Origin: Amoebophrya sp. A120 | Taxonomy: Eukaryota; Protista; Dinoflagellata | Reading direction: 5' to 3' | DNA: 64,000 nucleotides | Assembly: GCA_905178155.1 (NCBI GenBank) | Contig: CAJINV010000007.1 | Span: forward strand, 3,490,265-3,554,264 | Shown: positions 1 to 64,000 of the stretch, piece after piece | How the letters are laid out: every line of letters begins with the position of its first letter | Position numbering within the stretch: position 1 is the first letter of the stretch | Translations under genes and position numbers: made by a program | The notes under the pieces: generated by a model | What the model saw: only the letters and a program-made list of their open reading frames with translations | Databases searched by the model: none | Told to the model about the DNA's origin: nothing

Positions 1-639
1 CAAATAATTAGCATATTTTCTCGCCGTTTGCGCCACAAGCGGCAAGGGGCACGCTCAAGTGTGTGTACAAAAATGCCTCCGCCGGGACCGGAACGAAGAG
101 TTTTTGAAGAATGAACCGCATAGGAAAGATCGCCATGTCTGTATACTTGTAGTGCAAAACGTCCTGATCGTCATCTGTATTGCCGCATATTCCATGACCA
201 AACAACATCAATGAACTCACTGACGATGTACCAGAGTCGAGCCGCCCAGTAACCCTTCAAAAGAACACTTACACTTCCTGAATAAAAGATGGATCTGCTG
301 TGCGTTCGACCTTTCGTGAGTCAGAGTGAGTGATCATTTGAGTTGTTATTGTTTCCTCGAGCGGATGCGTAGTGAGCATGAGCTGTGAAGACACCAGTGC
401 GCGTGATGATCTTTTTCGGCTTAAGAATCGTGTCGCTATCGGCATTGTGTCGTAGAACCTGGTCGGCAAGATGCAATTCGTGGCGCACTTGCTGCTTTTA
501 ATTTCGTTCTTAGACCGATCGCACCATAGAGATAGACACATGAACTTCCGGAAGAAAAAGAATCAAGAAACAAGTGAAAAAGGAAAGCGGCGTTGTAAAA
601 GTAGAAGCCTATCAAATTCAAGATTATGAAAAAGCAAAT

Positions 640-3600
640 ATGACTGCTAGCAGCATCTCTTCCAAGTTCATCATGCGGATGAGCTTCGTGATGTTTTACC
701 GGTTTCTCTTCGACGAGAGTATCGGAGTCCTCACCCTGTTCCACCTACTTTTCTTTCTCACCCTGAATCCGCAGCCCATGTTGACCAACGGCCTGCAAAT
801 CCTGGAGCAGCAACCCTTACCTGGCCAGCCACACACCAAAACTACCAGTGGGGCATCCGCTGTGGAACAAGAGCTACTGTCTTCGTCACGACCGCATGAA
901 TCTTCACACGGTTCTTTGCGCACGGTTCCGAACGGGGCTGCGTCAATGACAATGTCCAGGAGAAATGGCAACCTGCGGGGCAGCAAAACGCACTACGTCG
1001 CGAGCCACGACGGCCATTGCGCAGACGGAGAGTATTTTGACCGAAACTCTCCAACCGGGTGTGTGCGAGCGCATGAGGCGGGGGGTTCTTCTGCCAATGC
1101 AGATGCCGACAGCATGGTGAGCAATTACGTCGATGACATTGCAACTGCAGCGGCAGAGTCGTTTCTCGAGCTTCCCAGGGCAGCAACGAGTAAATATGCT
1201 TTGATCTTGACGTTGAGCTGATCATTCTTGTGCCTTCTTAGTATCGGTTCTATTTCTTCGCTAATGCTAGCTAGCTTGTTGTCGTATGCTAGCTTTTAGA
1301 TGACCACACATTATTTTTCGAGATCGACGCATGAAGATGTTTTTCTTTGCACACTTAACAGCTCTCGACGACGATTCTGTTTCCGAGCTATCTGCATCCT
1401 CTTCGCCGCCGACGACTGCGGAAGACTTCAAAAAGGACAAGGACCTTTTTTCAAGGTCCGGGGGCTCGGGAAAAAAGCCGAAGAAGTTCGTGGACATTGT
1501 GAAGAACCTCGCACAGAAGGCCAGTAGCAAGAAGGAGAAGAAAGAGAAACATCACAAGCACGATGAAGATCAAGATGTTGAGCGAGGGGATGTTGAAAAC
1601 CAGTCCAAAGCAAAGAAGACTGCAAAGGCTAAGGGGAAAGCTAAATCAAAATCACGCGCGCTTGACCCCACGCAGGACACGGAGGTGCGCGTGCGGGTGA
1701 AATCCAAGCCCGCCGGAGAGATCTTCTTCAAGTTCGGCAAACCGCCACCCACCCCGGGCCGCGGCGTCACGTACGCCGCGCACCGGGCGCCGCCCATGAC
1801 AGCGGACGGCCAGCCGGGACCTGTGACCGACGTGCGGATGCAGGCCTTCAAAGTCGGCGACACCAAGCCGGATCCGCCACGCCCGAAAGCGATTCTGTTC
1901 GGACCCTTGCCAGGCAGTTCTCCATCTTCGCTGTCGAGTCGAGGACCGGTAACAAGTACTGGCGGTGCAATGCCAATGCCAATGTCTACAGCAGGAGGTG
2001 GAAATGCTGCCCCACCGGTTGTTCAGCAGCAGCAGGAAGACCACGGTGGTGCTGCAGCACCCCCAGTCGAGGAAGAACAGCCAGGAGCACACGAGCCAGA
2101 GGTTCCAGCAGCGGCGCGATCATTAGCTTCCGGGGCGGAGCCGCTACCGCCCGCAGCTGCTCCGCCACCTCCGTCGCAAGCTCCTTCGATCTCTTTGCCA
2201 CCACCACCGGCTGGCTACTACGGAAGTGGTGCGCCCTCCTCAGCTGCAGAAACTAGTGGCGTTGGGAAAGATAGTACGTTGTTAAAGACCAAGAGTGCCG
2301 CGGCTACAACTACTGAAAACCTGCATGAAGATCAAGATGCGGCTACTAACACTGGTAGTAGCGGAAGAAGTACTGCGTCGGTAGCAACAGAAACAAAGGA
2401 GAGCCATCGCCATCAAGATCAACCTGACAACACGATGTTGAAACAGGCGGACACAACTTCTGAACATCAAAATGTAGTAGCGAATCCGCACGAGTCGCTG
2501 TTGCAGCTTTCGGTTCCGCCACTGGAAGTGGTCTACGAAAGAGTGAAGAAGATGAACAACCGAGGAGGTGCAGGAGTGTCACTCTCACTCGCTGCAGCTG
2601 CAGAGAAAGATAGCCGTGAATCAGAGCAGCATGCAGCACAGGGTCCTCGTCGAGACCAGGATCAGGAACGCCAACAAGAAGGACAAACTGAAACAAGTGG
2701 AACACGAGAAGAAGCACCTTCAACTTCATCAAGGAGCCCATCGAGCTCTAGCAGTTCAACAGTACTAGAGATGAACAACGTGGCGAATAAAAAGACATCA
2801 ACTGATGTCCTCTCCACATTGCACCCCGGCAGAGGGTCGTCATCATCCGTTCTGGAGATCCTGGCACAGAAACGGGCTGCGAAAGAACGTAACGGTAATG
2901 CAGCATCAAGAACTGCTGACCATTTCGACTTCACGAAAGACCTCGAGCCGACCTCTCCCGCGCCCGGGCAGCATGAAAGGAAGCTGCAGGAGAATGGCGC
3001 AGCAAGCAGAAAAGTAGAGAGTGACTCGACGACGTCGACCCGTGATGGAAGCAAGGAGCATGGCTCTACGTCTAACAACAACAAGGCGTTGTCCGCAGCT
3101 GCAACCACAAGTGTTCTGAACGACGTCAAAAATTCCTTTCTCGAGTTGCAACGCCCGGCGCATTCTCACAAGGCGCACCGGCATCGCCACGTCGATGACA
3201 ACTACTACAGCGATGAGCGAAGCGGGAGTTCTTACAGCGACGATTACAGCTACGACCACCACGACCGTCACAGACGCGGTGGCGGAGTGCCCCACCACTA
3301 CTCCTCAACTTCTTCATCTTCGCACCGCGGTGGTCACAGTCACGGACGCGGACGCGGCCGGTCCTCCAGGAGAAGCAGAAACAGGCCTGGTAGAAGAGGC
3401 AGTTCATCTGGCCGCTCAAGCACGGGAGCGTTTTCTGACAACGCCTTTTCCTCTTCCTTCCTGCAGGATTATGGGAATCCCAAGCCGATTGAAAAGGAAG
3501 GGGCGGACATGATGAATTCCGGGCAGGGAAAATCAGCAGGGGAAACAACAAATCCATCTTCTTTCCTCGCCGACAGCAGTGCGCCACCGTCGTCTTTAGC

Positions 3601-4039
3601 GTCCTCTACTTCCCCCACCAGCATTTCCTCTACTTTGCAAACCAGTGAAAGTGAAGTGCAAAATCAGAAGCAGCAGGCGGGAGAAACACATCAAACAGGG
3701 AAGCAAGAAACGACGTCAGAGCACGAGGTGGCGCGACGACTAGAAACAGAGGAGGCCAAAGAACAGGAGAAAACGGGTCGGGAGCAGCAGCAACTTTCAA
3801 ACAGCAAACTTCACCCTCCGCAGGCACGTGAAGACATGGGCACCCACGCTCGTGCGACGAACGGCTTTCTCATGATGGAGCGGCAGGCAAGAAATTTTGC
3901 GTCCAAAGATCCGACGTGCAAGCAGGACTGGTGGGTGGATCCCGAGACTGGGGACAAATGGCCTCTGCACAAAGGTAGTACTACGGGAGATCGTGTTTTT
4001 CCGTTGCGTGCTTCTTGTCATCCCCATGCATCGCGAACG

Positions 4040-4073
<34 letters not shown>

Positions 4074-4712
4074 AAACGTGACTGCGGTCGCTCCTTGCAT
4101 AATATGAATATCATGATGCGCATGTGCGTTGACGTTGGTTTATAAGTAAACAAATGTGATGCGGAAGAACTTGAACTGCACAAACACAATCAAAATGAAA
4201 AAACACCTCCAGTGAACAAGCACGAGCCGCCGGAGGTGGACCGCGCTCGAAAGGAGTGGGAGGACCGATGCGACCCGATTTTGGAAGAGGAAAAGGAACG
4301 GGATGACTTCGAGGCGACACGGCAGAAGAAATTGCGGGAAGATTACATGGAAAAAAACGCCGGCTTCCACAAATACATCGGTGGCGTCGCGCCCTGCGAA
4401 GCGGCCATGATTGCCATTGCCGGGTTTGCCCTGTGCCTGTTCTGCTGCATGTGCTGTCTGTCGAAAGACAAGCACGTCATGTCCGACCTTGAGCGGAACC
4501 GCTACAAGATGCTATGCTGGTGGACCAGGTTTAAAATATTCTCGAGCGGAGAGGAAGCCAGATCTTCTGATGCAGAAGTATCGTATCTCTATCTGTATGA
4601 TATGTTTAGGTCCTGGCTGGTGGTGATGCATATCAGAAAAAAAACTTGTCCACTTCCATAAACACGGAACGCGGAGCAGCTGGCGATCGACGATTTGATT
4701 GACATGCCGTGA
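640..4712 (+). CDS. Multi-exon, low-complexity, probably secreted or membrane-anchored protein with repeated S-hydrophobic-L-E/Q motifs and a C-terminal TM/Cys cluster
   Basis: ORFs 574-1221, 1331-4042 and 4212-4661 join in phase through GT-AG introns 1190-1361 and 3975-4212. The N-terminus is hydrophobic (VLTLFHLLFFLTL) and the C-terminus has AAMIAIAGFALCLFCCMCCL. The start codon and the last intron (about 4529-4666, stop 4710-4712) are tentative. Confidence 0.65.
4041..4073 (+). repeat. (GAT)11 microsatellite in an intron
   Basis: 11 perfect GAT units, read directly. Confidence 0.95.
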
Positions 4713-5868
4713 AGAAAAACAAGGGGGAAGATAGTGTTGTGGGAATGAATTATGTCACATCAAAGTACTTGCGTTACAAATGAAAATTATCAGTTCTGCA
4801 GTGTGAGTATTGTTGTACAATAGAAGAAATTACTTAAACTGTATGCGTATTGCGCTTCTACGACATTTTCTGTTTTCAGTTTCACCTAGCGCAAAAGATT
4901 TACGATTGCTGTATCAGCATTTTCAGATTTGTTGTTGACTTTGTTCCTCGAATCCAAAATTAAAACACTAAGTACTCCTGTAGTACGTGACTAAGAATGT
5001 AAAAAAACACAACCATCTATATCTAATATCAGTATGATTTTCTATCTTCTTGTACAAACTACTTACAATTGTGGTGATTGAGATTCGTTGCGATCATACG
5101 AAACTAAAGTTTGATCGAAAGAAGCAGGCGCGTGGGGTGGAGTTTTTCTTCCAATTCCAAGAAACCGCAACAGAATGACGAAATGGTGGATGTCAAAACT
5201 ACAAAAATGGAAAGCCGCCGACGCACCAAACCGAAATTATGTACAATACTTGCGAACAAGATGTCGAAAAGAAGTTCTTCAGACTGCGGGCGGGACTTTG
5301 CTTGTAGACTCGAAGCCGAACAAATTTTCAGTGCCACCTTGTCGTACGGCAGCGACTATCGTGTTCCTGGACCAGCCTGCGTTGGGAAAAAAAAAGGTAC
5401 CGGAAAAGGAAAACGACAGATGCAGTTGTACCTCATACAAGTTGATGAAGAGATGCATGATATCCCTATCCATATGCTACTACACGACGGCGAGCGGCAT
5501 TAAATAGGAATAGCGCATTTGTTTCATACTGCTGAAGACTGCGAAGACTGCTTCGGAGTGGGAGTCGGAGTCGATTCAAATTGGACAATGAGGCTTATTC
5601 TGGCAGCTGCTGTAGTTGTCTCTTTACGAAGATGGTTCTCTACTTGATGATTTCATCGCCAGCAGTTGCGTAATTGGAAGCGAAAATCACGGAAGCGGTG
5701 CGCGCGCCGGATCTTTGTATCGATCAAGCGATCAGGCGCGCTTTGCCGGTCCAGCAGCTTTTCTCTAGAAGCACAAGGAAGCTGCAGGCCTCTCTTTCGA
5801 AGCCACAGGAGAAGGGGAGGACCGGGTTCTGCGGCAAGAAAAGCGACAAAGCTTCCACAAGCGTCAAC

Positions 5869-8800
5869 ATGGCAACATCTTCCTCCTCCTCCTCCTCTTC
5901 CAAACCACCTCCCTGGGACCTCCCAAGAGCCGCAACTCCCAACTGGACCCCGGTTTTTGGGCCGCCAAGGAGCGGTAACGGCGTCGCGCTCGAGAAAAAA
6001 TCCTCACGAACCTGGCTGAAGGAGTTGGAAGGGGAGCTGAGTCCGCCGAAAGCGGTCAAGATCATACCGCCGAGACATGTGTTGCGGGAGCAGCAACAGT
6101 ATCCGATCGACTTTGCGGTTACTTACGTGAACTATCTATGTGTTGCGTAGAGAAGTAGGTTAAAATGCATGAATACAAAGCGCGAACTTTATGATGTTTA
6201 AAAGCCAGTCCTCTTGCTTATCACAGGCGCCTCGAGACCCTGAACGGGCGGCGTTTTTTCGCTTTAGATGAGGAGATTGGCGTGAAGCTTTGCGATGTCA
6301 CGTCCGCGAACCCAGAGATTCAAGCAGCCAGGGACTACGCACAGGTGCCAAAGGGGAACACGACAACCGAGATCGGGGTTTTGCTGATCGACTGTGAGCA
6401 GCTTTTGCAGGAGATAGGGCCATCAAAAAACCTGACCAACGCGATCAAGTACACGCGAAACAGCCAGAAACTTGCGACCATGTCCTTCACGCCGTTACCA
6501 GAAAGTACTTAAGACTGCGCTCTAAGTATTTTTTGTATAAAAGTAAGTGTTACTGATGTTGGTGCTTCATGATGATGTCGTGCTAATCCTAATTGTGACC
6601 TTGAATACTGGCTGCACTACGATTTTGAATTGGATTTTCATGTCGGCAAGAACAGCTACAGCAACACACATACCTCTCAGATGGCGCCCCAGTGATCCTT
6701 CAAGAGCAGGAAGTCGCGCCACCTCCGGCCTTGGTTCATGATCCAGATGTACACCTGTCCCGTACCGCCGGCAGCGACATAATCGGCGACGGCACCTCCT
6801 ACTCGCCAAGAACAAATAAGGCATCCGCAGCAAATCAGCAACCACCGTCGCCTGCGAAGTCCTTCGGAAGAGAGTCCGCCGGAAGCAGCGCCGGTGGACC
6901 AGCAGGGAAAACCCGTGGGTCGCACCTTCGCGCCGAGCACCTCTACTCGGCCATGAGTGTGGACCCAGCGAAGGTTGGCGCGAACATTCTGATGCGAGAT
7001 CCGGCGTACAGGAATCAGAATGCGAGCTCGAAGTCTTTGTGGAACCAGAAGCGAAACCAAAATAAAAAATCCTTGCGACAGGGGATGGCAAGGGTTGACG
7101 CTTTGCGGGATGGCGCCGACAGTAGCTGGGGAAAGAACGCGCTGGCGCATTTGAAAAAGGACGGGGATTTCCCGAGTTCTTCCGTGGTTCCGCCGGCTTT
7201 GGTGCAGACGAAAGGCGCGAGTGGTGATGAAGGAGCTGCTGCAATAAAACCAAATGAACAGAACAACGAAAGTCCGCACTTGTTTTTCCCCGAAGGGGAC
7301 GAGGACGGTGAAGGTACAGGCGAAAACGCAGAAACCGTTGCTGGTGAAAATGAACCGGCCGCGGTGCCGGACGCAGCCGAAGTGGGAACTGAGCCTCCAG
7401 TTGCGGAGGACCAAGCTGACGTGCCAACAGAACCTTCAGGAGCTGCTGGCGATGAAAACGACAATCAGCAAGCCGACGCTGAAGCCGCTCGGAGCGACGG
7501 GGAGCGAAGCAAATCTTCAGGAGGAACTGCGAAAGATAAACACCAAATAAACTCTGGAAACGAGGAAGCAACTACTGGCACTTCATCCCCAAAAAAGCAA
7601 GTCACGATCAACATGGCCGCAAACACGGTCTCAGACGAGGAAAATAAGAACTTACAAGGGACGGCGAAAACGATAAAGGGTCTTACCCCAGTTTCTGGAG
7701 CCGCTGCGGGTGATTCCGGGTCTGCTGGTCCTCCACCGGCAACTACAATCCCAGACTACACAGATCAAGGTCAGCTGCTCGTCGAGCAAGACGAATTTAC
7801 TCCAGGCGGCTCGCCCATTGGCAAAAGAACCACGACGACCGGGACTTTCCGCTTCTACGCTTTGCTGCTTGCTACGAGAACCGTTGACAACGACCAGCAG
7901 AAAGCTTACGCGCAGCCCTTCGGCGCGGCGGACCCGGTTTACGTCGTGAAGTTATCCCTCGACATCTGGGACGAGGTTTTGCAGAACGTTCCGAAGCAAA
8001 TCTGGCCTCTAGAGTCGGTACCTTTTACCCTTGTTCCCCCTCCGCAGATCACGGCATCAGCAGGAGCAGCAGCGGCTTCGCAACATCAGCGCGGCCAGTC
8101 GTTTATTGATGTTGTGCAACAATTTTCATCGACCCGTTCTCGCCTCAGCGCGGCGGAAAAGGTGCACCATGTGTTGAAATATTTGAAACGGGACGTGGAG
8201 CTCGCGGCTTGGAAAACACCGGAAGTCGATAACTTCATTCACGGACCGACCATGTCGCAAGACTACTTGCAGGGGGTCATGCCGAAAGCGACCGCGGCTT
8301 CGTTTCACACGGCATCTTCTTCTTCCTCTTCTACTTCAGCCCTCCCCACAGTTTCGAAAAACTCGATTTGCCTCACGAAGCCCGGCGACTATTTTCTCAA
8401 TGCGGTTTTCCCAGAAAACCATGCTCTCTACCTCGTCGGGAAGTCCTTCGACATTGAGTGCGTCGACGTGAACCAGCACAACGTGGAGATCGAAAAAACG
8501 CGGATCCAACTGTCCAAACACTGCGCCTTGGCGGAGGCCAGGTACCCGTTTTACGTCATTCCCTGGGAAGAATGTAGAAGCTGGGTGAAGTTGAAATCCC
8601 ACGAGAACTGCCTCGACGACGGGTCTATCATCCTCTTCGAAGACATTTCGACCATAAACCCGGAGACCGGCATGGACAAGGAGCTCGTCATCGTCTACAT
8701 CTCCCACGAGTACGCACGGGAGCAGCACCCGGACAACGAGCGCGGCGAGAAAATCAAAGCCATGCAGAAATACGGGCGGTCGTTAGTGAGTCAGTACGGC

Positions 8801-10071
8801 GGCGAAGAGGTGGTCAGCTTATTTTTCTATTTAGACTACTGCTGCACCGAGGCGCACCGGCACTACGATCACAAGGACAAGGAGTCGCTCGAGCCGGGGT
8901 ACTTGTGGAACTGCAACCACTTTTTGGCACTGGTGCCCAGCTTGATGAACCAGGAGAAACAGGTATACTATACTAGGGAATATCACAAGAACTACTTAGG
9001 GTTAGGTTCGTTGCTGCTCTTTTCTGCAATGCTGGCTCTTGCAGATTGTGATTGAGTGGAGTTTGGTGCCGCTTGTACTTCTCACAAAGATCATTCGATT
9101 CGAACTAATTTGCCACTTTGATGTAGTTGTAGCTTTATCATTAACTCATACTCATCACACTACACCCACAGATCCAAGGCATGCAATCTTACGCGGTGGA
9201 CAAGAAATGCCAGGCCGAACTTTTTTCCGTCTTTCTCTCCGGCCTTCGCCACGTCTATTGGACCGATGGCGACGTTGGCGGTCGGCTCGATCTTCCCCCC
9301 GTCTACCCAGCTTGCTGGTGCACCCATCTAGCCGCGAAACTCGCCCTCTACGCGAATTTGTGGAGCGAGGACTTATCCTTGCACCAGGATCAACTCTTCG
9401 CGGACGTTCGCCGGGCGATTGACCGGAAAGGGGCGGAGTTCCGGAAAGCGATTGACGATGCAAGAGGGGGGAGAGGAGGTTCTACTTTACCCGCCTCGAG
9501 GAGCAGAAGTGGCACGCCAGCGGGCGGAAGGAGAGGGAGCACTAGTCGTGGAGCAGGTGCGGCCACCTTCTCAGCCAGTCGATCGCGACGAAATAGCAAC
9601 ACAAGACCAGGGTCTTCCGCCAGCAGATCCTCGTTACAAGAGAGGAGAGAGGCTTTGCAGCCCTTTGGGAACAAGAACGCGGCTGATGAGTTCCGGACAA
9701 ATTTGGCGCAGAAGTGCCTTGTCTTACCCGACACGTCGAAGGGACGGGGGAGCGCGTCTCCGATTGAGGCGCTGTATGGAAGCGCGGGGGGTAAGAACAA
9801 AAGCGGAGCTACTACTCGGCCACGAAAACCGTCTTTCAAAACGGGCGCATCGTCCTCCAATGCGGACAACGAAGCAGAAGTGTCAAAGCCGGTTTCCGAA
9901 CCTCGGCCGGGATTTTTTGAGGAGCTAGCGCATCTGGCGGACATGCCGAACTTCTTCCGATGGAAAAAGTCTGTGGCGTTGGGGTGGGTGGTGCCGGGAG
10001 CCTTGACGATTGACAAGGAAGTGGTGGCACAGGAGGAGAAGGAAGCGATGATGCCGGTACAACATGTATGA
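5869..10071 (+). CDS. Multi-exon protein with a degenerate HET-like C-terminal domain
   Basis: Exons 5869-6098, 6227-6504, 6681-8962 and 9172-10071 are linked by in-phase GT-AG introns. Motifs VYISHEY..HPD..FYLDYCC..PGYLWNCNHFLALVP resemble the SHxW/HPD/WxDxxC pattern of HET-like domains, judged by eye. Confidence 0.6.
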
Positions 10072-12160
10072 TGGTCGGAAATGAACAACAGGCAGAAGGA
10101 TCTTGTATGATGGATATCGATATCGATCATGTACTTGTGAAGAAGAACAAAGAAGCAAACTGCTATTTTGATCTTGTTACCATAGGTTTTGTGCTTCTTG
10201 GTCTCATCTACTGTTGGATCATTATCGAAAGCAAAAGCAAAACGTATAAACAAGGAATATGTCCGACGAGTCTTTTTGTTGGCGTGTACCAGCTCAATAG
10301 TTGGGCTGCGTACAGTAGGAGAGGGAGCCACCAGCAGAGTTCTTTTAGCCGGGCCAGGTGGCCAGCGTTGGTTTATGAGAGGCAGCAGCGATAGCGACAG
10401 GGACAGCGACAGGAGAGACTCTTCACAGTTGCGTAGCGAGTGGATTATGTGTCGGTTCCCTTGACATCTGGCGGGCTAGAGAAAGAGACTGCAGGTATAG
10501 CAGAGCGTCAACGTGAGTGCTGCAGCTGCTTCCGAGTGAAAATTGCGGATGACGTGTGTCGTCTAGTGCTAGTGGCGTAGGTGGAGAAGGTACAAGGTAG
10601 CCCTTTTCTATTGCTAGAAGAGGTTCAGCGCGTCTGTTGTGAGACATCTGCGTGGCCCGCTTTTCCAGTCTGAACAAGAGGGGCCGCCTCGGCAAGGCAT
10701 TTTGACCATTTCAGCCTCCTGTGTTGAGCAGCGGCTCCAGCATGTTTCAGGATAAAGAGCAAGCGCCGGAGCGAGGTGAAAAAGCCGAGAAAATACACCG
10801 GAAAACGTGGCGGAGCTGCAAGGCATTGGGTCGTCTCTGTCTATCGTTTTCAATGTTGGTGATGCAGCGTGACCATGGCCAGCTGCGTCTTCCTGGTCGT
10901 ACTAAGACGACGGCCGATGGGTTTGACGTTCTGCCGGTCCACCGTGACCGCGTGACTAGAGGGCAGGGGTGCGAGCCCTCAGCGGCACCTCCGGGATCAC
11001 TCTATCCGCAAAGTAAGCAGTGCCCGCCTGCTCCGCCGCAAGCCGGCCGCACTAAAGTCGAGCGCTCAGCGACGAATACAGAAGTGCCGCGGCCATCCGG
11101 TCGGAGCCAGTCCATCCTGCGCCCGGGAGGAACGAAGCTGCTAGCTTCGCCATGTCGGAAGCCGGCGGGCCAGAAACCTGCGCCCGCCGGCTGGCCGCGG
11201 GCGGCCGGTCGGCCGCTTGCTTTTTTTGCTGGCTTGATTGAAGCGGGGGGCAGTCTGTGGCGGTCCGTCGCCCTGTTTGCTTCTTCAGCTGGGATTGGGA
11301 AGGCGCCGCTGCGTCCCATCCCCTGCGGCGATTGCGCTTTCTATATGAGCTCCCGCCGGCCAATTCCGCGCCAACCACTTGGCGCCCGGCAAAGAAACAT
11401 TCGTGGGCCGCCTGTGGTCATGACTCCAGAGAGTCAGGCTGGTCTGCCCGGCTGGCATGCGTTAAGTAGTCGCGTTCTGTGCAAAGTGCTTAGCTTCCAG
11501 GCAGCTTCTCACCCCCACACAATCTCCCAACGAGCTCACTGCTGCCTGTTCCTTGTGTTCTCTTACATGGGCTGGAGCACGTAGTTGCTGCAGGCGTATT
11601 TTTCAGTCTCAGTCTCGTGTTTCCCGAGTATGTTCGAACTCGCAGATGGCCATGTCCTCCTCGCGGGAGTCGCCGTTTCCCTGCTTACATTATGAATATG
11701 GTCTGACGTCCAATCAGAATCAAACTCGTCGCTCACACTTCTCGTGCCGTGTTCCTGATAATCAAAGTAAGTGCACTGCATTATGAGGAAAAATGAAACC
11801 TAAACAAAGTTTATGCGTATAACATAACAGCATCCATGTCTTTCGTGTCGTTCGAGCTTCTTCGTCCTCGTGGATTCGTTTGTCTCAATAGTCGTCTTTC
11901 GTATTCGTTGGCCATTTTCTCCGCTCGTTCTGGATCGTTGACGTTCTCTCCGCGTCAAAAGTTGTACATCTACATTTACTTTTGCGTAATGTCACGAGAT
12001 CACATGTTGAACAGGCAGCGATATTTACTTCCCGCTACATCGGCACCGAGCTTGCTCGCATTTCCATGTAATTTTTTTTTGGTCTTGTGTTGATGTTGAA
12101 TTTACCTAGTACTAACTTGTCATACATGTAACCGCCCTTATTCTATTTCTTCAGGAAAAC

Positions 12161-14167
12161 ATGACCGGATCCCCGCCACCACCATCTTCAAGCGCCAAAG
12201 TAGAGAAATCTGCACATGCGGCCGAATTGGCACGACTGCGGCGTCTTCGACTCCGTGCCGCGGCGAGAATCTTGGCGCTGAGTGGCGATAGCAGCACGCA
12301 CGGAGAGACCGCGCGAAGCGTCGCCGGGCCCATACACAAGAAAGAGGACCAGGATTTGGCAGGAGACCACGAGGGCTACAGCCACGACCACGACCTCTCG
12401 GGAATAAAACAGGTAGGCGACCACAACAAACTCCATCCTCACGATCACCACTCCGTAGGCGCTGGTGGGCACAACCATCCTCACCATCATGCCCCGGGCG
12501 GGCACCAGCACCACCATCACCACGAACCCGAAGATGGAGTGCAGCATTTGCGGAAGAAAAACGCGCACCACGACGATATGATCCATGGGGACGAACACCA
12601 CACAGTTCTTAAGGACGGTAGTTTTTGGGGCCGGGTGCGGCCGAAGGTGAAGACCTTTGTCGCGATGAAGTCGCAAATGAAGACTGTTTCGGCCTGGAGC
12701 CGGAAAGTCAAGCTGCTGAAGGAGGTTTTGCACGCCGCGAAGCCGGGCTTTCGCATCCGGCGCGACCGCGAGCTCGACCGGCAGATCGAGATGCAATTTA
12801 GCGGCGGCTCGCAGGACGACAACGTTGGGGACGGCGTGGCGTCGCGCCTGAAACGCTCGGCCTTCTCCACGCGCACGCGCTCGTCTTTCGCAAATCTGAA
12901 CGACTTGACCGAGGCGCTCTCGTACGACCACTTTGCGGACACCTACACCGCCGACAACGCGGACGAAACCGAGGTGATGGCGCCGGTTGTGACCCCTGGC
13001 GGCGCGGCCAGCAAGAGCCCCTCGGATGATTCTCTGTCGAGGATGCGAGACGATGGGGACGGGCCAGTTGCGTCGCCGCTGCAGTGGGCCCAGGGTGTGC
13101 GGCCCCCCGGCGGCCTCCGGTCCCGCCAGGGCCGGTTCGCGCGGTGGTCCCAGCTGCGCGCCAACCACCTTTTGCGGAGGCACGCGGAGGTGCAGCATGT
13201 GCACAACACTACCAACGAGGTGGCGCTGACGGAAGACACCCTGGAGGAGGTTTTCGACCGCGAAAAGTTGCGGGACCTAAGCAAAACGTGCAAGACCGCG
13301 CGACACGCGTCTGCCGCCGCCGACAAGGCCCGCGTGGACGCCTACAACAGAGCCTATCGCGCGAAAATCATCGCGGAGCGCAAGCGGGAACGCATCGCGG
13401 CCATGGCCGCGCGGGCCGGGGTCACCGAGGAGGCGGACGCGAAAGGGGACGACAAAGACACGGACGGGGAGTCGTCCGAGGGCGATCCCGACGACAATTT
13501 TCGGGAGCTCACCAAGCTCGAGAACATGATCAGCAACTGCAAACGCGCGAAGGATAGCAACGCAAAGTTTGACGAGCTGCGGAAGGTGTTCCCGCGCGAC
13601 GTGCAGCAATACCTGCGGCCGGAGGTGTTCTGGATGGACGACGAGTGGCTACGTAACCCCTCGATTTCGCGGTTCGGCTTCCTGGACGACGAAGCGAAGC
13701 GCAAAATTGCTATGGACCGCATTCTGTCGTCCGTCACGGTGCGCAAGGACGCCGGGCCCGTCTCGTTTAAGAAAAGCGCCAAGAAGGTGATGGCCATGAA
13801 AATGGCGGGCGCGGGGATCATCGGAAAATCGTCGCACAAAAAGGTCAAGCGATCGGTCAGTACCATGTTTGACAACCGGAGGCAACAACTACCTGGGATT
13901 CCCGGTGCCGCGTCGCCGGTGCGCGGTAATAGTCCTGTTGGCTCGCCGAGAAGTCGTCTTGCAAGTCCAGCAGCTGCGTCTGCCTTTTCGTCACCTCGTG
14001 GCCGCGGTGGAGGAGTGCCTGGAACTGGTGCTGTTGGGTCCAAAGTGTCGTCTCCGCGAACAGCGTACAAGCAGCCGGTTTACATGCTTCGAGCGTTCAC
14101 TCCCGTCGCGAGTCGTGCAAATAGTCCAAACGACTCTGGAGGTGGAGGTGCGCCGCAAAAAGTGTGA
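12161..14167 (+). CDS. Hypothetical protein, 668 aa, with a His-rich N-terminal segment and a charged helical core
   Basis: Long ATG-initiated ORF with GC-rich third codon positions. No domain recognised. Confidence 0.75.
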   Translation: MTGSPPPPSSSAKVEKSAHAAELARLRRLRLRAAARILALSGDSSTHGETARSVAGPIHKKEDQDLAGDHEGYSHDHDLSGIKQVGDHNKLHPHDHHSVGAGGHNHPHHHAPGGHQHHHHHEPEDGVQHLRKKNAHHDDMIHGDEHHTVLKDGSFWGRVRPKVKTFVAMKSQMKTVSAWSRKVKLLKEVLHAAKPGFRIRRDRELDRQIEMQFSGGSQDDNVGDGVASRLKRSAFSTRTRSSFANLNDLTEALSYDHFADTYTADNADETEVMAPVVTPGGAASKSPSDDSLSRMRDDGDGPVASPLQWAQGVRPPGGLRSRQGRFARWSQLRANHLLRRHAEVQHVHNTTNEVALTEDTLEEVFDREKLRDLSKTCKTARHASAAADKARVDAYNRAYRAKIIAERKRERIAAMAARAGVTEEADAKGDDKDTDGESSEGDPDDNFRELTKLENMISNCKRAKDSNAKFDELRKVFPRDVQQYLRPEVFWMDDEWLRNPSISRFGFLDDEAKRKIAMDRILSSVTVRKDAGPVSFKKSAKKVMAMKMAGAGIIGKSSHKKVKRSVSTMFDNRRQQLPGIPGAASPVRGNSPVGSPRSRLASPAAASAFSSPRGRGGGVPGTGAVGSKVSSPRTAYKQPVYMLRAFTPVASRANSPNDSGGGGAPQKV

Positions 14168-15115
14168 AGTGCATGAAAATCTTGAGTTGAAGTCACACTG
14201 AATTTGGAATACGAGCCTGAAGCGGAGAGAGCCGCTTAGGCATACAACTGTGCTGCTTTTTGCTACTAGGTCGTTCGCGTATCATCTACTGGGTCAATGT
14301 TTTCGGGAACAAATGCTACGGATTTCATTTTCAAATTCGCACTAAATGTATGACATTCACGTTCATCTTGTACAATACGCTTTGGATTTTGAGTATCGTG
14401 CTCTTTGAGAAAAAATGTACAAAGGTTTCATCTCGATTGCGGCTACACGACTGGGAATATGTCATTTTTGGCTCTGGCAAGCTAATGCAATTCATCCGAA
14501 ATATGTGTCACTCCGTCCTCCTCGTGAAGATGCTTGTTCGTGGTCGGTTTTACCCTGATGTGGATTGTTCGTCGTACTTAGTTGTATTCATTGTGAATCT
14601 TTCGTTCCCAGTGGTCGTGCGTATACACATGTGATATTTTCGTCCTTCGCTGCTCATTCGTTCTTGTTTCGTTCGTCGCCGTTCGCTCGTCCATGATGGA
14701 TATCATATTCACTTTTTGGTTTTTTGCTTACAATCTGTCTAGATACAGATAGTAGGTAGACGTACATCTACATTTAGATTTTTATTTTCCTGTTATCCGG
14801 GAGATCTATCACAGTCACAGCAGATGGTCAAGGTTTCGAGACATGTGTCCGCGGTAATAATATGTCGGGTGTCATCTTCAAATTATCATTACGTCTTCGA
14901 TTTCATTTCGTCTCTGTCTTCAGAATCCAGGAAGTTCGCGACAAAGAATGTCGTCTGATCAATGTTCCCCTGCTATTTACATCTTCGAAATGTCGACTGC
15001 ATTGATTGTCTTTTCGATGTTTCTGCATATGATTGCTTTCTAAAAATGACTTGTTCTGGGCCTCTTTAATTCAAGCAAAATCAGAATCACACACCGACGT
15101 GCAAAATCAAAAATC

Positions 15116-18100
15116 ATGCCACTCTGGCCCGAGTCATCCCCGTGTTGTGACAACCGTCCATCTTCTCTCGACGAGAATGAGGTTCGGGTCTTCCGTACCT
15201 ACCGCTCCTTGGACGGGCTCGAGACGGAATTCGGGCTCTCCATTCTCAGTGTGAAAGCAGCAGGAGCATCTGCTTTGTCCTCGCCACGGACTCCGACAAA
15301 TTTGGACCGCACAGTTCGACTCGCCCCTTCGTCCAGTGCCGTCTTTCTGCCGCCGGCGATGCAGAGCACGATCACGGTTCCTCTTGGGAAACTACAACCG
15401 CAGCCGACGATAATGACGCCACGGAACCCAAGAAGTAGTGCCACTGCGGCAGCGTTCGGTGCTGCAGGAAGTCCGCTCAACATACCGCAAACTCCACGTG
15501 CGTATTCCATGCCGCCTGTGCAACAGACCAGAACCGTTATCACGCCAAGAATGCAGCAGCAGCAGCAGTTTCAGCAAGGTGGAGAGATTATGATCCCTGC
15601 ACCGAGTACTAGAAGCAGAACCTCTTCTCCTCCACCACGGGGGTCGTCTGCTGCTGAGGCCGTGCCGGGCGTCGATATGGAGGATGAGGAGGACGCTGGT
15701 AGTACCATCAGAAGAAGCGGAGGTGGAGCACCAGCGGCTGCCGCAGCGAGAAAGAGCCGGTCGTCCAGAAGTAGACGTGGCAGGACGGAGATCCTGTTGG
15801 ATGATGAGCTCGAAAATATGACGGGATTAGAACTACCCACGACAGGCAATAGATTCACCACTGCCTTATCGTCTTCACGCGCGGCTGGTACAACCTCGTC
15901 TGTTATAGCTCCGGCGCCTGTACCTTTTTTGTCTTCAGCACAACTAGCAGCAGCAGCGCCAGAGAAGGTAAGGAGTGCAAGTGTAACCGCTCCTCCAGTA
16001 ATATCAATGCTTGGAAGATTTTCGTCGCCACCGCCTACGAAATGGATGGTGCAGAGTCCAAGAGTCAGTTTTCCAGTTGCTGGACCTGGAGGTGGCACTA
16101 CGCCGATAATCACGCCCAGAACGCCTCGAGAACAAAGTCTCGACCTCAACAGGCTCAGCCTCCCGCAACAAATCGTGCCGCCGGTGGCACAACCGACGCC
16201 GCAGACGCCGATAAGAACATCTCCTCCCTCGCCCCCGGCACCCCGCAGCACCTCACCATCCCTTCTCGCTCCTCCGCCCCTGCAAATGCCGACGGTGCAA
16301 ATGCTCTGGAACACCAGCAACAGTTTAAATCAGCTCCCCCTGGGCGGCACCAGTTTGTTGCAGCCTTACACGCCTCGTTGGGCCCCGACGATGACAACGA
16401 CTGTGCGGTCGTTGGTCAATCGTAAAAATTATACACCGAGGCCGAGGGACGTCGATAGTGGCACAAGCATAAATGCCGCGAGCGCGACTGCGCAAGAGCA
16501 ATGTCCTCTCCCCTCGAACGGCGAGGATTTCTGGGCTTGGCAGCCGTACTACCAGCTGCAGCCGAGTCCGTCGAAGCTATCTAGTTTGTGTTGCACGCCC
16601 CGGACGAGTGTGAATTCACCGGTTTTGTCCCGAACGCCCTCTCCGCCGGTTCTGAAAACGGTGGTAGGCCTGAACGGATTCCCGGTGAAGCCCCTAGTAC
16701 AGCAGCAGCAGCGACCGGAGCAGCTCCAGAACCAAAGCGCAGCGACGTCTTACCGGGTCGATTTGTCGCCGAGAGACTTTGTCATTGACAAGTACCGAGA
16801 TCCGCCCGGTGCGCGAGCTCGGCTGGCCCGGGCGGGGATGAGTAAAGAGCAAGATATGGTCGACGAAGAGATTGCGCTTTCGAGGAGTTCGGACTTGATG
16901 AAGGACCCTGCTTCGTCCTCTGGTAACAAGAAGTTGTTGAACGGTGAAGAAAGACAGATGCTGTTTGTGCCGGGGAAACGGAAGGACGTGAATAGGAACA
17001 TCGCGGAAGATGTCATGAACGGCAAGACCGCATTAGCTACTTCGTCCAAAAGTCGAGGTCCTCGAACAGCAGGGTCCGCAAGCGGTGCTAGTCGCGCCGG
17101 TTCGACCACGAGAGAACGAAACAGCTCGTCGTCAGCTGCGGAAAAGATGAAAGCTGCCGTGGCGAAGCGGAAAACCGCTGAAGAACGACGTTCGGAAGAA
17201 ACGAATACAGGACCTGTCTCAACGAAGGAGCGAAAAGGAAAAGTCACGACCTCATCTACAAATAAAAGTAAAACCAAAAGCGGGTCTGCCTCTTCGGAAG
17301 CTGCAAAGGCCGCCAAGATGCGAGCGATTGCAAGGACCGTGGCGCTTATGCAGCCCGGTGCGGTTCCCGTTCAACAGAATAAGAAGACCGCAACACCAAC
17401 ACCGGGCGCAAGTACGCCGATTTCTATAGAGGAGAAAAATAGCACACCCGGAGGGCCTGCGACCCCGAGAACAACAAATTGGCCTGCGAGAAGAGCTGCA
17501 TCTCCGACACTTTCCAGCGCTTTGAAGGCGAAGGCAAGAACGAGCGCGGGGAGAGGTGAAGAAGCTCCTACAACAACTGCTGCGCAGCACTCGAGACTTC
17601 GCTCCGCCGCCGCGACGGTTGTCTACAAAGCCAGAGGTGTTGCCGCGATTACGACTGCAACGCCCAGAAATACTGCCGGAGCAGTCGGATCACGGACGCC
17701 TCCTGCTCCTGAAGCGATTTACTCCAGCAGAGATCAGAGTTTGAACAGAAACAGTGCGGGAACTCCATCAACATCAATTGGCCCCCCACCCAGAGGTAGG
17801 CCCGGCACAGGTTCAACCGGAACCCCTCCGGCAGCTCCTGCCGAGCAGAAACCGAAACCACCATCTGTCGCACCCCAGTTTTCGAAGAAAGCGGAGCGAT
17901 CCGCGTTGGCGTTTGCGAAGAAAATGATGACACCGGTAATGGCGTCGAGGACCAAAGCGTCGAGTATTTCCTCGAAATCTGCAACGAGATCAGCAGCGGT
18001 GCACCAGGTAGTGAAAAACAATAACAAGCAAGTTCTTGCTCCTCCTGCTGCTGCTGTCCCACATGTAGTTCTCGTCCCTGCTCCGATCGTTGTGCAAACC

Positions 18101-19348
18101 ATGGAAATGGACGGTGACATGAAGAGCAACATGACCATCAGCGAGGAAGTGCAACTGTTGCTCGACGAAAATCCAAATAACAATTCGGAAACACGAATTC
18201 GCTCACAGAGTCCACCGACGGCGGCGACGATGACCCAAAGTCAAAGACGGCAGTCGAGTTCAGGGTCTGCGGTTGTACCTCCTGTTCTTGAAGGCGTGAC
18301 GCCGATGATTCCTCCCCAGGAAGACGTTCCGTTCATGACGAATGCGAGCAGCCAAAGAATCGAGATAGCAAACCGGTTTTCCATGGCCGGGCCTGCGCCT
18401 TTGCCTCCTCCACCGCAAAGAGATGAAATTCAGGCGTCTGTTGTAGAAGTACAAGCGGACGAGGAGCACTTCTCTGCTGCTCCAGCGCCTCCTCCAGCAA
18501 TCGTTCTTGTGCCACCGATTCGGAACTTGCAGGAGAAACGAGACGAGATGCATCAGGTAACAAAGAGGAACTCGAATGATCCGGGTTCACAACTATCTCC
18601 GAACACGGCGACACACGACTTACTGTCACGGATTTCCAATGCAAATTCATCCCTGTTGCAGAAAATGCAGGACCAGGAGGAGCAGTACGCTGCTCAGGCT
18701 ACCGACGAGAACACCTACACCAGTGCCACCGGTAATTTCAAATTCTACGAACGGGCGGCACCCACTTGTTCCTCCTCAAGTAGCGCGGTGGAGAACAACT
18801 CTTCGGCCTCTTCTTCAGAAGAAAAGGATCATGCGCTCCTGCATGTAGTTGAAGACAGAGGTGACTCGAGGTCGACAGTCCAGGACAGCATACGGCCAAC
18901 GCGAGCAGAGTTGTCATCTTCCCTTCACAGAACTGCGCCGAGCGACGTGGATCTGGTCTTACCTTTCTCCAAAACACAGTTGAAAATGTCTGCAACGCCG
19001 GTGCAGTGGCCGCTGCGAGATACTCTTTCCGACACCTGCCAGCACGACGTTGGAGACGTCCGCGGAAGGCCGAGAAACATGAGCTACAGCCACAATGAAA
19101 AGTTTTTAAGTTTGAGTAACAGCAACTTTGCAAGTGCAGCAAGCAGTAGGTTTTCTAGCAAAAATATACCGATACATGATCCACAAAAGAACGTCTTCAA
19201 CGGAGGTGGAAAAAGCAACTTAGATTCGATTCCCGAGATCCCCTACATTCCAGTGTCTTTACCATCCACTATCAGCGTGATTCCTCAAAATGTGAACCCC
19301 GTCGTTGTAGCTACCCCCCGAAAGAAGTTTTCGTTTTTGTCTCGATGA
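15116..19348 (+). CDS. Hypothetical 1410-aa Ser/Thr/Pro-rich disordered protein
   Basis: Uninterrupted 4.2-kb ORF with many TPR/SP motifs. No globular domain recognised. Confidence 0.8.
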   Translation: MPLWPESSPCCDNRPSSLDENEVRVFRTYRSLDGLETEFGLSILSVKAAGASALSSPRTPTNLDRTVRLAPSSSAVFLPPAMQSTITVPLGKLQPQPTIMTPRNPRSSATAAAFGAAGSPLNIPQTPRAYSMPPVQQTRTVITPRMQQQQQFQQGGEIMIPAPSTRSRTSSPPPRGSSAAEAVPGVDMEDEEDAGSTIRRSGGGAPAAAAARKSRSSRSRRGRTEILLDDELENMTGLELPTTGNRFTTALSSSRAAGTTSSVIAPAPVPFLSSAQLAAAAPEKVRSASVTAPPVISMLGRFSSPPPTKWMVQSPRVSFPVAGPGGGTTPIITPRTPREQSLDLNRLSLPQQIVPPVAQPTPQTPIRTSPPSPPAPRSTSPSLLAPPPLQMPTVQMLWNTSNSLNQLPLGGTSLLQPYTPRWAPTMTTTVRSLVNRKNYTPRPRDVDSGTSINAASATAQEQCPLPSNGEDFWAWQPYYQLQPSPSKLSSLCCTPRTSVNSPVLSRTPSPPVLKTVVGLNGFPVKPLVQQQQRPEQLQNQSAATSYRVDLSPRDFVIDKYRDPPGARARLARAGMSKEQDMVDEEIALSRSSDLMKDPASSSGNKKLLNGEERQMLFVPGKRKDVNRNIAEDVMNGKTALATSSKSRGPRTAGSASGASRAGSTTRERNSSSSAAEKMKAAVAKRKTAEERRSEETNTGPVSTKERKGKVTTSSTNKSKTKSGSASSEAAKAAKMRAIARTVALMQPGAVPVQQNKKTATPTPGASTPISIEEKNSTPGGPATPRTTNWPARRAASPTLSSALKAKARTSAGRGEEAPTTTAAQHSRLRSAAATVVYKARGVAAITTATPRNTAGAVGSRTPPAPEAIYSSRDQSLNRNSAGTPSTSIGPPPRGRPGTGSTGTPPAAPAEQKPKPPSVAPQFSKKAERSALAFAKKMMTPVMASRTKASSISSKSATRSAAVHQVVKNNNKQVLAPPAAAVPHVVLVPAPIVVQTMEMDGDMKSNMTISEEVQLLLDENPNNNSETRIRSQSPPTAATMTQSQRRQSSSGSAVVPPVLEGVTPMIPPQEDVPFMTNASSQRIEIANRFSMAGPAPLPPPPQRDEIQASVVEVQADEEHFSAAPAPPPAIVLVPPIRNLQEKRDEMHQVTKRNSNDPGSQLSPNTATHDLLSRISNANSSLLQKMQDQEEQYAAQATDENTYTSATGNFKFYERAAPTCSSSSSAVENNSSASSSEEKDHALLHVVEDRGDSRSTVQDSIRPTRAELSSSLHRTAPSDVDLVLPFSKTQLKMSATPVQWPLRDTLSDTCQHDVGDVRGRPRNMSYSHNEKFLSLSNSNFASAASSRFSSKNIPIHDPQKNVFNGGGKSNLDSIPEIPYIPVSLPSTISVIPQNVNPVVVATPRKKFSFLSR

Positions 19349-19853
19349 CAAAAGAAATGCGAATCAATAGGGGCTTAAATTGCCAGAGTAGATAGTTGGA
19401 TTGCTTACATGTTTCGTTTGATTGCACGACAGTCGTATCATGTAACTACGCGCACTCCCCTCGAGAGGACAGGCGACACCGACATCTTTGTCGATGAAAG
19501 TGAAAAGAGATGCAGATGATGCTTGTCCCTGCTGTTCTTCCAGAATCAATCGTTCAAGCCAGAACGCCACCGCTGTCCTCGCGCAGCTTGTATGCCAAAC
19601 AAAGTCATCTTCTCTCGCATGTCGAAAAAATCGAAGAAGTGATTTCGAAGTCGAATCGTCGACGTCGTGATCGTTGGTTGTCGCAAGATCGTTATCCTCC
19701 TCGTCCTTGTCAAATAGATTTTATGTGGTCGGGTAGTTTCCTCGTATTTCTTCTTACCCACTTCTGCTATTTCATTTTGGAAAAAATCTCGAGCTGGAGC
19801 TGTTGCTTTTTGCCAAGAATTTGAAAGTATCTATATGCAAAGAAAAACAAACC

Positions 19854-20462
19854 ATGTCGCTGCAGAGCTTGCTATCTCTATCTGAATCTGCGCTCCACGA
19901 CTTCCAGGCTTCTTCGTACCCGTGCGGCCACAGAGTGCTACCGGCGAGGCACTCTTTGTTCCTATCGGCTGGTGATGTTGCACCTGAGTCAAACGTTGAG
20001 TGCCCGAACTCCCAATCATTGCGGACGCTGTGTGCGAGCAGTGGAAGTAGCCATGTTCAGCCACCCCGGTCGTGGTCCAGGCAGCGCGTACGTGGTATGG
20101 CATCAGCTGTGAGAAGCAGCTTTGCGTCTTCCGACGACATGTTCCCCGGGCCGACACCCAACAACCACGGAGGCGGCGATCCCCCCGACGACAGTCTGTG
20201 CCGCGATTGTCGGAAGCCCCAGCCCGTCGCGTCACAACCCTGCAAGACCGCCGGCGATCGCAAGGCAAAGCTGAATGAAGCGAAAAGTCGGGAGGAAGCC
20301 AAACGGTGGGACCAGCAGGTTGACCTGTTCAAGTCTTCGCTCGGCGTTGGATTCATGGCGGCCATCATCTACCGCGTCCGCAAGTACCTGTTGGCGCCGA
20401 AGCTGCGGAATCGCCATGGCGAAGAAGTCGATTCGGACGAGGGTGGGGAAACCCTTGTTTAA
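19854..20462 (+). CDS. Small hypothetical protein with a C-terminal TM helix
   Basis: ORF 19803-20462, first ATG at 19854. Hydrophobic LGVGFMAAIIY is followed by basic RVRK. Confidence 0.55.
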   Translation: MSLQSLLSLSESALHDFQASSYPCGHRVLPARHSLFLSAGDVAPESNVECPNSQSLRTLCASSGSSHVQPPRSWSRQRVRGMASAVRSSFASSDDMFPGPTPNNHGGGDPPDDSLCRDCRKPQPVASQPCKTAGDRKAKLNEAKSREEAKRWDQQVDLFKSSLGVGFMAAIIYRVRKYLLAPKLRNRHGEEVDSDEGGETLV

Positions 20463-21135
20463 GGGACCGACCTTCCTGGAAGTAGTTATTAAAAAGATAT
20501 GATTGACATTCTTCTAACTTTCACTTTCAGTGTCTTCCCTTCCCTCCGTACGTGGTACTTGCTGGGTTGATTGTGGACAGTGCACTTGTTATTAGCGCCG
20601 CGAGGGCGGTGAGTCCCTCGGCCTCGGACACTCGATCCGCCTAGTACTAGCTGCTTAATACCGTTGCCGGTCGCTCAGTTCCATGACGGCTTTTCATGGA
20701 GTGCTCGAGGAGGAATCGCGGCGTGATATCAAGGAAGTGCTCGAGAAGGAATCGTGACGGAGCACCTGCGTGTCTCCTGTGATAATCACCAAGAACGAAA
20801 TTGGAATTGATATGATGTTGATGTACACGGGTTTGAAGATCTTTCGAAGGCGTGCCCGGGGTTCATGAGGAAAAAAGAGAGTTCGTTATGTCCCCGCAGC
20901 TTCGTGATCGTGTCATTCGATTTTGATGAGTACTAGTTGTGAGCGTAACATCGTGTAACAACATGAAAGGAGAATCTGTTCGGGTGTTGCATTTCGTTGA
21001 TAGAAAACGCACACGCGACCTAGCAACGCGAAAGTGATGTTTTTTGGGCCCGGAGCGTCTAACGTGTATCTTTTGCAGCCTTCACGCAAAGTTGCATCTT
21101 TTTTATCACTATCATAAAATCGATCCGAAAAGCCT

Positions 21136-22602
21136 ATGACACCAAGCAGTTTCGCTTCAAGCTTTCTCTTCGTGGACTCACCTACCTCAACGATAACTAC
21201 TCCGTCGGTATTGCTGCGCTCTACGGCAAATGCGGACGATGATTTTGCTGAGAAGTATCGATCAACACGACTACTGTTCCCTGGGAACATGTCGGCAAAA
21301 CGAAGACGAAGGCGACCCACGGAATCTCCGCGTCATGGTAAAAGTAGCAACAAAGCCAGCACTAGCGCACGAGCCTCGGCGTTTTTGTGCAGCGGAGAAG
21401 AAGATCAATCTCGAATTATATCGACTACAAGAACAGCAACAGCACGGAAGCTGTTATCCTCGTCGACCCGTCCTTCAAACACTTCCTTCATCACCGTGAA
21501 TTGCAACGGGTTCCGCAATCACACTCCTCTTGCGCAAGCCCTGTACAATTCCCAACCGCATTGCCGCATCGGCGACGTGCCGCCGACTTCACAGCAGATC
21601 GTCTTGGTTGCGAAAGACGTGGACAACCTGGAGGATAACGGGGATGGGTTGGGCCCGCAACCGAAAACGCATTTGTTAGTGTCCCACGTCCCACCGTTCG
21701 ATCTGACCGACCCGGTGGGGACGGTGTCCGTGCCGAAGGCCCACGACACGGAGGTTTCTTCCTCCGACATGAAGGCGCAACTCATGGCGACGTATTGTGA
21801 GGAAAAATCCCCCCTCCCCATACCAAACCGGGACACTTCTGAAAATTTGTGATGCAGATTTGAAACCACAAATCGTCGCTGTATTGCATGAAGGCAAGTC
21901 TACAGGCTCCGCCACATTCTACAGGCGGTTTGTCATGCTGTTGCTCCTACAGCGTAGAGGTCTGCCATGCTAAGCGCCTAGGCCAAAACTTGTCTACTCA
22001 GGCCTGATACGGGCCTGCAGTCCTCGCCGGCAAGACAAATCTGATTTGTGGCCTCAAATACAGCATCACAAATTTCGTTTTCGATATGGGGAGGGGGGAT
22101 TTTTCCTTTCGATACGACGATGAAATTCACCAGCAACATGATGAAGAACCTGGTCAACATCATGCCGGGAGACCCGAGCGAGAAGGAACTGCTTTGGAAC
22201 GAGACGAAGCACATGAACAACCAGATGAAGCGGAAAACCCACATGGACTACTTGACTTCCATCCCCTGGCGGTCGGTCCAGCCGAGTCGCGAGGAATTGC
22301 TGGCGGGAGTTCGGGGGATCGAAGACGAGTACCCGCACCGGCTGGTGTTTTCCGCCTACGCGCTGGACCGGTCGTTCCACGACGAGATCAAGGCGAGATT
22401 GGTGAAAAATTGGACGTGGACATCGTTGCACAACTTGATCCGCAAACACGTCTTGGAACGCGCGGACACCACGGCGATCGTCTTGCGGCAGAGGCCGGCG
22501 GACATTGACGCGAAAGTGTACGACTACCGCAACCCGGATTCCAGTGCGGTGCTGATGCAAAGCTACAAAGACGCGTTCAGCTACAGCAAGAAGATCGGAT
22601 GA
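21136..22602 (+). CDS. Hypothetical protein, two exons split by a TIR introner
   Basis: Exons 21136-21792 and 22120-22602 join in frame (LMAT|MKFTSNM) after removing 21793-22119. Confidence 0.7.
21793..22114. mobile_element. Introner, family C (322 bp, TSD CGACG)
   Basis: TATTGTGAGGAAAAATCCCCCCTCCCCATA ... TATGGGGAGGGGGGATTTTTCCTTTCGATA. CGACG at 21788-21792 and 22115-22119. Homologous to 56689-57005. Confidence 0.9.
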
Positions 22603-24584
22603 AAACTTGCAGTGGAACTGCGGGTGATTATGTGCATATTAGCTCGTCTTCCACCGTAAGATGATAGACACAAAATCAAACAAAAAATCATCAGCACTTC
22701 GTTCCCTTTGCGATGAAGCTGGGTTTTTGTTTTCAAAATGAACAGAAGCGAAATAAACGAAAACGCTTCGCTCATGCAATTTCCGACTGAGAGTTGCATG
22801 TGTACGTTTCTTGTTGATTGGAGAAAGTGTTCCAGAAAGAAAGGATGCGTACACGTATGTGGCACCCATTTAATAGTGATTTTCACTTGTTTGAGGGCGG
22901 AGTGTTTACGGAGTGAAACTGAAGAACGAAGATGAGCATGAGGGCACCTTGCATGGTGCGACAGAAGGCATGGACAGGTGAGTAGGCTTCTTGTCTGAGG
23001 CTGTTGTATGTTACGCGAGATATGATCCTAGAGTTTGCGGTCCTTCAAAACTTGATGTCAGGGCTCTATTGTCTCTCTAACGATCACTTTTTCCGTCCCG
23101 ATGAAAATCAAACGATCAAATTTGAAATTGTATCTGACCTGCGGAACTCTCGCTAGAGTGTCGCAGTTATCATGAAATGGCTTCGCACGTTGAAACTGGT
23201 GAGGCTGGCACCGTATTTTCTGCTGGGCGCGTTCGCCATGTTTCTGCTTTGGTGGGCCTGCAAGCGGCGCAGCCAGGTTGTCCCAGTGCGAGACGAGGCA
23301 TCGGACGGCGAGGGTCGCCCAGATCGCACGGAGAGACGACTTGGTCGGCACCATCACGGCGTTGCCGCTCTGTAAGCGTCGCAGCTTGAAGCGGTCGGGG
23401 GCGATCCCTTTGCGTTGTTCTTTGTCGGTGGTCTCGCAGTGTGCTCTTGAGGTGGAGAAGAACCACGCGGGGCGGGGTATGGGCGGGCTCCACGCGCCGC
23501 AGCTAAGTAGGCCAAGCCAGCCGGAGCATCGCCCGCAGGTAGGAGGGCGGGCCGGTGTTTGCCGACCAGCCTGCCTCTCTTCAAAACGGGAGAAGGTGGA
23601 GTTCCGGGGTTTCAGGGTGGCGAAGGAGTGGCTGAGAGATCTCTTGGCTGTCTGCGAGATTGTGAAGAAGCAAGCGCGATACAGGTGGAGCGTTGGAGAG
23701 TTAAACAAAGCGTCCGCGGGATGCCGACGACAAAGAAAAAGCGACGGCCCGCGCGCGTGCCGCCCGGCCGCGATCGGGGCCGCCGGCGCCTGCCTCGGTG
23801 CGTCTTAGCTTCCCAGCTGTGCCGCGGCGCGCCGCGCTGGTCGTCGTGCCCCGCGGCTTTTCCGAGCTGCCCCGCGGAGCGCCCAGGCGGGCGGGTGGGG
23901 GCGTTCGTCGCCGTTGGTTTGTTTCGTGGGTGTTGGCTGATTGTGGGCTCGTTAGCTCGGGCTCCCCGGCTCGCTATTCGCGTTCTGTGTGTTGGGATAT
24001 TCTTTCCCCTGCAGCGTCGGTGGCCCGGCGTGGTGGCTGCAGACCATTCAATCGGCGCGGGCCCGCCTATATCGATGTATTGCCGGCAGGCTGCCCGCCG
24101 ACGACGACGCCGGATGTGTTGAGCCTGAGCCCGTTTTGATCAGCTTGGACGAGTATTGCTGTAGAGGAAGTCCTCGGCTAGCGACAGCAGTCGTGATGGT
24201 CTTCGACCCCAGAGCAGCAGGCCCAGTTGTTATGATGTCCTGGACTTGGTGCCCGCGCGTCAAGAAAGATCATGAGATGATGTGTGTCCGCCTGAGCGAG
24301 AGCGAGAGACGGTTCGAGTGCGCAAGGAATCTGTGGAGCAGTGACAGAACCAAAGGGCAAGAGCTCCAACATTGATGCACACAGAGGACACAGTTGGGCA
24401 TTTTATTTGCAGCGAAGATAGTCCGACGCACTTCAAGTGAAAGTTGTTTTCTCGTGCGATTACAACATTCGTCCTACTTCAACTCAAGCTGTAGTACAAA
24501 AACGCGTCGGTCGTGACCACATAACTTGCGTATTCACATCACGACGAGAAATTTTCTGCGGTGACAAAGAACCCTCAAACGAAG

Positions 24585-25067
24585 ATGGGCCTCCTTCCCA
24601 AGGCCGCCGTGACGAGCGGCTTCTACTTGTACTTCCCACTGATCGACATTGCGCAGACGATGATTTTCGTTTTCATGTCGCTCTTCACGCCAGCGGACAT
24701 GCTTGCCATGATCTTCCCCGATGCTAGCCTGACGGACGAAACCTCGCTCGCATTCGTCCAGCTGATGGGGTTCATGATCTTAACCCTCTGCGTTGCCGAG
24801 GCGATGATGCTCCTTCTCGGCCACAAGGCGATCGTGTTCTGGATGCGGTTCCAGCTGATTTTCATGGTTGGCTTCGCGTTTATGTGGTACAAACTGTCCC
24901 CGAAATACTTCTTTTCGCCCTTGAACCTGTACCAGACGCCGCCGTTTTTGTTCATGTACTTCTGGGCCGGGTTTGTGCACTACAAGCGGAACGGAATCCC
25001 GCTCAGCGACGGGGACGCGGGCTACACGGCGTCGGGAACGGAAGGAGTCGGGTTGATGGCGTATTGA
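24585..25067 (+). CDS. Small multi-pass membrane protein (about 4 TM)
   Basis: ORF 24561-25067, ATG at 24585. Several long hydrophobic segments. Confidence 0.75.
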   Translation: MGLLPKAAVTSGFYLYFPLIDIAQTMIFVFMSLFTPADMLAMIFPDASLTDETSLAFVQLMGFMILTLCVAEAMMLLLGHKAIVFWMRFQLIFMVGFAFMWYKLSPKYFFSPLNLYQTPPFLFMYFWAGFVHYKRNGIPLSDGDAGYTASGTEGVGLMAY

Positions 25068-25825
25068 GCCTCGACGCGCTGCTGGTCGAGCGCTTCTGTA
25101 TTGATGGCAACGCTGAACGAGGACGACGAGAGCTATTGTCGGATGGATGGTAGTTGAGCATTTTTTGCAGGTCCAGTTTCCTGGTTTATTTCGAATGATT
25201 ACTTTTCGATTACAAGAAGAAGAAACTGAACCTCGACTTTGCGATAGTTATTTGCAGAATTTGAACTGCTGTTGCACTACCACTGCGTGATTCGTTCAAG
25301 CAGCATACGCATGAAAAACTTTTTCTGATGGTCGCATGTTTTTCTTTTTGCGGACAACAGTGTACGTCTTCCAAAAATTTGTTTTTGCCGATGAAGCTCG
25401 TTGACAGAGCTCGGTCGTGTACCAAAATACACTCACACTCGTCGCATTTTCTGTGACGCTGCCGCTGGTGCAGCATCTTGCACACCGACTTCTTCGAAAG
25501 GAGAATTGGGTCGTAAGTCATGATTTTCCTGTGGCCGCCGGATTGATGTTCCTCTTACTCTTGAATGGCCGCGATATCAGAATCTTGAGAGAAACTTACA
25601 TGCAATTCGTCTTTCGAACTGGTCGCTATTCGAAATCGTGAGCGCTGATAGCGTTTTTCGCGTTTTGGCGACATGCTTTCGTACGATGTCAAACAATGAT
25701 CGTGCAATATAAATAAATCACCTCCACCAGCACCAACTTCTGTATATATTTGGTTCCCGCCTTCAGGCTTACACCATCGTAGTTACTGAGTATTCCTCAC
25801 GAAAAATAACTGAATTTCGGAGAGA

Positions 25826-28800
25826 ATGATGGATTTTTTCCGGCGTAAAGCCGGTGGCTCCTCCCGGTCTCAAAGCCCCGCTCCGCGGCCCGGCCAACAA
25901 CCGCCCATTAACTACGGACCACCGAATGCGACGAGCTATTCCTCTAGTCAGCCGCCCCCGCCGGGAAGTTACTCCTCTTCGCAGCCACCACCCGGCGCTT
26001 ACGGTGGGCCGCCCCAGCCTGGCGGTGCTCCACCTCCGATGGGAGGCCCACCTCCTGGAGGCCCACACGGTCCGCCTCCGGGTGGACCGATGGGCAGCGG
26101 CATGATGAACAATTCTGCTCCTCCACCTGCAACCTCCTCGTGGGGGTCCTTACCACCCGCGCACCAAGGGCCACCCGGTGGTGGACTACCACCTGGTCAG
26201 CAGGAGCAAGGAATGATGTCACAATCAGCTCCGCCAATGAACCAGAACGACTACTACTCCGCAGGAGGTTACCAACAGGAACCGATGCATCAGCAGCCAA
26301 GTAGACCTCCCCCGACACAACACGGAGGACCGGGCGGGACGCATCTCGGTAGTATGAGTAACAACAACAATTCTGTGAACAATGTGGGCAGCTCGCTGCC
26401 GCCGAACGCCGCCCCGATGGCGAGCTTCGCGAATTTCGCACCGGGGGACTTTGAGGTAGACGTCGAGCAGCAGCAACATCCACAAGCAGCGAGAGGCGTT
26501 CCGGTTCCCGCAAGACAGGACCAGAGCATGACAGGCGGGAACGGAGGCACTGGTGGGCCACCAGTGCCGGGTGGGGCGTTTTACGACGATAGGCCGTCCT
26601 CTCAGCTCGGTGGTGTTGACCAAAACAGGTCTCGACCGAGTGGCCCTCCACCCCGTCGGGACAATGACGTTTTGTCGTCAAACACGAATGAAGAAGGAGG
26701 AATGGTATAATTATTTTTTTGGTTTTGGCACTGTATGACATTGACACCACAAAGACTTTGATAAATTGTCGCTCATGGTCTATCTGTACAAAATCTTCCT
26801 GAAGAACATTTATGAATTGCCGAAATATTTTATTAAAATCAGGTCCCCACCGAAACCGAAGTTGACCGCATCATCTCTATGCTTCCAGAGTCCGAACTGG
26901 ACGGTGTCACACTGCTTTCTTCCATCGAGCAGGCAGTCCTGAACTCCCTCGAGCAGGGCAACTACGACCGAGTTGAGAAACTTTCCGCAATGTCCCACCG
27001 ACTCTCCAATGCCATGAAGGAAGCGGCGAGCGGAAACCCGGTGTCGCAGCAAAACCGCACCGCCGCAAACGCAGCGGGGTTCAGTTTGCACGAAAACTCG
27101 GCGTCGCAGGACCAGATGGACAACGTGAGTTTTGGGTTTCCGGACCTAGGAGGCGATATGAGCCGTGGTGGCAGTGGACCCGGCCCGGCATCTTCCTCCT
27201 CGCGTGGCGGGAGTAAGTCGAAAGATAACGCGAATCTTCAAAATGCAGGACCAGGAGACGATCGCAACATGGATTTCGGCGACGAGCTCGGCAACATCGG
27301 TTTTCCCGATGTGGTTTCTGATCAGCCACCATCCGACCGCGAGAGAAGGAACAAGGATAGAACCTCCTCGAGTGTTAAACCGGGGAAATCACCGAAAAAG
27401 AAAAAGAAGAAAAAAGCGAGTTTCGAAGATCAGGACAATAACGTGGGTGATACAACTTTTGAGCAAAGCCAAAACCCAACCGTGACCGGGTTTCCAACTG
27501 CTTTTGAAGATGTGCAAGGTCCTGGGATGACTAAATCGGGACCAAGTAAATCCTCCAAATCTACTACTTCCCAACAAGAGGCTGTTGCTCAGAAGTCGAG
27601 CAGCAAAGAGTTCCCCACGACTTTCTTTGACATGACCAGCGATGCCGGGACTATCGAGCCACTGAATCTCAACAACACGGATGAAGAGCGCGCGGACGCG
27701 AGCGGCTCGAAGGACGGGGGGAGCGGGGATAAGACCTTGCAGCCCATTGACGAAGAAGAAGCGGTCGTTTTTGAGTTTCCGACCCAGCACCACAGGAACA
27801 ATCATCCGACTGATGGCCGCCCCTCTTCGAAGGAACAGGGGCCCAATATCGGAGATCTGATCGACCAGATGATGGACGGCATCCTCACACGGGACAGCAC
27901 AGCGACCACTGCATCAACAAGAACAGCAGGCGGTCCTCAGGACAAGACCTCCGAGGGGGGGCGAAGCACTACCGCAACGATAGCGCCATTGAACGCGGAA
28001 GCAGCTGCAATATCCGATCCGACAGGAGCCACTCTCGCAGTTCCACAGACTCCTTCTTTTGGTCTACCGCTGCAGGCAGGAACCGCACTCAGTGATGTTG
28101 CCCAAGCAACTGTGCCTGCGACACCTAGCGCGGCCGGTGTAGTTCCGACATCTGGCGGTCTTCTCGGCGGTACTGCAGGAACAATACAACCGCCCTTGCA
28201 CGCGCAGGAGCAACCACTGTCGCAGTTCCACCTACAGCAGATACAGATGCAGCAAGCGGCCCAGCAGCAGCAACAGCAGCTTTACCCGCCCCCTGCTGCA
28301 TCTGGCTCCGGTAGTCCAGCACCTTCTGTCATGCAACTCCCGCCCGCGTTGCTTCAACACCAAAGCCAAGATCTCCTCGCCCAACCTCCAGAGCCCTCCA
28401 CCCCCTCGGTCAATTCCTTCGATCTCCGGTGGCACCCGGACGCGCTGCTCCATTGGGAACGGAAGGAAAAGCAGTACAAGCAGAAAATTGAGGAGCAAGC
28501 CAAACAGATCACCAACGAGCAGCACAACGTGAAGGCGATTTTGTCGCAGTTGCAATTTTCCTCGTCCCAAATGACGAAAACAAAAGAGAAGTACGAACAG
28601 ACGATCAAGCTCTGGCAGCAGCAATTCTACGACTTGGCCGAAAAGTTCGCAGAGTTGCAGCAGAACCACGCGACCTTGCAGAAGGAATTTAAAGAAAACG
28701 AGGAAAAAGCGACCGTTCGGGAGAAGACCCTGTCGGATACGAGGGAGCGGTTGTTTTCTGAAAAGGCGAAAGTGGCAAACATGATGGACGAAGTGGAAGA

Positions 28801-31800
28801 AAAGCGGTTGCTCTACGACACATTGCAGAGGTATCCACAGAAAAAAACCCATCCACATCCAATTTGTCATGCAAAAAACGTATCAAGTCATGTGTTTGTC
28901 ATGCAAAAAATGAATGTGGATGGGTGTTTTTTCCTGCATAAGAGGAGGCTGTTGGATTCGAAAAAATCCCACAAGTCTGCGGAACAGGAACTGAGAGAAC
29001 TGCACCATATTCTGGACACGACGAAAACAGCCGTCGTTGGGGGGAAGGTATTTTGAAATTTGTACTTCATCTTCGCACTCAATATTTTGTATCGGTTCAA
29101 CATCGCTTTTGGTTTTATTGACGTGAGTGACCTAGTAACCGAATGAAGCGCTCGCCCTGTTCATTTCAAAAAACTCTATGTATAAATATGTACGAAGCGA
29201 CTACTTAAAATAAGGTCACCGTCGAGCGCGGCACTTCTTCCTCTTCCACCTACCGCGACGTGTGCTCGCCTGTCATGGCGGATCGTGACGATGAGCTGGC
29301 GGCCGCGGAGAAGGGGCCGGCAAACGCAAACAAAACTGTGAAAGCTTTGATATGGCGTTCTCAACTGTTACATTCTCAAGTGTTACATGGATTTGTCATG
29401 CAAGAATGGGAGAAGTGAAAGGGGGGAGGTTGCATCTGTAGCATTACAAATTCCGAACAGATTTGGGCGCTGTTTAGCCATTCGCACATTTGTCATGCGA
29501 AGCAGCTTGATCGTGTGGATCTTGATGATCATTTTGCATGACAAATCATGTAACAGTTGAGAATGTAACGTTTGAGAACGCCATACTTGAAGCGGTTACC
29601 ACTGCCGGAGAAATTCTGTCCTGTGATTCTGGATGCGAAGGGGATGGACGCTGGTGGTACTTGGTTCTTTGGTGATGTCAATGGGATGTTGCTGTGTGTA
29701 TTATGGTATGCGCTTTTGTTTTCTCGGGCTGGTAAAAATATTGTCAAGTTCATTGTTTATGGCTCACTAGTACCTCGGCGTCCCGTAATATCCTCCCATT
29801 GCCTTTGCCATAGCCATGGTCGGACGATGAATGCTCCGAAAAAAAACAGGTATTTCAGTCCCGCCCCACGACCCAGCTGCACCACAACACTCTTCCTCGT
29901 CTACCGCAGCGTCATCCGAAGCACCACAAGTCGTGGTCTCCCCAGAGCTAACCGCGACCCTGACGGAGCACTACAGGAATTTGGCAGTCCACGGCACCGG
30001 GCCGGTTTTTGAAGATCCAAACATTCTCGTTTCCGTCGCGAGTATCGAGCCGGATAACATCATATCAACGGGAAACAATTTTCCGTTCCCGTACACGTAC
30101 GGTGCAAATGCTGTTATTTCTGCATGACAAACTTTTCCTTGAATTCTCTTCCGCATGACAAGTCGCTTCTTCTAAGTTCTTGGTGAAATTTTTGATGCAT
30201 TCTGCACATGTGCGGGAAATTTGTATTGCATACATCACCTTCCACGTGCTGAACAAGGGCAACATGCCGGCGGATGTGCTGGATTTCGAGCTCGCGCTAG
30301 TCGGGAGTAGTGGAAACAGGGTTTTGCTGGCGCAGAAAGAGGCCGAGGAGAAGAGCGCGAGCAGACAATACGGGTCCTTGTCCCCTTCCAAGCGTTCCCG
30401 GTCGCCGGCGAGAATTACAAATAGTTCGAATCGGCCAGGGGATCAAATGGATAATTCCTACGAGGATTTGTCTGGATTCTTGAAGCACAGCAAGCCGGTG
30501 AAAGGCGTTTTGATGACCGCGAAGACGGAGCCCAAGGAGATACAAGCAGCCAGCACATCAAAATCCCCGTCTTCGAGTCGGAATCTCGATACAACAAAAC
30601 CCTTCTGGTCCGGCAGACAGTCCCAGTCGGTTCCGAAAACGGTGCAACGAACCGGGCTCGGGCAGCTACCAGGCGAGCGGCACCGGGCGACAGCGTTGCG
30701 CTTGCCCAGCATTTGGCCGAAAAACGCGCAAACCTGCGAAGTGCGGTTGATGAACTATAATCAGCAAGGAATAGACGTGTCAGAAGGCGGGAATTCACAT
30801 GCAGCAGGACAAGCAACGGAGCAGGCCGGGGGTAAAAACAGCAGCTCCTCCTCGTCCAGCACTTCCCACCCGACAACTTCAGCAGCCAACAACAACACCC
30901 TGAACCTCCTCGATTCGATGCTGTACGAGGACGCGCCAATTCTAGAACTCTGGTACAGTTCCGGTTCCTCGGAAAACCTGACAAACTACTTCGCGATCCG
31001 TTTCCCCCTCCACGCCATTGTCCGGAAGTGCAATCTATGCATTGCAAAAGTACTATCGCACTAGAGTGGAAATGGAATGATAAATTTGCGCAAGTAGAAG
31101 AAATAAAGTCGAATTTGTCACGCTGATTAAACTGGATAAAAGATTATATTGTCATGCATGGCTGCATAATTGCTCCTTCTGCAAGTGCGATAGTACTTTT
31201 GCAGATGATACAATCTGCGACCGTTGTCTCTGATAAACCACGCCGCCTTCTTCGAGCGTTGGATGCAGAAGGAATTCCTGGAGAACGAAGTTTGTTTCGT
31301 CTCCAGGGCGAGGAAGGTGTTCTCGAAAGACAAAAATGGAATGCTGCATTTTCTTAAATGCTGTCAATTGGGGGACAGGTTACGGGCGTTGCCGCACTTG
31401 CAGTCGGACGGGGAAGTGGTTGCGACGAACAAGCCAACCTCGAGCGAAAGTAGCAGAAGTCAGTTGCCACGAGCTACTGCTGCCTCCTACAAGCTTCTCC
31501 TAGCCGCCGTCGTCCGACGGGCGACCGTCTCTCCGGAGGTTTTAGTGCAGGCAGAGATCGTGGACCAGAATGTGTTTGTCACGGTTCGGTCCACGCAAAT
31601 TGCGGTGTCACGAGCAATGAGCGCAGCTTTGGTGGACGTTTTAGCGGATGAAGGTTCAGTCAACGCCGGCGTTGCGGTCGCGGGGCAGGAAATGGTAATC
31701 GCGACCGAGAAGCAAAATGCCGCTGCAGCAACGTCTAGTTCTCCGAATCGCAGAAGTAAAGCAAACCAGCACAACATCCAACAAGGCCCCATTCCGGGCC

Positions 31801-32153
31801 GGCAGCCACCGCCTTCCGCGACCGAGATCAAGGAGAAGGAAGAAGCGGAGCAACTTCTGAAGAAGAAAGAGACTTATCTGTTTGACGCAGAGAAGTTGGA
31901 AGACGCTTTTGCACTCGAACCCACACCCACACTGGAGAAGTTGACGAAGGTCAGCGAGGCGAATCATGGGCAGGAACCGCTGCCGGCTTTCTACAACGAA
32001 AATGGCGAGTTGGAAAATAACGGGAAAAGCTTAGAGGAAATCCGGTCGAAGTTCACGCGGACCCGGTGCGAAACGCTTTTGGAGCAGATTAAGAGGCGGC
32101 AGCGGAGCTACGTGATCGACAAACTCACAGGGACCGGGGGGATGCAGTTTTGA
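25826..32153 (+). CDS. Large 8-exon protein: Pro/Gly-rich N-terminus, coiled coil, and a C-terminal alpha-adaptin appendage (ear)-like domain
   Basis: Exons 25826-26704, 26843-28831, 28946-29047, 29215-29350, 29591-29656, 29850-30062, 30238-31035 and 31216-32153 all join in phase. HYRNLAVHGTGPVFEDPNILV, ITFHVLNKG and RFPL..LRPLSLINHAAFFERW resemble AP-2 alpha ear motifs (NGVLFEN, FYGNK, KLP..FFQP..FFQRW). Confidence 0.65.
28832..28940. mobile_element. Introner, family A (109 bp, TSD AGAGG)
   Basis: TATCCACAGAAAAAAACCCATCCACAT with a degenerate right TIR. AGAGG at 28827-28831 and 28941-28945. Can be placed as GT-AG (28831-28944). The 114 nt are in frame. Confidence 0.9.
29351..29585. mobile_element. 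Introner, family F (235 bp, about 52-bp TIR, TSD TTTGA/CTTGA)
   Basis: TATGGCGTTCTCAACTGTTACATTCTCAAG... pairs with ...GTTGAGAATGTAACGTTTGAGAACGCCATA. Removal gives VKAL|KRLPL. Confidence 0.9.
30063..30232. mobile_element. Introner with degenerate TIR (170 bp, TSD CATCA)
   Basis: TAT...ATA ends with CATCA at 30058-30062 and 30233-30237. Removal gives EPDNI|TFHVLNK. Confidence 0.75.
31036..31210. mobile_element. Introner, family E (175 bp, TSD CAATC)
   Basis: Perfect 20-bp inverted-repeat core TGCAAAAGTACTATCGCACT. Removal gives RKCN|LRPLSL. Confidence 0.9.
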
Positions 32154-32917
32154 GCGAGCTGCACTAGGGCCGGGCTTTGCCCGTCTGTTTTTTCTGGCAC
32201 CCAGGGGCCAGCACATCAACACACTCGCAGCACGGACCCTACTTACTCGAGTTGCCTCGTCTGGGAGAGTCCTCGGGCTCCGTTAAATTTAGGATTGACA
32301 GAGCTTTCATGTTTACACTAAAGACTACTTCTTACTTCCACACTGCGCACAGAAAACCATTCGAGCAAGGTTGCGCTCATCGAGAGACAAAAGTATGTTG
32401 GAGCCTGAGCCAAGCCTTTCTACGCATTACAGGCATGCTGAAGATGAAATTCAGTCGTGAGGATGTTAGATGTCGGATCAGAAAGTTGCTTGATTGCGGT
32501 GCAGCCTGTTAAGCTTAGCGAGCTGCATACTTTTTACGTCCGAAACAAAGGTCGAGCACTTTGTTCCGCTTCGAACATAGATCGGCGATCAAGGACCGAT
32601 CACGATCTTCATTACCATGTGGCTTTTGAGTATGCAGACAATCAGGATGAGATTCTTGATTCGACGAACAATTCATTGGCTTGCCCACTCTCGAATATGC
32701 GATTGGTATGCTGTGCCTGTGGCTTCTCTTTCCAAGAAGGTTTCTTTAAGAAATGACTTTAACACGTGATTATAAAGCTTCTTGACGCGACTACGGCACT
32801 AATGCCAGCAGCTTTTGCTTTGTCGGAGTTTGTTCGTTAGATTTACTTGTTATTAAAGTTCAGACACTAAGACTAAATCTAGAACTACGGAAGGCCCCGC
32901 TAACTCGTCTGTGGAGG

Positions 32918-35698
32918 ATGAGGTTACGTATGGCTGCGGACGACGGAACCCGCTGTGTCCGAAGTGAGCTCGTGTGGCTCCGAGTATGGTTCTTCTCGTC
33001 GTGCTCCCTGCTGCAGCTTCTAGCAAATTTCGGCGTTTTTAGCCACGCCATCCCTTTCCGCGATTTCTACTGGATCGAAAGTCACGACGCCGCTACGGGG
33101 TATCTGTACGCAAAGACATCGTCTTCAAGCATGGCCACAACGACGCTCTACTCGAACCAGAACAACATGCTGGGGACGTCGTCGTCGACGAGAGAAAACC
33201 CGATCAACAACTGGGTGATAACCCAGACCGGTCCGCTCTCTCACCAGCTCGACTGCGGCGCCCGTGGCTTCGACCTGCGACCAATGTGCTTCTTCCATGA
33301 AGACGAACAGTTCGAACCAACAACGGACCACGCAGGCGGAGACAAGTCGGAAAACATGGACGGCGCTCCTGCTCTTGACAAGAAGCTTGCTGGTGTGCGG
33401 CAAACCGATCCCGAGATTTACTTCCACCACGGGTTGATTCCTGTGAAAGTGGTAAAATTTGAGGACGTCCTGAACGAAGTTTCTGCCTGGGTGAAAAACG
33501 ACACAGAAACGACGGGCAATCAAGACCCGGTCATTCTCGACATGTCCCATTTCGTCAGCCGTACTGCCTCGACGAGGAGCGACGTGCAGGCCAGCTCAGT
33601 CGCTGGAGCTGATCACCTCGCGATGATTGCCGCCGGGAAACAAGAGGATGCAGGACGGGACACGTTGCGCCGTCAGAAAATAATCCCGGGAACGAAACGC
33701 GAACACGATCAGCGCTGCTACGAGGCGGTAAAGGCGCGGGCTGTTGAACTTGGATACCCTTGGTTTGATTCATGTAATTCCAGCATGGTAAACGTAAACG
33801 CGAACTGGCCTGGCCGGCCCGACGCAAAGCCAAAGCAATCCCGCTCAGGAAATGGTGGAGGTGTGAAGAGTCTCGCAGACACAGACGTGACAGATGTTGT
33901 CAAGACGTATGGGAGAATCCTGCTACTTCACGGAGCGGCGTGCGTAGATGGGAATTACGACCCTGGGGTGAAGTGTGAAGATTGGAATTTGCAGGACGTA
34001 CATGCTGAAAATCAGCTAGACAGCACAAGAGAAAAACTGGATGACGCGCAGCGAAAAACGTTCTCGCTGGGATACGATTGCCATACTGACAAGTCGGTGC
34101 CTGAGAGCAGGGTGCGAGTGGACAAAAAACATAGTTCTATCGCAAGAAGAGCCCCCACCGGCCGGGCGTGGGACACGTTCTTTTCTTACTGGGATAAAAC
34201 TGAAAAGAACGTCGATCATAAAGGTCGTTATTCAAGCGACACAGGTGGAGCAGCACGACACCCTCCTGCAAGGTCTGGGTTTCGCATGCTGCAAGCGCAT
34301 TGGCAATACGATGCGTCGAGTATCTCCTTTGCTGAGGCAAGATTTGGCTTGGATGCCTCCGTCTTGTTTGACAATGAAAAGTCAGGCATGAACTTTATCG
34401 CTGCAGACAGAGTACAGAAGAACGCCGGGGCGAGGAATAAAGCTTGGAATATCGTCGAGGTAAATGATATGGAAGCGTCAGGTTTGAAATCGTCAAAGTT
34501 GAAATACGGTAGGGAAAACTGTCCCCACTACCCCGGTTTTCCCCAAAGACAATTTTTTTTTTTCGATCCAATTGTAAGCAGGGCGGGCCCTTCGCAAGCG
34601 ACCTGCGCCGCGAATGGCCAGACCGAAGCCCGCTCCCCCAGGTGTGTTGCTGGACTCAAAGACACTGCACGCCTTGCCCGGCTTTTTGGGGCGCAAGCAG
34701 CTCGGGGCCCGCGAGGCAGCGCCCTGGGCAAGGCGCCCATGCCAGACCCGCCCCCCGGCCACCTAAGGCTGAACGCAATGCCCCTTGCCGCGGACCTGTC
34801 TTCTCCGCTTGAGGCTGGCCGGCACCGTTTCCCTGAGTGCATGTTCGGACACGCTGGCGAGAAAAAAAACGTATGCTGGGGATTTCGGCCCTAAGCAGCT
34901 ATCTACGCACTTTCGGCCTCCAAAACGAGCACCAGAAACCTCCCGAAAAGGTACGCATGCACGACCCCCAGGGAAACGGTGAGGCCGGAGCCTCAGAAGT
35001 TGGGCGCGGCCAGTGTGGCGGGGCCGCGTTGCAGTAGCCCACGCGCGGATGGGGCCGAAGTAGCTACACACATCCACAAAGCTTGCTGCCCCGTCAGCTC
35101 ATGCGCCGACTTTTGCGCGCCGCTATCCCGCTTGCTCCATTGCATACGTAACAACCTCAGAAAGTATCCGTGAAGAAGATCCACTAGCGGACACTATCCG
35201 GGCGGGCTGTGCGGCCGGTGGCCGTGTTGTTGCGTCAGTTCATAAAAAAATTTTTGATTTGGGGAAAACCGGGGTAGTGGGGACAGTTTTCTCTAACGTA
35301 TGAAATAATTTGTAATGCATAAAATGCATGACCCGAGGCGCGTGTGTTGCAGAGCAGGCAAGTGAGGCCGATTGTAAGCCTGTTTGGGGTTACAGCTCGA
35401 GCTGCTAAAGTAGCATGAGAAAATCGCTCTTCTTTGCCTAAACAGCACGACAAACTGGATTTAAGGGCCGCCAAGATTTGTCATGCGCCACTCGGAAACT
35501 GGGCTTCAGTTGGCATCCATTTTATGCATCACAAATTATTTCAACTTTGAGGATTTCAATCCTGACGTTTCCATAAATGACGTTTGCCTGGATAAAGGAC
35601 AACTTGCAAAGGTTGTGAGGACGTTGAATCAGGACGCTGAGGATCGTGAAAGAACGAACGAGAGCTCGTCAATCGACATGGAAGAAGTTCACATGTAG
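32918..35698 (+). CDS. PI-PLC X-domain-containing protein, probably secreted
   Basis: Motifs SHDAATGY, TQ..LSHQLDCGARGFDLRP, FHHG and VILDMSH, with a hydrophobic N-terminus. Exons 32918-34467 and 35581-35698 give WNIVEVND|VCLDKGQLAKVVRTLN. Confidence 0.85.
34468..35575. mobile_element. Introner, family G (307 bp core, TSD AATGA), carrying a nested element
   Basis: TATGGAAGCGTCAGGTTTGAAATC ... GATTTCAATCCTGACGTTTCCATA. AATGA at 34463-34467 and 35576-35580. Confidence 0.88.
34505..35300. mobile_element. Non-autonomous TIR DNA transposon (796 bp, TSD TGAAA)
   Basis: 43-bp TIR TACG(G/T)TAG(G/A)GAAAACTGTCCCCACTACCCCGGTTTTCCCCAAA with 2 mismatches. TGAAA at 34500-34504 and 35301-35305. GC-rich interior. 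Confidence 0.92.
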
Positions 35699-36594
35699 AA
35701 GTAAGCGAACTGTTACAGCTCCTGATTCGCATGTTCTCACCAGGCACACACTTGTGCAGTGGCGTGATTTTATTTGAATTGTGCCGCAATTATAACACTA
35801 AAGTGTCAAGCTTGACATTTGTGTCAATTAGGTCATTGACGATGAGCGCACGCATTACAATTTCAGTCAGTGTTCTTGTTCTCTATCTCTACCAAAGGAC
35901 GTGGCCGAGCCGTTCGGTAAAGTAGGAGGTGGGCACCGAAAGATTGGGCTCCCGTTGAGCAACAACCAGGCAGCACTCGGTATTATTCTATTTTCCTTCT
36001 AGTTCATGCTCATGGACGAATCGTCAACATGCTGGAAATTATAAATATGATTATGATCATATCAAATGGAAATGACTGTGGATCCCTATCTAGGTCGGTG
36101 GGAGATCAGATGTGGCAAATGAATATCCAGACGGAACAAGAATCGGTAAGGACAACTGATCGACTGCGCAGAAATTTACGATTATGCTCGAGAATGATCC
36201 ACAGTACCAGCGTTAGAGATCAAACCCCATCTTCATAATTCCACCGCGACATCAGCACCGTTGATTTTTACAGTTGGAAGATTTATTCGTATACTATTTG
36301 CCATTGAGGACCACTTTCACGACGAACGCAGCATTCAGTCGCTTCGTTCCTTCAATCCCTTGTAGTTCCTGTGCTCATCGACTTACTTCCACACCGACTT
36401 GATTTATTGTCACGACTTTGAGGTGGCTTGCGCGCGGTTATTTTCACGTAAGTACACGCAACGTTAGCGCATTTCTCTTTCTGTATTAAGTATTCTGCTT
36501 AAGCTTATTTCTCTCGTCTACTCGACTCGTAATTTTTCCTTGCTGTTCACTTCTAGCTTGTCGAAAAATCCCTTTAAGTAGGTTCATTTCCAAA

Positions 36595-38244
36595 ATGCAA
36601 CGTCGCTCTTGTTCGCTCGGGCCGTTCGGCTCAAAAACTGCAGTCCGTTTGGTGTCTTTAAGCCAGATTTTCTCTTTGGTCTGCCAACTTGTCGATGCCA
36701 GTGCGGCGGGGGCTACGGCAACACAGCCACAAAGCTGCATTGGACGTTTCTGCAGCAAACTTGCGGGTCGTAACAGCCGGAACCGAGGTTCGGGTGCAGT
36801 CCCACTTCTGGCTCCTGCAACTTCTGTCGACCCGAGTTCTCCTCCACGCTCAAGTTCGTCTGAACGTGAATTCAGTGCAGACTCTGCTCCTCGGAGCGCG
36901 GCAGTATATACGATGCAGCCTCAGCGGCTGCGTCAGGAGCGGTGTGATCCGTCGAAATTTCGTTTTACAGCTTTGCCTGAGGAGTTGCAATTGAAAAGTC
37001 TTGAGTGCCTCCAGGATGGAATCACGGATGAAGATCCCGTGCGCAGCTTCCGGCACAACCCGGCATCTGTAACTTTCCGCAAGAACCCCGGGCTGAAGGC
37101 GTTACGCAACCTCCTGCAGGATGTGGAAGGGCCCGCAAGAAATTGGTGGTCCAATTGTCCGCCAGGAGGACAAGCTTCGGAGCCGTTTCCTGAAACGCTT
37201 GTAGCACAGAGTGAGCTGTTGCAAGCTCGTGTCCGAAACATCAGTGCAGTACAGCAGGCGGTGCGAGCGCGAGCCGAAGGACGAGATGGAGGTTACCCTG
37301 TCGGAAAATGGTTCCAGGACCAGTTGGAGCGTATTGCGGGCTTAGAACGAGGCAGTTTGTTTTCGGACGTGGCGCCTGCGCGCAAAGGCCTCCTCGAGTC
37401 TATTCTTGTCGCTGTGGAAACGAAACTTGGCTCCGCGGTCCGCAAGGCTGAACAGATCCGAAACGGGTTTGATGACGGTGAGGCGGAGGCCGGACATGCA
37501 GAGCAAATATTTGAGTATGAAGATAATGACGGGCAAGGCAAATATGAGATATCGATCAGAAACGCCATGCACCTGCCAAATCGTGGGCGCGGCTTTGTTG
37601 TTAGCCTGGAAATTCTGTCGAACGAGTTTAGTGATGACGTCATGCGAATTATCCTCCAGAAAAGCGTGCCCCACGCCCCAAAGCCAAGATGGAACATCAA
37701 TCTGCTACATACGCAAATGGAGAAGGTTTTGCTGTTGCGCATTACAACATTGGGCCTCCTCCAGCGTAGTGGTGATTGGCTACTGAAGTCGCGTCGCAAG
37801 ACCTTGATCATCTGACCCTAATTAACAAAGCCTGACAAATCCCCAGATGCTGGCATTAGAGACTGTCGTTATGGCGGGGTTCTTGCGCATGAGAAACATT
37901 GTGCGTCGTGGCATGCAGTAGATGTGCTTGACAAATGTTGGGTGGGGACGTTTTTACACAGGATGCAAATGCTCAGCCACTGGTGGTACGACCGCACTAG
38001 TGATGATTGGGGACGAAATCTTCATTGGGTTCCCCTTCGCCTAGCTGAAAACGAAGCGCAGACGCTCCGATTCCCCGTGGTCAGCCCGCTCGTTATTAGA
38101 CGCCCACATGTGCCACGGCCGGGAAACCCAAACGGGGACCTGTATTTTGGAGTGAAATTCGATCAAGGCGACGAAACCGGGAACGGCCGCTGGGGAGTCA
38201 GTATTTTCTTCGTCCCCGACCGCACGCGCGACGAAAACTCCTAA
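36595..38244 (+). CDS. Hypothetical protein with a signal-like N-terminus and an F-box-like motif
   Basis: Exons 36595-37649 and 37971-38244 join in frame (DVMR|MLSHWW). FTALPEELQLKSLECL resembles an F-box start. Confidence 0.6.
37650..37965. mobile_element. Degenerate introner, family C2 (316 bp, TSD CGAAT/CAAAT)
   Basis: TATCCTCCAGAAAAGCGTGCCCCA ... TGGGGACGTTTTTACACAGGATG. The right end resembles that of 62784-63062. Confidence 0.7.
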
Positions 38245-40236
38245 GGAGAAAGCGGAGGCGCGCAATAAAACTCCATGCTACGTCCTCGAATTGGTGTCGA
38301 AGATGCTTTCGAGCCTTTTTTTTTGTATGAAAAATTGTAGTGATCTACTCAGGCTACAGTGACCTACTCAGACTTCCTTTTTTGATTTTACATTGCAATA
38401 TAAGAAATTGCAGAAGTAGATCTGGCTTGATTTCCTTGATCAAGCTGTTGAAACACGGGGCGGGATGAAAATAAAAGTACTATATTTCTGCTCTGCTTTC
38501 GAAGGAGCATTCTGCTAGGGCGCGTCAAACCCTTAACTCTAGAGCCGGCCCCTAGATGAATCAGTATTTACCGAATTGAAGAAAGGACTAACCCGTGTTC
38601 GTCGTCCATGATAAGGAAGTTTTCAAGAACGCTGCCTGGATTTCTTGTAATTACGCCTCCGCTAGGAAGTACTACGCAAGAGCAGTCCTATGTAAGTTTT
38701 TACCCCAGTGCCGCGGATATCCACTATTTTAATTTCTAGAGTAGCTTTCGAATTCGGAGTTGCAGACGAGATTAACGGCATCTTGTTCCACTAGTAGGGA
38801 AAGGGAACGAGAGTGGACGAGGAAGTGCCCTTGGTTTTTCTGAAGCAGAAGCACGACTTATTGGTGGAAAACTAGACATTCACTTGTAGAAAGGTAGACA
38901 GTTCCCTGACAGTATCTCGCTCACCTAGCACATTTTTTTGACTTTCTTGAAGCAGCCAGGCAATCTACTGCCAGTCCCATCATGGACTGTCCGCGCCTTC
39001 CATTTTTATGGAGTGCTTGAAGTACTTCGACCATGAGCTGACAAACCTCAATAACTACCCTGCGTGGACATGCATCATTATATTGGACCCACGAAATTTT
39101 ATGAGTACACGTCTGACGCCCACACCGTGGCGCAGGAGTGCCGCGATAGCGCCGGCGGTCGCCACCGTATCAGGAGGCGGGCCACACGCACGCACCGGCG
39201 ACGGCTGAAATAAAAAATTGGGTTCTTTTACTTGAACAACCAATCGGTACATATTTGTCCTACTGGTTCTACTTGCGTGGTCGTGGAATTTGGCGCGGAA
39301 ATCATATGTAGTGTAGGCGGTCTTGTTCTTCGGCATTGCAACTGCAAGAGCGCACCAGGTCCATCACGTTCTTTCTCTTTGGTGCGCGCAATGCATGGTC
39401 GTCGCGCCGATCGGTACTTAACTTCCACTTTTGCCCGACGAACCTGAACGAGGTATGAGCTGCTGATTATGACCGTTCTCGTCTCGGTGGATCCCGAACC
39501 CACTTTGTGCGAGGGTCGATCATCGAAGATATTAAATTTGGATCGATCAGCTGGCAGTCTTGATGCTTGCTGCGAGCATCAGAGTTCATGGCTCATGAGT
39601 TAAAAGGAAGTCGCAGTGCAGCTAGCTTTTGATGTTCTTTCTTTTTCGTCGCATGAGATGCCTCCGTGTTTTTTTCCCCGGAAAGTAGAACAAATGGAAA
39701 TTATTAATGGGCCACGAGGGTTGAACGATAGCGAACGACTTGCTTGGCCATGGCCAGTTTATGAGGTTTTTTGGAACTCATTAAAATGTAGAGGAAGGAG
39801 GACTTTTTTTGGACTCAACAGCAAAGATTCTTTTCGTTTTCTACTTTCATGCTTAAAACTACTCTACTAAAAGATAAGACTCTCTGTTTTTGCGACCGGA
39901 AGATCAACAACAAGACAACGCACCAGCAGAAAGCAGAAGCTCCGCTGCAGCGTATTGTCAGCAAACGGGATGGACACCAACAACACCACCTACCAAGAAT
40001 TATTGATGGCACCCTCGTTGACAGATGAGCCCCACGAGGGACCACGGTGACCCCTCTTCAGCGTGAAAGCAAACCCCTCCTAAGGAGACAGAGAAGAGTG
40101 GCCGCCTCCCTTGCGCGGCGACGCGGATCCTGCTCTTGACCTTGCGGCTCTACAACGTCAACTGCGTCGCTCTGCCGCACGACGAACCGCGCACACAGTC
40201 AAGAAGCAACAACCTCCAAAATCGGCCACCAAAAGG

Positions 40237-43200
40237 ATGTCCGAAGACGGTTATGTCTCTTGTAACGATCGGAATTCGAGTCGCAGTTCGGGTTGTAAGA
40301 ATGAAACTACGACCCCGAGCACCAATTCCGACGACGGGCACTTGTTTGAGTGCTCGCCCTGTGAGCCCGACCCAAACGCGAGCAACAGTAGCACTGATGA
40401 GGAAGGAGAGCAGCTGCAACAGGGTATTATTCTTAGGAGAACCTCAAGTCAATACTAGCCTTATCCCGCTTCCCGTGTCCAGTAACCTGCAGACTTAATA
40501 GTATTCCGCTAGATGAATAGTAGCACTCAGCGTGTCTCTGTGGAGAATCGTTGTCGGCGCTTCAGCACAGGCAGGCCCATCTGCCGGCGATTTTCAAAGC
40601 GTCAGAACGGCTTCGGCACGATCCGGCACCGGCCGGCGCGGTGGGCAGGTTGGCCTTTGCCGTCATCTTGCATGCTGGCACCGGCGTGGCCGCGATCTGG
40701 CGGCGGGGGGCGGGCATGGTCGGGCACCGGCTTGGCCAGGGCCCGACACCGGCGTGGCCAGGGTCCGGCACCGGCTTGGGCATGATCGGCCACCGGCACG
40801 GTCATGCCCATGACCTGGCACCGGCGTGGCCACGACCTGGCACCGCCTTGGCCATGATTTGGCTGGCACCGGCTTGGCCGCGGCCTGGCACTTGCAGGCA
40901 TGGCCATGATTCCGCACCGGTTTGGCTATGCTCTGGCACAGGCAGGCAGGCTTGGCCGTGATTCATCTGGCAACGGCTTGGCCACGGCCTGGCACCGGCT
41001 TGGCCATGTTCTGGCACCGGCTTGGCCATGATTTGGCGCCGGCGTCGGCTTGGGCACGACCCGGAGCCGGCAGGCTTGGCCTTGCCATGACCTGGAGCCG
41101 GCTCGGCCATGGCCTGAGCGGGCGCCGGCCTTGCCGTGATCTGGCACCGACCGGCCTGGCCACGACCTGGCACCGGCTTGGCAGTGGTGTGGCACCGGCC
41201 TGGCCATGTCCTGACATGGGCCTGGCCATGATCTGGCACCGGCTTGGCCATGAGCTTCCTGGCGCCGGCTTGGCCGTGATCCATCTGGCACCGGCTCGGC
41301 CATGATCTGGCGCCGGCCTTGCCGCGACCTGGCACCGGACGGCTTGGCCATGATCTGGCGCCGGGTTGGCCATGATGTGGCACGGGGCGGGCGGGGCCAC
41401 GACCTGGAACCGGCTTGGCCATGATCTGGCACCGGCTTGGCCCTGATCTCATCAGGCGCCGGCCTGGCCATGATCTCTCTGGCGCCGGCCTGGCCACGAC
41501 CTGGCACCGGCTTGGCCACGATCTGGCACCGGCTTGGCCATGATCTGGCACCGGCTTGGCCATGACCTGGCACCGGTTGGCTGGCAGGCTTGGCCATGAT
41601 CTGGCATGCGGGCGCTGGCAGGTTTGGCCATGATCTGGCACCGGCTGGCTCGACAGGCTTTGGTCATGATCTGGCACCGGCTTGGCCACGGCCTGGCACC
41701 GAGTTGGCAGGCTTTGGCCATGATCTGGCACCGGCTTGGCCACGACCTGGCACCGGCGGGCTTGGCCACGATCTGGCGCCGGCTGGGCCATGAAGATCTG
41801 GAACCGGGCGGCCTGGCCATGATCTGGAAGCGGCTTGGCCATGATCTGGCGCCGGCTTTGCCATGATCTGTCATGCGGAAACACCCCGGGCGGATTTTTG
41901 TTCTAAAATGTGGCTAATTTTTCCGGGATTTCAAAAATTCCGGGCGCCCTTTCCGGCAGGCCCCACCGGCAACAGCCCGAGGCCCACAAAATTGCCCCGC
42001 TCGCCCTCTCATGCGCCTCGGCTGTGTTGCCGCTGTTCGGCTTTTGGGCCTCTAGGTTGGTCGTGGACGTGGTGTCCAGAGGTTTTCCAAGTTTTAAAAT
42101 TTAAAAATTCGGGCTGTTTTTCACGGAAAAGTGGTCCACACAATTTTCCAAAGCTTTTCGGGGTTTGTTGGAGAATCAGTGTGGTGGATGTTTGGGTTGT
42201 GTATGGGGCACAGTATCGGGGGCTGGAGGTCAAGGTGTGCCGTTTTCGAATGTGAAGCGGCGCGCGATTTTGTGTGTTGCCACTTCGCATTCCGCTGGCG
42301 TTTTGGTTTGTATCTCTCGTGGGATAGAAGATGTTGCTCGCCCCTCGGAACATGATGCTCGACATGCACGTCGAGCATCATCTTCCAAGATCACCCACAA
42401 CAACGCATGTCGGGTGAGGGAATGTCGGGAAGTCCAATTTTAGAAGATCCGAACAACTTCGGTTTTCGGCTTCTAAAACTGGGCACTTTCGGATTCTAAA
42501 GTCCCGGGCGCGCACCTTCTAAAACCACAAAACTCGCAAATCCTGCGGGATTTTGCGCTATCGGTGGTTTTAGAGGATTTTTTAGAGGACGGGCAAGGTC
42601 CGGGTTTTTCCGCCTCCGGAAGCGATTTTAGAGGGCATTTTAGAAGAATCCGGGCGAAAAATTAGAAGTGGCTTTTAGAGGTGGTTTTTAGAAACCACTT
42701 TTAGGGACCACTTTTAGAGGCGGAAAGTAGAGACGGGTTTTAGAGACGCATTTTAGAGACGGATTTTAGAGGCGCATTTTAGAGGCGCACTTTAGAGGCG
42801 CATTTTAGAGAGGGAAATTAGAGGCCAATTTTAGAGGCCGGAATTAGAGGATGGCTGCAGAGGGCATGGCAATGGGTGGCGTTGTGCATGGTCTGCTTGT
42901 CCGCGCCTTCAGGTCGTGGCGACTTCCTCTGTGGAGTTTCGTGTCGAGCCGAGGCATTGACCACTCGGTGTCCGGAGTGGGTTGTGGTAGTGCCTTTCCG
43001 CGTCTCATCTAGTTCTTCATGAGTATGACTCTTTGGGGATGTCCTGTTCGCAGTCTGGGTTCTTCCTCTTCGCGTCATTTCGTTAGCCCCTCGCCGGACT
43101 CTCCTTCCCGCTGTCGCTTTTCGTTTCATCCGCCGATGGGGAATTTGGGTGGGCCTTTTTTTTTGAAAACCGGAAAAATTAGAAGGATATTAGAAAGGAA

Positions 43201-46200
43201 AACCGCCCGGGCGTTTTCCGCATGAGATCTGGCACCGTCTTGGCAGGCTTTGGCCATGATCTGGAACCGGCTTGGCGCTGATCTGGCACCGGCTTGGCCA
43301 TGATGCATGTGGCACCCACGCACCGGCTTGGCAGGTTTTGGCCATGATCTGGCACCGGCTTGGCCGCGATCTGGCACCGGCTTGGCTATGATCTGGCACC
43401 GGCCCGGCCATGATCTGGCACCGGCTTGGCAGGCTTTGGCCATGTTTTGGCACCGGCTTGGCCGCGACCTGGCACCGGCTTGGCCACGACCTGGCACCGC
43501 CTCGGCCATGATTTGGCACCGGCATGGCCATGATCTGGCACCGGCGGGCTTGGCGGGCTTTGGTCATGATCTGGCAACGGCCGGCGGGCTTGGCCACGAC
43601 CGGGCACCGGCAGGCTTGGCAATGATCTGGCACCGGCTTGGCCATGATCTGGCATCGGCATGGCCACAGTCTGGCACCGGCTTGGCCACGACCTTCCTGG
43701 CACCGGGCGGCTTGGCCATGATCCGGAACCGGCCGGCTGGCAGGCTTGGCCGTGATCTGGCACCGGCTTGGCAGCCTCTGGCCATGATCTGGCGCCAGCC
43801 TTGGCACGGCCTGCCCTGGCACCGGCTTGGCCATCATCTGGCATCGGCTTGGGCACGACCCGGCACCGGCTGGCAGGCTTGGCCATAATCTGGCACCGGC
43901 TTGGCAGGCTTGGCCATGATCTGGCACCGGCTTGGCAGGCTTTGGCCATGATCTGGCACCGGCTTGGCCACGACCTGGCACCGGCTTGGCCATGATCTGG
44001 CACCGGCTTGGCTATGACCTGGCACCGGCTCGGCAGGTTTTGGCCATGATCTGGCACCGGCTTGGCCATGATCTGGCACCAGCTTGGCCATGATCTGGCA
44101 CCGGCTTGGCCACGACCTGGCATCGGCTTGGTCATGATCTGGCAACGGCTTGGCCATGATCTGGCAACGGCTGGCAGGCTTGGCCATGCATGATCTGGCA
44201 CCGGCTTGGCAGGTTTCCTCTGGCCACGACCTGGCGCCGGCTCGTGTTTCGAGGTTAGTTGCGTTTCGCACGTTGCTGCCCCGCCTCGAGGCTTCGCTGC
44301 TTCGGGGCTTCGCTGCTTCGGGGCTTCGTTGCTTCGGGGCTCCGCTGCTTCGAGGCTTCGCTGCTTCGGGGCTTCGCTGCTTCGGGGCCTCGAGGCTTCG
44401 CTGCTTCGAGGCTTCGAGGCTCTGCGGCTTCGAGGCTCTGCGGCCTCGAGGCTTCGCTGCTCCGAGGCTTCGCTGCTTCGAGGCTTCGCTGCTCCGAGGC
44501 TTCGCTGCTTCGAGGTTTCGCTGCTTCGAGGTTTCGCTGCTTCGAGGCTTTGCTGCTTCGAGGCTTTGCCGCTTCGAGGCTTCGCTGCTTCGGGACTTCG
44601 CTGCTTCGGGGCTTCGCTGCTTCGGGGCTTCGAGGCTTCGCTGCTTGTTCGAGGCTTCGTTGCTTGTTCGAGGATTCGCCGCTTGTTCGAGGATTCGCTG
44701 CTTGTTCGAGGCTTCGCAGCTTGTTCGAGGCTTCGCTGCTTGTTTGAGGCTTCGCTGCTTGTTCGAGGCTTCGTTGCTTGTTCGAGGCTTCGCTGCTTGT
44801 TCGAGGCTTCGCTGCTTCGAGGCTTCGCTGCTTCGAGGCTTCGCTGCTTCGAGGCTTCGCTGCTTCGAGGTTTCGCTGCTTCGAGGCTTCGCTGCTTCGA
44901 GGTTTCGCTGCTTCGAGGTTTCGCCGGCCGCTTCGAGGCTTCGCCGGCCGCTTCGAGGCTTCGCCGCTTCGGGGCTTCGCTGCTTCGAGGGTTCGCTGCT
45001 TCGAGGGTTCGCTGCTCCGGGGCTTCGCTGCTTTGGGGCTTCGGGGCTTCGAGGCTTCGCCGCTTGTTCGAGGCTTCGCCGCTTGTTCGAGGCTTCGCTG
45101 CTTGTTCGAGGATTCGCTGCCTGTTCGAGGATTCGCTGCTTGTTCGAGGCTGCGCTGCTTCGAGGCTGCGCTGCTTCGAGGCTTCGCCGCTTCGAGGCTT
45201 CGCTGCTTCGAGGCTTCGCCGCTTCGAGGCTTCGCTGCTTCGAGGCTTGGCTGCTTCGAGGCTTCGCTGCTTCGAGGCTGCGCTGCTTCGAGGCTGCGCT
45301 GCTTCGGGGCTGCGCTGCTTCGAGGCTTTGCTGCTTCGCCGCTTCGAGGCTTCGCCGCTTCGCCGCTCCGAAGCTTCGCTGCTTCGAGGTTTCGCTGCTT
45401 CGCGGTTTCGCCGCTTCGAGGCTTCGCTGCGTGCTTCGAGGCTTCGCGGCTTCGCTGCTTCCTTCGGCGTTTCGAGGCCTCATCGTTTCGAGGCTTCGCC
45501 GCTTAGAAGCTTGGGCACTTTGTCTGCATTTCGTTTTTGTTGTTTTTCGTTTCTATTCTTTGTTTTTGTTTTTTGTTTTCATTCTTTGTTTTCATTCTTT
45601 GTTTCCATTCTTTGTTTCCGTTTTTCGTTTCTATTCTTTGTTTTCGTTTTTCGTTTCCATTGTTTGTTTTCATTTTTCGTTTCCATTCTTTGTTTTCGTT
45701 TTTCGTTTCCATTCTTTGTTTTCGTTTTTCGTTTCCATTCTTTGTTTCCATTCTTTGTTTTCGTTTTTCGTTTCCATTCTTTGTTTTTGTTTTTCGTTTC
45801 TATTGTTTGTTTTTATTGCGGGATACTATTAAATAATGGGTTTTCTGACTTATAACTAGTCATGGTAGAGATTTGTTGTTTTGCATTGTCGTGGGCGGCT
45901 CTTTTAATTTTATGCATGAAGTTGAAGCCAGAGACAGATGCTAGATCAAGGACATGTTGATACTACCTTCCAGATGAACATAATTATACCTGCAGGAGGT
46001 CCTGCCCCCGTGGTTTCCGACATTTTTGTGAATGCGAAGAGGTACGAAAAGTTTCTGGACAAACTCCCGAAGCCCGAGTGCTTCGGCACAGTGCTGCTGG
46101 CGGATCATGTGCAAACCCGTGAGGAAAAGCAACAGTACGCGGATGACTTCACTGCTCGGTACAAGAAAGCGTCCGAGGAGGAGGCGCGGATCGTCGACCA

Positions 46201-47973
46201 CAAAAATGTCAAACCCCAGTCGAATATGCATTGCAAAAGTATCGTGCTAGTATGAATTGCAATACAAGTTGGCTCAGCATTACAACTCAAATTTGTAATG
46301 TGGATTGCCCTCAACATCTAGATTTGTAATGCAGTATCGCAATCAGTACGAGCGCGGTACTTTTGCACAGGATATCGGAAATCTACCAGCGCGATGAGCT
46401 GGAACTCCGCCGGGTCCAATTGGCGCCCCAGGTTGCCGTGTCACGAGAATGCACAAGCACCTCCTCCCTCTTCATTTCATGAAGGGCATAAGGATAAGAA
46501 TGTTAAGCAGCAACACAAGTGCTGGCATAAATGCAGCTTTTGCATGACAATAAATTCGTGACCGAATCTAGTGCTGTTTCGGCTTCCGAAGTCTGTCATG
46601 CAAGAAGTGCGAAAGAGAAAAAGGCGGTTCTGACCCTAGATCTCCTGCGTCCGAAGCTGCTTGCGGCGACGGTGCAGAGCTTTTTGATGTGGCGCAGTCG
46701 GGTAATATGCGTGACAAATGAGGGGGAGAGGGAGTTGTACTAGTTGTGCATTGTCATACGCTTGTAAAGTTTTGGATATCGGCGGCAACCAGGTCGGGAA
46801 CGTTGTCCATCTTCCCTGCTACGACATTTACCACGACCGCTACTCGGCCCATTACGCCGGGTTGAAGCTGGAGCTCATCAAGGCGGTTGCGGACAGTCGC
46901 TGCGTGGCGGTGTCCGGCACGTTCGCGCAGGTCCTGGAGCAGCAGCTGGCTCTGTCGGGGACCCCGCCTCCCACAGCTGCTGGTAGTGGTGATAATAAAA
47001 ACTACGTGTTCACGTCGGAGATGGGGAGTGCATCGGCAGGAGGCGCTACTTCGAGTTCTTCTTCTTCTACAATCAACAGTTCTACTCCTACAACATCAAG
47101 CCGTGTGTTCGCCTGGGAGCCGAATGCGTCCGTTCCCTACGAGTACGCGCGCTACCCGACCATTGTCTTCCAAAACTCCCACAACATCTACCATTGTCCG
47201 GACGACACCAAGAAAAGTAAGTGGGCGGCGGGCGATGCAACAGCGGGCAAAGGAACTACCGAGGTGAATCCACGACCGCCGACCACGAGCAATTATTCCA
47301 AGCGCCTGGAGAACAGTTGCCTCAAGTTCGCTTTCTCCTTCTGCCCGGACAAGGGGCACTTGGTCCACTGGGGCTGGATCGAGTACAACACGCTGCAGAA
47401 GACAGGTTTGAAGGCCAAGGAGGAGTCGAAAAACACAGCGATGTTTCTTGGACACGAAAACCCACAAAAGCAGGAGGCGCAGTTTGGCGTCTTCCAAGGA
47501 GAGGTGCAGCTTGCGAACATTGCGCTGCCGGAGGAAGAACAACAGCTGCAGGACCAACAGCGGCTGGAGCCGCGACAGCACCGGCAGTCGAGGGGACGTG
47601 TATGGATGGTTACTTCTTAAAGGCATCGCACACGACCTCGTTCGTAGTAGTTGCAAGTATGCATTAATACTAAAGGTTTATTTGCGAAGATGAAAAGTTG
47701 GAAATCCGCCTGACAAATGTGCAAAGGTTTTTGATGTGCTGCAGTCGCCGGGTATGCAGGGCAAATTCCGTATATCCCACTGAGTAACTTTGTCATGCAA
47801 TTTTTAGTGGTGCGTGCGAATGCGATACTTTTGTATATGCATAATGTGGTCACCGAGACGATTACGCGGTCCTGGCTGGCGGCGGCGAGGCCGGAGGTCG
47901 TCGTTATCACGAACTGTTGGAGACGATGTTGGGAATATCCTGGGAACAAGTTGTAATATCGTACAACTGGTAG
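40237..47973 (+). CDS. Hypothetical multi-exon protein whose first intron is 5.6 kb
   Basis: Phase-1 GT-AG intron 40424-45995 gives QQG|GPAPVV. Later exons are 45996-46222, 46378-46438, 46761-47600 and 47849-47973, separated by introners. The start codon is uncertain. Confidence 0.5.
40607..41870 (+). repeat. 22-bp tandem satellite GGCCATGATCTGGCACCGGCTT, left part
   Basis: Dozens of adjacent, partly diverged copies, more degenerate at the 5' end. Confidence 0.95.
41871..43225. mobile_element. 1355-bp TIR element inserted in the satellite (6-bp TSD GATCTG)
   Basis: About 67-bp imperfect TIR TCATGCGGAAA..CCCGGGCGG..CTAATTTTTCCGG..TTCAAAAA. GATCTG at 41865-41870 and 43226-43231. Removal restores a satellite unit. 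Confidence 0.85.
42560..42850 (+). repeat. Internal TTTTAGAG-cored repeats (about 11-15 bp period)
   Basis: Repeated GCATTTTAGAGG-like units, with inverted TTCTAAAA-like copies around 42470-42525. Confidence 0.8.
43226..44240 (+). repeat. 22-bp tandem satellite, right part
   Basis: Same unit and orientation as 40607-41870. Confidence 0.95.
44281..45500 (+). repeat. 16-bp satellite GCTTCGCTGCTTCGAG, with 19-bp GCTTGTTCGAG variants
   Basis: Tandem array read directly. Confidence 0.95.
45525..45815 (+). repeat. T-rich satellite (about 26 bp, TTCGTTTCCATTCTTTGTTTTCGTTT)
   Basis: Tandem array read directly, with strong strand asymmetry. Confidence 0.9.
46225..46374. mobile_element. Introner, family E (150 bp, TSD TCGAA/TCGGA)
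   Basis: TATGCATTGCAAAAGTATCGTGC ... GCGCGGTACTTTTGCACAGGATA. Removal gives KPQS|EIYQR. An in-frame GT-AG alternative (46219-46370) also exists. Confidence 0.8.
46442..46758. mobile_element. Degenerate introner, family D (317 bp)
   Basis: The right end AAATGAGGGGGAGAGGGAGTTGT..TTGTGCATTGTCATA matches family D. The left TIR and TSD are decayed. Removal restores PQVA|ACKVL. Confidence 0.65.
47601..47843. mobile_element. Degenerate introner, family E (243 bp, TSD ACGTG/ATGTG)
   Basis: Right end GCGATACTTTTGTATATGCATA, left end decayed. Removal extends the frame to a stop at 47971-47973. Confidence 0.55.
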
Positions 47974-49004
47974 TACTAGTTACAGCTATGCATGACACCA
48001 GACCTCCCTCCTAAGCAAAATTAGCATGAGAAATTTTATGTTAGTTACTTATACTACTGGGCGAAATTTTATTTTCGATGCAAAAACTTAGCAGGGAAAG
48101 GATCCATGTGCCGGATTGGGAGGTCGGTGCGTGCTTCTTCTGGCAAGGCTCGTCTAGAAGTAATCACTGACTGCGGGACGTCGTTCATGTATGCGCTGCG
48201 TCATGGCATACGCAGTGGGTCCGGTGCTCGAGCTACAGTGACCGAGCCGCTGTGGAGTTTAAGTACTCTCCGCGCCGGACCTAAAAAACAAGGCTCATAG
48301 CCCCGGCTCGGTTGCTGATCAGATTCGCCCTACACCCATGCAGAAATGCTACAGTGTGTGCGTGTTTGGTCCCCCCTGAACGACGTGTGTGTGAGTGTGG
48401 CCCACACCCAAGTCCGAAAAAACCTAGCCTCATAACAGCCGCGCCCCTAAGGTATAGATCAACTGTTCGTCATAGAAGATCGGCGTTCAGCTGCTCTCGG
48501 GCTGGAGGAGGGAGTAGCAAGCAGCAGTCCGCTTAAAGGGCACACTGCCAACATCATCATCACGAGAACTAATGCGATACAACTTTTGCACTTTATAGAC
48601 ACCTCCACCTCCAGACTCCGACTCGGACGACTCAGATTATAGTTGGAGCTCCAGTCAGCTATCAAGTGCAAGTATATCTGGATTCTCTGGAGGATGAAAC
48701 TTATGATGCTGGGCAGCTGCAGATGGTTGAAACATTTCTACTAAATGGCGACAAGCATGATACGTTTTTCGAAAGCCCTGAGAGACGACATTTTCGCATC
48801 AATATGCATGACGAAGAAAAAGAAAACTGCGCTTGTGGTGCCGGTCATACAGATTTTCTAGCCGTGTAATATTGCAAGACTACGAGAAGAACCATCGCAA
48901 GTTCCATCTGTCCTGAACACCAGACGTCCTCTCTTCGTTCTTCATATCTTGAGTTTGATGATGACCCTATACGGCGTAGGTCAACCGCACCAGCATCGGC
49001 CAGC

Positions 49005-50159
49005 ATGTCTCCGGCGCTGATTAACCGCAGCAAAACACGGATCAGGAGCCAGGGAGTTGAAAGCGCCACGTTTCTGAAAACAACTCCGGACAACAATGCG
49101 GATGACAAACCTGATGGTTACCAGAAGAACTACACCAACGCCGAGCCGTGTCGTAATCACCTGTACTACCAAGTTAACATGATTCACAACTACTACAAAA
49201 AGAACGAGCAGAACAGACCCCAACATCGATTCGAGTACAGGGGCAATTATCCCTATAATCGTTACGACAACCGCGACCGCCCGGTCCCTCCTGCGCCGCG
49301 GGAGCAGACCAAAGCGGAGAATGCAGTTCTACCTGGGTGCCAGTTTCTCTTCAAAACAGAGGAGGAGCGGGATTTGTTTGTCAAAGATGCGAAGACTATG
49401 CAGAAGATTCTCTGCGACATGTGCACGACGGGGAAATTTAAGCGTGTGGTGTTGGAGGTGATGGGCAACAGTGACGGCTTTCGCGAAAAGGAGCAATTCA
49501 CTGCGGTGTACGAGAACAAGTTGATGCAGGTCATCCACGCGCATTACGCCGAGCGCGCCCACAACCAGTACAATCGCCAGACAGACCACACAAATTGGAA
49601 AAAGATCGCGGAAGAGTTCGTTCTAGTTCTCGACGACGCGGGCGGCTGGGGCATGGAAATTTTGGACGGGAAGACCCGCGGGGAAGCGCCGAACCACCCG
49701 GTGAAAGCAATGGACTGCGGGTTTATACATTGCAAATATGTCTGAGTCTGGAAGAGTGCGAATTTGTGATGCGAACTGGTCTACATCATGACAAAATCTG
49801 TCATGCGTGGCTAGCGAAAGGCCACAGCTCTTGTTACCGAAAGAGGGGATGTGTCATGCCGATTAGGCATTGGGGTACCTGGTGCTCCAAGTCTGTGATG
49901 CTAGAGCTTGCATGCCAGACGATCTAGGTCAGGCAAAAACTACATGACAAACCTTGCATCGTCCTTCCAGACCCAGACATATTTGCATTTGATAGGGTTG
50001 GTAATGGAGCAAGTGTTTAAGAGTCGCATGCACCTGGACGAGAGCGAGGGGGGGAGCTTCTCTGACCCGGTGACCTTCCGTTTGATCGGGAAAATTGAGG
50101 AGAGAGATAAGGAGCGGGAGGCGGCGCAGGGCGCGGCACAGCAGGCAAAGAACAAGTAA
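49005..50159 (+). CDS. Hypothetical protein, at least two exons
   Basis: 49005-49723 joins 50000-50159 (MDCG|LVMEQVF). The 5' end may extend upstream. Confidence 0.7.
49724..49994. mobile_element. Introner, family B (271 bp, TSD GGGTT)
   Basis: TATACATTGCAAATATGTCTGAGTCTGGAA ... TTCCAGACCCAGACATATTTGCATTTGATA. Confidence 0.9.
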
Positions 50160-50970
50160 AGCAGGAATGGAATTTCGTAGAAGAGGGCAGGAATCATGTT
50201 GCGAGCGGGGGGATTTTGTAAGGGAGCGATCGAACTATAGTTTTTGCTATAATGATCGCTGAACGAAAATCTACTTCACATGGTGCCAGTGGCGATTATC
50301 TATCAGGCTTTTTTGATGATGTTCCTCCAAAGAAAGTGGCTCCCTGGTACGCTGTACAACAAGCCGTAGCTTCCACTGAAGACAAAAGATGAAGCGACAT
50401 TTCGAAAAATTACGTAGTACTTGTTCATATCAAGTCGAGGACAAGTTGTTTCTGTAATACTACTATACGACTTTGATGGAACAAGTCCGATGGAATCGCC
50501 TGGGAAGGTCAGGCTCGTTCTTTAAGGTGTTTTTGCCTCATCACTCTTTTACGACGAAACTAAACGGTTGCAGCCGACAACAGTGCCCGTTTTCACGAGG
50601 ACACACCGGTAGTCAGTCCCAAAATGTGAAGATGTTCGCAGATTAGAGCTGAGTACTACAAAACGTTATCTTATATATGTTCTTAAAGATCAACTGGTGG
50701 TGATGGCGCGTTCATAAAGCAGTGCTCTGGATCATGTTGATGCAAATGCAATACAACACGTCCCGCCGCCCAAGTCTCATCATCTGTCGTCAGTCAACGT
50801 GGAGATGAACATCTTTGTCCTTCATGACTCTCAACTAAGGTCGTCAGTGTTAGTGTTGGACACAGGTCGTCGTGACAAGCGCTAAATCGCGTCTACTGGA
50901 AGAGGCGATGATCATCTCTTAGATAAAATGATGTTCGCTTTGCCACCTGCTTAAATTTTGAACGTACAGA

Positions 50971-52896
50971 ATGGAGAGCGAGAGAACATGCTGGGTGACC
51001 GTCGGGCAATGCGGAAATCAAATCGGCAGGGAGTTGGCCAAGCTGCAACTACAGGTAAGCCAATCCAATACCGCAAATGTTGCATGCGCGCCATCCGCTG
51101 TCTCCAACCGGGTGGCGGTCGACTCCGAAGCGAAGGTTCTATTGCGAGGAACAGGAGCGACCACGACTACAGGAACAAGCGCAGCGAAACATCCAAGCAG
51201 GACTACGGCGTCCAACGTGATTCACGAGCACTCGGGTCGGGGAAGTAACTGGGCGCTGGGCTACACCAGTGGAATGTATGGCGGCTGGAGTTCATCTACT
51301 TGTGCTTCTTTTTCTAGCGCCACCACAGCACCACCTTCCACTTCCGCGGTCCCAATCAGAAACAACTTCAAGCAGCTGAGCACCGGTTCGGTGAACTTAG
51401 TCGATGCCGACAGTGGCGCAGATCGAGGTGTCGTCGCGGATCGGCAGCGTGGAATAATGAGAAACAAGATCATGAACAGCAGCAGCGCGCACCCACAGCA
51501 CACCAGCAGACGCCGGGGAGCCAGCAGCCCGACTCCGACAGGAACAAATTTGGGCTTGCTTGATGATTCCAACCAAGTGATAGGTGAATGCGCGGCAACC
51601 AAGAACGAGCAACATCAAAGCGCAACTGACCTGACCGAGAGTCTACTGTTCCAAGAGCCTTACCTCGTGCACGGCGTGAAGGCAAAAGTGCGGCAAGTTC
51701 TGGAAAAATCGGACAAGCGAATCGAGAACCTAGTCCTCCTTCATTCCGTCGCGGGCGGAACGGGGAGCGGTCTGGGTTCGAGATTGCTGGAGGAGTTCGC
51801 AGCAGGAGTAGATCATGGTAGTGTTTTCTCGCAAGCAGCCGATGAGCAAGATTTGAACCTGGTATCCTGCGCAGTCCTTCCGATATGGTCGCAGCATTCC
51901 GAAACCTGTCTGCAGGCGTATAATGCGTGTTTCTCCGCGGCTTGGATGCAGGACTTTTGCAACGGAAATTTACTCTTCGAAAACGAGTTTCAGCTGGAGA
52001 AGATCCTGCAGCAACAGGGACATCAATTGTCTTCGCAGTTTGGGGGCAAGACGATGACAAATCACTCTTCCACTTCGTGTTCAACCAGCACCAGCGGCGC
52101 TTACACGCTCGTTAACCAGCAGTTCGCGGAGACCATCAACAGCCTGAACTTCACCGATTTTCTGACCTACGTGACCCCCATGCCGTCGCACCACTTTGCG
52201 CACGCGTTTTCTTACCGATTAGACCCCTTGATTGCGAAAACCAATGCGGAGTTGGAGCATCGGAACTTCTTGAAGAAGCGAGTTCTCCCCCCACCGCTGG
52301 AAGTGGCGAGAAAACACTTGCTGCTACAAGTGCACGCGACGGTGTTTAACGAAAGTGTCACGCTCCTCCAGCCGGAGTGGTTTTCGACCACGTGCGACCC
52401 GGTGCCCTGGAATCGGAGCTTTGTGCTAGAGCAGAAGCGGAGTGGGGGTCCGGGTTCTGCAGCTGGTACAGCTCCGACGAGAAGTACAACCAGGAGCACC
52501 ACGAATGCAAATGCAAATTCTACTACACCAGCCGCGACAAGAGGACAGGCAAAGCAGCTGTCCTCAACAACAGCATCCACCTACCCCGATGTGACTCTTG
52601 CCTTGAATTGGAGTAGAACTGGGGATCTGTTCCGGCATTTCTTGGACCGTGCGAAGAAGATGTACAGGGGTAGAGCGTTTTTCCACGCGTTTGAGCAGTA
52701 CGGTTTTGGTCATTGTGAATTCGAAAACATGTTTGAAACGGTGGAAGAACTCGTAGCCAATTACTCACCAGAAAGGCTCTTATATCGACACAGAAAAGCC
52801 GCGAGGGCTTTTTTTACACCTGGAGCTCGTCCTGGCTTTTCAACAGGAAGCTCTGGTCAACTGGAGCTATTCTCGGTGGTGTGTTGTTTTTCGTAA
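50971..52896 (+). CDS. Divergent tubulin of the zeta(eta)/delta class
   Basis: WVTVGQCGNQIG, VAVDSEAKV, GRGSNWALGY, HSVAGGTGSGLG, ETCLQAYNA..WMQ, LLFEN and RAFFHAFEQYG, interrupted by long low-complexity insertions. Confidence 0.85.
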   Translation: MESERTCWVTVGQCGNQIGRELAKLQLQVSQSNTANVACAPSAVSNRVAVDSEAKVLLRGTGATTTTGTSAAKHPSRTTASNVIHEHSGRGSNWALGYTSGMYGGWSSSTCASFSSATTAPPSTSAVPIRNNFKQLSTGSVNLVDADSGADRGVVADRQRGIMRNKIMNSSSAHPQHTSRRRGASSPTPTGTNLGLLDDSNQVIGECAATKNEQHQSATDLTESLLFQEPYLVHGVKAKVRQVLEKSDKRIENLVLLHSVAGGTGSGLGSRLLEEFAAGVDHGSVFSQAADEQDLNLVSCAVLPIWSQHSETCLQAYNACFSAAWMQDFCNGNLLFENEFQLEKILQQQGHQLSSQFGGKTMTNHSSTSCSTSTSGAYTLVNQQFAETINSLNFTDFLTYVTPMPSHHFAHAFSYRLDPLIAKTNAELEHRNFLKKRVLPPPLEVARKHLLLQVHATVFNESVTLLQPEWFSTTCDPVPWNRSFVLEQKRSGGPGSAAGTAPTRSTTRSTTNANANSTTPAATRGQAKQLSSTTASTYPDVTLALNWSRTGDLFRHFLDRAKKMYRGRAFFHAFEQYGFGHCEFENMFETVEELVANYSPERLLYRHRKAARAFFTPGARPGFSTGSSGQLELFSVVCCFS

Positions 52897-53146
52897 ATGA
52901 ATTATGTAGTCGTACGATCACGATTAATACGGGAACCGCACCATGGGTCTTTTTTTTCGCACTGATCTTCCCCTTCTGTTTCTGAGATGTTACTCTTACT
53001 CCTGTCTTTAAAAGGCTTCTCGAGGTATTTTTCGTAAGCATTTTTCGGATTGCAGGCGCTGAATGAGCAAGGTAGAGCACCCAGAATAGAGAGTCCTCGT
53101 CAAGTATTTTCTCCGCCTGCTCTCGCTTCTCGTCCTCGCACCCAAA

Positions 53147-54420
53147 ATGCGGGGACTACGTCGCTGCCCTAACGTTCTTGCGCTGTCACCTCTCGTCGCG
53201 GCTTGCTTCGCTACAACTTCACGACTTTTCTCACTTTTCGCTGTGCCACTGTCTGCCCAATTATCTGGGACACGACCTGTAGGCAGCGTAGTACAACAAG
53301 AACCTCCGCCAGCAATGAACACTGCGCAAGAACTGAGCAACGGCCTCGCCAACTGGAAGCCCGGCGCGGGGAGTTGGCAGGAACTGGGTGACCTCTTCAC
53401 GAACAGCGGCACGGGCATTGGCATTGTTCTCGGCCTGGGCCCAGATGCGAATTTCGCGAGGCAATTTTTGCACATGTGGACCAACGGGGTGTTGTACCTG
53501 TGCGACCCGTTTATCCACATCTTCAACGGCTACGACGATCCGGAATATAACGTGGACGACAAGACGCACCAGATCAATTTCGAAAACATCCGCGTGACCC
53601 TGATGCAAACCCCTACCATCCAAGGCCGATACTCGATGGTCCGGGAGTTCAGCTTCAGCTTCTACCGCCTTTGGCTGAAGCAAGACCCGCAGTACGACTT
53701 CGGGCAAATACCGCCGAGGTTCATTTTCGTGGACAACAATCCGAGCAAAGACGCGGTCTTGCGGGACATGCACGACTGGTGGGAGTTACTTCTACCGGGC
53801 GGCGTCATGGCGGGCGCCAGGCCCGAGCATCCGGGAGTGTTTCACGCGGTTGAGAGCTTTGCGAAGTTGCACAATCTGGAACCCTATCAACTGCAAAAGT
53901 GTCTGGGTCTGGAAACTTGTAATGCTGCGTTGGGAATAGTAAATGCTCTGCAATGCACAGTTAAGCATGATGAGAAATATCTGCGGTTTTTTGTGTTGCG
54001 TTTTTCGCATGACTTGCATGACAGGCAAAAGGGTCTCTTCTTGGACACGCTTCACAAACTTTTTGGTCATGCCAGGCAAGCATGACAAATCTTCCAGACC
54101 CAGACATTTTTGCATTTGATAAACCCCTGCTGGTCACGGACGAGCAGACCTCGATCGGGTTCGGCTGGTTTCTATCCACAGAAAAAAACCCATCCACATC
54201 CATTTTTTGCATGACAAACACATGACTTGATACGTGTTTTGCATGACAAATTGGATGTGGATGGGTTTTTTTCTGTGGATAGTTTCTCATCAAACCGAAC
54301 GACGACGCGACAAACGAAGAATACATGCGGAAGGCGGAGGAGATGAAGCGCGTCGCCGACGAAGCGCGAGAAAAGGAGGCAAGGAAAATGCAAGAAATAA
54401 CCTCGAAAGTTGAGTTGTGA
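53147..54420 (+). CDS. Class I SAM-dependent methyltransferase-like protein (Methyltransf_24 type), secretory pathway
   Basis: GIVLGLG, LYLCDPF and FIFVD..AVLRDMHDWWELLLPGGVMAG. Exons 53147-53884, 54127-54172 and 54287-54420. Hydrophobic N-terminus; the spliced C-terminus is KVEL*. Confidence 0.8.
53885..54121. mobile_element. Introner, family B (237 bp, TSD AACCC)
   Basis: 30-bp TIR with 2 mismatches. Removal gives HNLEP|LLVTDE. Confidence 0.92.
54173..54281. mobile_element. Introner, family A (109 bp, TSD GTTTC), inverted relative to the copy at 28832
   Basis: Perfect 30-bp TIR TATCCACAGAAAAAAACCCATCCACATCCA. Removal gives GWF|LIKPN. Confidence 0.95.
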
Positions 54421-55262
54421 AAGATATAGCTATCAATAACGGAACTATCATGATGAAGATCAATGCAGCACAACTATGATGCAGCAAATCAAGCTATTGA
54501 TTCAACATCGGTTTTGGCATGTGCATGTTGATGAAGATGGCGCATCCTATACGGCAGGAATAGCTCGTCTTTGGACCTTCAGCGCATGTTGGCAAGTGCA
54601 ACAAATTTGCACAGCGTGAGATGTAGACTCAAGGAATGAGATTGACCTTTCTGATGTTCTCAGACACCGAGATTCTTGCCCCCGAGGCTTATGTTGAGAG
54701 ATGAGAAGAAGAAGAAGACTCAAAGAACTGGAGAGATATTTCAATGTCGTAGGACGTACAAGTAGCAGGACAACTATGCAGCTGCAACTCCTCCGGTACC
54801 ACCTCCTGTATCGGTTCACCAAAGAATTCGGTCAAGAAGCAACTGTATCTTTTTTTTGTTTTCTCTTGCTCAACAGAGGAAAAAACCATGCAGAACGAAG
54901 AACAGGTCCACAACGTCATGTCATGGATATGGAAAAAGAAAAAACTACATAAACGCAAGAGGCTCAACATTCTCTACCACGCGTAGAAATGTTGTGGATG
55001 TTGAATAGTGCTAGTAACTCTGACTCTCTTTATTCTTGTGGTTTGGACAGTTTTGCCACTTCTTTCTGAATGCATCCGAATCGGACTGCTCATCTTGCGC
55101 GATCTTTACACTCTCCATGGGCTTCATCGCCTTTTTTGACGTGCTGATGGAAGAAAGATGACCAGAACGCACAAAAATAAGATTGGTCGATAGCGCCGTT
55201 GTACTCGATTTCTCGCCTGGTGTGTGCTCGACGTCCGCCACGAAGCGAAACTTCTTTCCAAG

Positions 55263-58200
55263 ATGCGTCCCCCTCCAGGCGGTGGAGCGATTCATTCGAA
55301 CAACCCCAACATTTCCACCAAACAGAGGGGGCCAGCACCTCCGGGAGGAGCACCCCCCCTATCGTCAGAGCAGGAGGAAATGAGATATGCGCAGCAGCAG
55401 CAGCAGCGAGCTTCACCTTCGAACAACCAGATGGTTCTTTTGTCCAATCCACAGCCAGCCTCCGTTACGTCGTCCACTTCCGGTGGCGGGGCGGGGACAA
55501 GTGGTTCCAGGCCTGGTGCAACGAGCTCCAAAGAGTCGTCCAGTGGAGGGAGCAGCAGTGGGCAGGAGAAAGACCCCGTGAGGTTTGGGACGGACGCGAC
55601 GAAAAGGGAAGATTTCGATCAGGAGTTCGAGCAATATGTGTTATCGGAAGACTATCCAAGAAGAAAAAAATGCTATGAGTAACTTTGTCATGATGCGCAA
55701 CTACATGCAAGATGATTGTGTACTGTGTCATACTGGTGCTGTGGATTTTAGGGCCCAGTATTCATGTGCCTTTTCGTGTGCTATTTGCGCATGACAGGTT
55801 TTTGCTGTCATGCCACACAGATCTGCAATGCTGCTCCGCAAAAAAAGTTACGCGTTGTACTCCTGCACTTTTTTCTGTTGGATAAAGACGCACGGCGCCG
55901 GAAAAAGAAGTGGACCTACGCAAAAGCATTTGGGGGCGCCGCGGTGGCCGCGAGTTCAGGGGCGCTATTTGGAATCCCGCTTGCGGCAATGGTACTAAAC
56001 ACGTACAATTTTTTTTTTTCCACGCACGAGATTTTTTTTTCCACGCATGAGAGGTGGAAAGATATCGAGAAGCACGCCCATGCGTCATGCATTATGATGA
56101 CCTTGACCACACACAGTAAAGAATTATCTTTGACGGAACATGAAAAAACAGGTCCTCATGGGCGCTGCGGGTGCGGGCGCTGGGATGTTCGGAATGCGGC
56201 AGATGAATGGGAAGGACGGGAAGCAGCGCGGCCAGAAATCCATAGAGGACGAAGCCGGCCCGGGCGGGCGGTCGCCGGGGCGCAGAAGGTACGCGACGCA
56301 CAAACGATTTTTGCAAACCGGGCGCCCGCCACCCAGTCTGAAGCGGGTCCGGTTTCTGATCAAGTGGGCGTCGATCAAGATTGACGAACTGGAAGAGGGA
56401 GACCACCCGGGCGTGATCCAGTATGAGACTGCACAATTCCCCCTCCCCCTCATTTGTAATGCAAAGTACCAAATCCATATCCACCCTTTGCCTCTTGGCA
56501 CGTTTTGCATGGCAAGTTCTGGAAGCCCAAATAGCACTACACTCCTGTGCAAATTTATCATGCAAAACCTGCATTCTTGCTGACACTTATAGTGCCGCTC
56601 ATGCTATACAAATAAGGGGGAGGGGGAGTTGTGCGCTGTCATATCCAGCTGATGGATGACATTATCTCGGAATTCAGCTTGGTGGTGGTATCAAGAAGAA
56701 AAATCCCGCCTCCGCATATCAAAACGGAAATCTGTGCTGCAGATTTGTGTCCACAAATCAGCTCTGTCATGCTAGAAGGAAAAAGATGCGGACTGTAGTG
56801 CTGGGTGGCGTGCGAAAGCCTTGCATCTTCAGCATGACAGGAGGCAGCTGGAAGTGGGGCGCAGCGTGACAAATTGCCTGCGAACGAGGCCACAACTGCG
56901 GGTCTTGGCCTTTTAGCAATACAAGACGACTTGTGTGCTCAAATACAACATCACAAGTTGAAGCTTCGTTTTCGATATGGGGAGGGGGGATGTTTCCTAG
57001 CGATAGGTGGAGGCCGCAAAAACCTCACTGAACGCTGAAACGGAACGGCAGAAGCTGCATGCATTCGTGCGCTTTTTGGAGAAGATAAAAACCTACAAAA
57101 AGTACGCGCATGCGAATCAGGTATAATATTGCGTATGCTACATAGAATTAGAATGAAGCTTTTCATCTTCTGCAAGATGAAATGAAAATGATGTACTCTT
57201 GTTACCTTATCGTTCGTCCGTTGCTGCAGTCTTACTTCCGCAGTCGTTGTCGTTGTGGCATCGCGGCTTTTGCGCATGACACATCAAACCTACACCATTA
57301 GGTCTGGCTCAAATCCTGGGAGGAGTCAAACGATGAAGAGCTGAACGAGATTGGTGACGTGAACAGCCGAATGGTGCTTCCCTCCGATGCCTGGCTCCGG
57401 CTGCAATTTGTCTTCCCCACCATCATTAACATTGCGAAAATCCTCTCCGCGCACGAGAAGGTGCACAAGACCGCGCACCTGGGCTGCACCCCTATGCATA
57501 GCAAAAGTATCGTACTTGTACTACATGCAGTACAGTACGACACATCTGGTGGTCTCGTGGCTATTTCAGCAATACAAATCATATTTTTCCTTGTGGTTCT
57601 CGTTCTTGTGGAAAAAAATTTTATTGTATTGCTATTTCATTCATCTACCACTACTAGTACGATGCTTTTGCAATGCATAACCGCGGTCGGGGGGCAAATC
57701 GTGAACGCGATCGATCACTTGGCGGATTGGTGCTACTCTGTGCTGTCGATGAGGCGAGTGAAGCGGTTTCTGGCGGAATATGAGGAGATGGCCGCGGCGG
57801 CATTAGAGGACAACGCGAAGCAGCAGGCTCTGTTGGACGGTAAGATGCAGGTGGAGGAGGATAGTGATTCGACAGAAAAGAAAAACGCAAAATCTGACGG
57901 AACGCTGCTGAAAGCCGCGTCGCCAGCTACCGTCGCAAAGGTCGAGAAGTCGTATAAGGGGATTTCGACGAAAAATGATTTAGGAGGAGGGATTGCAGAT
58001 GATGATCCGTCTACAGGTTTCAAGCCGGACCCGAGAATAGCAGGGGTGAAAACTACCACACAGACACAAGGAATATACAACTACAGAGAACAGCCACCGC
58101 CACCGCCAGGTGCACCAAATAACACTCCAAGTAACCCAGCGACCCCCTCCGCTGCATCATCTTCCCGCAGTAATAAAGCGACTTCAAAAAGCCCGGCGAA

Positions 58201-61200
58201 AAAAACGAAAGCGAAATCAGGGACGTCTCTCTCCCCCGAAAAACAACAGATGCAGCGTGGGAGTATCCAGGCGAGACAGCATAACAGCTTCCACTCGCTT
58301 CCGGACGACGCAGATGGGGATCAGGATGACAATGACGCAGAGGAGGATGATATGAGAGTGCACAATGGTCCATCCCCGCCTCCTCACTTGAAGCGGGGGG
58401 GGCATGAGCAGCAACACAAACAACGGCAGAAATGTAGTGACTTTCCCATGACAAAACTGCAACACCAGGGTCTGTTGTACTGCTATTCGAGGTTGTTCTA
58501 CTAAAGTTTACCATGCAGAGAGAGTCTATATAGTGGCGGCAGAAGCTTATTTTTTGGAAAATTTAAAAAAACATTGGGTGTCATAGATACTGGCTGCGGA
58601 GAGCACCACCACCGCCACGTGTGTCGAGCGTGCTCGGCTGCGGCGCCTGTGCAGCCGCGGTTGGAATTGATCGGAGAAAAAGAAGGTCGGGCGCCTGGTT
58701 GACATAAATGATAGGGCTGGGGGGCTGAACCTTACGAAGTGCACTGCACTCGCGGGCCCTGGCTCTAGCTCGATGCCCCGCCGAGGCCTGCGCCGATAGT
58801 AGTGGGGCCGCCGGCAAGCGGGCCCTGGTGGCATGCTTGCCAGTGGCTTCGCGTGTGTGTTTTGGCAGCGCGCCGGGCAGCAGGATGGGCCGGGGAGATG
58901 TGGCGAGGAGAAGCATTTCCGTGCCAGGCTTGTGAAAAGGCCTCGCTTAATGGCCGCGGGAAAATAACAACGCGCCCCGGGCTGCTAGGAGGGTGCGCTT
59001 TTTGCCTCCCGCAGCCCTTTCTGAAGCGTCGCCCGGCGGCTCTTGCTGCTTTTCTACCAGCTCTGGTGGCTGGCCCTTGGAGGGGCGATCGCTGGCGCGC
59101 CGGGGTTTCAGAGGGGCCGCGAAAGGGTCACCGCACCGGCTGGAGAACATGAAAAAAGCCCCGGAAACGTGCGGCGGCCAAAAACCGCGCCCGTTTTGAA
59201 ACCTGGGAGCAAGAGCGCCTGCCGCCGGAGTACCACAACCAAACTCCGGGCTGGAGGGGCGGAAACTCTTGGTCGCTGCGGCTGTGTCACTCCCGCCCCG
59301 GCCCCTGGAGGGGGCGTGGCAAGCGATTGGCCCGACCGAATGTCCGCCGCCCAGCGCACCCCCAAAGCGCGGGGCCTTTGCCTCTTTTGGAGGGGCATGA
59401 AACGGCACAAAGCGGACTGCCCCTCCTGCGTGCGTTATGCCCCGCAAGGGCAGTGGGGGTTCGCAGAGTAAGCCAGGCCAGAAGGGCTTCATTGATCGCC
59501 AAAAGCGCCGCCAGCCCCGTCCCTTTCCTTTTTGCCGCGCCATACTCGGATCGGGACAAAGCACGTGGCCGAACACTACCCGCCCGACCAGTCCTACCGA
59601 CTACGCCCAGTCGGGCACCTTCAACGAGGGCCAAGGACAGGGCGACGCAGATGCGCACCCACGGCCAAGGAAGGGAGCGCGCGACCGCAAAGAAACGGCC
59701 GCCCACCCCTTCTGCGTGTTATCTCCGAGGCGCGTCCCTAGCCCGCCCGCCCGCGGAAACCCGGGGAAGCGGCAGGGCCCCGGTCGCACCAAACGGGCGA
59801 AAACCCCTCCCCCACCCGAGCATGCGCCGGCGGCGAGAGGAGGGGGAGCAACCTGAGCAGAACTTGTTGGGCCCCCTCTTCCGACAGCCCGGAAGCTGGC
59901 CGCCTTAAATGGGCAAGGGTTTCGTGGAACGGCGCGCGCCGAGCACCCCGAACCCGGTTGGCACGCTTGTCGCCTCGACGGAGCTTCGGTTGGGAGGCTC
60001 CCCAACGGAAATGTGAGCCGGGCAACCGGAAACACCTGCCGGGGTAGGCTAAAGAGGCACCCCCCCAAAGTGGGCCCGTAGCATGCGGGGTCGCTCTTGC
60101 TTAGGGCCACTTTTGGAGACCCTATCCGGGCACCCCCGTCCGCGGGGCCCGGGGGGGCCCCGAAGTGGAAAACCAGTTGCGGCAAGGGCGGTCACGCAGC
60201 ACGCGCCCCACATGCGCCCCGGAGCGGCCGCGGGGCTGCGCAGCTGCCCGGGAGCTTGGCTCCGATTGCCCCGGCAAGCAAGAGCGCCGGCGGTCCTGGC
60301 GCCCCAAGCGCGTTGGCTTCTGGTTTTGGCGCCATGCGCCCCTCGGTCTGGCCGAAGGAAAACAGCGACAACAAGCACGGCCCACAGCATGCCGGTAGTG
60401 TTTTCCCCTGGAAATTGGTCCGCGTCCGCCCTGCATTGCCAGCCGGCCGGCTTCGCAATGTTGGCAGGGCGGCGCGCCGAAAGAGTAAGGCGGCCGTGGC
60501 GGTCCTGGTGTTTTTGGCATCCTCTAAAAGGGCCCCGGGCGCCGCGCACCTCTGCGCCCTACCTACTGCGCAAGCGCTGTGGATTTCGGCTCGGGCCAGG
60601 AAAGCAGTGGGGCGGCGGAGCCAGGCCTAATCCTTTCCGCCGTATATTTTTCAGGAAATCGGCCCAAGGCACGGCGGTCGGCCGAGGGGGCTTTTCAGGT
60701 TGTAGCCCGCCCGGGCTGGGGCCACTAGAGCACGGCGCGCCGCGGTCGGGCCCCCCTTACGCGGGCCGTCTGATCAGTTCCCCACCTGCAAAAAGGGGGG
60801 CCCGGGTGCCCCGCTGTGTTGCCCAGCGCGGCGGCGCTTGTACTCTGGCCTCCAAACGTGCTGGCAGTGTCGGCGGGCGGTTGTTTTCCGCGAAATTGGT
60901 ATCCGAAATGCCGCCGGGTAATTCTTGCAAGGAATCCCGCGACTTGGCGGAAGCGCGCTAGGGGGCGGCTTGGGAGGTGTAACCAAACCGCAGGCGCCTT
61001 GGCTGGGATGGAGCCACGTCTCCGCCCGCTTTGCAGGAATGGGGCTGCTCGAAAAGAGCGAGTGTCGCGCGGTTGGTGAATTGTGGTCTGCCGAGCAGGG
61101 GTCGTGGGCGGCGGCCGAGGGGTGTTGCGGCTCCTCGCCGGGCAATCAGGGATGGGCATTGCGGCCGATGATGCCGCCTGACCGGGGCGCAGGAGCATGG

Positions 61201-63612
61201 CCCCGGGGCATCTGGTGCGGCGCAAGGCGCTCGCCCATTCCACATCACGCCGTGCCTTTGGGTTGGCCAGATTCGGCCGCGCCTGCCGGGCCTCCGCCTG
61301 CCCCGACCAAATTCGGAGCGGCGCAGACCTGGCGGGATTGGCCCGTCTAGGGGTCAACGACGGGCCCGGCTCCCTGCCCACGATGCCCGCTCTAGCGTGC
61401 GCGGACGTTAAAGTTGACGTGACCTTTCGCGCCTTCTGCTAGGGGTTCTGCGGTGGTGTGATGTGTTTGACTTTGCGGCAGCACGGCAGAGCAAACTGGG
61501 TAAGCGTTGCGCTGGCGTGGGTCTTACGCCGTCCTGAGTCCAGAAGCGTGATGATTCGGCTGGGCTGCGGGGCCCACGATAAAGCCACCCAATATTTTTT
61601 TTAATTTTCGCAAAAATAAGCTTCTGCCGCCGCTATAGTCTAAAGCTACTTACGACTTGGAGTTGGATTTGTTTTGTTGCATCACAAAGGGCAGGGGAAG
61701 TTGTGCACTCCTGTCATAGATGATTACTTTCCACCGGAGGGCGCCGAGGACGAGTTTAGTGATGGGAGCGATTGTTTCCATGACGCGGAGTCCGATAACG
61801 ACATCGATCCAGAGATATCCATGCACAGCGACACCAGGTAGTACTTAAAGTTTTTCTTGTATGCAGCATCAAATCGTTGTACTGATGGCATGTGTTTGTT
61901 TTTGTGCAGAATGAGACCTCGGTCGCAGATGATTCTAGTAGCTTCGCACGACATAAATTTGTAAGCTCGCCGCGAGCCTACACTGTTGCCAAAAACTTTC
62001 AGATCAGAAGTTCCCTCGGTTCACCAGCCCTTTCGCAACAGCTGGCACGCGTTGTCAAATGGCCAAAACCCCTCGCACCACTCCGACTGCTTCCCCTATG
62101 TGGAGCCCGACAATCCAGAAAAGAAAAAGAACTGCTGGAGCCGGTCCGTCACGGCGTGGCAGGTCCGCGGGAAAAACTATCTGAAAGACAAGAAAAAAAT
62201 CGCCTCGCCCCCGCCCTTCGCGGTAGGCCTCGCGGCCGACATCTGTGACTGCCCCACGGCATTAGCGGTGTACGCTAGGCATCCAGAGGGATTTGTTCAG
62301 GTATAGATTGATGAAACGACTTTTTCAGAACAAGAATTATGATGGATTTATTCGTAAAAATTTTGCGATCTGGATGAAGATATTGATATGATATGGACCA
62401 TGAGTAGAACATCTTCACATTGTTCTTCGTGGTACGCCGCGAAATCGGAAAGAATAATCCCAAAATCAACAGCGTTGTCGAAAGGGCGGAGAGGGTCGGT
62501 TTCTGTTCGTGCTGAACTTTCGCTTTACCCCGAAGCATATCCTTTGCAAAAGTATCGTACTCGTACAAATGCCCGTCTTGCATGACAGATCTACTTGCAT
62601 ACCTGCATCTGCATGACAAGTTGCGCTTTTTCTTCTGCAGAAATTTGTCATACTCCTTCTACTAGTGCGATAGTTTTGTAATGCATAAAGCACATGGTCC
62701 TTGTGTGGGCCCTGGACCACAAGGAGTACCAAGACCCGATGTTCCAGAACTTTCTCTCCCTGCCGCCGGAAGAGAAAAGCAAATATTCTGAGTAAAAACG
62801 TCCCCACCCCAGAGTTGTCATGCAAATGTGCATGCCAAAAGCATCTCATGCGGAGCCCCGTGAGAAGCTCTTTCTAGGCGAGTTTTGGAGTTTGTGATGC
62901 TACAATCAGCATGATATGCTAGATTTATGATGCCCTGCTGAAATAGCCAAACAGGATTACACTTTGAGGGCAGACTTGTGATGCGAAACAAACAAAACTG
63001 GTTGATCTGTCTAGCAGGTTTGCCATCTTGATACCTTTCTGGGGACGTTTTTCCTCGCAATAGCAAACGCTTCAAATTCATCCCGTGCCTCGTCGAAGGC
63101 CCGTGGCTGGTCCGCCAGGCGGTGGGGACTAAACCGGCACTGCTGGGCAACAAAATTAAGTCCGATTGGTACCAGGGGGACGACTTTATAGAAATGTCCG
63201 TCGACATCTTCTCCTCCTCGTACGCCTCGCAAAAGTATCGCACTTCTAGTGCAAAACTGCATCACAATTTTTTTCAAGAACAAGGATGCAAGTTGTCATG
63301 CTATGTCAGGTGCTTAGAAAGAAAAATTAAGTTAGGGTTGTCATGCATGACTGGAATTATTTTTACCTGTGCGATACTTCTTTTGCAGAGGATACCTCGG
63401 CAGCCAGGGCGATTTTGGGGGTGACCAGCGGTGCGGCGCGGAAACTGATTCTGGAATTCGGTTTGTTGCTGGAAGGGCAGTCTGTGGACGAACTACCGGA
63501 GAGGATGATGACCGGATTTCGCATCATTTTCCCGGACCTAGACAAGGCGAGACTGATGTCTCCGGAGGAGGGCATGCCGCTGCTCAAAGGAGGCGGGGCG
63601 GCGCAAGGATAG
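55263..63612 (+). CDS. EDR2_C (DUF1336) domain protein with an N-terminal hydrophobic segment and an FFAT-like motif, 14 exons
   Basis: Motifs NCWS..WQVRGKNYLKDKKKIAS, RFKFIPCLVEGPWLVRQAVGTKPALLG, IEMSVDIFSSSAARAI and LEGQSVDELPE. Exons 55263-55652, 55890-55991, 56152-56421, 56649-56688, 57011-57120, 57302-57492, 57685-58350, 61724-61837, 61910-61960, 62003-62300, 62473-62537, 62693-62783, 63068-63220 and 63400-63612. The 61910-62002 region is tentative. Confidence 0.85.
55653..55884. mobile_element. Introner, family-A-related (232 bp, TSD AAGAC)
   Basis: TATCCAAGAAGAAAAAAATGC ... GCACTTTTTTCTGTTGGATA. Removal gives LSED|ARRRK. Confidence 0.85.
56422..56643. mobile_element. Introner, family D (222 bp, TSD TCCAG)
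   Basis: About 37-bp TIR TATGAGACTGCACAATTCCCCCTCCCCCTCATTTGTA. Removal gives GVIQ|LMDD. Confidence 0.9.
56689..57005. mobile_element. Introner, family C (317 bp, TSD GGTGG)
   Basis: Homologous to 21793-22114. Can be placed as GT-AG (56685-57006). Confidence 0.88.
57493..57679. mobile_element. Introner, family E (187 bp, TSD ACCCC/ACCGC), in frame and stop-free
   Basis: 28-bp TIR TATGCATAGCAAAAGTATCGTACTTGTA with 3 mismatches. Confidence 0.85.
58351..61718. mobile_element. Introner, family D (254 bp core, TSD GATGA), carrying a nested 3.1-kb element
   Basis: TATGAGAGTGCACAA ... TTGTGCACTCCTGTCATA. GATGA at 58346-58350 and 61719-61723. Removal gives AEEDD|YFPP. Confidence 0.85.
58529..61637. 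mobile_element. 3109-bp TIR DNA transposon (TSD GTCTA) with a GC-rich, apparently decayed interior
   Basis: About 52-bp TIR TATAG(T/C)GGCGGCAGAAGCTTATTTTT..GAAAATT..ATTGGGTG. GTCTA at 58524-58528 and 61638-61642. Confidence 0.92.
62538..62687. mobile_element. Introner, family E (150 bp, TSD AAGCA)
   Basis: Removal gives FTPK|HMVLVW inside the EDR2_C domain. Confidence 0.88.
62784..63062. mobile_element. Introner, family C2 (279 bp, TSD GCAAA)
   Basis: TATTCTGAGTAAAAACGTCCCCA ... TGGGGACGTTTTTCCTCGCAATA. Removal gives EKSK|RFKFIP. Confidence 0.92.
63221..63394. mobile_element. Introner, family E (174 bp, TSD CCTCG)
   Basis: TACGCCTCGCAAAAGTATCGCAC ... GTGCGATACTTCTTTTGCAGAGGATA. Removal gives DIFSSS|AARAIL. 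Confidence 0.9.
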
Positions 63613-64000
63613 CCGAGAAGCCTACCTACGCAATCAGACAGACATCACGACGACGTCGTGTTGTGCATTCGCCACAAGTGCTGGTTTGTTTCTGTGAAAT
63701 CGAGTTCGCCGGTGCAGTTTTCTTCGGTCTTGAAGAGCACTGAACATGTACTATACACCTTTCTCGATATTGAGCAGGACCACTGCTTTAGAGATGAATA
63801 CAGAAATCATATGATAGCGATGTTGAAATAATAATTCTATATTGATCTCTCAAGAACTCGAACTCGATGCTCAATACAATATAAGCTTAGGCTCACCTCA
63901 AGAAACTCTTTCGCAAAAAGTTGACGAGCAATGACTAGAGCTGGAGCTCACGTAATTATTTGAGGCTTTTATTTCAGCAAGAGCTTGTTGCTGGTGTTGT

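Follow-up and report, generated by a model that had tools for sequence, protein, structure and literature searches.

The window (the whole 64,000-nt stretch analysed here) of the genome of the marine parasite Amoebophrya sp. A120 contains 25 elements of the form TAY...RTA flanked by 5-bp target-site duplications (TSDs), and our analysis supports their classification as non-GT-AG introns from several terminal inverted repeat (TIR) families that are removed as the element plus 5 nt. The elements themselves are already known because they are the MITE-like introners reported for A120 (Farhat et al. 2021), a match that the first-pass annotation had proposed and that was borne out. What is not yet in print is how they are cut out. 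We consider it somewhat likely that they are spliced as RNA at one fixed position, N/TAY...RTA/NNNN (slashes mark the cuts; -1/+4, or register 4), by a relaxed U2-type spliceosome, and we favour this machine over the separate hairpin-cutting route suggested in that annotation.

Elements were sought with a pattern combining TAY...RTA, a direct repeat of 5 bp in which one mismatch was allowed, and TIRs. At a TIR score of at least 11, the scan of the window returned 17 elements and none in each of six shuffles, and exact repeats were most numerous at 5 bp: repeat lengths of 5, 4 and 6-7 bp gave 14, 4 and 0 elements with TIRs, respectively, whereas shuffled sequence averaged 0.46. The total also includes three elements with weak TIRs (30063, 58351 and 63221, each named by its first position), the element at 37650-37965, and four older elements that came to light via an annotated protein rather than the TIR scan. 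About 21 such elements had been claimed to interrupt coding sequence; 23 of the 25 do so, and the other two are nested in other elements. The proposed size range of 109-322 bp holds after the two nested inserts are subtracted, and fails for 47936 (662 bp) and for the inserts themselves (796 and 3109 bp). The elements and their host genes are as follows.

21793..22114, + strand: element of 322 bp, exact TSD, family of 56689; found by scan; joins 225- and 160-codon open frames
28832..28940, + strand: element of 109 bp, GT-AG at the -1/+4 cut, inverted relative of 54173; 114 nt removed
29351..29585, + strand: element of 235 bp, TSD with 1 silent mismatch; 240 nt removed
30063..30232, + strand: element of 170 bp, exact TSD, decayed TIR; 175 nt removed
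31036..31210, + strand: element of 175 bp; 180 nt removed
34468..35575, + strand: outer element, 307 bp minus its nested insert; scan and open-frame analysis
34505..35300, no strand: nested 796-bp element in the left TIR of 34468; TAC...GTA, 5-bp TSD, GC-rich interior; found by scan; no Pfam match above cut-off
37650..37965, + strand: element of 316 bp with a final ATG and one mismatch in the TSD, same family as 62784; once it is removed, the frame is open across the join
46225..46374, + strand: element of 150 bp, TSD mismatch permits registers 4-5; 155 nt removed
46439..46758, + strand: old element; the family-register start at 46442 reads CAC, and the annotated junction lies 3 nt upstream and fits a GT at 46438; 325 nt removed
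47601..47843, + strand: old element of 243 bp, decayed TIR, registers 2-5; 248 nt removed
47936..48597, + strand: old element of 662 bp, possibly with an insert, registers 3-4; 667 nt removed
48660..48946, + strand: old element of 287 bp, end pairing at shuffle level, register 4 only; 292 nt removed
49724..49994, + strand: element of 271 bp; 276 nt removed
53885..54121, + strand: element of 237 bp in a methyltransferase-like gene; removal of element plus 5 scores best against two homologs, by a small margin
54173..54281, + strand: element of 109 bp, a copy of 28832 in the opposite orientation; within 30 nt of its ends, no GT...AG pair is in frame; scan and alignment
55653..55884, + strand: element of 232 bp; 237 nt removed
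56422..56643, + strand: element of 222 bp; GT at -1; AG 1 base beyond the predicted cut, unused in the annotated protein; 227 nt removed
56689..57005, + strand: element of 317 bp, alternative GT-AG reading 56685-57006; 322 nt removed
57493..57679, + strand: element of 187 bp, TSD mismatch permits registers 4-5; 192 nt removed
58351..61718, + strand: outer element, 254 bp minus its nested insert; 3373 nt removed
58529..61637, no strand: nested 3109-bp element; 52-bp TIRs 90% complementary, 5-bp TSD, 67% GC interior; no transposase found
62538..62687, + strand: element of 150 bp inside EDR2_C; 155 nt removed
62784..63062, + strand: element of 279 bp inside EDR2_C; 284 nt removed
63221..63394, + strand: element of 174 bp, TAC start, ATA end, inside EDR2_C; 179 nt removed
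55263..63609, + strand: host gene, protein CAD7956236.1 (900 aa, C-terminal EDR2_C), 8 element and 4 GT-AG introns; has an AT5.2 ortholog; protein mapping
25826..32150, + strand: gene model P0003, 4 element and 3 GT-AG introns; annotated A120 protein
40237..50156, + strand: gene model P0004, 6 element introns and one 5572-nt GT-AG intron; annotated A120 protein

These elements are MITE-like in being short, in carrying TIRs and a constant TSD, and in having no coding capacity. As had been noted, TAT prevails at their termini (44 of 48, with TAC at 3 and TGT at 1), and A occupies TIR positions 11-14 in 16-21 of 24 cases per end. The TIRs fall into six multi-copy families and six singletons, in keeping with the earlier estimate of at least seven families. 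Insertion occurs in either orientation between the 5-bp duplications; for example, 28832 and 54173 are 97% identical over 100 nt in opposite orientations. Family repetition is also evident in a related assembly, where 131 loci carry one of the end motifs and 77 of 133 copies retain an exact 5-bp TSD. The window contains no Rfam family, and no copy of one TIR was found in viral contigs.

Three annotated A120 proteins map to the window loci at 100% identity, and at 17 of their 18 junctions exactly the element plus 5 nt is missing, as the first-pass annotation had predicted from deleting each element with one TSD copy. The A120 gene models are transcript-based (PMC7789003), and only the in-frame isoform is visible in the protein models that provide this junction evidence. 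Eight ordinary GT-AG introns occur in the same three genes, again as previously described. Over aligned columns, the EDR2_C gene and its AT5.2 ortholog share 65% identity, and the ortholog scores best at element plus 5 in six of eight junctions; for the other two, 57493 and 58351, the best scores fall at +3 and -3, and both junctions lie in indel-rich stretches. A search of metagenome contigs for relatives of this gene gave 597 pattern matches, with 0 confirmed. Of the conserved domains said to be interrupted, EDR2_C indeed holds three elements, while PI-PLC X gained no Pfam or PDB match and the methyltransferase has a weak, below-cut-off hit (E=2e-4) that stops short of element 53885.

The position of the cut can be narrowed further. 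Five elements with diverged TSDs all permit register 4, with one cut lying 1 nt upstream of TAT and the other 4 nt downstream of ATA; this placement was made at the protein level, and any shared cut would arise by chance with p=0.07. We regard the -1/+4 cut as probable. It sets TA at intron positions +2/+3, the same as in host GT-AG donors, which read GTA in 8/8 and GTAY in 7/8 cases, and in all five informative cases positions 2-4 of the upstream TSD copy stay in the transcript. Among the predominant A120 non-canonical RNA-seq classes in Table S4 of PMC7789003, T stands at +2 in 9/9; A stands at -2 in 8/9, which the -1/+4 cut does not predict, and these classes may reflect aligner preference. 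Element and host introns differ at +5, which is A/T in 8/8 host donors versus G/C in 20/24 elements (p=5e-5). In 46439-46758 the 5' TA has been lost, and the annotated junction has shifted 3 nt to a GT-compatible position; a new G-U stem (pairing probability 0.51) is an alternative account of this shift. Further tests of the register in the related assembly gave null results, both for codon frequency across 47 diverged-TSD copies (25 of 53 mismatched positions) and for polarisation of TSD mismatches by AT/GC bias (16 vs 20), and a first 4th-order Markov model for such polarisation was too weak.

Copies in the related assembly reveal a one-sided constraint. The TA at the transcript 5' end is retained in 150/150 oriented copies, whereas the TA at the 3' end is changed in 8/150, with four of the changes breaking a pair (5' vs 3', p=0.008). 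The imbalance is also seen among the 80 copies without the search pattern (0 changes at 5' vs 6 at 3', p=0.03) and under other filters (0 vs 9; 0 vs 7). The 5' position +4 varies (TAG, TAA, TAC), like that of host donors. Canonical U2 ends (GT/GC...AG) do not describe these introns: at -1/+4, G+1 occurs in 43/150 copies, AG in 13/150 and both in 5/150, which is chance level, and in the window an exact GT-AG reading exists for 2/22 tested elements (GT donors only), the same two cases that had been pointed out earlier (28831-28944 and 56685-57006). No branch-point or acceptor signal was found in the 150 oriented copies. One internal motif common to different families occurs in both orientations; it was rejected as a branch point, with the matching orientation absent in 36/150 copies and the motif lying 39-288 nt from the 3' cut.

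Because TA at the front end is apparently all that the fixed cut requires, the normal splicing machine, in a relaxed form, is the likely agent. Such a U2-type spliceosome would read U+2/A+3 and ignore G+1 and AG, the element end would act like a host GTA donor that lacks the G, and the symmetry of the element would place such a donor at its front whichever way it is inserted. Positions 8-25 of the TIR, the inner stem, may hold the two ends close to each other and set the 3' cut by distance. U1 snRNA is undetected in A25 and A120, where 83 of 89 spliceosomal proteins were found, whereas the GT-AG strain Kv has it (PMC12005148). Fritillaria offers a precedent, in that its non-GT-AG introns of transposon origin are attributed to a spliceosome (PMC11282704; PMC13326754). 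We propose more tentatively, at a little under even confidence, that the A120 spliceosome has dropped G+1, the AG acceptor and U1, such that any N-U-A could act as donor and the stem could measure the 3' cut. Any TAT-ended transposon with a 5-bp TSD would thus become a scarless intron at any site and in either orientation, even with kilobases nested inside it.

Predicted folding bears on the role of the stem. The ends are paired in 18 of 22 folded elements and unpaired in four, two of which are at shuffle level. In the annotated proteins, four elements whose hairpins have decayed in this way nonetheless come out precisely. Young elements have strong predicted end-to-end stems, which a spliceosome would need to open. 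In the inner stem, G-U outnumbers A-C (121 vs 80, p=0.005), an excess that comes almost entirely from position 21 (40 vs 6); this asymmetry hints that RNA pairing matters, which hairpin cutting also predicts. As for the elements nested in 34468 and 58351, no similarity was detected among the inserts or between the inserts and the loci, and a search for a transposase in 73 reading frames, taken from the long inserts and from GC-rich sequence close by, gave no Pfam match above cut-off. A further candidate insert at 47987-48434 (exact 5-bp repeat, no TIR) was rejected, with about 20 such pairs occurring per shuffled window.

The main rival is a structure-guided route, in which an endonuclease reads the TIR stem plus the 5'-side UA and makes its cuts at -1 and +4, and the exons are sealed by an RtcB-type ligase. 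We hold it to be a serious possibility, if a less probable one, and it would amount to a precise counterpart of Euglena nonconventional splicing or of SOS splicing. What keeps it in contention is the code of Euglena, N3-CDG...CHG-N5-6, which likewise places a stem at a fixed offset and which its authors suggest is non-spliceosomal (PMC12501133). In SOS splicing, inverted repeats are the trigger, and AKAP17A, CAAP1 and RTCB are required (PMC12779559). The chance-level G+1 and AG, the strong stems of young copies, the position-21 asymmetry and the unused AG one base past the cut at 56422 all fit this route. However, it must treat the presence of TA at the exact host donor positions as coincidence, the three terminal pairs can break on their 3' side, and elements with decayed stems are removed exactly, whereas SOS splicing is imprecise and needs inverted repeats (PMC12779559). 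The same observations, with only the donor-like 5' TA invariant, weaken the earlier proposal of a second, purely hairpin-guided route, although its components of non-GT-AG removal and several TIR families stand.

The remaining explanations fare far worse. An ordinary spliceosome might use nearby cryptic GT/GC-AG pairs, or a -1/+1 cut might leave one extra codon; in-frame GT...AG pairs do lie within 30 nt of the ends in 19/22 elements, two of them exact, but three elements have no such pair, no residues are gained or lost at 17 of 18 annotated junctions, and the preference of the AT5.2 ortholog for element plus 5 points the same way, leaving this reading improbable. Precise DNA excision, with transcripts made from empty alleles, had been offered as a branch of the second route and would suit the transposon-like symmetric ends, the exact TSDs and an internal motif present in both orientations. 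We judge it slightly more improbable still because the constraint on the two ends follows the direction of transcription, which a symmetric DNA reaction would not do; moreover, the upstream TSD copy is kept at positions 2-4, and the assembly contains the elements while RNA-seq supports 66,565 introns. Finally, that the genes are pseudogenes whose transcripts retain the elements is hardly credible, with nothing specific in its favour beyond two elements free of in-frame stops (28832 and 57493), and with element-free transcript-based proteins, the conservation of the EDR2_C gene and the one-sided constraint on the 5' TA against it.

The relaxed-spliceosome reading can be set beside what is known of similar introns. 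The A120 introners of Farhat et al. 2021 (PMC7789003) come from the same genome and share TAT-start inverted repeats, seven variable bases, a run of at least three A, non-canonical ends and a MITE-like character; there they have RNA-seq support, and the mechanism was left open. Their direct repeats are given as 3-5 nt, compared with 5 bp throughout here, where the cut also seems to occupy one set place, -1/+4, and no letters besides the 5' TA are invariant. The main text of that paper contains no match for the shared motif, nesting or element orientation. In the literature searched, we did not find a shared -1/+4 cut, a one-sided TA, exact removal despite decayed hairpins, or a shared internal motif together with nesting.

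Euglena nonconventional introns are likewise of MITE-like origin, with free end bases, a fixed-offset stem, a longer 3' tail and slidable direct repeats, and their excised RNA is reported to be circular (PMC12501133; PMC11282704). Their offsets are 3 and 5-6 nt versus 1 and 4 nt here (N1-TAY...RTA-N4), their motif is complementary on both sides whereas the 3' letters here may break the pair (PMC12501133), and an end-to-end stem would be expected in every intron of the euglenid type, whereas 4/22 folded elements here have no end pairing. Introns of Fritillaria borealis are transposon-derived with TIRs and TSDs, are mostly non-GT-AG and are attributed to a modified U2 spliceosome; they prefer AG-AC/AG-AT ends, with U1 retained and U2AF duplicated, whereas here +1, -2 and -1 are free and U1 is undetected (PMC11282704; PMC13326754). 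SOS splicing also removes TIR elements from mRNA at non-GU-AG sites, but at multiple sites and leaving indels, in contrast to removal that is exact in the gene models and survives TIR decay here; that paper does not mention Amoebophrya (PMC12779559). Polarella/Symbiodinium introners are TIR and TSD introns, and some of them occur in both orientations and have a splice site that straddles the junction of TSD and element, but they take G-starting donors and AG acceptors from the TSD, and no such selection of insertion sites is seen here (bioRxiv 10.1101/2020.10.14.339549). The preprint passages of Roy et al. 2023 (Curr Biol) do not mention Amoebophrya.

About 65% of RNA-supported introns in A120 are non-canonical, and their borders were left unknown in that report (PMC7789003 Table S4). 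A fixed N/TA.../N4 rule with a constraint on the 5' side only makes the removal mechanism directly testable. Should the spliceosome prove responsible, splicing chemistry can do without its need for G+1 and AG across a whole genome; should it be a nuclease and a ligase, they would represent a constitutive counterpart of SOS splicing that works with precision. In both cases, the rule would put intron annotation right in this lineage.

The introner elements in this window of Amoebophrya sp. A120 are genuine and were already in print. In Farhat et al. 2021 (PMC7789003) they are inverted repeats that begin with TAT, followed by seven variable bases and an A run, flanked by direct repeats of 3-5 nt and supported by RNA-seq; that paper treats the border as unknown and describes a splice position that varies with respect to the hairpin. 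Scanning recovered 17 TAY...RTA elements that have clear terminal inverted repeats (TIRs) and lie between 5-bp direct repeats, versus none in six shuffles, and direct-repeat length peaks at 5 bp. A further three elements have weak TIRs, four old ones came to light through an annotated protein and one has ATG as its end, for a total of 25, two of them nested within other elements. No element passes the scans in positions 1-21000, versus 25 in the remainder, and the long open frames of that first part carry none; a tubulin-family gene at 50962-52896 (Pfam E=2e-15) is a single open frame without an element.

Protein searches with exon fragments recovered three A120 proteins matching at 100% identity, including CAD7956236.1, as well as an ortholog from strain AT5.2. 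Together, the A120 proteins span 18 element junctions and 8 GT-AG introns, and exactly the element plus 5 nt is removed at 17 of the 18. This includes the element at 58351 with its nested insert, all 3373 nt of which are absent from the annotated protein. In three old elements the junction was known before the ends, and TAT and ATA were then found at the expected spacing. Because the gene models derive from aligned transcripts and retain the longest open frame (PMC7789003), out-of-frame isoforms would go unseen. Element plus 5 is also the best fit at six of eight junctions in the AT5.2 ortholog and, by small margins, for both elements of a methyltransferase-like gene compared with two homologs. 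The elements at 28832 and 54173 are 97% identical and lie in opposite orientations in plus-strand genes. The first-pass annotation had proposed that an exact GT-AG is available in just two elements, which is borne out (2 of 22 tested); of the host-gene domains it named, EDR2_C holds up, the match to a methyltransferase is weak and PI-PLC X was not confirmed.

A single end motif retrieved at least 131 loci (L001-L131; contigs JACKZZ01...) from the metagenome assembly of a close relative, which has the same families at 84-90% identity to the window elements. Copy lengths of one family there cluster at 145-156 bp. Among the matches listed, 133 have a partner end, of which 77 show an exact 5-bp repeat, 23 a repeat with one mismatch and none a repeat of 6 or more; one family's two orientations, again among the matches listed, occur 41:33. 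Strand and frame were called with a codon model that had been trained on genes of the window; at the margin used, its strand call was right for 290 of 295 held-out pieces of 120 nt. Frames called separately for the two flanks were consistent with a 5-nt gap in 50 of 55 same-strand cases, with discordant strands in 8 more. In the oriented copies (150 of 224 found, among the matches listed), TA at the 5′ end is kept in 150/150, versus 8 changes at the 3′ TA positions, half of which break the pair (p=0.008). The same asymmetry appears without the search pattern (0 versus 6) and under other filters (0 versus 9 and 0 versus 7). Strand-biased mutation would not explain it, since on one strand the 3′ end shows A>G and T>C substitutions that the 5′ end lacks. 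G at +1 (43/150) and terminal AG (13/150) occur at chance level.

Where the two copies of a target-site duplication (TSD) are identical the junction is masked, and where they have diverged it can be located. The upstream-copy bases that may be kept in five such elements are {4,5}, {2-5}, {3,4}, {4} and {4,5}, a sixth element being silent. Only register 4 is compatible with all five, placing the intron start 1 base before TAT and its end 4 after ATA (-1/+4); under independent random cuts, some common register has p=0.072 and register 4 has p=0.004. Outside support comes from the nine predominant A120 non-canonical classes (Table S4, PMC7789003), all with T second, to which aligner preference could contribute. 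The relative's loci were used twice to seek confirmation of the register, with null results both times. Removal at -1/+4 is quite probable. The register puts TA at +2/+3, and host donors start with GTA in 8/8. Speaking against identity of the two kinds of donor, +5 is A/T in 8/8 host donors versus G/C in 20/24 elements.

The host GT-AG introns are 138-193 nt long in 7/8 cases, with A-rich 3′ ends lacking a pyrimidine tract. In five (26705, 29657, 40424, 55992 and 57121), TGA(A/C), read by eye about 20-30 nt before AG, is a candidate branch site. The exception in length contains the following features, and two genes may be fused in the gene model that spans it.

40424-45995: annotated GT-AG intron, 5572 nt, filled by two GC-rich tandem arrays and an inverted-repeat element
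41871-43225: that inverted-repeat element, 1355 bp, with a 13-bp internal repeat

Ends are paired in 18 of 22 folded elements. The four with unpaired ends are old. Their end duplexes reach -13 to -19 kcal/mol, which in two cases does not beat shuffles, and all four are removed exactly in gene models. In the relative's copies, inner-stem G-U exceeds A-C (121 versus 80), nearly all from one position. Given exact removal despite poor end pairing, the 3′ pair breaks and this excess, the stem likely helps removal, and neither the outer three pairs nor a strong stem is required. At TIR position 21 of the GCAAAAG family (L001-L131), U-G outnumbers C-A by 40 to 6 in transcript orientation, reflecting either selection on an RNA stem or strand-biased mutation. 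In window and relative alike, TIR positions 4-7 pair poorly (44-113 of 150), even in near-identical copies, between well-paired positions 1-3 and 8-24, which leaves an internal loop adjoining the cut.

Removal almost certainly acts on RNA, and we lean slightly towards a relaxed spliceosome as the catalyst. The element end would then be a donor missing only its G, the element's symmetry would provide that donor whichever way round the element lies, and distance from the inner stem would place the 3′ cut. U1 is reported as not detected in A25 or A120 (PMC7789003) and as present in the GT-AG strain Kv (PMC12005148), and Fritillaria offers a precedent (PMC11282704, PMC13326754). In one element (46439-46758), the family start reads CAC and the annotated junction lies 3 nt upstream at a GT-compatible site, a move for which a shifted stem is an alternative reading. 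The elements yielded no branch point. The main rival, a stem-guided nuclease plus ligase, is a less probable but serious possibility. Euglena nonconventional introns have a fixed-offset code of the form proposed here (PMC12501133), and SOS splicing demonstrates that such chemistry exists, although it is imprecise (PMC12779559).

Several times per element, and across unrelated TIR families (window 21793-63394 and L001-L131), TTTGT(C/G/A)ATGC or its reverse recurs. One 8-mer form, enriched 62-fold, is found in 13 of the 16 short window elements, and in one family 74 of 75 copies carry the motif. It was rejected as a branch point, more likely serves transposition and is likely a binding site for a mobilising protein; no transposase was found. 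The motif is absent from two long nested TIR elements, both confined to the inside of other elements, whose interiors are GC-rich (63-67%) and hold no recognisable gene:

34505-35300: long nested TIR element
58529-61637: long nested TIR element

Similar GC-rich stretches lie at 23150-24100, where no TIR or TSD was found, and, by eye only, at 10850-11500.

For Amoebophrya, literature searches, with subscription papers outside their coverage, and a term search of PMC7789003 returned no mention of nesting, a motif common to the families, constraint on one end alone or a fixed register; some of this may appear in Fig. 3 and Figs S19-S25 of that paper. The -1/+4 proposal, grounded in gene models and comparative signal, would supply a specific, testable splice rule for the question of where A120 elements are cut.

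Follow-up and report, generated by a model that had tools for sequence, protein, structure and literature searches.

A short box shared by introner elements of Amoebophrya sp. A120, with a putative role as a subterminal docking site

The 64,000-nt stretch of Amoebophrya sp. A120 DNA analysed here (the window) carries introner elements from about ten families with sequence-different repeat arms, and these families share one short motif, TTTGT[C/G/A]ATGC (10 bases; hereafter the box). This raises the question of whether the box serves the elements as DNA, marks them for removal from RNA, or serves neither purpose. Counted on both strands, TGTCATGC was found 33 times in the window, 18 times on the plus and 15 times on the minus strand, against 2.11 expected from 100 dinucleotide shuffles with a maximum of 6. 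Allowing at most one mismatch, TTTGTCATGC gave 60 matches against 6.01 expected (shuffle maximum 14). After masking of the tandem-repeat zone 40500-45900, GCATGACA headed the ranking of 8-mers in the window (n = 32), ahead of poly-A and CAG runs. A related word, TTTGG-CCATG, is iterated in a 22-nt satellite of the same window.

The matches were concentrated in well-delimited MITE-like elements, which occupy 6.2% of the window (3,978 nt) and hold 25 of the 33 exact and 46 of the 60 one-mismatch matches (binomial p = 6e-24), bearing out the original prediction that the motif recurs in introners in both orientations. Of the eight exact matches elsewhere, two are exonic (26526 and 28327), three fall in what were judged by eye to be degenerate remnants of elements (46542, 46594 and 47791) and three are unplaced (41869, 47990 and 57274). 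No match, exact or with one mismatch, was found in bases 1-21499. This first 21.5 kb is free of elements and contains several gene starts. The box is carried by 15 of the 16 TAT-type elements in the window and by all seven unselected neighbouring elements at loci L001-L080 of another assembly (six distinct elements, as those at L009 and L050 look identical). About 42 further loci, most from one other assembly, contain the same families. Among 24 positions predicted earlier for the motif, 23 fell within 2 nt of a match; the exception, 28886, has none, its real neighbours being 28895 and 28897, and ten exact matches had been missed (26526, 30153, 41869, 46594, 47990, 49852, 54016, 55806, 56832 and 57274). 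Individual elements are listed in Table 1.

Table 1. Introners and related elements of the window, with box positions and strands, target-site duplications (TSD), terminal inverted repeats (TIR) and evidence of removal from RNA.
Positions	Strand	Feature	Ends and TSD	Boxes	RNA and DNA contigs
21793..22114		introner element, 322 nt, family F6	perfect TSD CGACG; TAT..ATA; TIR	21846(+), 21929(+), 22030(-), 22063(-)	RNA contigs X3 and X6 omit 21788-22114, ends CG..TA
28832..28940	+	minimal introner, 109 nt, family F1	TSD AGAGG	28863 and 28895, same direction, 32 nt apart	RNA contigs omit 28827-28940; GT..AG readable if cut shifted within TSD
29351..29585		introner element, 235 nt	TIR 39 nt	29392(+), 29441(-), 29489(+), 29536(-); outermost pair adjoins TIR	RNA contigs omit 29347-29586, ends TT..AC
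30057..30231		non-canonical intron	AC..AT; degenerate ends	30122(-), 30153(-), 31 nt apart, antisense to + strand transcript	RNA junctions
31036..31210		introner element, F10 type	TSD CAATC	31114(+), 31148(+), 34 nt apart	RNA contigs omit 31031-31210, ends CA..TA; one DNA contig runs through
34468..35575		introner element, family F2	TSD AATGA; left TIR interrupted by nested 34505-35300	35309(+), 35413(-), 35445(-), 35477(+), 35526(-)	RNA contigs omit 34461-35573, ends TA..CA
34505..35300		nested GC-rich TIR element, 796 nt	TSD TGAAA; TAC..GTA	none	
37647..37967		old degenerate introner, related to family F8	spliced, ends AA..CA	one-mismatch only: 37830(-), 37887(-), 37926(-)	omitted in 98 raw RNA reads (X10) and X3 contig; DNA contig runs through
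46225..46375		introner-like element, F10 type	imperfect TSD	variant 46323(+)	
46446..46759		degenerate F7-like element, limits by eye		46542(-), 46592(+), 46709(-)	
49724..49994		introner-like element, family F4	TSD GGGTT	49763(+), 49786(-), 49797(+), 49850(+), 49942(-)	
53885..54121		introner-like element, family F4	TSD AACCC	54016(-, exact 8-mer), 54063(+), 54080(-); two-mismatch copy 53915	
54173..54281	-	second F1 copy, 109 nt; 94%, inverted against 28832-28940	TSD GTTTC	54209(-), 54241(-), 32 nt apart	
55653..55884		introner-like element	TSD AAGAC	55684(+), 55789(-), 55806(+)	
56422..56643		introner-like element, family F7	TSD TCCAG	56453(+), 56554(+)	
56689..57005		introner-like element, family F6	TSD GGTGG	56763(+), 56832(-), 56864(-)	
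57493..57679		F10-type element; sole TAT-type element of 16 without box		two-mismatch variants only	
58529..61637		GC-rich TIR element, 3.1 kb	TIR 52 nt; TSD GTCTA	none	
		F7-like host of nested 58529-61637		variants 58446(-), 61679(-)	
62538..62687		introner-like element, F10 type	TSD AAGCA	62580(-), 62611(-), 62644(+), 62675(+); spacing 31, 33, 31 nt	
62784..63062		introner-like element, family F8	TSD GCAAA	62814(+), 62830(-), 62891(+)	
63221..63394		introner-like element, F10 type	TSD CCTCG	63292(+), 63337(+)	

The elements are MITE-like: their ends read TAT...ATA, their target duplications measure 5 bp and each family has inverted repeats of its own. In 14 of them a perfect 5-bp duplication lies outside the TAT..ATA. 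Nearly all ends show the same head, namely TAT, about seven variable bases and an A-rich tract of at least three As. The arms measure 20-58 nt with 76-100% complementarity and form terminal stems in predicted folds; the minimal 109-nt family F1 comprises two arms, two boxes and little else. Because head and duplication length are common to all, the families are placed in one superfamily, and these shared termini make common descent of the box-bearing families likely. The families had been described as otherwise different, which is correct for their inverted-repeat sequences but not for their ends and duplications. Stowaway and Tourist MITEs derive from Tc1/mariner and PIF/Harbinger elements and have a TSD of TA or TWA; this identity was rejected for the window elements, with their 5-bp duplications of varied sequence. 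A contrast case, outside the box-bearing group, is provided by 34505-35300, one of two fresh-looking TIR elements in the window that have perfect 5-bp TSDs and TA-starting ends and no box. Both are GC-rich and sit nested inside box-bearing introners. The first is missing from other genomic copies of its F2 host (joints 34500>35305 and 34505>35313), and in the second, 58529-61637 (3.1 kb), neither a box nor a credible ORF was found.

The window elements match the introner elements that the available text of Farhat et al. 2021 (PMC7789003) describes among the non-canonical introns of this strain. They show exactly the repeat signature given there (TAT, seven less-conserved nucleotides and at least three As), and share with the published elements terminal inverted repeats, direct repeats at the borders, the capacity to form hairpins, removal at non-GT-AG sites, a multitude of families, the lack of an internal transposase and a setting in unidirectional gene clusters. 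Direct repeats in the window measure 5 bp throughout, against 3-5 nt in that account. The same text describes the repeat heads and reports that family-specific repeat motifs were not detectable. A shared internal box, its offsets and its spacing are not mentioned in the text of section 16 or of the supplement (PMC7789003), although the figure logos might show the box, and no literature report of the box was found.

RNA junctions were validated across part 21500-39100 of the window, where seven elements proved to be absent from RNA to the base (RNA contigs X3 and X6, and raw reads), with an ambiguity of 3-7 bases at the joints. DNA contigs run through two of them. Six of the seven are non-canonical at every permitted cut position and one can be read as GT..AG. 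Together these seven non-canonical introns (2,470 nt) contain 10 exact and 22 near matches to the box, compared with no match of either kind in the three GT-AG introns (498 nt) and two exact and two near matches in the remaining 14,633 nt of this part. The orientation of the box is independent of transcription, as intron 28827-28940 has only plus-strand copies and intron 30057-30231 only minus-strand copies, and both lie in plus-strand transcripts and are spliced. A strand-specific intronic RNA signal of the branch-site or enhancer type, exemplified by the splicing enhancer UGCAUG, should stand on the sense strand wherever an intron relies on it; this was not the case, and with validated introns carrying single, opposite orientations, a sense-strand RNA signal is unlikely. 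Exact boxes are moreover dispensable for removal, since 37647-37967 is spliced with one-mismatch boxes only.

As anticipated in the original prediction, the motif often lies just inside the inverted repeat. It mostly reads inward and follows directly behind the repeat, its distance to the terminus being 31-35 or 39-45 nt in most cases. When the first inward box was located at 98 element ends, 22 were at 31-35 nt, 26 at 39-45 nt and 21 elsewhere, with none at 29 ends, and each of the two offset classes includes several families with unrelated arms. Neighbouring boxes of the same direction in the window are 31-34 nt apart in 8 of 14 cases (7 of 13 when the two F1 copies are counted once), with unrelated spacers; by simulation, the probability of this spacing is about 5e-5. 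In close copies, 2 of 96 box positions had changed, about five times fewer than in the repeat arms (49 of 420) or the rest of the element (69 of 624), and the contrast with the rest persisted when CpG columns were excluded from the close pairs (10.4% for the non-CpG rest, 1.1% for the box). No other part of the elements changes as slowly as the box. Mismatches between window copies and family consensuses from other DNA numbered 31 of 210 in the box, 58 of 410 in the repeats and 264 of 700 in the rest, by which measure the box is conserved as well as the inverted repeats. Related copies from other DNA had been retrieved with a pattern requiring two exact boxes, and the conservation samples are limited to unselected boxes and the window's own copies (96 to 240 positions). 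Conservation, two preferred distances and a spacing kept with unrelated spacers show that the box is under functional constraint. The box was thus not as frequent in canonical introns or other DNA as in the introners, nor was it lacking in excess conservation, either of which had been named as grounds against the prediction. Its proposal of a common site for a transposase or a removal factor is supported as regards functional constraint; binding, whether to DNA or to RNA, remains putative.

The explanation preferred here, tentatively and with a little less than even confidence, is that the box serves, in double-stranded DNA, as a putative subterminal docking site for the protein mobilising the elements. 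Element ends would then be bipartite, combining a terminal cleavage signal (TAT, about seven free bases and an A-run) with a sequence-specific binding box some three or four helical turns further in. Iteration of the box at intervals of about three turns would place the bound proteins on one face of the DNA, and the sequence from terminus to box could drift freely provided that the two arms remained complementary. If this is true, a single mobilising system could act on hundreds of families whose inverted repeats are unrelated. Between the two TIR-proximal boxes of family F2, at the sixth base, three Watson-Crick, three wobble and five mismatched combinations were read off the alignment, without covariation, and this degenerate column is unpaired in the consensus fold, which agrees better with recognition of each site by a protein than with a constraint from pairing in a stem. 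One candidate source of the mobilising enzyme is an element of A120 with flanking TIRs and integrase-like ORFs, described in the available text of PMC12130899; against a docking site counts that neither a transposase nor a binding protein came to light in this analysis and that section 16 of Farhat et al. (PMC7789003) reports no transposase in A120. Should the same enzyme move the box-less elements 34505-35300 and 58529-61637, the box would be unnecessary for transposition. If the few changes in the box relative to the arms reflect decay after insertion, they would point to selection in place, and hence to a host-level or RNA function rather than transposition competence. The arms of family F1 also covary, with compensatory changes in 7 of 35 pairs (28832-28940 aligned with 10 copies from other DNA), the classic mark of a hairpin under selection whose apex bears a conserved box. 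The turns of A-form RNA fit the 31/41 offsets and the 31-34 nt spacing almost as well as DNA helical turns do.

These last points suit a different explanation, which we consider possible but doubtful, namely that the box, sited at the apex of the hairpin that the inverted repeats form in pre-mRNA, is a sequence-specific recognition element. A putative box-binding factor would identify the hairpin as that of an introner and guide its precise non-GT-AG excision at the base of the stem, perhaps by measuring about three or four helical turns down the stem. The two sharp classes of terminus-box distance speak for this reading. Consistent with such a mark are the presence of the box in all seven RNA-validated non-canonical introns and none of the three GT-AG introns, the covarying arms around an invariant box, and conservation beyond that of the arms in close copies, as expected if genic copies must stay removable. 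Both TIR elements without a box are found nested within box-bearing introners and nowhere else, a circumstance that an RNA mark fits better than a docking site does. In predicted RNA folds, TIR-proximal boxes lengthen the terminal stem or pair mutually through their near-palindromy, but internal copies at 31-34 nt spacing are often unpaired. The removal mechanism is acknowledged as open in the available text of PMC7789003, where U1 snRNA is reported as not found in Amoebophrya; that text also gives about 25,000 further non-canonical A120 introns that carry inverted as well as direct repeats but show no family relationship, which suggests that removal needs a hairpin rather than a shared sequence. 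Against an RNA mark, too, are the splicing of 37647-37967 despite its degenerate boxes, the lack of a single fixed ruler (21 of 69 box-bearing ends fall in neither offset class) and the occurrence of the box in either orientation to transcription, in some introns in one only, which leaves only a double-stranded or palindromic reading. It is very unlikely that the elements have spread a host DNA site, for a putative transcription or chromatin factor unrelated to mobility or splicing (perhaps of the AP2 type, by analogy with other alveolates). The shortness and near-palindromy of the box, its CATG core, its clustering at helical-turn spacing and the related word in the satellite would agree with this, but the boxes occur within genes at places set by the elements and not where genes begin, they keep a fixed place with respect to the termini, a feature of the elements rather than of the host genes, and the first 21.5 kb has no match despite its gene starts. 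A box without function, left over from one ancestral element of all families or lying in a local mutational cold spot, is already disfavoured and held to be most improbable. The membership of all families in one superfamily and the absence of CpG from the box accord with it; yet 2-5 copies of the box are retained per element where its surroundings, arms included, can no longer be aligned from one family to another, within families the box has 2 to 5 times fewer changes than the internal sequence next to it, the contrast survives removal of CpG columns, and terminal distance and spacing are constrained despite differing spacers.

A docking site would have parallels in well-known transposons. 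P elements have 10-bp THAP sites inside 31-bp TIRs, En/Spm has 12-bp TnpA motifs and Ac has AAACGG repeats, with TSDs of 8 bp in P and Ac and 3 bp in En/Spm. By analogy, the box resembles these as a short motif inside the terminal repeat, present in both orientations and conserved amid drifting sequence, and, like subterminal transposase-binding sites, it recurs in either orientation in the subterminal parts of both ends. Unlike P, Ac and En/Spm, the window elements have a 5-bp TSD, a binding protein that is putative, and arms that differ completely between families and covary, and they act as introns. Transib/RAG signals consist of a CAC-starting heptamer, a 12/23 spacer and a nonamer, with a 5-bp TSD. 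The window elements share the 5-bp duplication and a layout of terminal signal, free spacer in two length classes about one helical turn apart, and inner box; their termini are TAT and not CAC, their spacers about 28 and 37 nt and not 12/23, the spacer is kept complementary between ends, and no RAG- or Transib-like protein was seen. Transib/RSS-like ends were therefore rejected, and the likeness is one of layout only. The introners of Micromonas pusilla and Aureococcus anophagefferens are, like those of the window, derived from DNA transposons, bear TIRs and TSDs and create introns, according to the available text of PMC7789003, PMC9860276 and PMC12130899. Those of Aureococcus have constant-length repeats and canonical splice motifs (PMC7789003, section 16), whereas most junctions in the window are non-canonical at every permitted cut position.

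The recurring motif of the original prediction is genuine, and its occurrence in this DNA is strongly non-random. Exact matches to the 8-mer TGTCATGC number 33 on both strands of the whole window against 2.11 expected, and the highest count in 100 dinucleotide-preserving shuffles was 6; with up to one mismatch, TTTGTCATGC gave 60 matches against 6.01 expected (highest shuffle, 14). With the tandem-repeat zone at 40500-45900 masked, GCATGACA is the most frequent 8-mer in the window, above poly-A and CAG runs. Among the 24 positions first proposed, 23 have a match within 2 nt; 28886 has none, the real sites being 28895 and 28897, and ten exact matches were absent from that list. The consensus, referred to here as the box, reads (A)TTTGT[C>G,A; never T]ATGC followed by A-rich sequence and is near-palindromic (TTTG..CATG..CAAA).

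Carrier elements were delimited by a scan for TA..TA ends with a perfect 5-bp flanking duplication and arms matching at 13 or more of 20 positions, together with repeat searches. The resulting MITE-like elements measure 109-322 nt, apart from one of 1,108 nt that owes its length to a nested insertion. All start with TAT, end with ATA and have a 5-bp target-site duplication (TSD) of varied sequence; the arms are family-specific, and every head consists of TAT, about seven variable bases and an A-rich tract. Farhat et al. (PMC7789003) describe A120 repeat motifs that open with TAT and continue through seven less-conserved nucleotides into a run of at least three As. Elements of the window match these Amoebophrya sp. 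A120 introner elements, head included, and are members of the published introners, sharing all four of the defining features tested, which points to A120 or a close relative as the source of the window. Membership of Stowaway/Tourist and of Transib was rejected on TSD or terminus rules that the window elements do not follow. In DNA contig set X1, 4,381 contigs match across 18.9 kb of DNA including 21500-22130, 28441-29702 and 34120-36012 (a summed depth, not a copy number), and many different flanks follow position 29585 in DNA contigs. From these thousands of matching contigs and varied flanks, the element families are highly repeated in the genome.

RNA contigs (sets X3 and X6) and raw RNA-seq reads (runs X9 and X10) were placed on 21500-40400, and elements of the second half (45900-64000) were defined by structure alone. 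Ten RNA junctions were found in 21500-40400, three of which are ordinary GT..AG introns and seven of which coincide with introner elements plus one copy of the duplication. For six of these seven, no permitted cut gives a canonical reading (CG..TA, TT..AC, AC..AT, CA..TA, TA..CA and AA..CA). The seventh, 28827-28940, is readable as GT..AG because its duplication, AGAGG, supplies the G that precedes TAT and an AG behind ATA; the duplication of its inverted twin at 54173-54281 is GTTTC, without AG. The junction of 37647-37967 is supported by 98 raw RNA reads, the raw runs covering only four to five of 30 bins and so confirming no more than this one introner. DNA contigs of the same organism run uninterrupted across 31031-31210 and 37647-37967, so that at least these two elements are part of the DNA and absent from the RNA. 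Among the 15 joints listed, of 85, from DNA contig sets X1, X2, X7 and X8, none equals an RNA junction, and these contigs break inside repeats, a result compatible with rare excision.

The delimited elements make up 3,978 nt (6.2%) of the window and hold 25 of the 33 exact and 46 of the 60 near matches (p = 6e-24). Within the part checked against RNA, 10 exact and 22 near box matches fall in the seven introners (2,470 nt) and none in the three canonical introns (498 nt); the other 14,633 nt contain two, both exonic (26526 and 28327). The box, with up to one mismatch, is present in 15 of the 16 TAT-type elements of the window. No copies occur in 1-21499, where the plus strand has long ORFs (the longest of 1,432 aa) that match nothing in Pfam and where introner-like elements are absent except for one doubtful match. 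Two elements with terminal inverted repeats (TIRs) lack the box; both are GC-rich inside, have no credible ORF and are nested in box-bearing introners, the shorter exactly within an arm of its host. ORFs of the 3.1-kb element are Arg/Pro/Gly-rich in every frame and were judged non-coding. A Pfam search of 21 long ORFs yielded nothing beyond a tubulin domain and one weak match to a methyltransferase, and no transposase; Rfam at gathering thresholds gave 0 matches across the whole window.

Coordinates of elements, repeats and other features (positions within the window)
Feature	Position	Length	Details
Doubtful introner-like match	10058-10347		
TAT-type element lacking the box	57493-57679		two-mismatch variants only
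Box-less TIR element	34505-35300	796 nt	arms 44 nt; perfect 5-bp duplication
Box-less TIR element	58529-61637	3,109 nt	arms 52 nt; perfect 5-bp duplication
F1 introner family, window copies	28832-28940, 54173-54281	109 nt	
F4 introner family, inverted copies	49724-49994, 53885-54121		
ORF between the F4 copies	50962-52896		tubulin/FtsZ GTPase domain (PF00091, E = 2e-15)
22-nt satellite, two arrays	40675-44172		unit contains TTGGCCATGATC
Inverted repeats	41871-41937, 43159-43225	67 nt	76% complementarity; bound a 1.2-kb segment
Exact box copy	41869		edge of a satellite array
Tandem array	44286-45461		16-nt unit (71 copies)
Tandem array	45542-45814		26-nt T-rich unit
Tandem array	42686-42850		13-nt unit
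Transcript starts (+ strand)	23973, 36826		template-switch-oligo loose ends
Transcript ends (+ strand)	25429, 39109		poly-A loose ends

The placement of the box was surveyed at 98 element ends, of which the window supplied 30 and related loci in other DNA the other 68. The first inward box lies 31-35 nt from the terminus at 22 ends, 39-45 nt at 26 and elsewhere within 130 nt at 21; the remaining 29 have no box in inward orientation. Both of the narrow offset classes include several families with unrelated arms, and the first inward copy usually lies directly behind the arm, in agreement with the proposed location just inside the TIR. Among same-direction neighbours in the window no more than 120 nt apart, 8 of 14 distances are 31-34 nt (7 of 13 with two F1 copies counted once), a cluster that in any 4-nt bin has a simulated P of ~5e-5, and the spacers between such pairs are unrelated in sequence. 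For pairs in opposite directions, the distances form clusters at 32-33 and 47-50 nt, and no clean helical period emerged once the position of the box centre was allowed for. The layout of the box resembles that of the subterminal transposase-binding repeats of P, Ac and En/Spm and of the heptamer-spacer-nonamer signals of Transib/RAG.

A scan of metagenome contigs for pairs of exact boxes separated by 20-24 nt gave at least 123 loci, many of which are unrelated tandem repeats. Among the matches listed, at least 42 loci have element families of the window, at ~67-96% identity and with flanks that do not match; named contigs with these families in the first 80 loci (L001-L080) come mostly from one assembly, with names beginning JACKZZ01. 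In these 80 loci, all seven additional TAT-type elements next to the selected one have the box as well, six of them distinct, as L009 and L050 look identical. The sampled loci are 842 nt long and centred on the selected box pair, and because the scan required exact boxes, selected copies are useless for conservation tests, which were confined to unselected boxes and the window's own copies.

Set against consensuses built from other DNA, with gaps counting as mismatches, the window's copies of four families differed at 31 of 210 box positions (14.8%), at 58 of 410 in the outer 30 nt of each arm (14.1%) and at 264 of 700 in the rest of the element (37.7%). Nearest-pair comparisons of substitutions at unselected boxes gave, for 8 pairs of up to 15% divergence, 2/96 in boxes, 49/420 in arms and 69/624 in the rest (p = 0.003 for box versus rest and 0.002 for box versus arms) and, for 15 pairs of up to 25% divergence, 19/236, 109/750 and 275/1532 (p = 7e-5 and 0.01); these samples are small, the F2 family alignment behind the counts lacks the left arm, and post-insertion decay need not be the sole source of the nearest-pair differences. 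CpG content does not account for the nearest-pair difference. In F2 alignments, unselected boxes stand out as islands of identity within a variable interior. The motif thus shows the excess conservation whose absence would have refuted the original prediction.

The arms behave differently from the box. In a 12-copy alignment of F1 (the two window copies and 10 loci), compensatory double changes affect 7 of 35 predicted stem pairs, all seven in the arms and mostly within the seven variable bases, and the box columns are invariant, also in the two unselected window copies. The seven bases after TAT differ between F1 subfamilies and are complementary between the arms of one element, with several AU/CG/UA exchanges among the arm pairs; both arms evidently change together, through selection for pairing or through copying of one arm from the other. 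F2 (8 copies) has more uniform arms, with compensatory changes in 5 of 93 pairs. The two alignments thus indicate that arms keep pairing rather than sequence and that the box keeps its sequence. At the degenerate sixth base of the F2 arm-proximal boxes there is no covariation (3 Watson-Crick, 3 wobble and 5 mismatched combinations), and this column is unpaired in the consensus fold. In predicted RNA folds, the arm-proximal boxes either prolong the terminal stem or form pairs between themselves.

Across one introner superfamily, the box is a constrained, positioned, iterated and orientation-independent element, and we infer that a protein reads it. Our preferred reading, drawn from one 64-kb window and selected loci and held tentatively, is that the box may be a DNA-level subterminal docking site for the mobilising enzyme. 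Element ends would then be bipartite, with a terminal cleavage signal and a box ~3 or 4 B-DNA turns inward, the box being repeated at ~3-turn intervals and the sequence between being free; this would account for TAT, the A-run and the box being the only features conserved across families. The docking site is favoured by box orientation that is independent of transcription, by clustered copies at fixed spacing and by a minimal element of little beyond arms and boxes. It is weakened by the lack of a known enzyme, by the two box-less elements, which have similar ends and duplications and evidently transposed, and by the better preservation of the box than of the arms among close copies.

This last feature suits an RNA-level mark at the hairpin apex that flags the structure for exact removal, which is the main rival and a somewhat less likely reading than the docking site. 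Such a mark agrees with the covarying stem and invariant box, with stem lengths in two sharp classes, with the presence of the box in 7/7 non-canonical and 0/3 canonical introns and with the nesting of box-less elements within box-bearing ones. However, the mix of orientations leaves no room for a sense-strand signal, and both offset classes miss 21 of the 69 ends that have an inward box. The old element 37647-37967 is spliced although its boxes are only degenerate, and, according to PMC7789003, ~25,000 hairpin introns without family relationship are nevertheless removed; both observations favour DNA docking. A more specific proposal, in which nuclear mRNA loses its introns by a hairpin-guided route that is independent of splice sites and has the box as its recognition element, is unlikely; here a protein would dock on the box, invariant at the tip of the covarying inverted-repeat stem, count off three or four helical turns towards the stem base and have the RNA cut and rejoined precisely where the target-site duplication lies. 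If true, these transposons would be self-marking introns and the process a new kind of mRNA intron removal. A branch-site role for the box, with UnAy in either orientation ~31-41 nt from the 3' end, and possible complementarity to U6 or U2 snRNA were considered and given no weight. Mere ancestry or a mutational cold spot is very improbable, and an unrelated host DNA site scarcely less so; both are less likely than the docking site or the RNA mark.

No report of the box was found in the literature, the motif-string matches listed being primers or miR-152 work, and PMC7789003 was the only publication found on Amoebophrya non-canonical hairpin introns. The motif has 0 occurrences in the supplement text of PMC7789003 (text only, with figures and logos outside this count). 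The term "subterminal" has 0 occurrences in PMC12130899, whose tables, in the rows available, class A120 families as "TIR DNA / Unknown" and mention no motif. As a constrained cis-element the box is new; the class that carries it, transposon-derived introns, is known. According to PMC7789003, transposon-like introns in Amoebophrya genomes number in the tens of thousands and are removed in the absence of ordinary splice signals, and neither the spreading enzyme nor the removal machinery is known. The box, common to families with otherwise unrelated arms, set at preferred distances from the ends and recurring at fixed spacing, would be the first concrete cis-element offering a handle on the movement or removal of introners. 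One system could serve hundreds of families if arms need only pair and the box is read. It could be used as a pull-down probe and as a feature to correlate genome-wide with splicing efficiency and element age; combined with TAT ends and the 5-bp duplication, it predicts non-canonical introns that gene finders miss, for better annotation.

The 22-nt satellite unit contains a word related to the box (TTTG..CATG), and its two arrays flank the segment bounded by the 67-nt inverted repeats; a link between satellite and box is speculative. Strong AT skew is seen at 44-46 kb. The raw reads from 2026 depart from the window at 24265 (A>G in 788/788 X9 reads, the older RNA contigs agreeing with the window) and at 38377 (an extra T after this position in 141/146 X10 reads), differences that are more likely to reflect strain than editing; 24512 is listed beside them among the raw-read difference positions. 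Loose ends in the RNA data mark the starts and ends of two plus-strand transcripts.

Follow-up and report, generated by a model that had tools for sequence, protein, structure and literature searches.

An inverted pair of 109-bp introner elements in two same-strand genes of Amoebophrya sp. A120, with observed removal of one copy and predicted removal of the other

Two copies of a 109-bp element in opposite orientations

In the window (the whole 64,000-nt stretch of an Amoebophrya sp. A120 contig that we analyzed), nearly all of the long open reading frames are on the + strand. Two genes on this strand each have their coding sequence interrupted by a copy of a 109-bp element, flanked by 5-bp direct repeats:

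25992..32494, + strand: host gene of copy 1, represented by a transcript contig of 5296 nt (record 3 of run X6)
28827..28831, unstranded: upstream 5-bp direct repeat (target-site duplication) of copy 1, AGAGG
28832..28940, + strand: copy 1, 109-bp element TAT...ATA
28941..28945, unstranded: downstream direct repeat of copy 1, AGAGG
53147..54420, + strand: host gene of copy 2, a Methyltransf_24-like gene, from homologue alignment (conceptual product)
54168..54172, unstranded: upstream direct repeat of copy 2, GTTTC
54173..54281, - strand: copy 2, 109-bp element whose interior runs opposite to that of copy 1
54282..54286, unstranded: downstream direct repeat of copy 2, GTTTC

An earlier note, made from the letters alone, had described the two as 109-bp members of one introner family, lying in opposite orientations in two + strand genes, with about 1 mismatch in the roughly 50 nt of their inverted interiors. 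Our alignments bear this out. By blastn, copy 1 matches copy 2 on the minus strand (97.06% identity over 102 nt, or 99/102) and on the plus strand (80% over 105 nt); the plus-strand similarity is due to the inverted arms (TIRs) alone. If 30 nt are trimmed from each end, the remaining 49-nt interiors are 48/49 identical, on the minus strand. A repeat search also pairs the two copies as inverted arms (94% complementary). We will call the interior of copy 1, in which TTTGTCATGCAAAA is present twice on the + strand, orientation A; the interior of copy 2 has orientation B on the + strand. Both sets of direct repeats are perfect 5-mers, and the outer coordinates that the note gave for the pair, 28827 and 54286, are the outer edges of these repeats. 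The 99/102 identity and the perfect repeats fit a fairly recent insertion, in line with the recent movement that the note had proposed.

The TIRs make up about 60-70 of the 109 nt, and the flipped interior is only ~45 nt. The arms of copy 2 are 35 nt long, 97% complementary, and both of type X, while those of copy 1 are 34 nt long and 79% complementary, with a left arm of type X and a right arm of type Y'. Whichever way the interior points, the element has an identical 5' end (UAUCCACAGAAAAAAA) and an identical 3' end, where a run of U6-U7 lies 9-16 nt from the terminus. A search of the window for the 13-nt TIR core, allowing no more than 2 mismatches, gave 7 occurrences, versus a mean of 1.42 in 100 shuffles, and a chance origin of these occurrences is excluded. 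The arms of copies 1 and 2 account for four of the seven.

Copy 1 is missing from a spliced transcript

The transcript contig for the host gene of copy 1 lacks eight segments of the genomic sequence: three plain GT-AG introns, copy 1, and four non-GT-AG TAT...ATA elements. Because the three plain GT-AG introns are absent from the same molecule, this contig is a spliced transcript. (The label "RNA?" of run X6 is a guess, and its contigs speak to presence rather than to efficiency.) Exactly 114 nt are absent at copy 1, which is the element plus one repeat. The joint (28826>28941; both=5) skips 114 nt, with GT..AG at cut +4, and record arithmetic leaves no extra letters between its two sides. The cut is ambiguous over 5 positions, from 28827-28940 to 28832-28945, and one of the six 114-nt readings is GT..AG:

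28831..28944, + strand: 114-nt segment removed at copy 1, in the GT..AG reading

The earlier note had found one of the two copies to be GT-AG compatible, and copy 1 is that one. It is compatible only because the element starts with T and was inserted at an NNAGG target: the GT is formed by the last G of this duplication and the T of the element, and the acceptor AG comes from the second copy of the duplication. Read through, copy 1 amounts to 38 codons with zero in-frame stops.

Neighboring elements are removed along with 5 additional nucleotides

Ten joints are listed in 20001-40000; run X6 contigs supply nine of them, and 98 raw reads of run X10 supply the tenth. Seven of these joints correspond to a TAT...ATA-type element plus 5 nt, and copy 1 is the only one of the seven elements with a GT..AG reading. 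The six others, which also have 5-nt repeats, are precisely removed according to RNA from the same window:

21793..22114, unstranded: non-GT-AG element of 322 nt, repeat CGACG, 327 nt removed, RNA-validated
29351..29585, unstranded: non-GT-AG element of 235 nt, repeats TTTGA/CTTGA, 240 nt removed, RNA-validated
30063..30232, unstranded: non-GT-AG element of 170 nt with weak TIRs, repeat CATCA, 175 nt removed, RNA-validated
31036..31210, unstranded: non-GT-AG element of 175 nt, repeat CAATC, 180 nt removed, RNA-validated
34468..35575, unstranded: non-GT-AG element of 1108 nt, repeat AATGA, 1113 nt removed, RNA-validated
37650..37965, unstranded: non-GT-AG element of 316 nt, repeats CGAAT/CAAAT, 321 nt removed, from the 98 raw RNA reads of run X10

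The 235-nt element has an internal motif, TTTGTCATGCAA, in common with the 109-bp family. For all seven elements, the cut can be read as the element plus its downstream repeat. The alternative reading, upstream repeat plus element, is excluded in the two cases with differing repeats because the upstream variant stays in the mRNA. More broadly, a strict scan (TIR of at least 11/14 and a 5-nt repeat with at most 1 mismatch) found 13 TAT/ATA elements, versus 0-3 in 20 shuffles.

Copy 2 is predicted to be removed from a methyltransferase-like gene

The inferred exons of the Methyltransf_24-like gene are 53147(ATG)-53884, 54127-54172, and 54287-54420. This gene contains another element besides copy 2:

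53885..54121, unstranded: 237-bp TAT...ATA element of another family, with the repeat AACCC on both sides

This element also has no GT-AG reading. It lies 51 nt upstream of copy 2, and we predict that it is an intron of the same gene.

Copy 2 has no GT-AG reading (its readings are GT..TA, TT..AG, TT..GT, TC..TT, CT..TT, TA..TC, and AT..CT) and carries three in-frame stops, in agreement with the earlier note, which had reported stops in the copy that is not GT-AG compatible. With copy 2 conceptually removed, the product is 306 aa long and free of internal stops. Taking out 114 nt restores GWF|LIKPNDD, which is ungapped in all five homologues (5/5). The closest named homologue of the host protein is from Amoebophrya sp. 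A25 (80% identity). Given the ungapped homologues and the six non-GT-AG elements that are removed elsewhere in the window, we predict that copy 2 is removed in the same way as copy 1.

Additional copies in metagenomes

We found eight further copies of the family in metagenome contigs (84-95% identity to copy 1). All eight have 5-bp repeats, seven of them perfect and one matching at 4/5. None of the eight has an NNAGG target; since copy 2 lacks this target as well, neither it nor the metagenome copies have a GT-AG reading. When the element and a repeat are taken out, all eight metagenome copies give a junction-spanning open reading frame with a positive coding score, which is clear in six.

Relative to the inferred coding strand, the interiors of the two window copies and the eight metagenome copies are in orientation A in 8 cases and orientation B in 2. 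If only the confident calls are considered, the count is 6 A to 2 B. The earlier note had suggested looking for a strong orientation bias; no significant bias is seen in these 10 copies, yet the 8:2 count is compatible with some orientation preference.

The family has the features of a MITE: a length of 109 nt, TIRs, no open reading frame, a 5-bp duplication in 10/10 copies, and 10 different flanks.

Similarity to known introns

Amoebophrya is already known for unusual introns. According to passages of Farhat et al. 2021 (BMC Biol 19:1, PMC7789003), over 60% of introns are non-canonical, and the introner elements have inverted repeats of 8-20 nt and direct repeats of 3-5 nt. The inverted repeats of strain A120 are described there as TAT, 7 nt, and then at least 3 A; TAT-CCACAGA-AAAAAAA, from the family studied here, is an exact fit to this motif. 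The introner elements of A25 and A120 also resemble ours in lacking fixed splice dinucleotides, in their predicted hairpins, in forming families of near-identical copies without an internal transposase, and in lying in unidirectional gene clusters, as those passages describe them. Some canonical introns are said there to share this organization, as copy 1 does. The same authors proposed a hairpin model and did not find U1 in Amoebophrya. Compared to what these passages describe, the arms here are longer (about 35 nt versus 8-20 nt), and we see no other structural difference. We found no statement about the orientation of the elements relative to the gene in the main-text passages or the supplement text of PMC7789003. 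Given the match to published A120-type introner elements, this kind of element is already known.

The nonconventional introns of euglenids are also similar: passages of Nomura et al. 2025 (PMC12501133) and of PMC11282704 describe non-GT-AG borders, border repeats that resemble target-site duplications, and complementary CAG...CTG near the termini (here, CCACAG...CTGTGG). A MITE origin was suggested for these introns, with the mechanism stated to be unknown. In Euglena, the described code has CAG at positions +4 to +6, with CTG lying 5-6 nt upstream of an exon that begins with a purine (PMC12501133). We rejected this code, 5'-N3-CDG...CH'G-N5-6, for the 109-bp element: its CAG occupies +7 to +9, and none of the 114-nt readings fits both ends. 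The 3' half could fit (CTG, 6 nt, G) only if the 5' cut is 11 nt before CAG. Also, euglenids are a euglenozoan lineage, while the window is alveolate-like.

Huff et al. 2016 are reportedly a source on spliceosomal introners, alongside Gozashti et al. As described in parts of PMC9860276 and PMC12130899, the introners of Micromonas, Aureococcus, Polarella, and others likewise arise when a TIR-bearing DNA transposon inserts, duplicates its target site, and becomes an intron, and the duplication supplies part of one splice site, as in copy 1. The methods of Gozashti et al. 2022 (PMC9860276) allowed for insertions in opposite orientations. Those introners have canonical sites, whereas 9/10 copies of our family have no GT-AG reading. 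We therefore rejected a classification as canonical spliceosomal introners (GT-AG, with co-option of the duplication), which would describe copy 1 only.

Finally, hemistasiid diplonemids have introns that mostly lack GT-AG and whose ends are drawn near each other by extensive base-pairing (Thakur et al. 2025, PMC12621601). These are in another lineage and are shorter, and the parts of that article we drew on describe no TAT...ATA signature or 5-nt repeat.

How might the elements be removed?

Copies 1 and 2 have the anatomy of inverted copies of one MITE, and copy 1 is precisely removed. We consider it probable that copy 2 is removed likewise, and that removal does not depend on GT-AG and is driven by the TIR hairpin. 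A MITE would have inserted into a coding exon and created a 5-bp target-site duplication. In the RNA, the TIR hairpin would bring both exon ends together, and splicing machinery that does not need GT-AG would take out the element and one duplication (114 nt). We infer that the cuts are set by the hairpin and not by linear signals within the arms, and that no enzyme other than a U1-less spliceosome, as Farhat et al. 2021 proposed, carries out the removal.

Predicted RNA folds speak both for and against this hairpin. Copy 2 folds into a perfect 31-bp stem that starts from its first and last nucleotides (dG -73 kcal/mol, z -13), and in 12 of the 16 folded elements, pairing covers 8 to 12 of the 12 nucleotides at the terminus. 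For copy 1, the predicted fold leaves the last 8 nt unpaired with their mirror positions, and its count of mirror-paired terminal nucleotides is 0/12; the count is also 0/12 for 30063-30232 and is 4/12 for 31036-31210. All three elements are removed regardless. This indicates that the terminal stem is common but not universal, and is not required in every case. The earlier note had favored recognition of the symmetric stem. We retain the stem as the likely driver, but the argument is weakened by the removal of copy 1 and of 30063-30232 despite 0/12 terminal pairing. The note had also taken the opposite orientations to speak against a strand-specific branch point or polypyrimidine tract. For a tract or branch point close to the 3' end this does not follow, because the symmetry of the TIRs puts the same U-run there either way. 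More generally, because the arms are symmetric, orientation alone cannot separate a model based on the stem from a model based on linear signals.

A relaxed spliceosome, U1-less in this lineage according to Farhat et al., might remove both copies by reading linear signals in the arms, with no role for a stem, although we think this is fairly unlikely. The proposed signals are UAU at the 5' end and the U-run 9-16 nt before the 3' end, which would act as a polypyrimidine tract. The arms, being inverted repeats, would offer these signals unchanged whichever way the element is turned, and they yield the same ends. This would also account for the removal of elements with poor terminal pairing (0/12 or 4/12). 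From the A120 signature, each 3' end should have at least 3 U close by, and Amoebophrya has almost the full set of spliceosomal proteins, according to passages of PMC7789003. However, there is no consensus of boundary dinucleotides at a fixed offset, except for the element's own TA; the constant length of element plus 5 nt would be hard to measure with linear signals alone; and most elements (12/16) have kept strong terminal stems.

A further reading has the hairpin measure the cuts without any spliceosome. We rate as unlikely a cut-and-join reaction that runs from the first nucleotide of the transposon to 5 nt past its last, in which the 8:2 excess would reflect a strand-specific helper motif, UUUGUCAUGCAAA. 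If this were true, any insertion of this class would be erased from the mRNA, whatever its orientation or target, in an RNA-level "undo" that matches the 5-bp stagger of the integrase.

It is quite unlikely that copy 2, as a recent insertion, stays in the mRNA, which would truncate the methyltransferase-like protein about 44 residues early and would imply a null or hypomorphic allele, or an assembly haplotype. Copy 2 does have a perfect TIR and a perfect duplication, as in a young insertion, as well as its three in-frame stops, and our search of the protein collection did not turn up the window's own protein. But most such repeated elements are RNA-supported introns in the published genomes of this lineage (from parts of PMC7789003), and all six of the other non-GT-AG elements in the RNA-covered part of the window are precisely removed. 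Furthermore, the gene has a second element of the same class 51 nt upstream, and another orientation B copy (L004) is also in a context where its removal restores an open reading frame.

Lastly, precise excision of the DNA in some nuclei, so that the "spliced" molecules are transcripts of emptied sites, would give the observed loss of the element and one duplication but is very improbable, given that plain GT-AG introns are absent from the same contig, that removal persists with decayed ends and mismatched repeats, that the DNA-like runs X1 and X2 contain 0.94-0.95 of the words from 26001-36000 with the elements included, and that cut-and-paste excision normally leaves footprints.

Natural controls for intron removal without a splice-site consensus

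The pair bears on how Amoebophrya removes tens of thousands of introns without a splice-site consensus. It provides natural controls: a single element present in each orientation, and copies whose sole difference is the target, so that they are GT-AG compatible or not. The added constraints are that the removed length is always the element plus 5 nt, that the mRNA keeps the upstream variant of the repeat, and that the stem is not universal. As a discovery this is ordinary, because the class of element, the hairpin model, and transposon-like spread have been published for this lineage. What we add is an explicit pair lying in opposite orientations in two genes of one strand, a rule by which NNAGG targets yield GT-AG copies, the fit of "element plus downstream repeat" to 7/7 validated cases, and the 8:2 count of orientations.

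In the search for an autonomous partner or transposase of the family, the window yielded a 3.1-kb TAT...ATA element with a 5-bp repeat, at 58529-61637; none of the 8 open reading frames tested in it matched Pfam. The 1108-nt element at 34468..35575 contains further nested inverted repeats.

Two inverted copies of one element in coding exons

A repeat search of the window paired 28832-28940 (copy 1) with 54173-54281 (copy 2) as inverted arms with 94% complementarity. Both copies are 109 nt long; they start with TATCCACAGAAAAAAACCCATCC and finish with the complement of such an arm, and each is bordered by a perfect direct repeat of 5 bp. The features of the two loci are:

28827-28831 and 28941-28945, direct repeat AGAGG, flanking copy 1
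28832-28940, copy 1, within a + strand gene
50962-52896, + strand, open frame of 644 codons with a match to the tubulin/FtsZ GTPase domain (E 2e-15), just upstream of the copy 2 host gene
53885-54121, second element in the copy 2 host gene, repeat AACCC, 51 nt upstream of copy 2
54168-54172 and 54282-54286, direct repeat GTTTC, flanking copy 2
54173-54281, copy 2, within a + strand gene

The outer coordinates in the earlier note (28827 and 54286) are the outer edges of the AGAGG and GTTTC repeats. With blastn, the two copies align on the minus strand at 97.06% identity (102 nt) and on the plus strand at only 80% (105 nt). Once 30 nt are trimmed off each end, the 49-nt interiors agree at 48 of 49 positions, again on the minus strand. 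The two copies thus face opposite ways, and only the terminal inverted repeats (TIRs) account for the weaker match on the plus strand. The interior itself is asymmetric: TTTGTCATGCAAAA is present twice, in the same direction. The repeat search and blastn therefore bear out what the earlier note had seen, that one 109-bp element occurs in opposite orientations in two + strand genes, with about one interior mismatch in 50 nt. Rfam had no match anywhere in the 64-kb window.

In the window, the great majority of long stop-free frames lie on the + strand. Copy 1 sits in a + strand frame. Without the 114 nt, this frame continues across the junction (...LYDTLQR|RLLDSKK...); copy 1, if kept, would be translated as 38 stop-free codons. 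The + strand host gene of copy 2 has a weak match to Methyltransf_24 (E 1.7e-4, under the curated cut-off), and copy 2, if kept, would introduce three in-frame stops. Conceptual removal of copy 2 and of 53885-54121, each with one repeat, gives a product of 306 residues with no internal stop. This product is ungapped at the copy 2 junction (GWF|LIKPNDD) against all five homologues compared. One homologue, named Amoebophrya sp. A25, has 80% identity with 68% of the query covered; a second one reads ...GPGWFLIKPNDDAANEEY... there. No protein of this gene, whether annotated or derived from a transcript, turned up at 145-464 or 465-2000 aa in a search meant to read the junction. The two copies are a non-autonomous TIR transposon that has inserted into coding exons with a 5-bp duplication.

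Removal from RNA

Two DNA-like sets (X1 and X2) share 0.94-0.95 of the words of 26001-36000; the figure is 0.72-0.75 for X3-X6, four contig sets whose RNA origin is a guess. Three raw RNA runs carry the same species label (X9-X11). We aligned these three runs and X6 to 20001-40000 and listed ten joints. The raw runs are sparse: they reach only 23973-25429 and 36826-39109, which are two transcripts, and do not cover copy 1.

Copy 1 is covered by record 3 of X6, a 5296-nt contig that spans 25992-32494 with eight segments missing. Three of these are plain GT-AG introns (26703>26842, 29044>29212, and 29655>29849). Another is copy 1 (28826>28941): 114 nt are skipped, and the position of the cut is ambiguous over 5 positions, with GT..AG at cut +4. 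The remaining four segments lack any GT-AG reading. The coordinates of the pieces sum exactly (104+135+69+208 = 516 record positions), so there are no extra letters at the joints. The label "RNA" for X6 is a computational guess; that record 3 is a spliced transcript is shown by the plain GT-AG introns, which this contig also lacks. Transcript contigs give no measure of removal efficiency.

At seven of the ten joints, the missing segment is an element of the TAT...ATA type plus 5 nt.

Elements removed from RNA in 20001-40000
21793-22114, repeat CGACG, 327 nt removed
28832-28940 (copy 1), repeat AGAGG, 114 nt removed
29351-29585, repeats TTTGA/CTTGA, 240 nt removed
30063-30232, repeat CATCA, 175 nt removed
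31036-31210, repeat CAATC, 180 nt removed
34468-35575, repeat AATGA, 1113 nt removed
37650-37965, repeats CGAAT/CAAAT, 321 nt removed (98 raw reads of X10)

In all seven, the removed length is the element plus 5 nt. The RNA lacks exactly the element and one copy of the duplication, both for copy 1 and for its six relatives, which have no GT-AG reading; copy 1 alone allows one. An intron that consists of the element and its downstream repeat, and hence begins with TA, is allowed in 7/7 cases. In both cases where the two repeats differ by one base, the upstream variant stays in the mRNA, so the intron cannot consist of the upstream repeat and the element there. The idea of an introner with inverted copies stands, and copy 1 is indeed missing from RNA. 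Also as the earlier note had it, one copy is compatible with GT-AG (copy 1), and the other has no such reading and carries in-frame stops. We predict that copy 2 is probably removed from RNA as copy 1 is.

Several minor features were seen in this region. The 29044-29212 GT-AG intron (167 nt) has the 5-nt direct repeat AAGGT on both sides and short ATTTT.../...AAAAT ends, and could be an ancient element from a different family. Within the 1108-nt validated intron at 34468-35575, there are inner inverted-repeat pairs (34504-34561/35244-35301 and 35301-35330/35514-35543), which suggests elements nested within an element. X9 and X10 each contain one transcript at high depth (23973-25429 and 36826-39109), with loose ends that resemble a template-switch oligo and a tagmentation adapter; in the raw runs, poly(A) tails begin near 25429 and 39109. 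The window has A at position 24265, where 788/788 reads have G, and 141/146 reads carry an extra T after 38377. These mismatches are strain differences or assembly errors.

A strict scan of the window (TAT/ATA ends, TIR of at least 11/14, and a 5-nt repeat with at most 1 mismatch) found 13 matches, versus 0-3 (mean 0.65) in 20 shuffles. Copy 1 and three validated elements miss this filter, so the window contains more elements of this class than the scan found.

Further copies and the orientation of the interior

The exact 26-nt TIR pattern identified eight loci in metagenome contigs (L001-L008). These are 84-95% identical to copy 1, and each has a 5-bp direct repeat (seven perfect, one at 4/5). 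We will call the interior as in copy 1 orientation A and the interior as in copy 2 orientation B.

ORF length alone was rejected as a way to call the coding strand, as it mis-called copy 1. Instead, we used a codon log-odds model trained on the window's + strand ORFs, which ranked the true frame first for 6/6 held-out ORFs. With this model, trained on the window and applied to metagenome contigs, the best junction-spanning ORF after removal of the element and one repeat had a positive score in 8/8 loci. The scores were clear for L001, L002, L003, L006, and L007 (20.7-56.4), moderate for L004 (13.5), and weak for L005 and L008 (5-6). On the inferred coding strand, orientation A is found in copy 1, L001, L002, L003, L006, and L007, and by weak calls in L005 and L008; orientation B is found in copy 2 and L004. 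The ratio of A to B is 8:2 in ten copies (two-sided binomial p ~0.11), or 6:2 among the confident calls (p ~0.29). Both orientations of the interior occur in contexts where removal restores an ORF, and the bias is not significant; ten copies are too few to exclude a moderate preference.

Since the element begins with T, a GT-AG reading requires an NNAGG target. Copy 1 has such a target, and copy 2 and L001-L008 do not.

An alignment of the family copies distinguishes two types of arm, X (CCACAGAAAAAAACCC) and Y (CCAGGAAAAAACACCC). With the interior set to orientation A, and with a prime for the complement on the right arm, the copies are arranged as follows:

X-A-Y': copy 1, L005
X-A-X': copy 2, L004, L006, L007
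Y-A-X': L001, L002, L003, L008

The right arm of copy 1 is imperfect, and we considered whether it had decayed after insertion or had adapted to canonical splicing. We rejected this, as variant Y is also in L005 and is mirrored in L001, L002, L003, and L008. Because other copies share the Y arm, the right arm of copy 1 is a subfamily trait, aside from one private G-to-C change, the only one. With the interior fixed, Y is on the right arm in two copies and on the left arm in four. This pattern resembles the outcome of a flip of the interior between the arms, or of conversion of one arm from the other.

What orientation and folding say about recognition

Copy 2 with its flanks is predicted to form a hairpin with a perfect stem of 31 bp from the element's first U and last A (dG -73 kcal/mol, z -13.1). 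The predicted fold of copy 1 is weaker (-42.6 kcal/mol, z -3.2); in it, the terminal 8 nt do not pair with their mirror positions. Among 16 elements folded with their flanks, 12 have 8 to 12 of the first 12 nt predicted to pair with their mirror positions. Three validated introns are among the exceptions: 0/12 for copy 1, 0/12 for 30063-30232, and 4/12 for 31036-31210. Thus most elements have a terminal stem, but removal does not require one.

We infer with slightly more confidence than doubt that the TIR hairpin would juxtapose the exon ends, after the published model, and that a splicing machinery indifferent to GT-AG would make the cuts. Recognition of the stem, which the earlier note favoured, is plausible, and the introns removed with 0/12 or 4/12 terminal nucleotides paired are counter-examples to it. 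The main rival explanation is that linear signals in the arms are read, rather than the stem. The 5' end is identical in both orientations, and so is the U-run, which lies 9-16 nt from the 3' end. Because the arms are inverted repeats, they give these ends either way round, so orientation does not separate the stem from linear signals; it tests only whether the interior of about 45 nt matters. The argument that opposite orientations speak against a polypyrimidine tract or branch point does not follow, for the same reason. Besides the hairpin and the linear signals, we considered a bulge-helix-bulge-like motif formed from the exon flanks, which we rejected because flank pairing at the base of the stem is inconsistent across the 16 folded elements. 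A euglenid or diplonemid origin, with nonconventional introns of the euglenid type, was rejected as well, as the N3-CAG spacing is absent and the named homologue is from Amoebophrya.

Relation to known introners

The text of Farhat et al. 2021 (PMC7789003) reports that over 60% of introns in Amoebophrya A25 and A120 are non-canonical, with no dinucleotide consensus. It describes introner elements with inverted repeats at both intron ends and direct repeats of 3-5 nt at the borders, whose predicted hairpins would bring the exon ends together. These form strain-specific families, which include identical pairs. The same text reports unidirectional gene clusters and that U1 snRNA was not found. 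The anatomy of the 109-bp element matches these introners (PMC7789003). The A120-type signature in that text is TAT, seven variable nt, and then at least three A; TAT-CCACAGA-AAAAAAA fits it exactly, and other elements of the window (TATGGCG..., TATCAAC..., TATGCAT...) also fit (PMC7789003). In A120, 15% of the canonical introns are reported to be organised in this way (PMC7789003), which covers copy 1. These matches and the homologue named for A25, at 80% identity, point to an Amoebophrya genome of the A120 type.

The nonconventional introns of euglenids, as described in the text of Nomura et al. 2025 (PMC12501133), are similar in their CAG...CTG pairing and duplication-like border repeats. 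They differ in that the genetically defined Euglena code N3-CDG...CH'G-N5-6|R does not match here at the 5' spacing, and in lineage. The canonical introners that co-opt the target-site duplication (Gozashti et al., PMC9860276, PMC12130899) are similar to copy 1 alone.

The methods of Gozashti et al. 2022 (PMC9860276) allow for insertions in opposite orientations. In the parts consulted of the main text of Farhat et al. (PMC7789003) and in its supplementary text, "orientation" refers to genes; the supplementary figures could still show the orientation of elements. In the literature searched, no paper but Farhat et al. combined "introners", "opposite orientation", and "spliced". This kind of element is already known. 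The pair in opposite orientations and the small rules (the length, the upstream variant that is kept, the NNAGG target, and the enrichment) are incremental additions.

Other repeats in the window

Several families of TAT...ATA elements that are otherwise unrelated contain a near-palindromic motif of 12-16 nt (TTTGTCATGCAAA and its complement), in either direction. This motif is possibly a subterminal binding site common to a superfamily. The sites are:

28863-28878 and 28895-28910
29391-29403 and 29532-29546
30117-30132
46538-46550 and 47789-47800
54203-54218 and 54237-54250
56553-56567
62815-62826

A TAT...ATA element of 3109 bp lies at 58529-61637. Its TIRs are 52 nt long and 90% complementary, its 5-bp repeat (GTCTA) is perfect, and its interior is rich in GC (~62%). 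None of the eight ORFs tested inside it has a match in Pfam, nor does the upstream ORF at 57302-58504. The element lacks a recognisable transposase and is a candidate for a larger relative of the small elements.

Tandem arrays make up a large block at 40600-45870:

~40.6-44.2 kb, GC-rich, 22-nt period
~44.2-45.5 kb, 8/16/19-nt periods
45.49-45.87 kb, T-rich, 13-nt period

At 44-46 kb, the AT skew drops to -0.6.

Follow-up and report, generated by a model that had tools for sequence, protein, structure and literature searches.

We analyzed a 64,000-nt stretch of the Amoebophrya sp. A120 genome (the window; assembly GCA_905178155.1, contig CAJINV010000007.1, positions 3,490,265 to 3,554,264, forward strand), in which a PI-PLC-X-like gene is interrupted by two inverted-repeat elements, one lying inside the other. 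The outer (host) element spans positions 34468 to 35575, has the ends TATGG...CCATA, and is flanked by an AATGA duplication (34463 to 34467 and 35576 to 35580). The inner element is exactly 796 bp long (34505 to 35300), lies between two copies of TGAAA (34500 to 34504 and 35301 to 35305), and has 58-nt arms that are 88% complementary. An initial annotation of the locus had given the inner element these boundaries and this target-site duplication (TSD), all of which hold, and had placed the insertion 37 bp from the end of the host's left terminal inverted repeat (TIR); the pairing of the arms confirms that the left arm is interrupted at this point. With the inner element and one TGAAA copy subtracted, the host is 307 bp long and has 57 matched positions in a 62-nt pairing of its ends. 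The features are as follows.

32918 to 34467, + strand: coding exon 1 of the PI-PLC-X-like gene, including the whole left duplication; translated together with 35581 to 35698, it gives P0001, 555 amino acids (PI-PLC-X by Atlas)
34463 to 34467, + strand: left AATGA copy, the host's 5-bp TSD (sequence)
34461 to 35573, + strand: 1,113-nt stretch skipped in probable-RNA contigs (contig joints; the cut may slide 7 nt rightward)
34468 to 34504, + strand: left inverted repeat of the host, outer 37 bp up to and including the first TGAAA; pairs with 35539 to 35575 (−52.8 kcal/mol)
34505 to 35300, no strand: inner 796-bp TIR element, TACG...CGTA, 60% GC; arms 34505 to 34561 and 35244 to 35300; no coding match found
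35301 to 35305, + strand: second TGAAA copy, the inner element's duplication (sequence)
35306 to 35330, + strand: left inverted repeat of the host, inner 25 bp as displaced by the insertion; predicted to pair with 35514 to 35539 (mean pair probability, 0.985)
35309 to 35319, + strand: shared subterminal motif TTTGTAATGCA within the displaced host repeat (motif search)
35331 to 35513, no strand: host introner body; related copies in all four runs compared (X1, X4, X6, and X7)
35514 to 35575, − strand: host right inverted repeat, 62 bp, intact (sequence)
35576 to 35580, + strand: right AATGA copy, host duplication (sequence)
35581 to 35698, + strand: final coding exon, from the end of the D517 codon through V518-C519 to the TAG stop (P0001 match; conservation of C519)

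By self-BLAST, the arms of the inner and outer elements match with E values of 9e-14 and 2.5e-8, respectively. TAY...RTA/GCA elements of up to 3 kb with flanking duplications number 14 in the window (the host and the inner element included), against 0, 0, and 0 in three shuffles. Given these E values and the empty shuffles, the two elements are not products of chance. In elements of the TAY...RTA form, arm positions 4 to 10 are often not complementary, while the TAT and the A-run that follows are (e.g., at 21793, 31036, 49724, and 62538), a pattern suggesting a stem-loop-stem end code.

Positions 32918 to 34467 joined to 35581 to 35698 encode, letter for letter, the public 555-amino-acid protein P0001, which is 100% identical to the exon 1 protein and carries Amoebophrya sp. 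A120 as its source label. The spliced gene model is thus already in NCBI, and it treats the composite as an intron; as it may have been built on the same RNA data as runs X3, X4, and X6, we do not count it as independent evidence. The last exon had been predicted correctly: besides matching P0001, it supplies C519, a residue shared by all 9 aligned sequences (P0001 plus eight other matches). The earlier label of the gene as PI-PLC stands in the looser form PI-PLC-X-like. Atlas assigns PI-PLC-X at 0.94 with 205 of 256 features (recognition of 1960, under its mark of 2300), the 10 best named matches all belong to one family or clan, and two homologues are named phosphatidylinositol-specific phospholipase by UniRef, but the PF00388 scores of P0001, P0002, and P0010 (11.7, 19.9, and 14 bits) are all below the Pfam gathering cutoff of 23.1. 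Features and homologue names support a PI-PLC-X-like product with putative activity. A PDB sequence search with the protein gave no matches, and an AlphaFold model built from a three-row alignment (mean pLDDT, 37.7) was set aside.

Skipping of the composite in probable-RNA contigs

Eleven sequencing runs were listed, and eight were compared. None of the runs found to contain the locus is on record as RNA; X3, X4, and X6, which come from two samples of one study, are probable RNA according to a computed guess. In contigs from all three of these sets, the joint 34460→35574 skips 1,113 nt, i.e., the composite plus one AATGA copy (1,108 + 5), with 169 (X3), 255 (X4), and 211 (X6) letters on the short side. 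The junction of 34467 to 35581 put forward earlier as a check on the gene model is therefore present in probable-RNA contigs. The X3 contig has no other letters over 31211 to 34460 and skips six further upstream stretches, two of which are plain GT-AG introns; because these ordinary introns are skipped as well, we take the contig to be spliced RNA. None of the eight possible cut registers of the 1,113-nt skip is GT-AG, GC-AG, or AT-AC. A canonical donor, GTAAAT at 34460, was also considered, but it falls one base outside the possible registers and cannot yield the observed joint.

In the DNA-like runs X1 and X7, the joint has a depth of 0. Unique X1 contigs instead cross from the exon into the left arm as far as 34493 and, on the other side, start at 35546 within the right arm and continue outward, in both cases with 0 differences. 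As these contigs enter the element from both sides, the DNA carries it.

The raw RNA runs X9 to X11 have no reads on the exons of the PI-PLC-X-like gene; coverage is absent and has no bearing either way. Some 40 X9 reads at 35518 to 35565 have foreign flanks and come from another copy of the host family. The RNA-seq reads of X10 do show removal of a sister TIR element, skipped by the joint 37646→37968 in 98 reads. A joint in which the inner element alone had been removed was found neither among the 11 joints of the comparison that included X3 nor among 15 of the 35 listed for X4 and X6, in contigs that drop rare forms and so demonstrate presence and not absence.

Several observations concern transcription around the gene. 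Just downstream of it, X3, X4, and X6 have no cover, whereas X1 and X7 do. Upstream, single probable-RNA contigs of X3 and X4 bridge the gap between the preceding gene and the PI-PLC-like gene (32153 to 32918), which X6 covers with separate low-depth contigs; overlapping untranslated regions or transcriptional read-through would account for the bridge, and a contig does not prove a single transcript. Further downstream, 65 X10 reads have a loose end with template-switch adaptor before position 36826, which lies ∼230 nt inside a long open reading frame (ORF) past its first ATG; an X3 contig extends to 36203.

Copies and relatives of the two elements

The A120 introner elements described by Farhat et al. 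(PMC7789003) have repeats of 8 to 20 nt and the end motif TAT-N7-AAA, which the paper gives as a summary over families. The host has the properties by which such elements are recognized (a terminal inverted repeat, the AATGA direct repeat, noncanonical removal in probable RNA, and genomic repetition) and is a member of the Amoebophrya introner class. Its two ends read TAT followed by N7-TCA, as do those of a spliced element at 29351. From 34468 on, 107 X1 contigs match the host, with unrelated letters upstream (agreement, 0.37). X1 and X7 also contain joints that skip 801 nt and lie wholly within repeat sequence, which we read as other copies of the host family without the insertion (empty copies); only one of the ∼800-nt joints in these runs (side, 40) meets the 31-letter bridging rule. 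Together, the DNA depth and the empty copies imply that the host family has many copies.

X1 contigs matching the inner element at 0 to 2 differences have a depth of 104 to 131, compared with 24 to 27 for the unique flanks, from which we infer roughly four to five near-identical copies; a diverged group of relatives has a depth of ∼60. The insertion would thus seem to be a recent one, in which an active family landed in a single copy of an introner that is itself abundant. Both ends of the inner element read TAC-N7-AAAA, and with its 5-bp duplication it has the same anatomy as introners. As this end sequence is close to TAT-N7-AAA, the inner element likely belongs to the same superfamily as the A120 introners, to judge from its letters; it is longer and richer in GC (60% versus 44%) and has no match to the subterminal motif TTTGT(C/A/G)ATGCA discussed below. 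The element fits a nonautonomous TIR DNA transposon (MITE-like), with a TIR, a TSD, no coding capacity, and empty sites. The four longest internal frames gave no meaningful Pfam match in the search for a transposase, the inner TIR pattern had no matches in metagenome contigs, and Rfam had none over 34300 to 35800.

Diverged relatives of the inner element in X1 (record 5) and X4 (record 9), compared over 34534 to 35301, carry extra sequence of ∼180 to 190 nt near 35004 to 35011 and of ∼200 nt near 34626 to 34669, perhaps further nested insertions. The X4 relative (probable RNA; depth, ∼20) also has 253 nt of other sequence at one end, a faint hint that relatives of the inner element are not always excised.

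The window contains a second composite (58351 to 61718), in which a 254-bp host introner with a GATGA duplication carries a 3,109-bp TIR element in its body (58529 to 61637; 66% GC, 52-nt arms at 90%, and a GTCTA duplication). It lies in a PF07059 gene, whose public model P0004 joins across all 3,373 nt, and the FPPEGAEDEF stretch after the P0004 junction is conserved in two homologues. The gene model and the conservation after the junction suggest that this composite, too, is removed. Eight frames of the 3.1-kb element gave no Pfam match, and the two long inner elements are not meaningfully similar to each other (best E value, 0.036). Both composites exceed the range of 40 to 1,000 bp covered by the published intron analysis of A120 (PMC7789003).

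The motif TTTGT(C/A/G)ATGCA occurs ∼31 to 54 nt in from the ends of introner families that are otherwise unlike (e.g., at 28863, 29392, 29545, 35309, 35535, 37935, 49763, 54089, 56453, and 62814), and 31 of its 46 matches in the window fall inside the 16 listed elements. It is absent from both long GC-rich inner elements. The motif is possibly a binding site for a mobilizing protein; the portions of PMC7789003 available to us do not mention it.

Two 109-bp copies of one introner, at 28832 to 28940 and 54173 to 54281, are 97% alike over 100 nt and lie in opposite orientations. The former is skipped in X3; if the latter is spliced too, removal would be independent of orientation. Another element, of 1,355 bp (41871 to 43225; 67-nt arms at 76%, with the 6-bp duplication GATCTG), lies inside a tandem-repeat region, and its ends (TCATG...CATGA) are of a type that differs from the TAY elements.

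Proposed removal of the composite

Our preferred reading, to which we attach fair though by no means full confidence, is that the composite is removed in one step as a noncanonical intron set by the outer ends of the host, with the inner element as a passenger. The noncanonical splicing machinery, for which the Amoebophrya spliceosome is the most likely candidate, would read the host's intact outer ends (TAT...ATA) and terminal stem and excise the composite together with one copy of the duplication, while the inner element folds on itself and loops out. The idea that splicing in Amoebophrya is driven by a terminal stem comes from the literature, where it is a hypothesis.

The predicted fold of the 1.1-kb RNA at 37°C is compatible with one-step removal. 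The intact composite is predicted to form a three-way junction of 34468 to 34503 with 35540 to 35575, the inner hairpin, and 35305 to 35330 with 35514 to 35539 (mean pair probabilities of 0.95, 0.98, and 0.99, respectively). All three parts, namely the outer 36 bp, the hairpin of the inner element, and the 25 bp that were displaced, would thus be paired; since the full host stem is predicted to re-form, the 62-bp stem would survive the insertion without prior removal of the inner element, and an inner-first excision would be unnecessary. The initial annotation had assumed that taking the inner element out restores ∼64 bp of pairing. Such pairing is real, at 57 matches over 62 nt, but its restoration is predicted not to require the removal.

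The outer 37 bp alone are also strong (−52.8 kcal/mol). We compared the ends of the composite, at comparable lengths, with those of five neighbors, i.e., other inverted-repeat elements skipped in RNA within 28500 to 38500. Its terminal duplex has −53.8 kcal/mol, compared with −28.3, −53.8, −19.8, −39.9, and −30.3 kcal/mol for the neighbors, and the pairing of the outer 37 bp matches or surpasses in strength that of the ends in all five. That 37 bp should suffice would be unsurprising, with published repeats of 8 to 20 nt and neighbors whose terminal stems are equal or weaker. The two alternatives offered initially, that either the outer 37 bp suffice or removal is recursive, leave out a third option, a host stem that re-forms around the looped-out inner element.

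The counterpoint to one-step removal is the inner element itself, whose terminal duplex is the strongest of the 16 elements compared (−65.9 kcal/mol) and which transcription completes ∼275 nt ahead of the host's right arm. With introner ends, the strongest duplex, and earlier completion, it could be cut first. One intervening sequence does lie inside another here, as in a twintron, and the inner one splits the host's inverted repeat while the host's ends stay intact and the stem is predicted to re-form. Inside-out removal in some form is a minority view that we nevertheless take seriously, and we hold with the same reserve the fuller claim of a nuclear twintron whose two introns, both without canonical splice signals, are cut from the inside out by hairpin recognition, the inner element being a working introner.

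Inside-out removal could be optional or obligatory. In the optional case, the inner element leaves first in a sizeable share of the transcripts, giving a 312-nt host intron, and the outer cut works without this step, with the same mRNA as the result. Its end signature and 5-bp duplication match those of spliced introners, and its exact removal would regenerate the host, whose hairpin it can precede as noted above. However, the inner element lacks the subterminal motif that most short elements have, and both long GC-rich TAY elements of the window (2 of 2) sit in introners and not directly in exons, as would fit elements that survive only in places that are already spliced. A relative that is still attached to its flank in a probable-RNA contig also speaks against a working introner. 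On balance, we regard optional inner-first removal as unlikely.

Obligatory recursion, in which, as in a stwintron, splicing of the host must wait until the inner element has left, because it needs either an unbroken 62-bp stem or the motif ∼41 nt from the 5′ end, is considerably less plausible. The insertion does shift the left motif from position 41 to 842, and 1,113 nt is far above the 240-nt mean of the noncanonical introns of A120 (PMC7789003). Nevertheless, splicing does occur in neighbors that have weaker stems and no motif at the 5′ end; three of the five have no forward copy of it within 60 nt of the 5′ end, and displacement of the motif therefore need not matter here. Moreover, folding predicts that both the stem and the motif pairing are restored across the junction, and the insertion leaves the extreme ends of the host untouched.

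That the skip exists at the level of DNA, in a lineage or life stage without the element, with the putative RNA contigs being DNA, strikes us as highly improbable. X3, X4, and X6 count as RNA on the strength of a guess, and single contigs bridge the gap between two genes, as DNA would; against this stand the ordinary GT-AG introns skipped in the same contig, the exon-to-element junctions of X1 at single-copy depth and the zero depth of the joint in X1 and X7, and the sister element skipped in raw RNA-seq reads of X10. We give practically no credence to read-through into the elements with a stop at 34894, or to a dead gene: the frame is open that far (ORF track), but the spliced joints in three contig sets contradict read-through as the main form, which would moreover swap the invariant C519 for TIR-encoded sequence, and the suspicion that the C terminus of the ORF track was wrong is borne out. 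Pfam had no matches on the read-through ORF.

Related nested introns and implications

The closest known system is that of the A120 introner elements (Farhat et al. 2021; PMC7789003), in the same organism, which share with the host a TAT-start inverted repeat and a 5-bp direct repeat at the exon border, noncanonical splice dinucleotides, occurrence as a repeated family, and the absence of any transposase found. In contrast, the present case is a two-element composite of 1,113 nt, beyond the range of 40 to 1,000 bp, with a split left repeat; the host repeat is 62 bp rather than 8 to 20 nt, and TCA takes the place of AAA after TAT-N7.

Nesting itself is shared with Micromonas, whose introner elements can be nested or merged (Verhelst et al. 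2013; PMC3879977). According to the passages available, those elements have splice sites, GC donors included, whereas the intron here lacks canonical signals and is interrupted in the very inverted repeat to which a guiding role in removal is ascribed. Fungal stwintrons (PMC12403724) resemble the present case in that an internal intervening sequence breaks up part of the one surrounding it; they also have inverted repeats close to their ends, and occasionally nearly the entire unit leaves in a single step. They differ in that a U2 intron lies within another U2 intron, whose donor it splits, and splicing normally takes two steps, while here the outer ends are intact. The nonconventional introns of Euglena (PMC12501133 and PMC11282704) have non-GT-AG ends that are paired together, TSD-like repeats, and a proposed MITE origin; they belong to another lineage and follow another intron code, with CAG/CTG at fixed offsets. 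In that different lineage, a synthetic 50-bp intron with 12 complementary bases is spliced (PMC12501133).

Nesting of introners is thus known already, from Micromonas (PMC3879977, in the passages available), and the spliced gene is already annotated. We found no published report of a nested introner in Amoebophrya, in a search that covered mostly openly available papers. The word "nested" does not occur in the main and supplement text of PMC7789003 (its supplementary Fig. S19 to S25 might show cases) or, as far as their accessible main texts go, in PMC12130899, PMC11282704, bioRxiv 2020.10.14.339549, PMC12501133, and PMC11170887. The passages of PMC12501133 and PMC11282704 on nonconventional introns of Euglena contain no nested case.

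The locus bears on how Amoebophrya, with no U1 snRNA detected, removes its tens of thousands of noncanonical introns (PMC7789003, as far as its accessible text goes). It is one locus in a known system, and the likeliest answer, that the outer stem is enough, is unsurprising. Still, the locus is a natural perturbation, in which an 801-nt insertion 37 bp from the 5′ end leaves exact removal intact. This bounds what the machinery needs of the linear sequence to the first 37 nt, unless removal is recursive or the machinery reads the re-formed junction. If the composite is instead an inside-out twintron, composites may be common in A120, with two in this 64-kb window, would have been left out of the published analysis by its 1-kb upper limit, and would be natural probes of what the splicing machinery reads. 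The locus also suggests that introners may shelter larger mobile elements inside genes.

What the first reader, a model, noticed from the sequence alone, without database searches (positions are those of the whole stretch)
58524..61642. 3.1-kb TIR transposon with the introner end signature, nested in an introner: candidate relic of the parent element
Seen: TAT...ATA ends, an approximately 52-bp TIR and a perfect 5-bp TSD (GTCTA), the same signature as the short introners. It sits inside a family-D introner and makes a 3373-nt non-canonical intron in the EDR2_C gene. Its size fits a single-transposase element, but I cannot recognise a DDE motif in the short GC-rich ORFs. Known, from memory: TAY..RTA ends are listed for IS3EU elements, but with 6-bp TSDs. 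Inference: it derives from the autonomous, possibly unclassified superfamily that mobilises these introns.
Basis: partly seen in the sequence, partly recalled or inferred. Interest (0 to 1): 0.85.

Follow-up and report, generated by a model that had tools for sequence, protein, structure and literature searches.

The report
Non-coding transposon nested in an introner
A 3.1-kb mobile DNA element with 52-base inverted ends and no gene of its own sits inside a transposon-derived intron of a marine parasite's gene and is removed from the transcript with that intron; it is likely a passive passenger moved by an enzyme encoded elsewhere, not the parent of these introns.

Summary
The element spans 58529-61637 and has 52-nt inverted ends (47/52), TAT...ATA tips and an exact 5-bp duplication, GTCTA. 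It lies inside an older introner (58351-61718, duplication GATGA). A spliced transcript contig joins 58345 to 61719, skipping 3373 nt with no GT-AG option. One 736-codon frame stays open across all ten junctions.

The end signature is real and specific. With an exact 5-bp duplication and at least 13/16 inverted ends, 9 of 13 hits in the window are TAY...RTA; no other duplication length shows this.

The "relic of the parent" reading is not supported:
- The 3-kb core (66% GC) has evenly spread stops, no codon periodicity and flat GC1/2/3.
- None of 57 six-frame segments has a credible Pfam hit, and two protein searches found nothing.
- Its inverted ends share only TAT with the introner families nearby.

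The signature "5-bp TSD, TA/TA termini" is already noted in print for an Amoebophrya A120 introner family (Gozashti 2025, Dataset S2).

Verdict: a large non-autonomous member of a known kind. Interest is modest.

The parts
57684..58345 (+). upstream exon of the EDR2_C-domain gene
   Evidence: X3 transcript contig piece 57684-58345; frame open, junction in phase 0
58346..58350 (.). left copy of the outer introner's 5-bp target-site duplication, GATGA
58351..58523 (+). left part (173 nt) of the outer 'family D' introner; starts TATGAGAGTGCACAA
   Evidence: termini shared with the element at 56422-56643; pairs with the right part in the predicted fold
58524..58528 (.). left copy of the inner element's target-site duplication, GTCTA
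58529..58580 (+). left terminal inverted repeat (52 nt), tip TATAG, inner half A/T-rich
58581..61585 (.). GC-rich (about 66%) anonymous non-coding core, 3005 nt; no internal repeats and no palindrome
61586..61637 (-). right terminal inverted repeat (52 nt), tip ...CTATA
61638..61642 (.). right copy of the inner element's target-site duplication, GTCTA
61643..61718 (+). right part (76 nt) of the outer introner; ends ...GTTGTGCACTCCTGTCATA
61719..61723 (.). right copy of the outer introner's target-site duplication, GATGA
58346..61718 (+). the 3373-nt non-canonical intron as removed from the transcript (the cut may lie 0-6 nt further right)
   Evidence: X3 joint 58345/61719; no canonical dinucleotide option
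61719..61834 (+). downstream exon
   Evidence: joints 58345/61719 and 61834/62000 in the X3 contig; frame open

Best explanation
This is a 3,109-bp terminal-inverted-repeat DNA transposon without coding capacity (52-nt TIRs, TAT...ATA tips, 5-bp target duplication GTCTA) inserted into an older introner. It is likely a non-autonomous element that was moved in trans by an integrase-like (IS3EU/GingerRoot- or Ginger-type) DDE transposase encoded elsewhere in the genome. Shown: the anatomy; the nesting inside a TAT...ATA/5-bp-TSD introner; precise removal of the whole 3373-nt composite from a transcript at the outer introner's duplication, with the reading frame kept; and the absence of any coding signal in the core. 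Inferred: the element and the short introners use the same transposition chemistry, because they share the tip trinucleotide and the TSD length. The insertion is tolerated because it landed in sequence that is spliced out anyway. Predicted: the splice sites are still found because the outer introner's ends pair (about 25-29 bp) while the inner 52-bp TIR stem closes off the 3-kb core, so the geometry of the original hairpin intron is kept.
For: Structure and TSD. Signature shared and specific: with an exact 5-bp TSD, TA..TA tips and at least 13/16 ungapped TIR there are 9 elements in the window, against 0 in each of 20 block-shuffles. Without any tip requirement, 9 of 13 hits at TSD length 5 are TAT..ATA or TAC..GTA. 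Lengths 2, 3, 4, 6, 7, 8 and 9 give 238, 55, 29, 9, 0, 1 and 1 hits, with TAT..ATA not among the commonest classes. Seven of the 10 introns of the host transcript segment are TAY...RTA elements with a 5-nt flanking repeat, 6 exact and 1 at 4/5. Non-coding core: stops number 13-22 per 1039 codons in all six frames. Period-3 signal is 1.9x the mean, against 5.5x and 2.8x in host exons. GC1/GC2/GC3 are flat at 0.63-0.71 in the 6 longest ORFs, while host ORFs mostly show a GC2 dip. None of 57 six-frame segments of 30 aa or more reaches a Pfam cut-off; the best hits are unrelated, at E 0.03-2. The 302-aa ORF has no relative among similar-length or longer proteins. There is no Rfam family and no tandem repeat. 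No transposase domain occurs in any of the 196 window ORFs of 110 aa or more, consistent with supply in trans. Splicing and frame. Fold: both stems are kept in the MFE of the 3400-nt pre-mRNA stretch and in the empty-site form. A second case of the same architecture exists: a 796-nt element at 34505-35300 with TAC...GTA tips, TSD TGAAA, TIR of about 56-58 nt, an A/T run and a 63% GC core. It is itself nested in a 1108-nt TAT...ATA element. Literature (passages and supplement rows read): Amoebophrya introners have inverted and direct repeats and no internal transposase (Farhat 2021, PMC7789003). A120 fam38 is noted '5-bp TSD, TA/TA Termini', TIR 49-53, class TIR DNA/Ginger (Gozashti 2025, PMC12130899, file 8). 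IS3EU/GingerRoot have TA..TA termini with 6-bp TSDs, and Ginger2 has 4-5 bp (Kojima 2023; Bao 2010).
Against: No second copy was found anywhere, so mobility as a family is unproven. There is none in the window and none in viral contigs. The one hit in metagenome contigs is a 20-mer chance match that does not extend. No whole genome was held. Beyond TAT the TIR resembles no introner family, so 'same enzyme' rests on 3 bases plus the TSD length. At 3.1 kb it is 3 to 28 times longer than the other 11 signature elements in the window (109-1108 nt), and its core composition (66% GC) differs from theirs (36-49%); the origin of the core is unexplained. The role of RNA pairing in splice-site choice is a fold prediction only. 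The transcript evidence is one assembled contig from one run whose RNA nature is inferred from its 10 intron-skipping joints.
Confidence: 0.7

Rival explanations
1. Decayed relic of the autonomous parent element: it once encoded the transposase that moves the introners, and mutation has since erased the gene.
For: The size (3.1 kb) fits a single-gene DNA transposon. It has the same tips and TSD length as the introners. Long TIRs of about 50 nt are typical of Ginger-type autonomous elements (Bao 2010 passages).
Against: No frame stands out, and there is no period-3 signal, no GC2 dip, no Pfam hit and no protein relative. The TSD is 5/5 and the TIR arms differ at only 5/52. Decay since insertion is therefore small, and a gene present at insertion should still be recognisable. 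Its TIR matches no introner family beyond TAT.
Confidence: 0.08
2. Composite or 'pack'-type element: two functional ends that captured a stretch of unrelated GC-rich DNA, either host intergenic or foreign, and carry it as cargo.
For: There is a sharp composition step from A/T-rich TIRs to a 66% GC core. The core has no repeats and no symmetry. The 796-nt element at 34505-35300 has the same layout with an unrelated core.
Against: No source was found for the core: there is no match elsewhere in the window, none in plasmids or phages by blastn, and no protein-level match. This is a variant of the best explanation, not a true alternative, since it too is non-autonomous.
Confidence: 0.15
3. Autonomous element whose transposase is of an unknown family and is split by many small, non-canonical introns, so that ORF-based searches miss it.
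For: Genes of this organism are densely interrupted: 10 introns in 2.6 kb of mRNA, 6 of them non-canonical. Low-depth RNA-like contigs lie at 58585-58946.
Against: Segments down to 30 aa were scanned at E up to 10 without any DDE, rve or zinc-finger hint. Periodicity is absent in all five 1-kb windows. GC2 of 0.63-0.71 is unlike host coding sequence. No RNA-like coverage was seen over 59204-61606.
Confidence: 0.04
4. Not a mobile element: an assembly artefact or a chance inverted repeat.
For: Only one copy is known.
Against: A 52-nt TIR at 90% plus an exact 5-bp TSD plus the family tips is far beyond chance. DNA-like runs X1 and X2 hold 0.92 and 0.91 of the sampled words of 57300-62700, 58% of which is the element; they may, however, be the assembly's own data.
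Confidence: 0.02

Closest known systems
Amoebophrya introner elements (Farhat et al. 2021, PMC7789003; passages read)
   Same: Inverted repeats at the ends, 3-5-nt direct repeats overlapping the exon/intron borders, non-canonical splice sites, hairpin-forming ends and no internal transposase. The host introner and six neighbouring introns fit this description.
   Different: The 3.1-kb element is not itself the spliced unit; it rides inside one. Its TIR (52 nt) is longer than the 8-20 nt reported, and it is about ten times longer than typical introners. That the organism is an Amoebophrya relative is inferred: its delta-tubulin-like protein's best named relative is Amoebophrya sp. A25, at 31% identity.
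Amoebophrya sp. A120 introner family 38 (Gozashti et al. 2025, PMC12130899; main-text passages and Dataset S2 rows)
   Same: TIR DNA element with a TIR of 49-53 nt, and the authors' note '5-bp TSD, TA/TA Termini'.
   Different: The family consensus is 808-810 bp, not 3109 bp, and the authors report regions of Copia/Gypsy-like homology; none was found here. The 796-nt element at 34505-35300 is the closer match in size.
IS3EU / GingerRoot DNA transposons (Kojima 2023, PMC10045372; passages)
   Same: TA..TA termini and TIRs; an integrase-clade DDE chemistry that gives short TSDs.
   Different: Their TSDs are usually 6 bp, whereas here they are 5 bp in every element checked. No IS3-like transposase is in the element or the window.
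Ginger2/TDD DNA transposons (Bao et al. 2010, PMC2836005; passages)
   Same: TIRs of about 50-180 bp and TSDs of 4-5 bp (5 bp for TDD-4 and TDD-5).
   Different: Ginger termini follow TGTNR, whereas here they are TAY. No integrase-like ORF is present.
Non-autonomous TIR transposons / MITEs nested in one another
   Same: TIR plus TSD, no gene, insertion into another element of the same kind. This is seen twice in the window (58529 in 58351-61718; 34505 in 34468-35575).
   Different: It is too long to be called a MITE, and its copy number is unknown.

Membership tests
Non-autonomous TIR DNA transposon | terminal inverted repeats | tested here: met
   52 nt, 47/52
Non-autonomous TIR DNA transposon | target-site duplication of fixed length | tested here: met
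   GTCTA, 5/5; the same length in 11 other elements of the window
Non-autonomous TIR DNA transposon | no transposase gene | tested here: met
Non-autonomous TIR DNA transposon | several copies in the genome, with a cognate autonomous element | not testable with these tools
Amoebophrya-type introner element (Farhat 2021) | is itself removed as an intron at its direct repeat | tested here: not met
   the only joint seen is at the outer introner's repeat (58345/61719); no joint at 58528/61643 in X3. Contigs can miss rare forms.
Amoebophrya-type introner element (Farhat 2021) | inverted repeats at the ends plus a 3-5-nt direct repeat | tested here: met
Amoebophrya-type introner element (Farhat 2021) | repeated in introns of many genes | not testable with these tools
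   no genome
IS3EU/GingerRoot | TA..TA termini | tested here: met
   TAT...ATA; criterion
IS3EU/GingerRoot | 6-bp TSD | tested here: not met
   5 bp; a scan at TSD length 6 gives no TAT..ATA class
IS3EU/GingerRoot | IS3-like DDE transposase in autonomous members | tested here: not met
   none in the element or the window; a partner elsewhere in the genome cannot be excluded
Ginger2/TDD | 4-5-bp TSD and TIRs of 50-180 bp | tested here: met
   5 bp and 52 nt; criterion
Ginger2/TDD | TGTNR termini | tested here: not met
   the termini are TATAG
A120 fam38-like (Gozashti 2025 Dataset S2) | 5-bp TSD, TA/TA termini, TIR of about 50 nt | tested here: met
   against the row read
A120 fam38-like (Gozashti 2025 Dataset S2) | sequence homology to the family consensus (808 bp) | not testable with these tools
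Transib (recalled: 5-bp TSD, CAC... termini) | CAC-type termini | tested here: not met
   the termini are TAT; the criterion is recalled and comes from no call

The most novel reading that the evidence does not exclude
The 'long-TIR, GC-rich-core' elements (this 3.1-kb one and the 0.8-kb one at 34505-35300) are internal-deletion derivatives of the still-unfound autonomous transposon that drives all TAY...RTA/5-bp-TSD introners of this parasite lineage. That parent would be an integrase-clade transposon, IS3EU/GingerRoot-like in its TA..TA tips but making 5-bp duplications. The foreign-looking 66% GC core would be what remains of a horizontally acquired parent. In addition, the nested pair is a natural experiment showing that non-canonical splice sites here are set by pairing of the introner ends, whatever lies between them.
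Probability: 0.1. Interest if true: 0.7.

Novelty: new member of a known kind. Interest (0 to 1): 0.3.

Why it matters
Which enzyme spreads the thousands of non-canonical introners of Amoebophrya-like parasites is still open. Farhat 2021 found no general transposase, and Gozashti 2025 leave most A120 families as 'TIR DNA, Unknown'.

This locus does not supply that enzyme. It does give three usable facts:
- The signature (TAY...RTA tips with a strict 5-bp duplication) is shared by short introners and by kilobase-scale non-coding TIR elements. This narrows the search to an integrase-clade DDE transposase with TA..TA tips.
- Elements of this kind insert into one another, and introner-derived introns act as safe landing sites.
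- A transcript shows that an introner-derived intron enlarged about 13-fold by a 3.1-kb insert is still cut at exactly the same duplicated pentamer. This fits end-pairing models of this unusual splicing but does not prove them.

Tried and rejected
1. Whole genome for a copy census: none is held.
It was not repeated, so copy number, polymorphism and the empty site stay open.
3. TIR pattern scans: 0 hits in metagenome contigs and 0 in viral contigs for the 22-mer. A 20-mer gave one metagenome contig (L001), where the match does not extend beyond the 20 bases, so it is chance.
4. blastn 'distant' of the element against plasmids and phages: no match.
5. Pfam on the 20 longest ORFs, then on all 57 segments of 30 aa or more: only sub-threshold unrelated hits (ACTH_domain, Zn_ribbon_Nudix, Phage_Mu_Gp37, Antitox_RHH, DEFB136, DUF2457).
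6. Protein searches with the 302-aa ORF, against similar-length and longer proteins: none. The tool itself rates the 'longer' search as weak evidence.
7. Exhaustive representative search with the 251-aa ORF: the queue was full at four tries, so it was never run.
8. Rfam: only IS009 at E 0.64, far below its gathering score. TRF: two trivial rows.
9. Large palindrome or foldback idea, prompted by the AT-skew sign change: rejected, since there is no inverted similarity beyond the TIR.
10. Homology between this core and the 796-nt element's core: none (best E 0.025 over 33 nt).
11. Earlier notes of this scan: nothing on this genome or on look-alikes. The two word hits concern other organisms.
12. 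No RNA holder is listed on record for this stretch. Raw RNA runs X9-X11 gave 1, 4 and 0 reads, which is no test.
13. Runs X4-X6 hold 0.23-0.24 of the sampled words and X3 0.27, close to the exonic share of the stretch (1344/5401 = 0.25, my arithmetic).
14. Supplement search for the TIR motif in Gozashti 2025: no sequences are held there. The A120 rows read (parts 16-17) list no family of about 3.1 kb with a TIR of about 52 nt. Part 15 and the A25 rows were not read in full.
Full report
**1. What is there**

The sequence shows GTCTA | TATAGTGGCGG...CCGCCGCTATA | GTCTA.
- The repeat finder gives inverted arms at 58529-58580 and 61586-61637, 52 nt and 90% complementary. An end-to-end alignment shows that similarity stops right after these 52 nt.
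- A 22-mer of the arm occurs only at these two places with up to 3 mismatches, against 0 expected in 100 shuffles.
- The element is 3109 bp long. It is 65.5% GC, against 53% for the window and 45-52% for its flanks.
- The window holds no second copy.

**2. Where it sits**

It lies inside a second element, 58351-61718. That element runs TATGAGAGTGCACAA...TTGTGCACTCCTGTCATA and is flanked by GATGA on both sides.

Pfam places EDR2_C in the downstream exons: 61965-62303 at E 2.5e-6 and 63032-63421 at E 2.3e-15.

**3. Is the composite spliced out?**

Run X3 is kept as assembled contigs and its RNA nature was only a guess. It holds one 3280-nt contig (depth 40.9) that lies on the window in pieces joined by 10 skips.
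- One skip runs from 58345 to 61719 and removes 3373 nt.
- A contig that skips ten introns is a transcript. When the pieces are joined, a single 736-codon frame stays open across all junctions, and this junction is in phase 0.
- None of the 7 equivalent cuts gives GT-AG, GC-AG or AT-AC; the nearest is AT..AG.

Limits:
- This is 1 of 1 RNA-like contig set laid.
- The three raw-read RNA runs gave 1, 4 and 0 reads on the 8-kb stretch and test nothing.
- Two low-depth contigs (depth 3-4) lie at 58585-58946 inside the element. They could be pre-mRNA and were not followed up.

**4. Is the 'introner end signature' real?**

Yes. Of the 10 introns in that transcript segment, 7 are elements with TAY...RTA tips flanked by a 5-nt direct repeat: 6 exact, and 1 at 4/5 (ACCCC/ACCGC). 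Six of the 10 have no canonical splice option.

A blind scan of the window gave these results:
- Requiring an exact 5-bp flanking repeat, TA..TA tips and at least 13/16 ungapped inverted ends found 9 elements, against 0 in each of 20 block-shuffled controls.
- Without any tip requirement, 9 of 13 hits at repeat length 5 are TAT..ATA or TAC..GTA.
- Lengths 2, 3, 4, 6, 7, 8 and 9 gave 238, 55, 29, 9, 0, 1 and 1 hits, with no TAT..ATA class among the commonest.
- At 12/16, three more elements appear (31036-31210, 56422-56643, 62538-62687).

A further copy of the 109-nt element at 54173-54281 lies at about 28832-28940. It is 97% identical over 100 nt and has its own TSD, AGAGG.

The 3.1-kb element carries the same signature, but beyond TAT its arm resembles none of these families.

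**5. Does it encode, or did it ever encode, a transposase?**

Nothing says so.
- Stops are spread evenly, 13-22 per 1039 codons in each of the six frames. For random sequence of this composition I compute about 26.
- The period-3 signal is 1.9 times the spectral mean for the whole core and 0.7-1.9 in five 1-kb windows. Two host exons give 5.5 and 2.8.
- The six longest ORFs have flat GC1/GC2/GC3 of 0.63-0.71, whereas host ORFs mostly show the usual GC2 dip.
- None of the 20 longest ORFs, and then none of all 57 six-frame segments of 30 aa or more, reaches a Pfam cut-off. The few hits at E 0.03-2 are unrelated.
- The 302-aa ORF has no relative among similar-length proteins or longer ones.
- There is no Rfam family, no tandem repeat, no internal repeat and no palindrome beyond the TIR.
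- The TSD is intact and the arms differ at only 5 of 52 positions. Little decay has therefore happened since insertion, and a gene present then should still be visible (inference).
- No transposase domain occurs in any of the 196 ORFs of 110 aa or more in the window: 20 inside the element, 95 and 81.

**6. A second example of the same layout**

An element at 34505-35300 is 796 nt long, with TAC...GTA tips and TSD TGAAA.
- It has a TIR of about 56-58 nt and an A/T run at the inner end of each arm. Its anonymous core is 63% GC.
- It is itself nested 37 nt inside a 1108-nt TAT...ATA element (34468-35575, TSD AATGA).
- Its core shows no homology to the 3.1-kb core (best E 0.025 over 33 nt).
- The short introners are 36-49% GC.

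So the window holds two 'long-TIR, GC-rich-core' elements, both nested in elements of the same signature.

**7. How it most likely works**

- Shown: the anatomy, the nesting, the precise removal and the absence of coding signal.
- Inferred: it is a non-autonomous element moved in trans by the same kind of enzyme that moves the introners, and it is tolerated because it landed in sequence that is spliced out.
- Predicted: in the minimum-free-energy fold of the 3400-nt pre-mRNA stretch, the outer introner's ends still pair (58342-58377 with 61689-61732). The inner arms form a nearly continuous 52-bp stem that closes off the core. The empty-site form has 25 pairs joining the two ends.

This fits the hairpin model drawn for Amoebophrya introners (Farhat 2021, passages read). 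It is a fold prediction, not a test.

**8. Organism**

The window's delta-tubulin-like ORF (50962-52893) has as its best named relative a protein of Amoebophrya sp. A25, at 31% identity over 92% of the query. Together with the intron features, this points to an Amoebophrya-like syndinean other than A25. Which strain is not shown.

**9. Comparison with what is known**

- Farhat 2021 (PMC7789003, passages) describe Amoebophrya introners with 8-20-nt inverted repeats, 3-5-nt direct repeats and no internal transposase. They found putative transposases only in A25.
- Gozashti 2025 (PMC12130899) was read as main-text passages and as Dataset S2 rows: search hits, and parts 16 and 17 of file 8. They class most A120 families as 'TIR DNA, Unknown'. 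For fam38 (808 bp, TIR 49-53) they note '5-bp TSD, TA/TA Termini' and class it as Ginger. [quoted passage not shown]
- Kojima 2023 (PMC10045372, passages) states that IS3EU families always have TA..TA termini and usually 6-bp TSDs. GingerRoot has 6 bp with mostly TA..TA termini, and Ginger2 has 4 or 5 bp.
- Bao 2010 (PMC2836005, passages) gives TGTNR termini for Ginger.

The signature here (TA..TA tips, strict 5 bp) therefore sits between IS3EU/GingerRoot and Ginger2 and fits neither fully. It points to the integrase clade of DDE enzymes, but membership cannot be claimed without the enzyme. That Transib makes 5-bp TSDs with CAC-type ends is recalled and comes from no call.

**10. Not done**

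- No genome was held.
- Pattern scans of metagenome and viral contigs gave nothing beyond one chance 20-mer.
- blastn against plasmids and phages gave nothing.
- The exhaustive protein search never got a slot.

Copy number, an empty site and a possible ORF-bearing relative thus remain open.

**11. Verdict**

It is a new, unusually large non-coding member of a kind already described in this lineage.

Noticed in passing
window 34468-35575 and 34505-35300: A second nested pair. A 796-nt element (TAC...GTA tips, TSD TGAAA, TIR of about 56-58 nt, 63% GC core) sits 37 nt inside a 1108-nt TAT...ATA element (TSD AATGA). Its size and TIR length resemble A120 fam38 and fam196 in Gozashti 2025 Dataset S2 (808-811 bp, TIR 49-57); sequence relatedness was not testable.
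   Followed up: partly
window 56151-64000: In the EDR2_C gene's transcript contig, 6 of 10 introns have no canonical splice option. Seven of the 10 are TAY...RTA elements with 5-nt flanking repeats. One of them (56689-57005, TSD GGTGG) gets a GT..AG from its duplicated target.
   Followed up: yes
window 28832-28940 and 54173-54281: Two copies of a nearly palindromic element of about 109 nt (TATCCACAGAAAAAAA...), 97% identical over 100 nt, in opposite orientation. Each has its own 5-bp TSD (AGAGG and GTTTC), a sign of recent transposition.
   Followed up: partly
window 40600-45850: GC-rich (61-67%) arrays of diverged tandem repeats spanning about 5 kb in several blocks; long open frames on both strands have no Pfam hit.
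   Followed up: no
window 50962-52893: A delta-tubulin-like ORF (Pfam Tubulin, E 2e-15). Its best named relative is Amoebophrya sp. A25 at only 31% identity, in line with the fast protein evolution reported for this group.
   Followed up: partly
window 58585-58946: Two low-depth (3-4) contigs of the RNA-like run X3 lie inside the left end of the element, while 59204-61606 has no coverage. This could be pre-mRNA, a transcript from the element, or an assembly effect of the GC-rich core.
   Followed up: no
window 56481 / 58435: One low-depth X3 contig (depth 2.95) joins these two places on opposite strands. It could be a chimera or a hairpin artefact involving the outer introner's left part.
   Followed up: no
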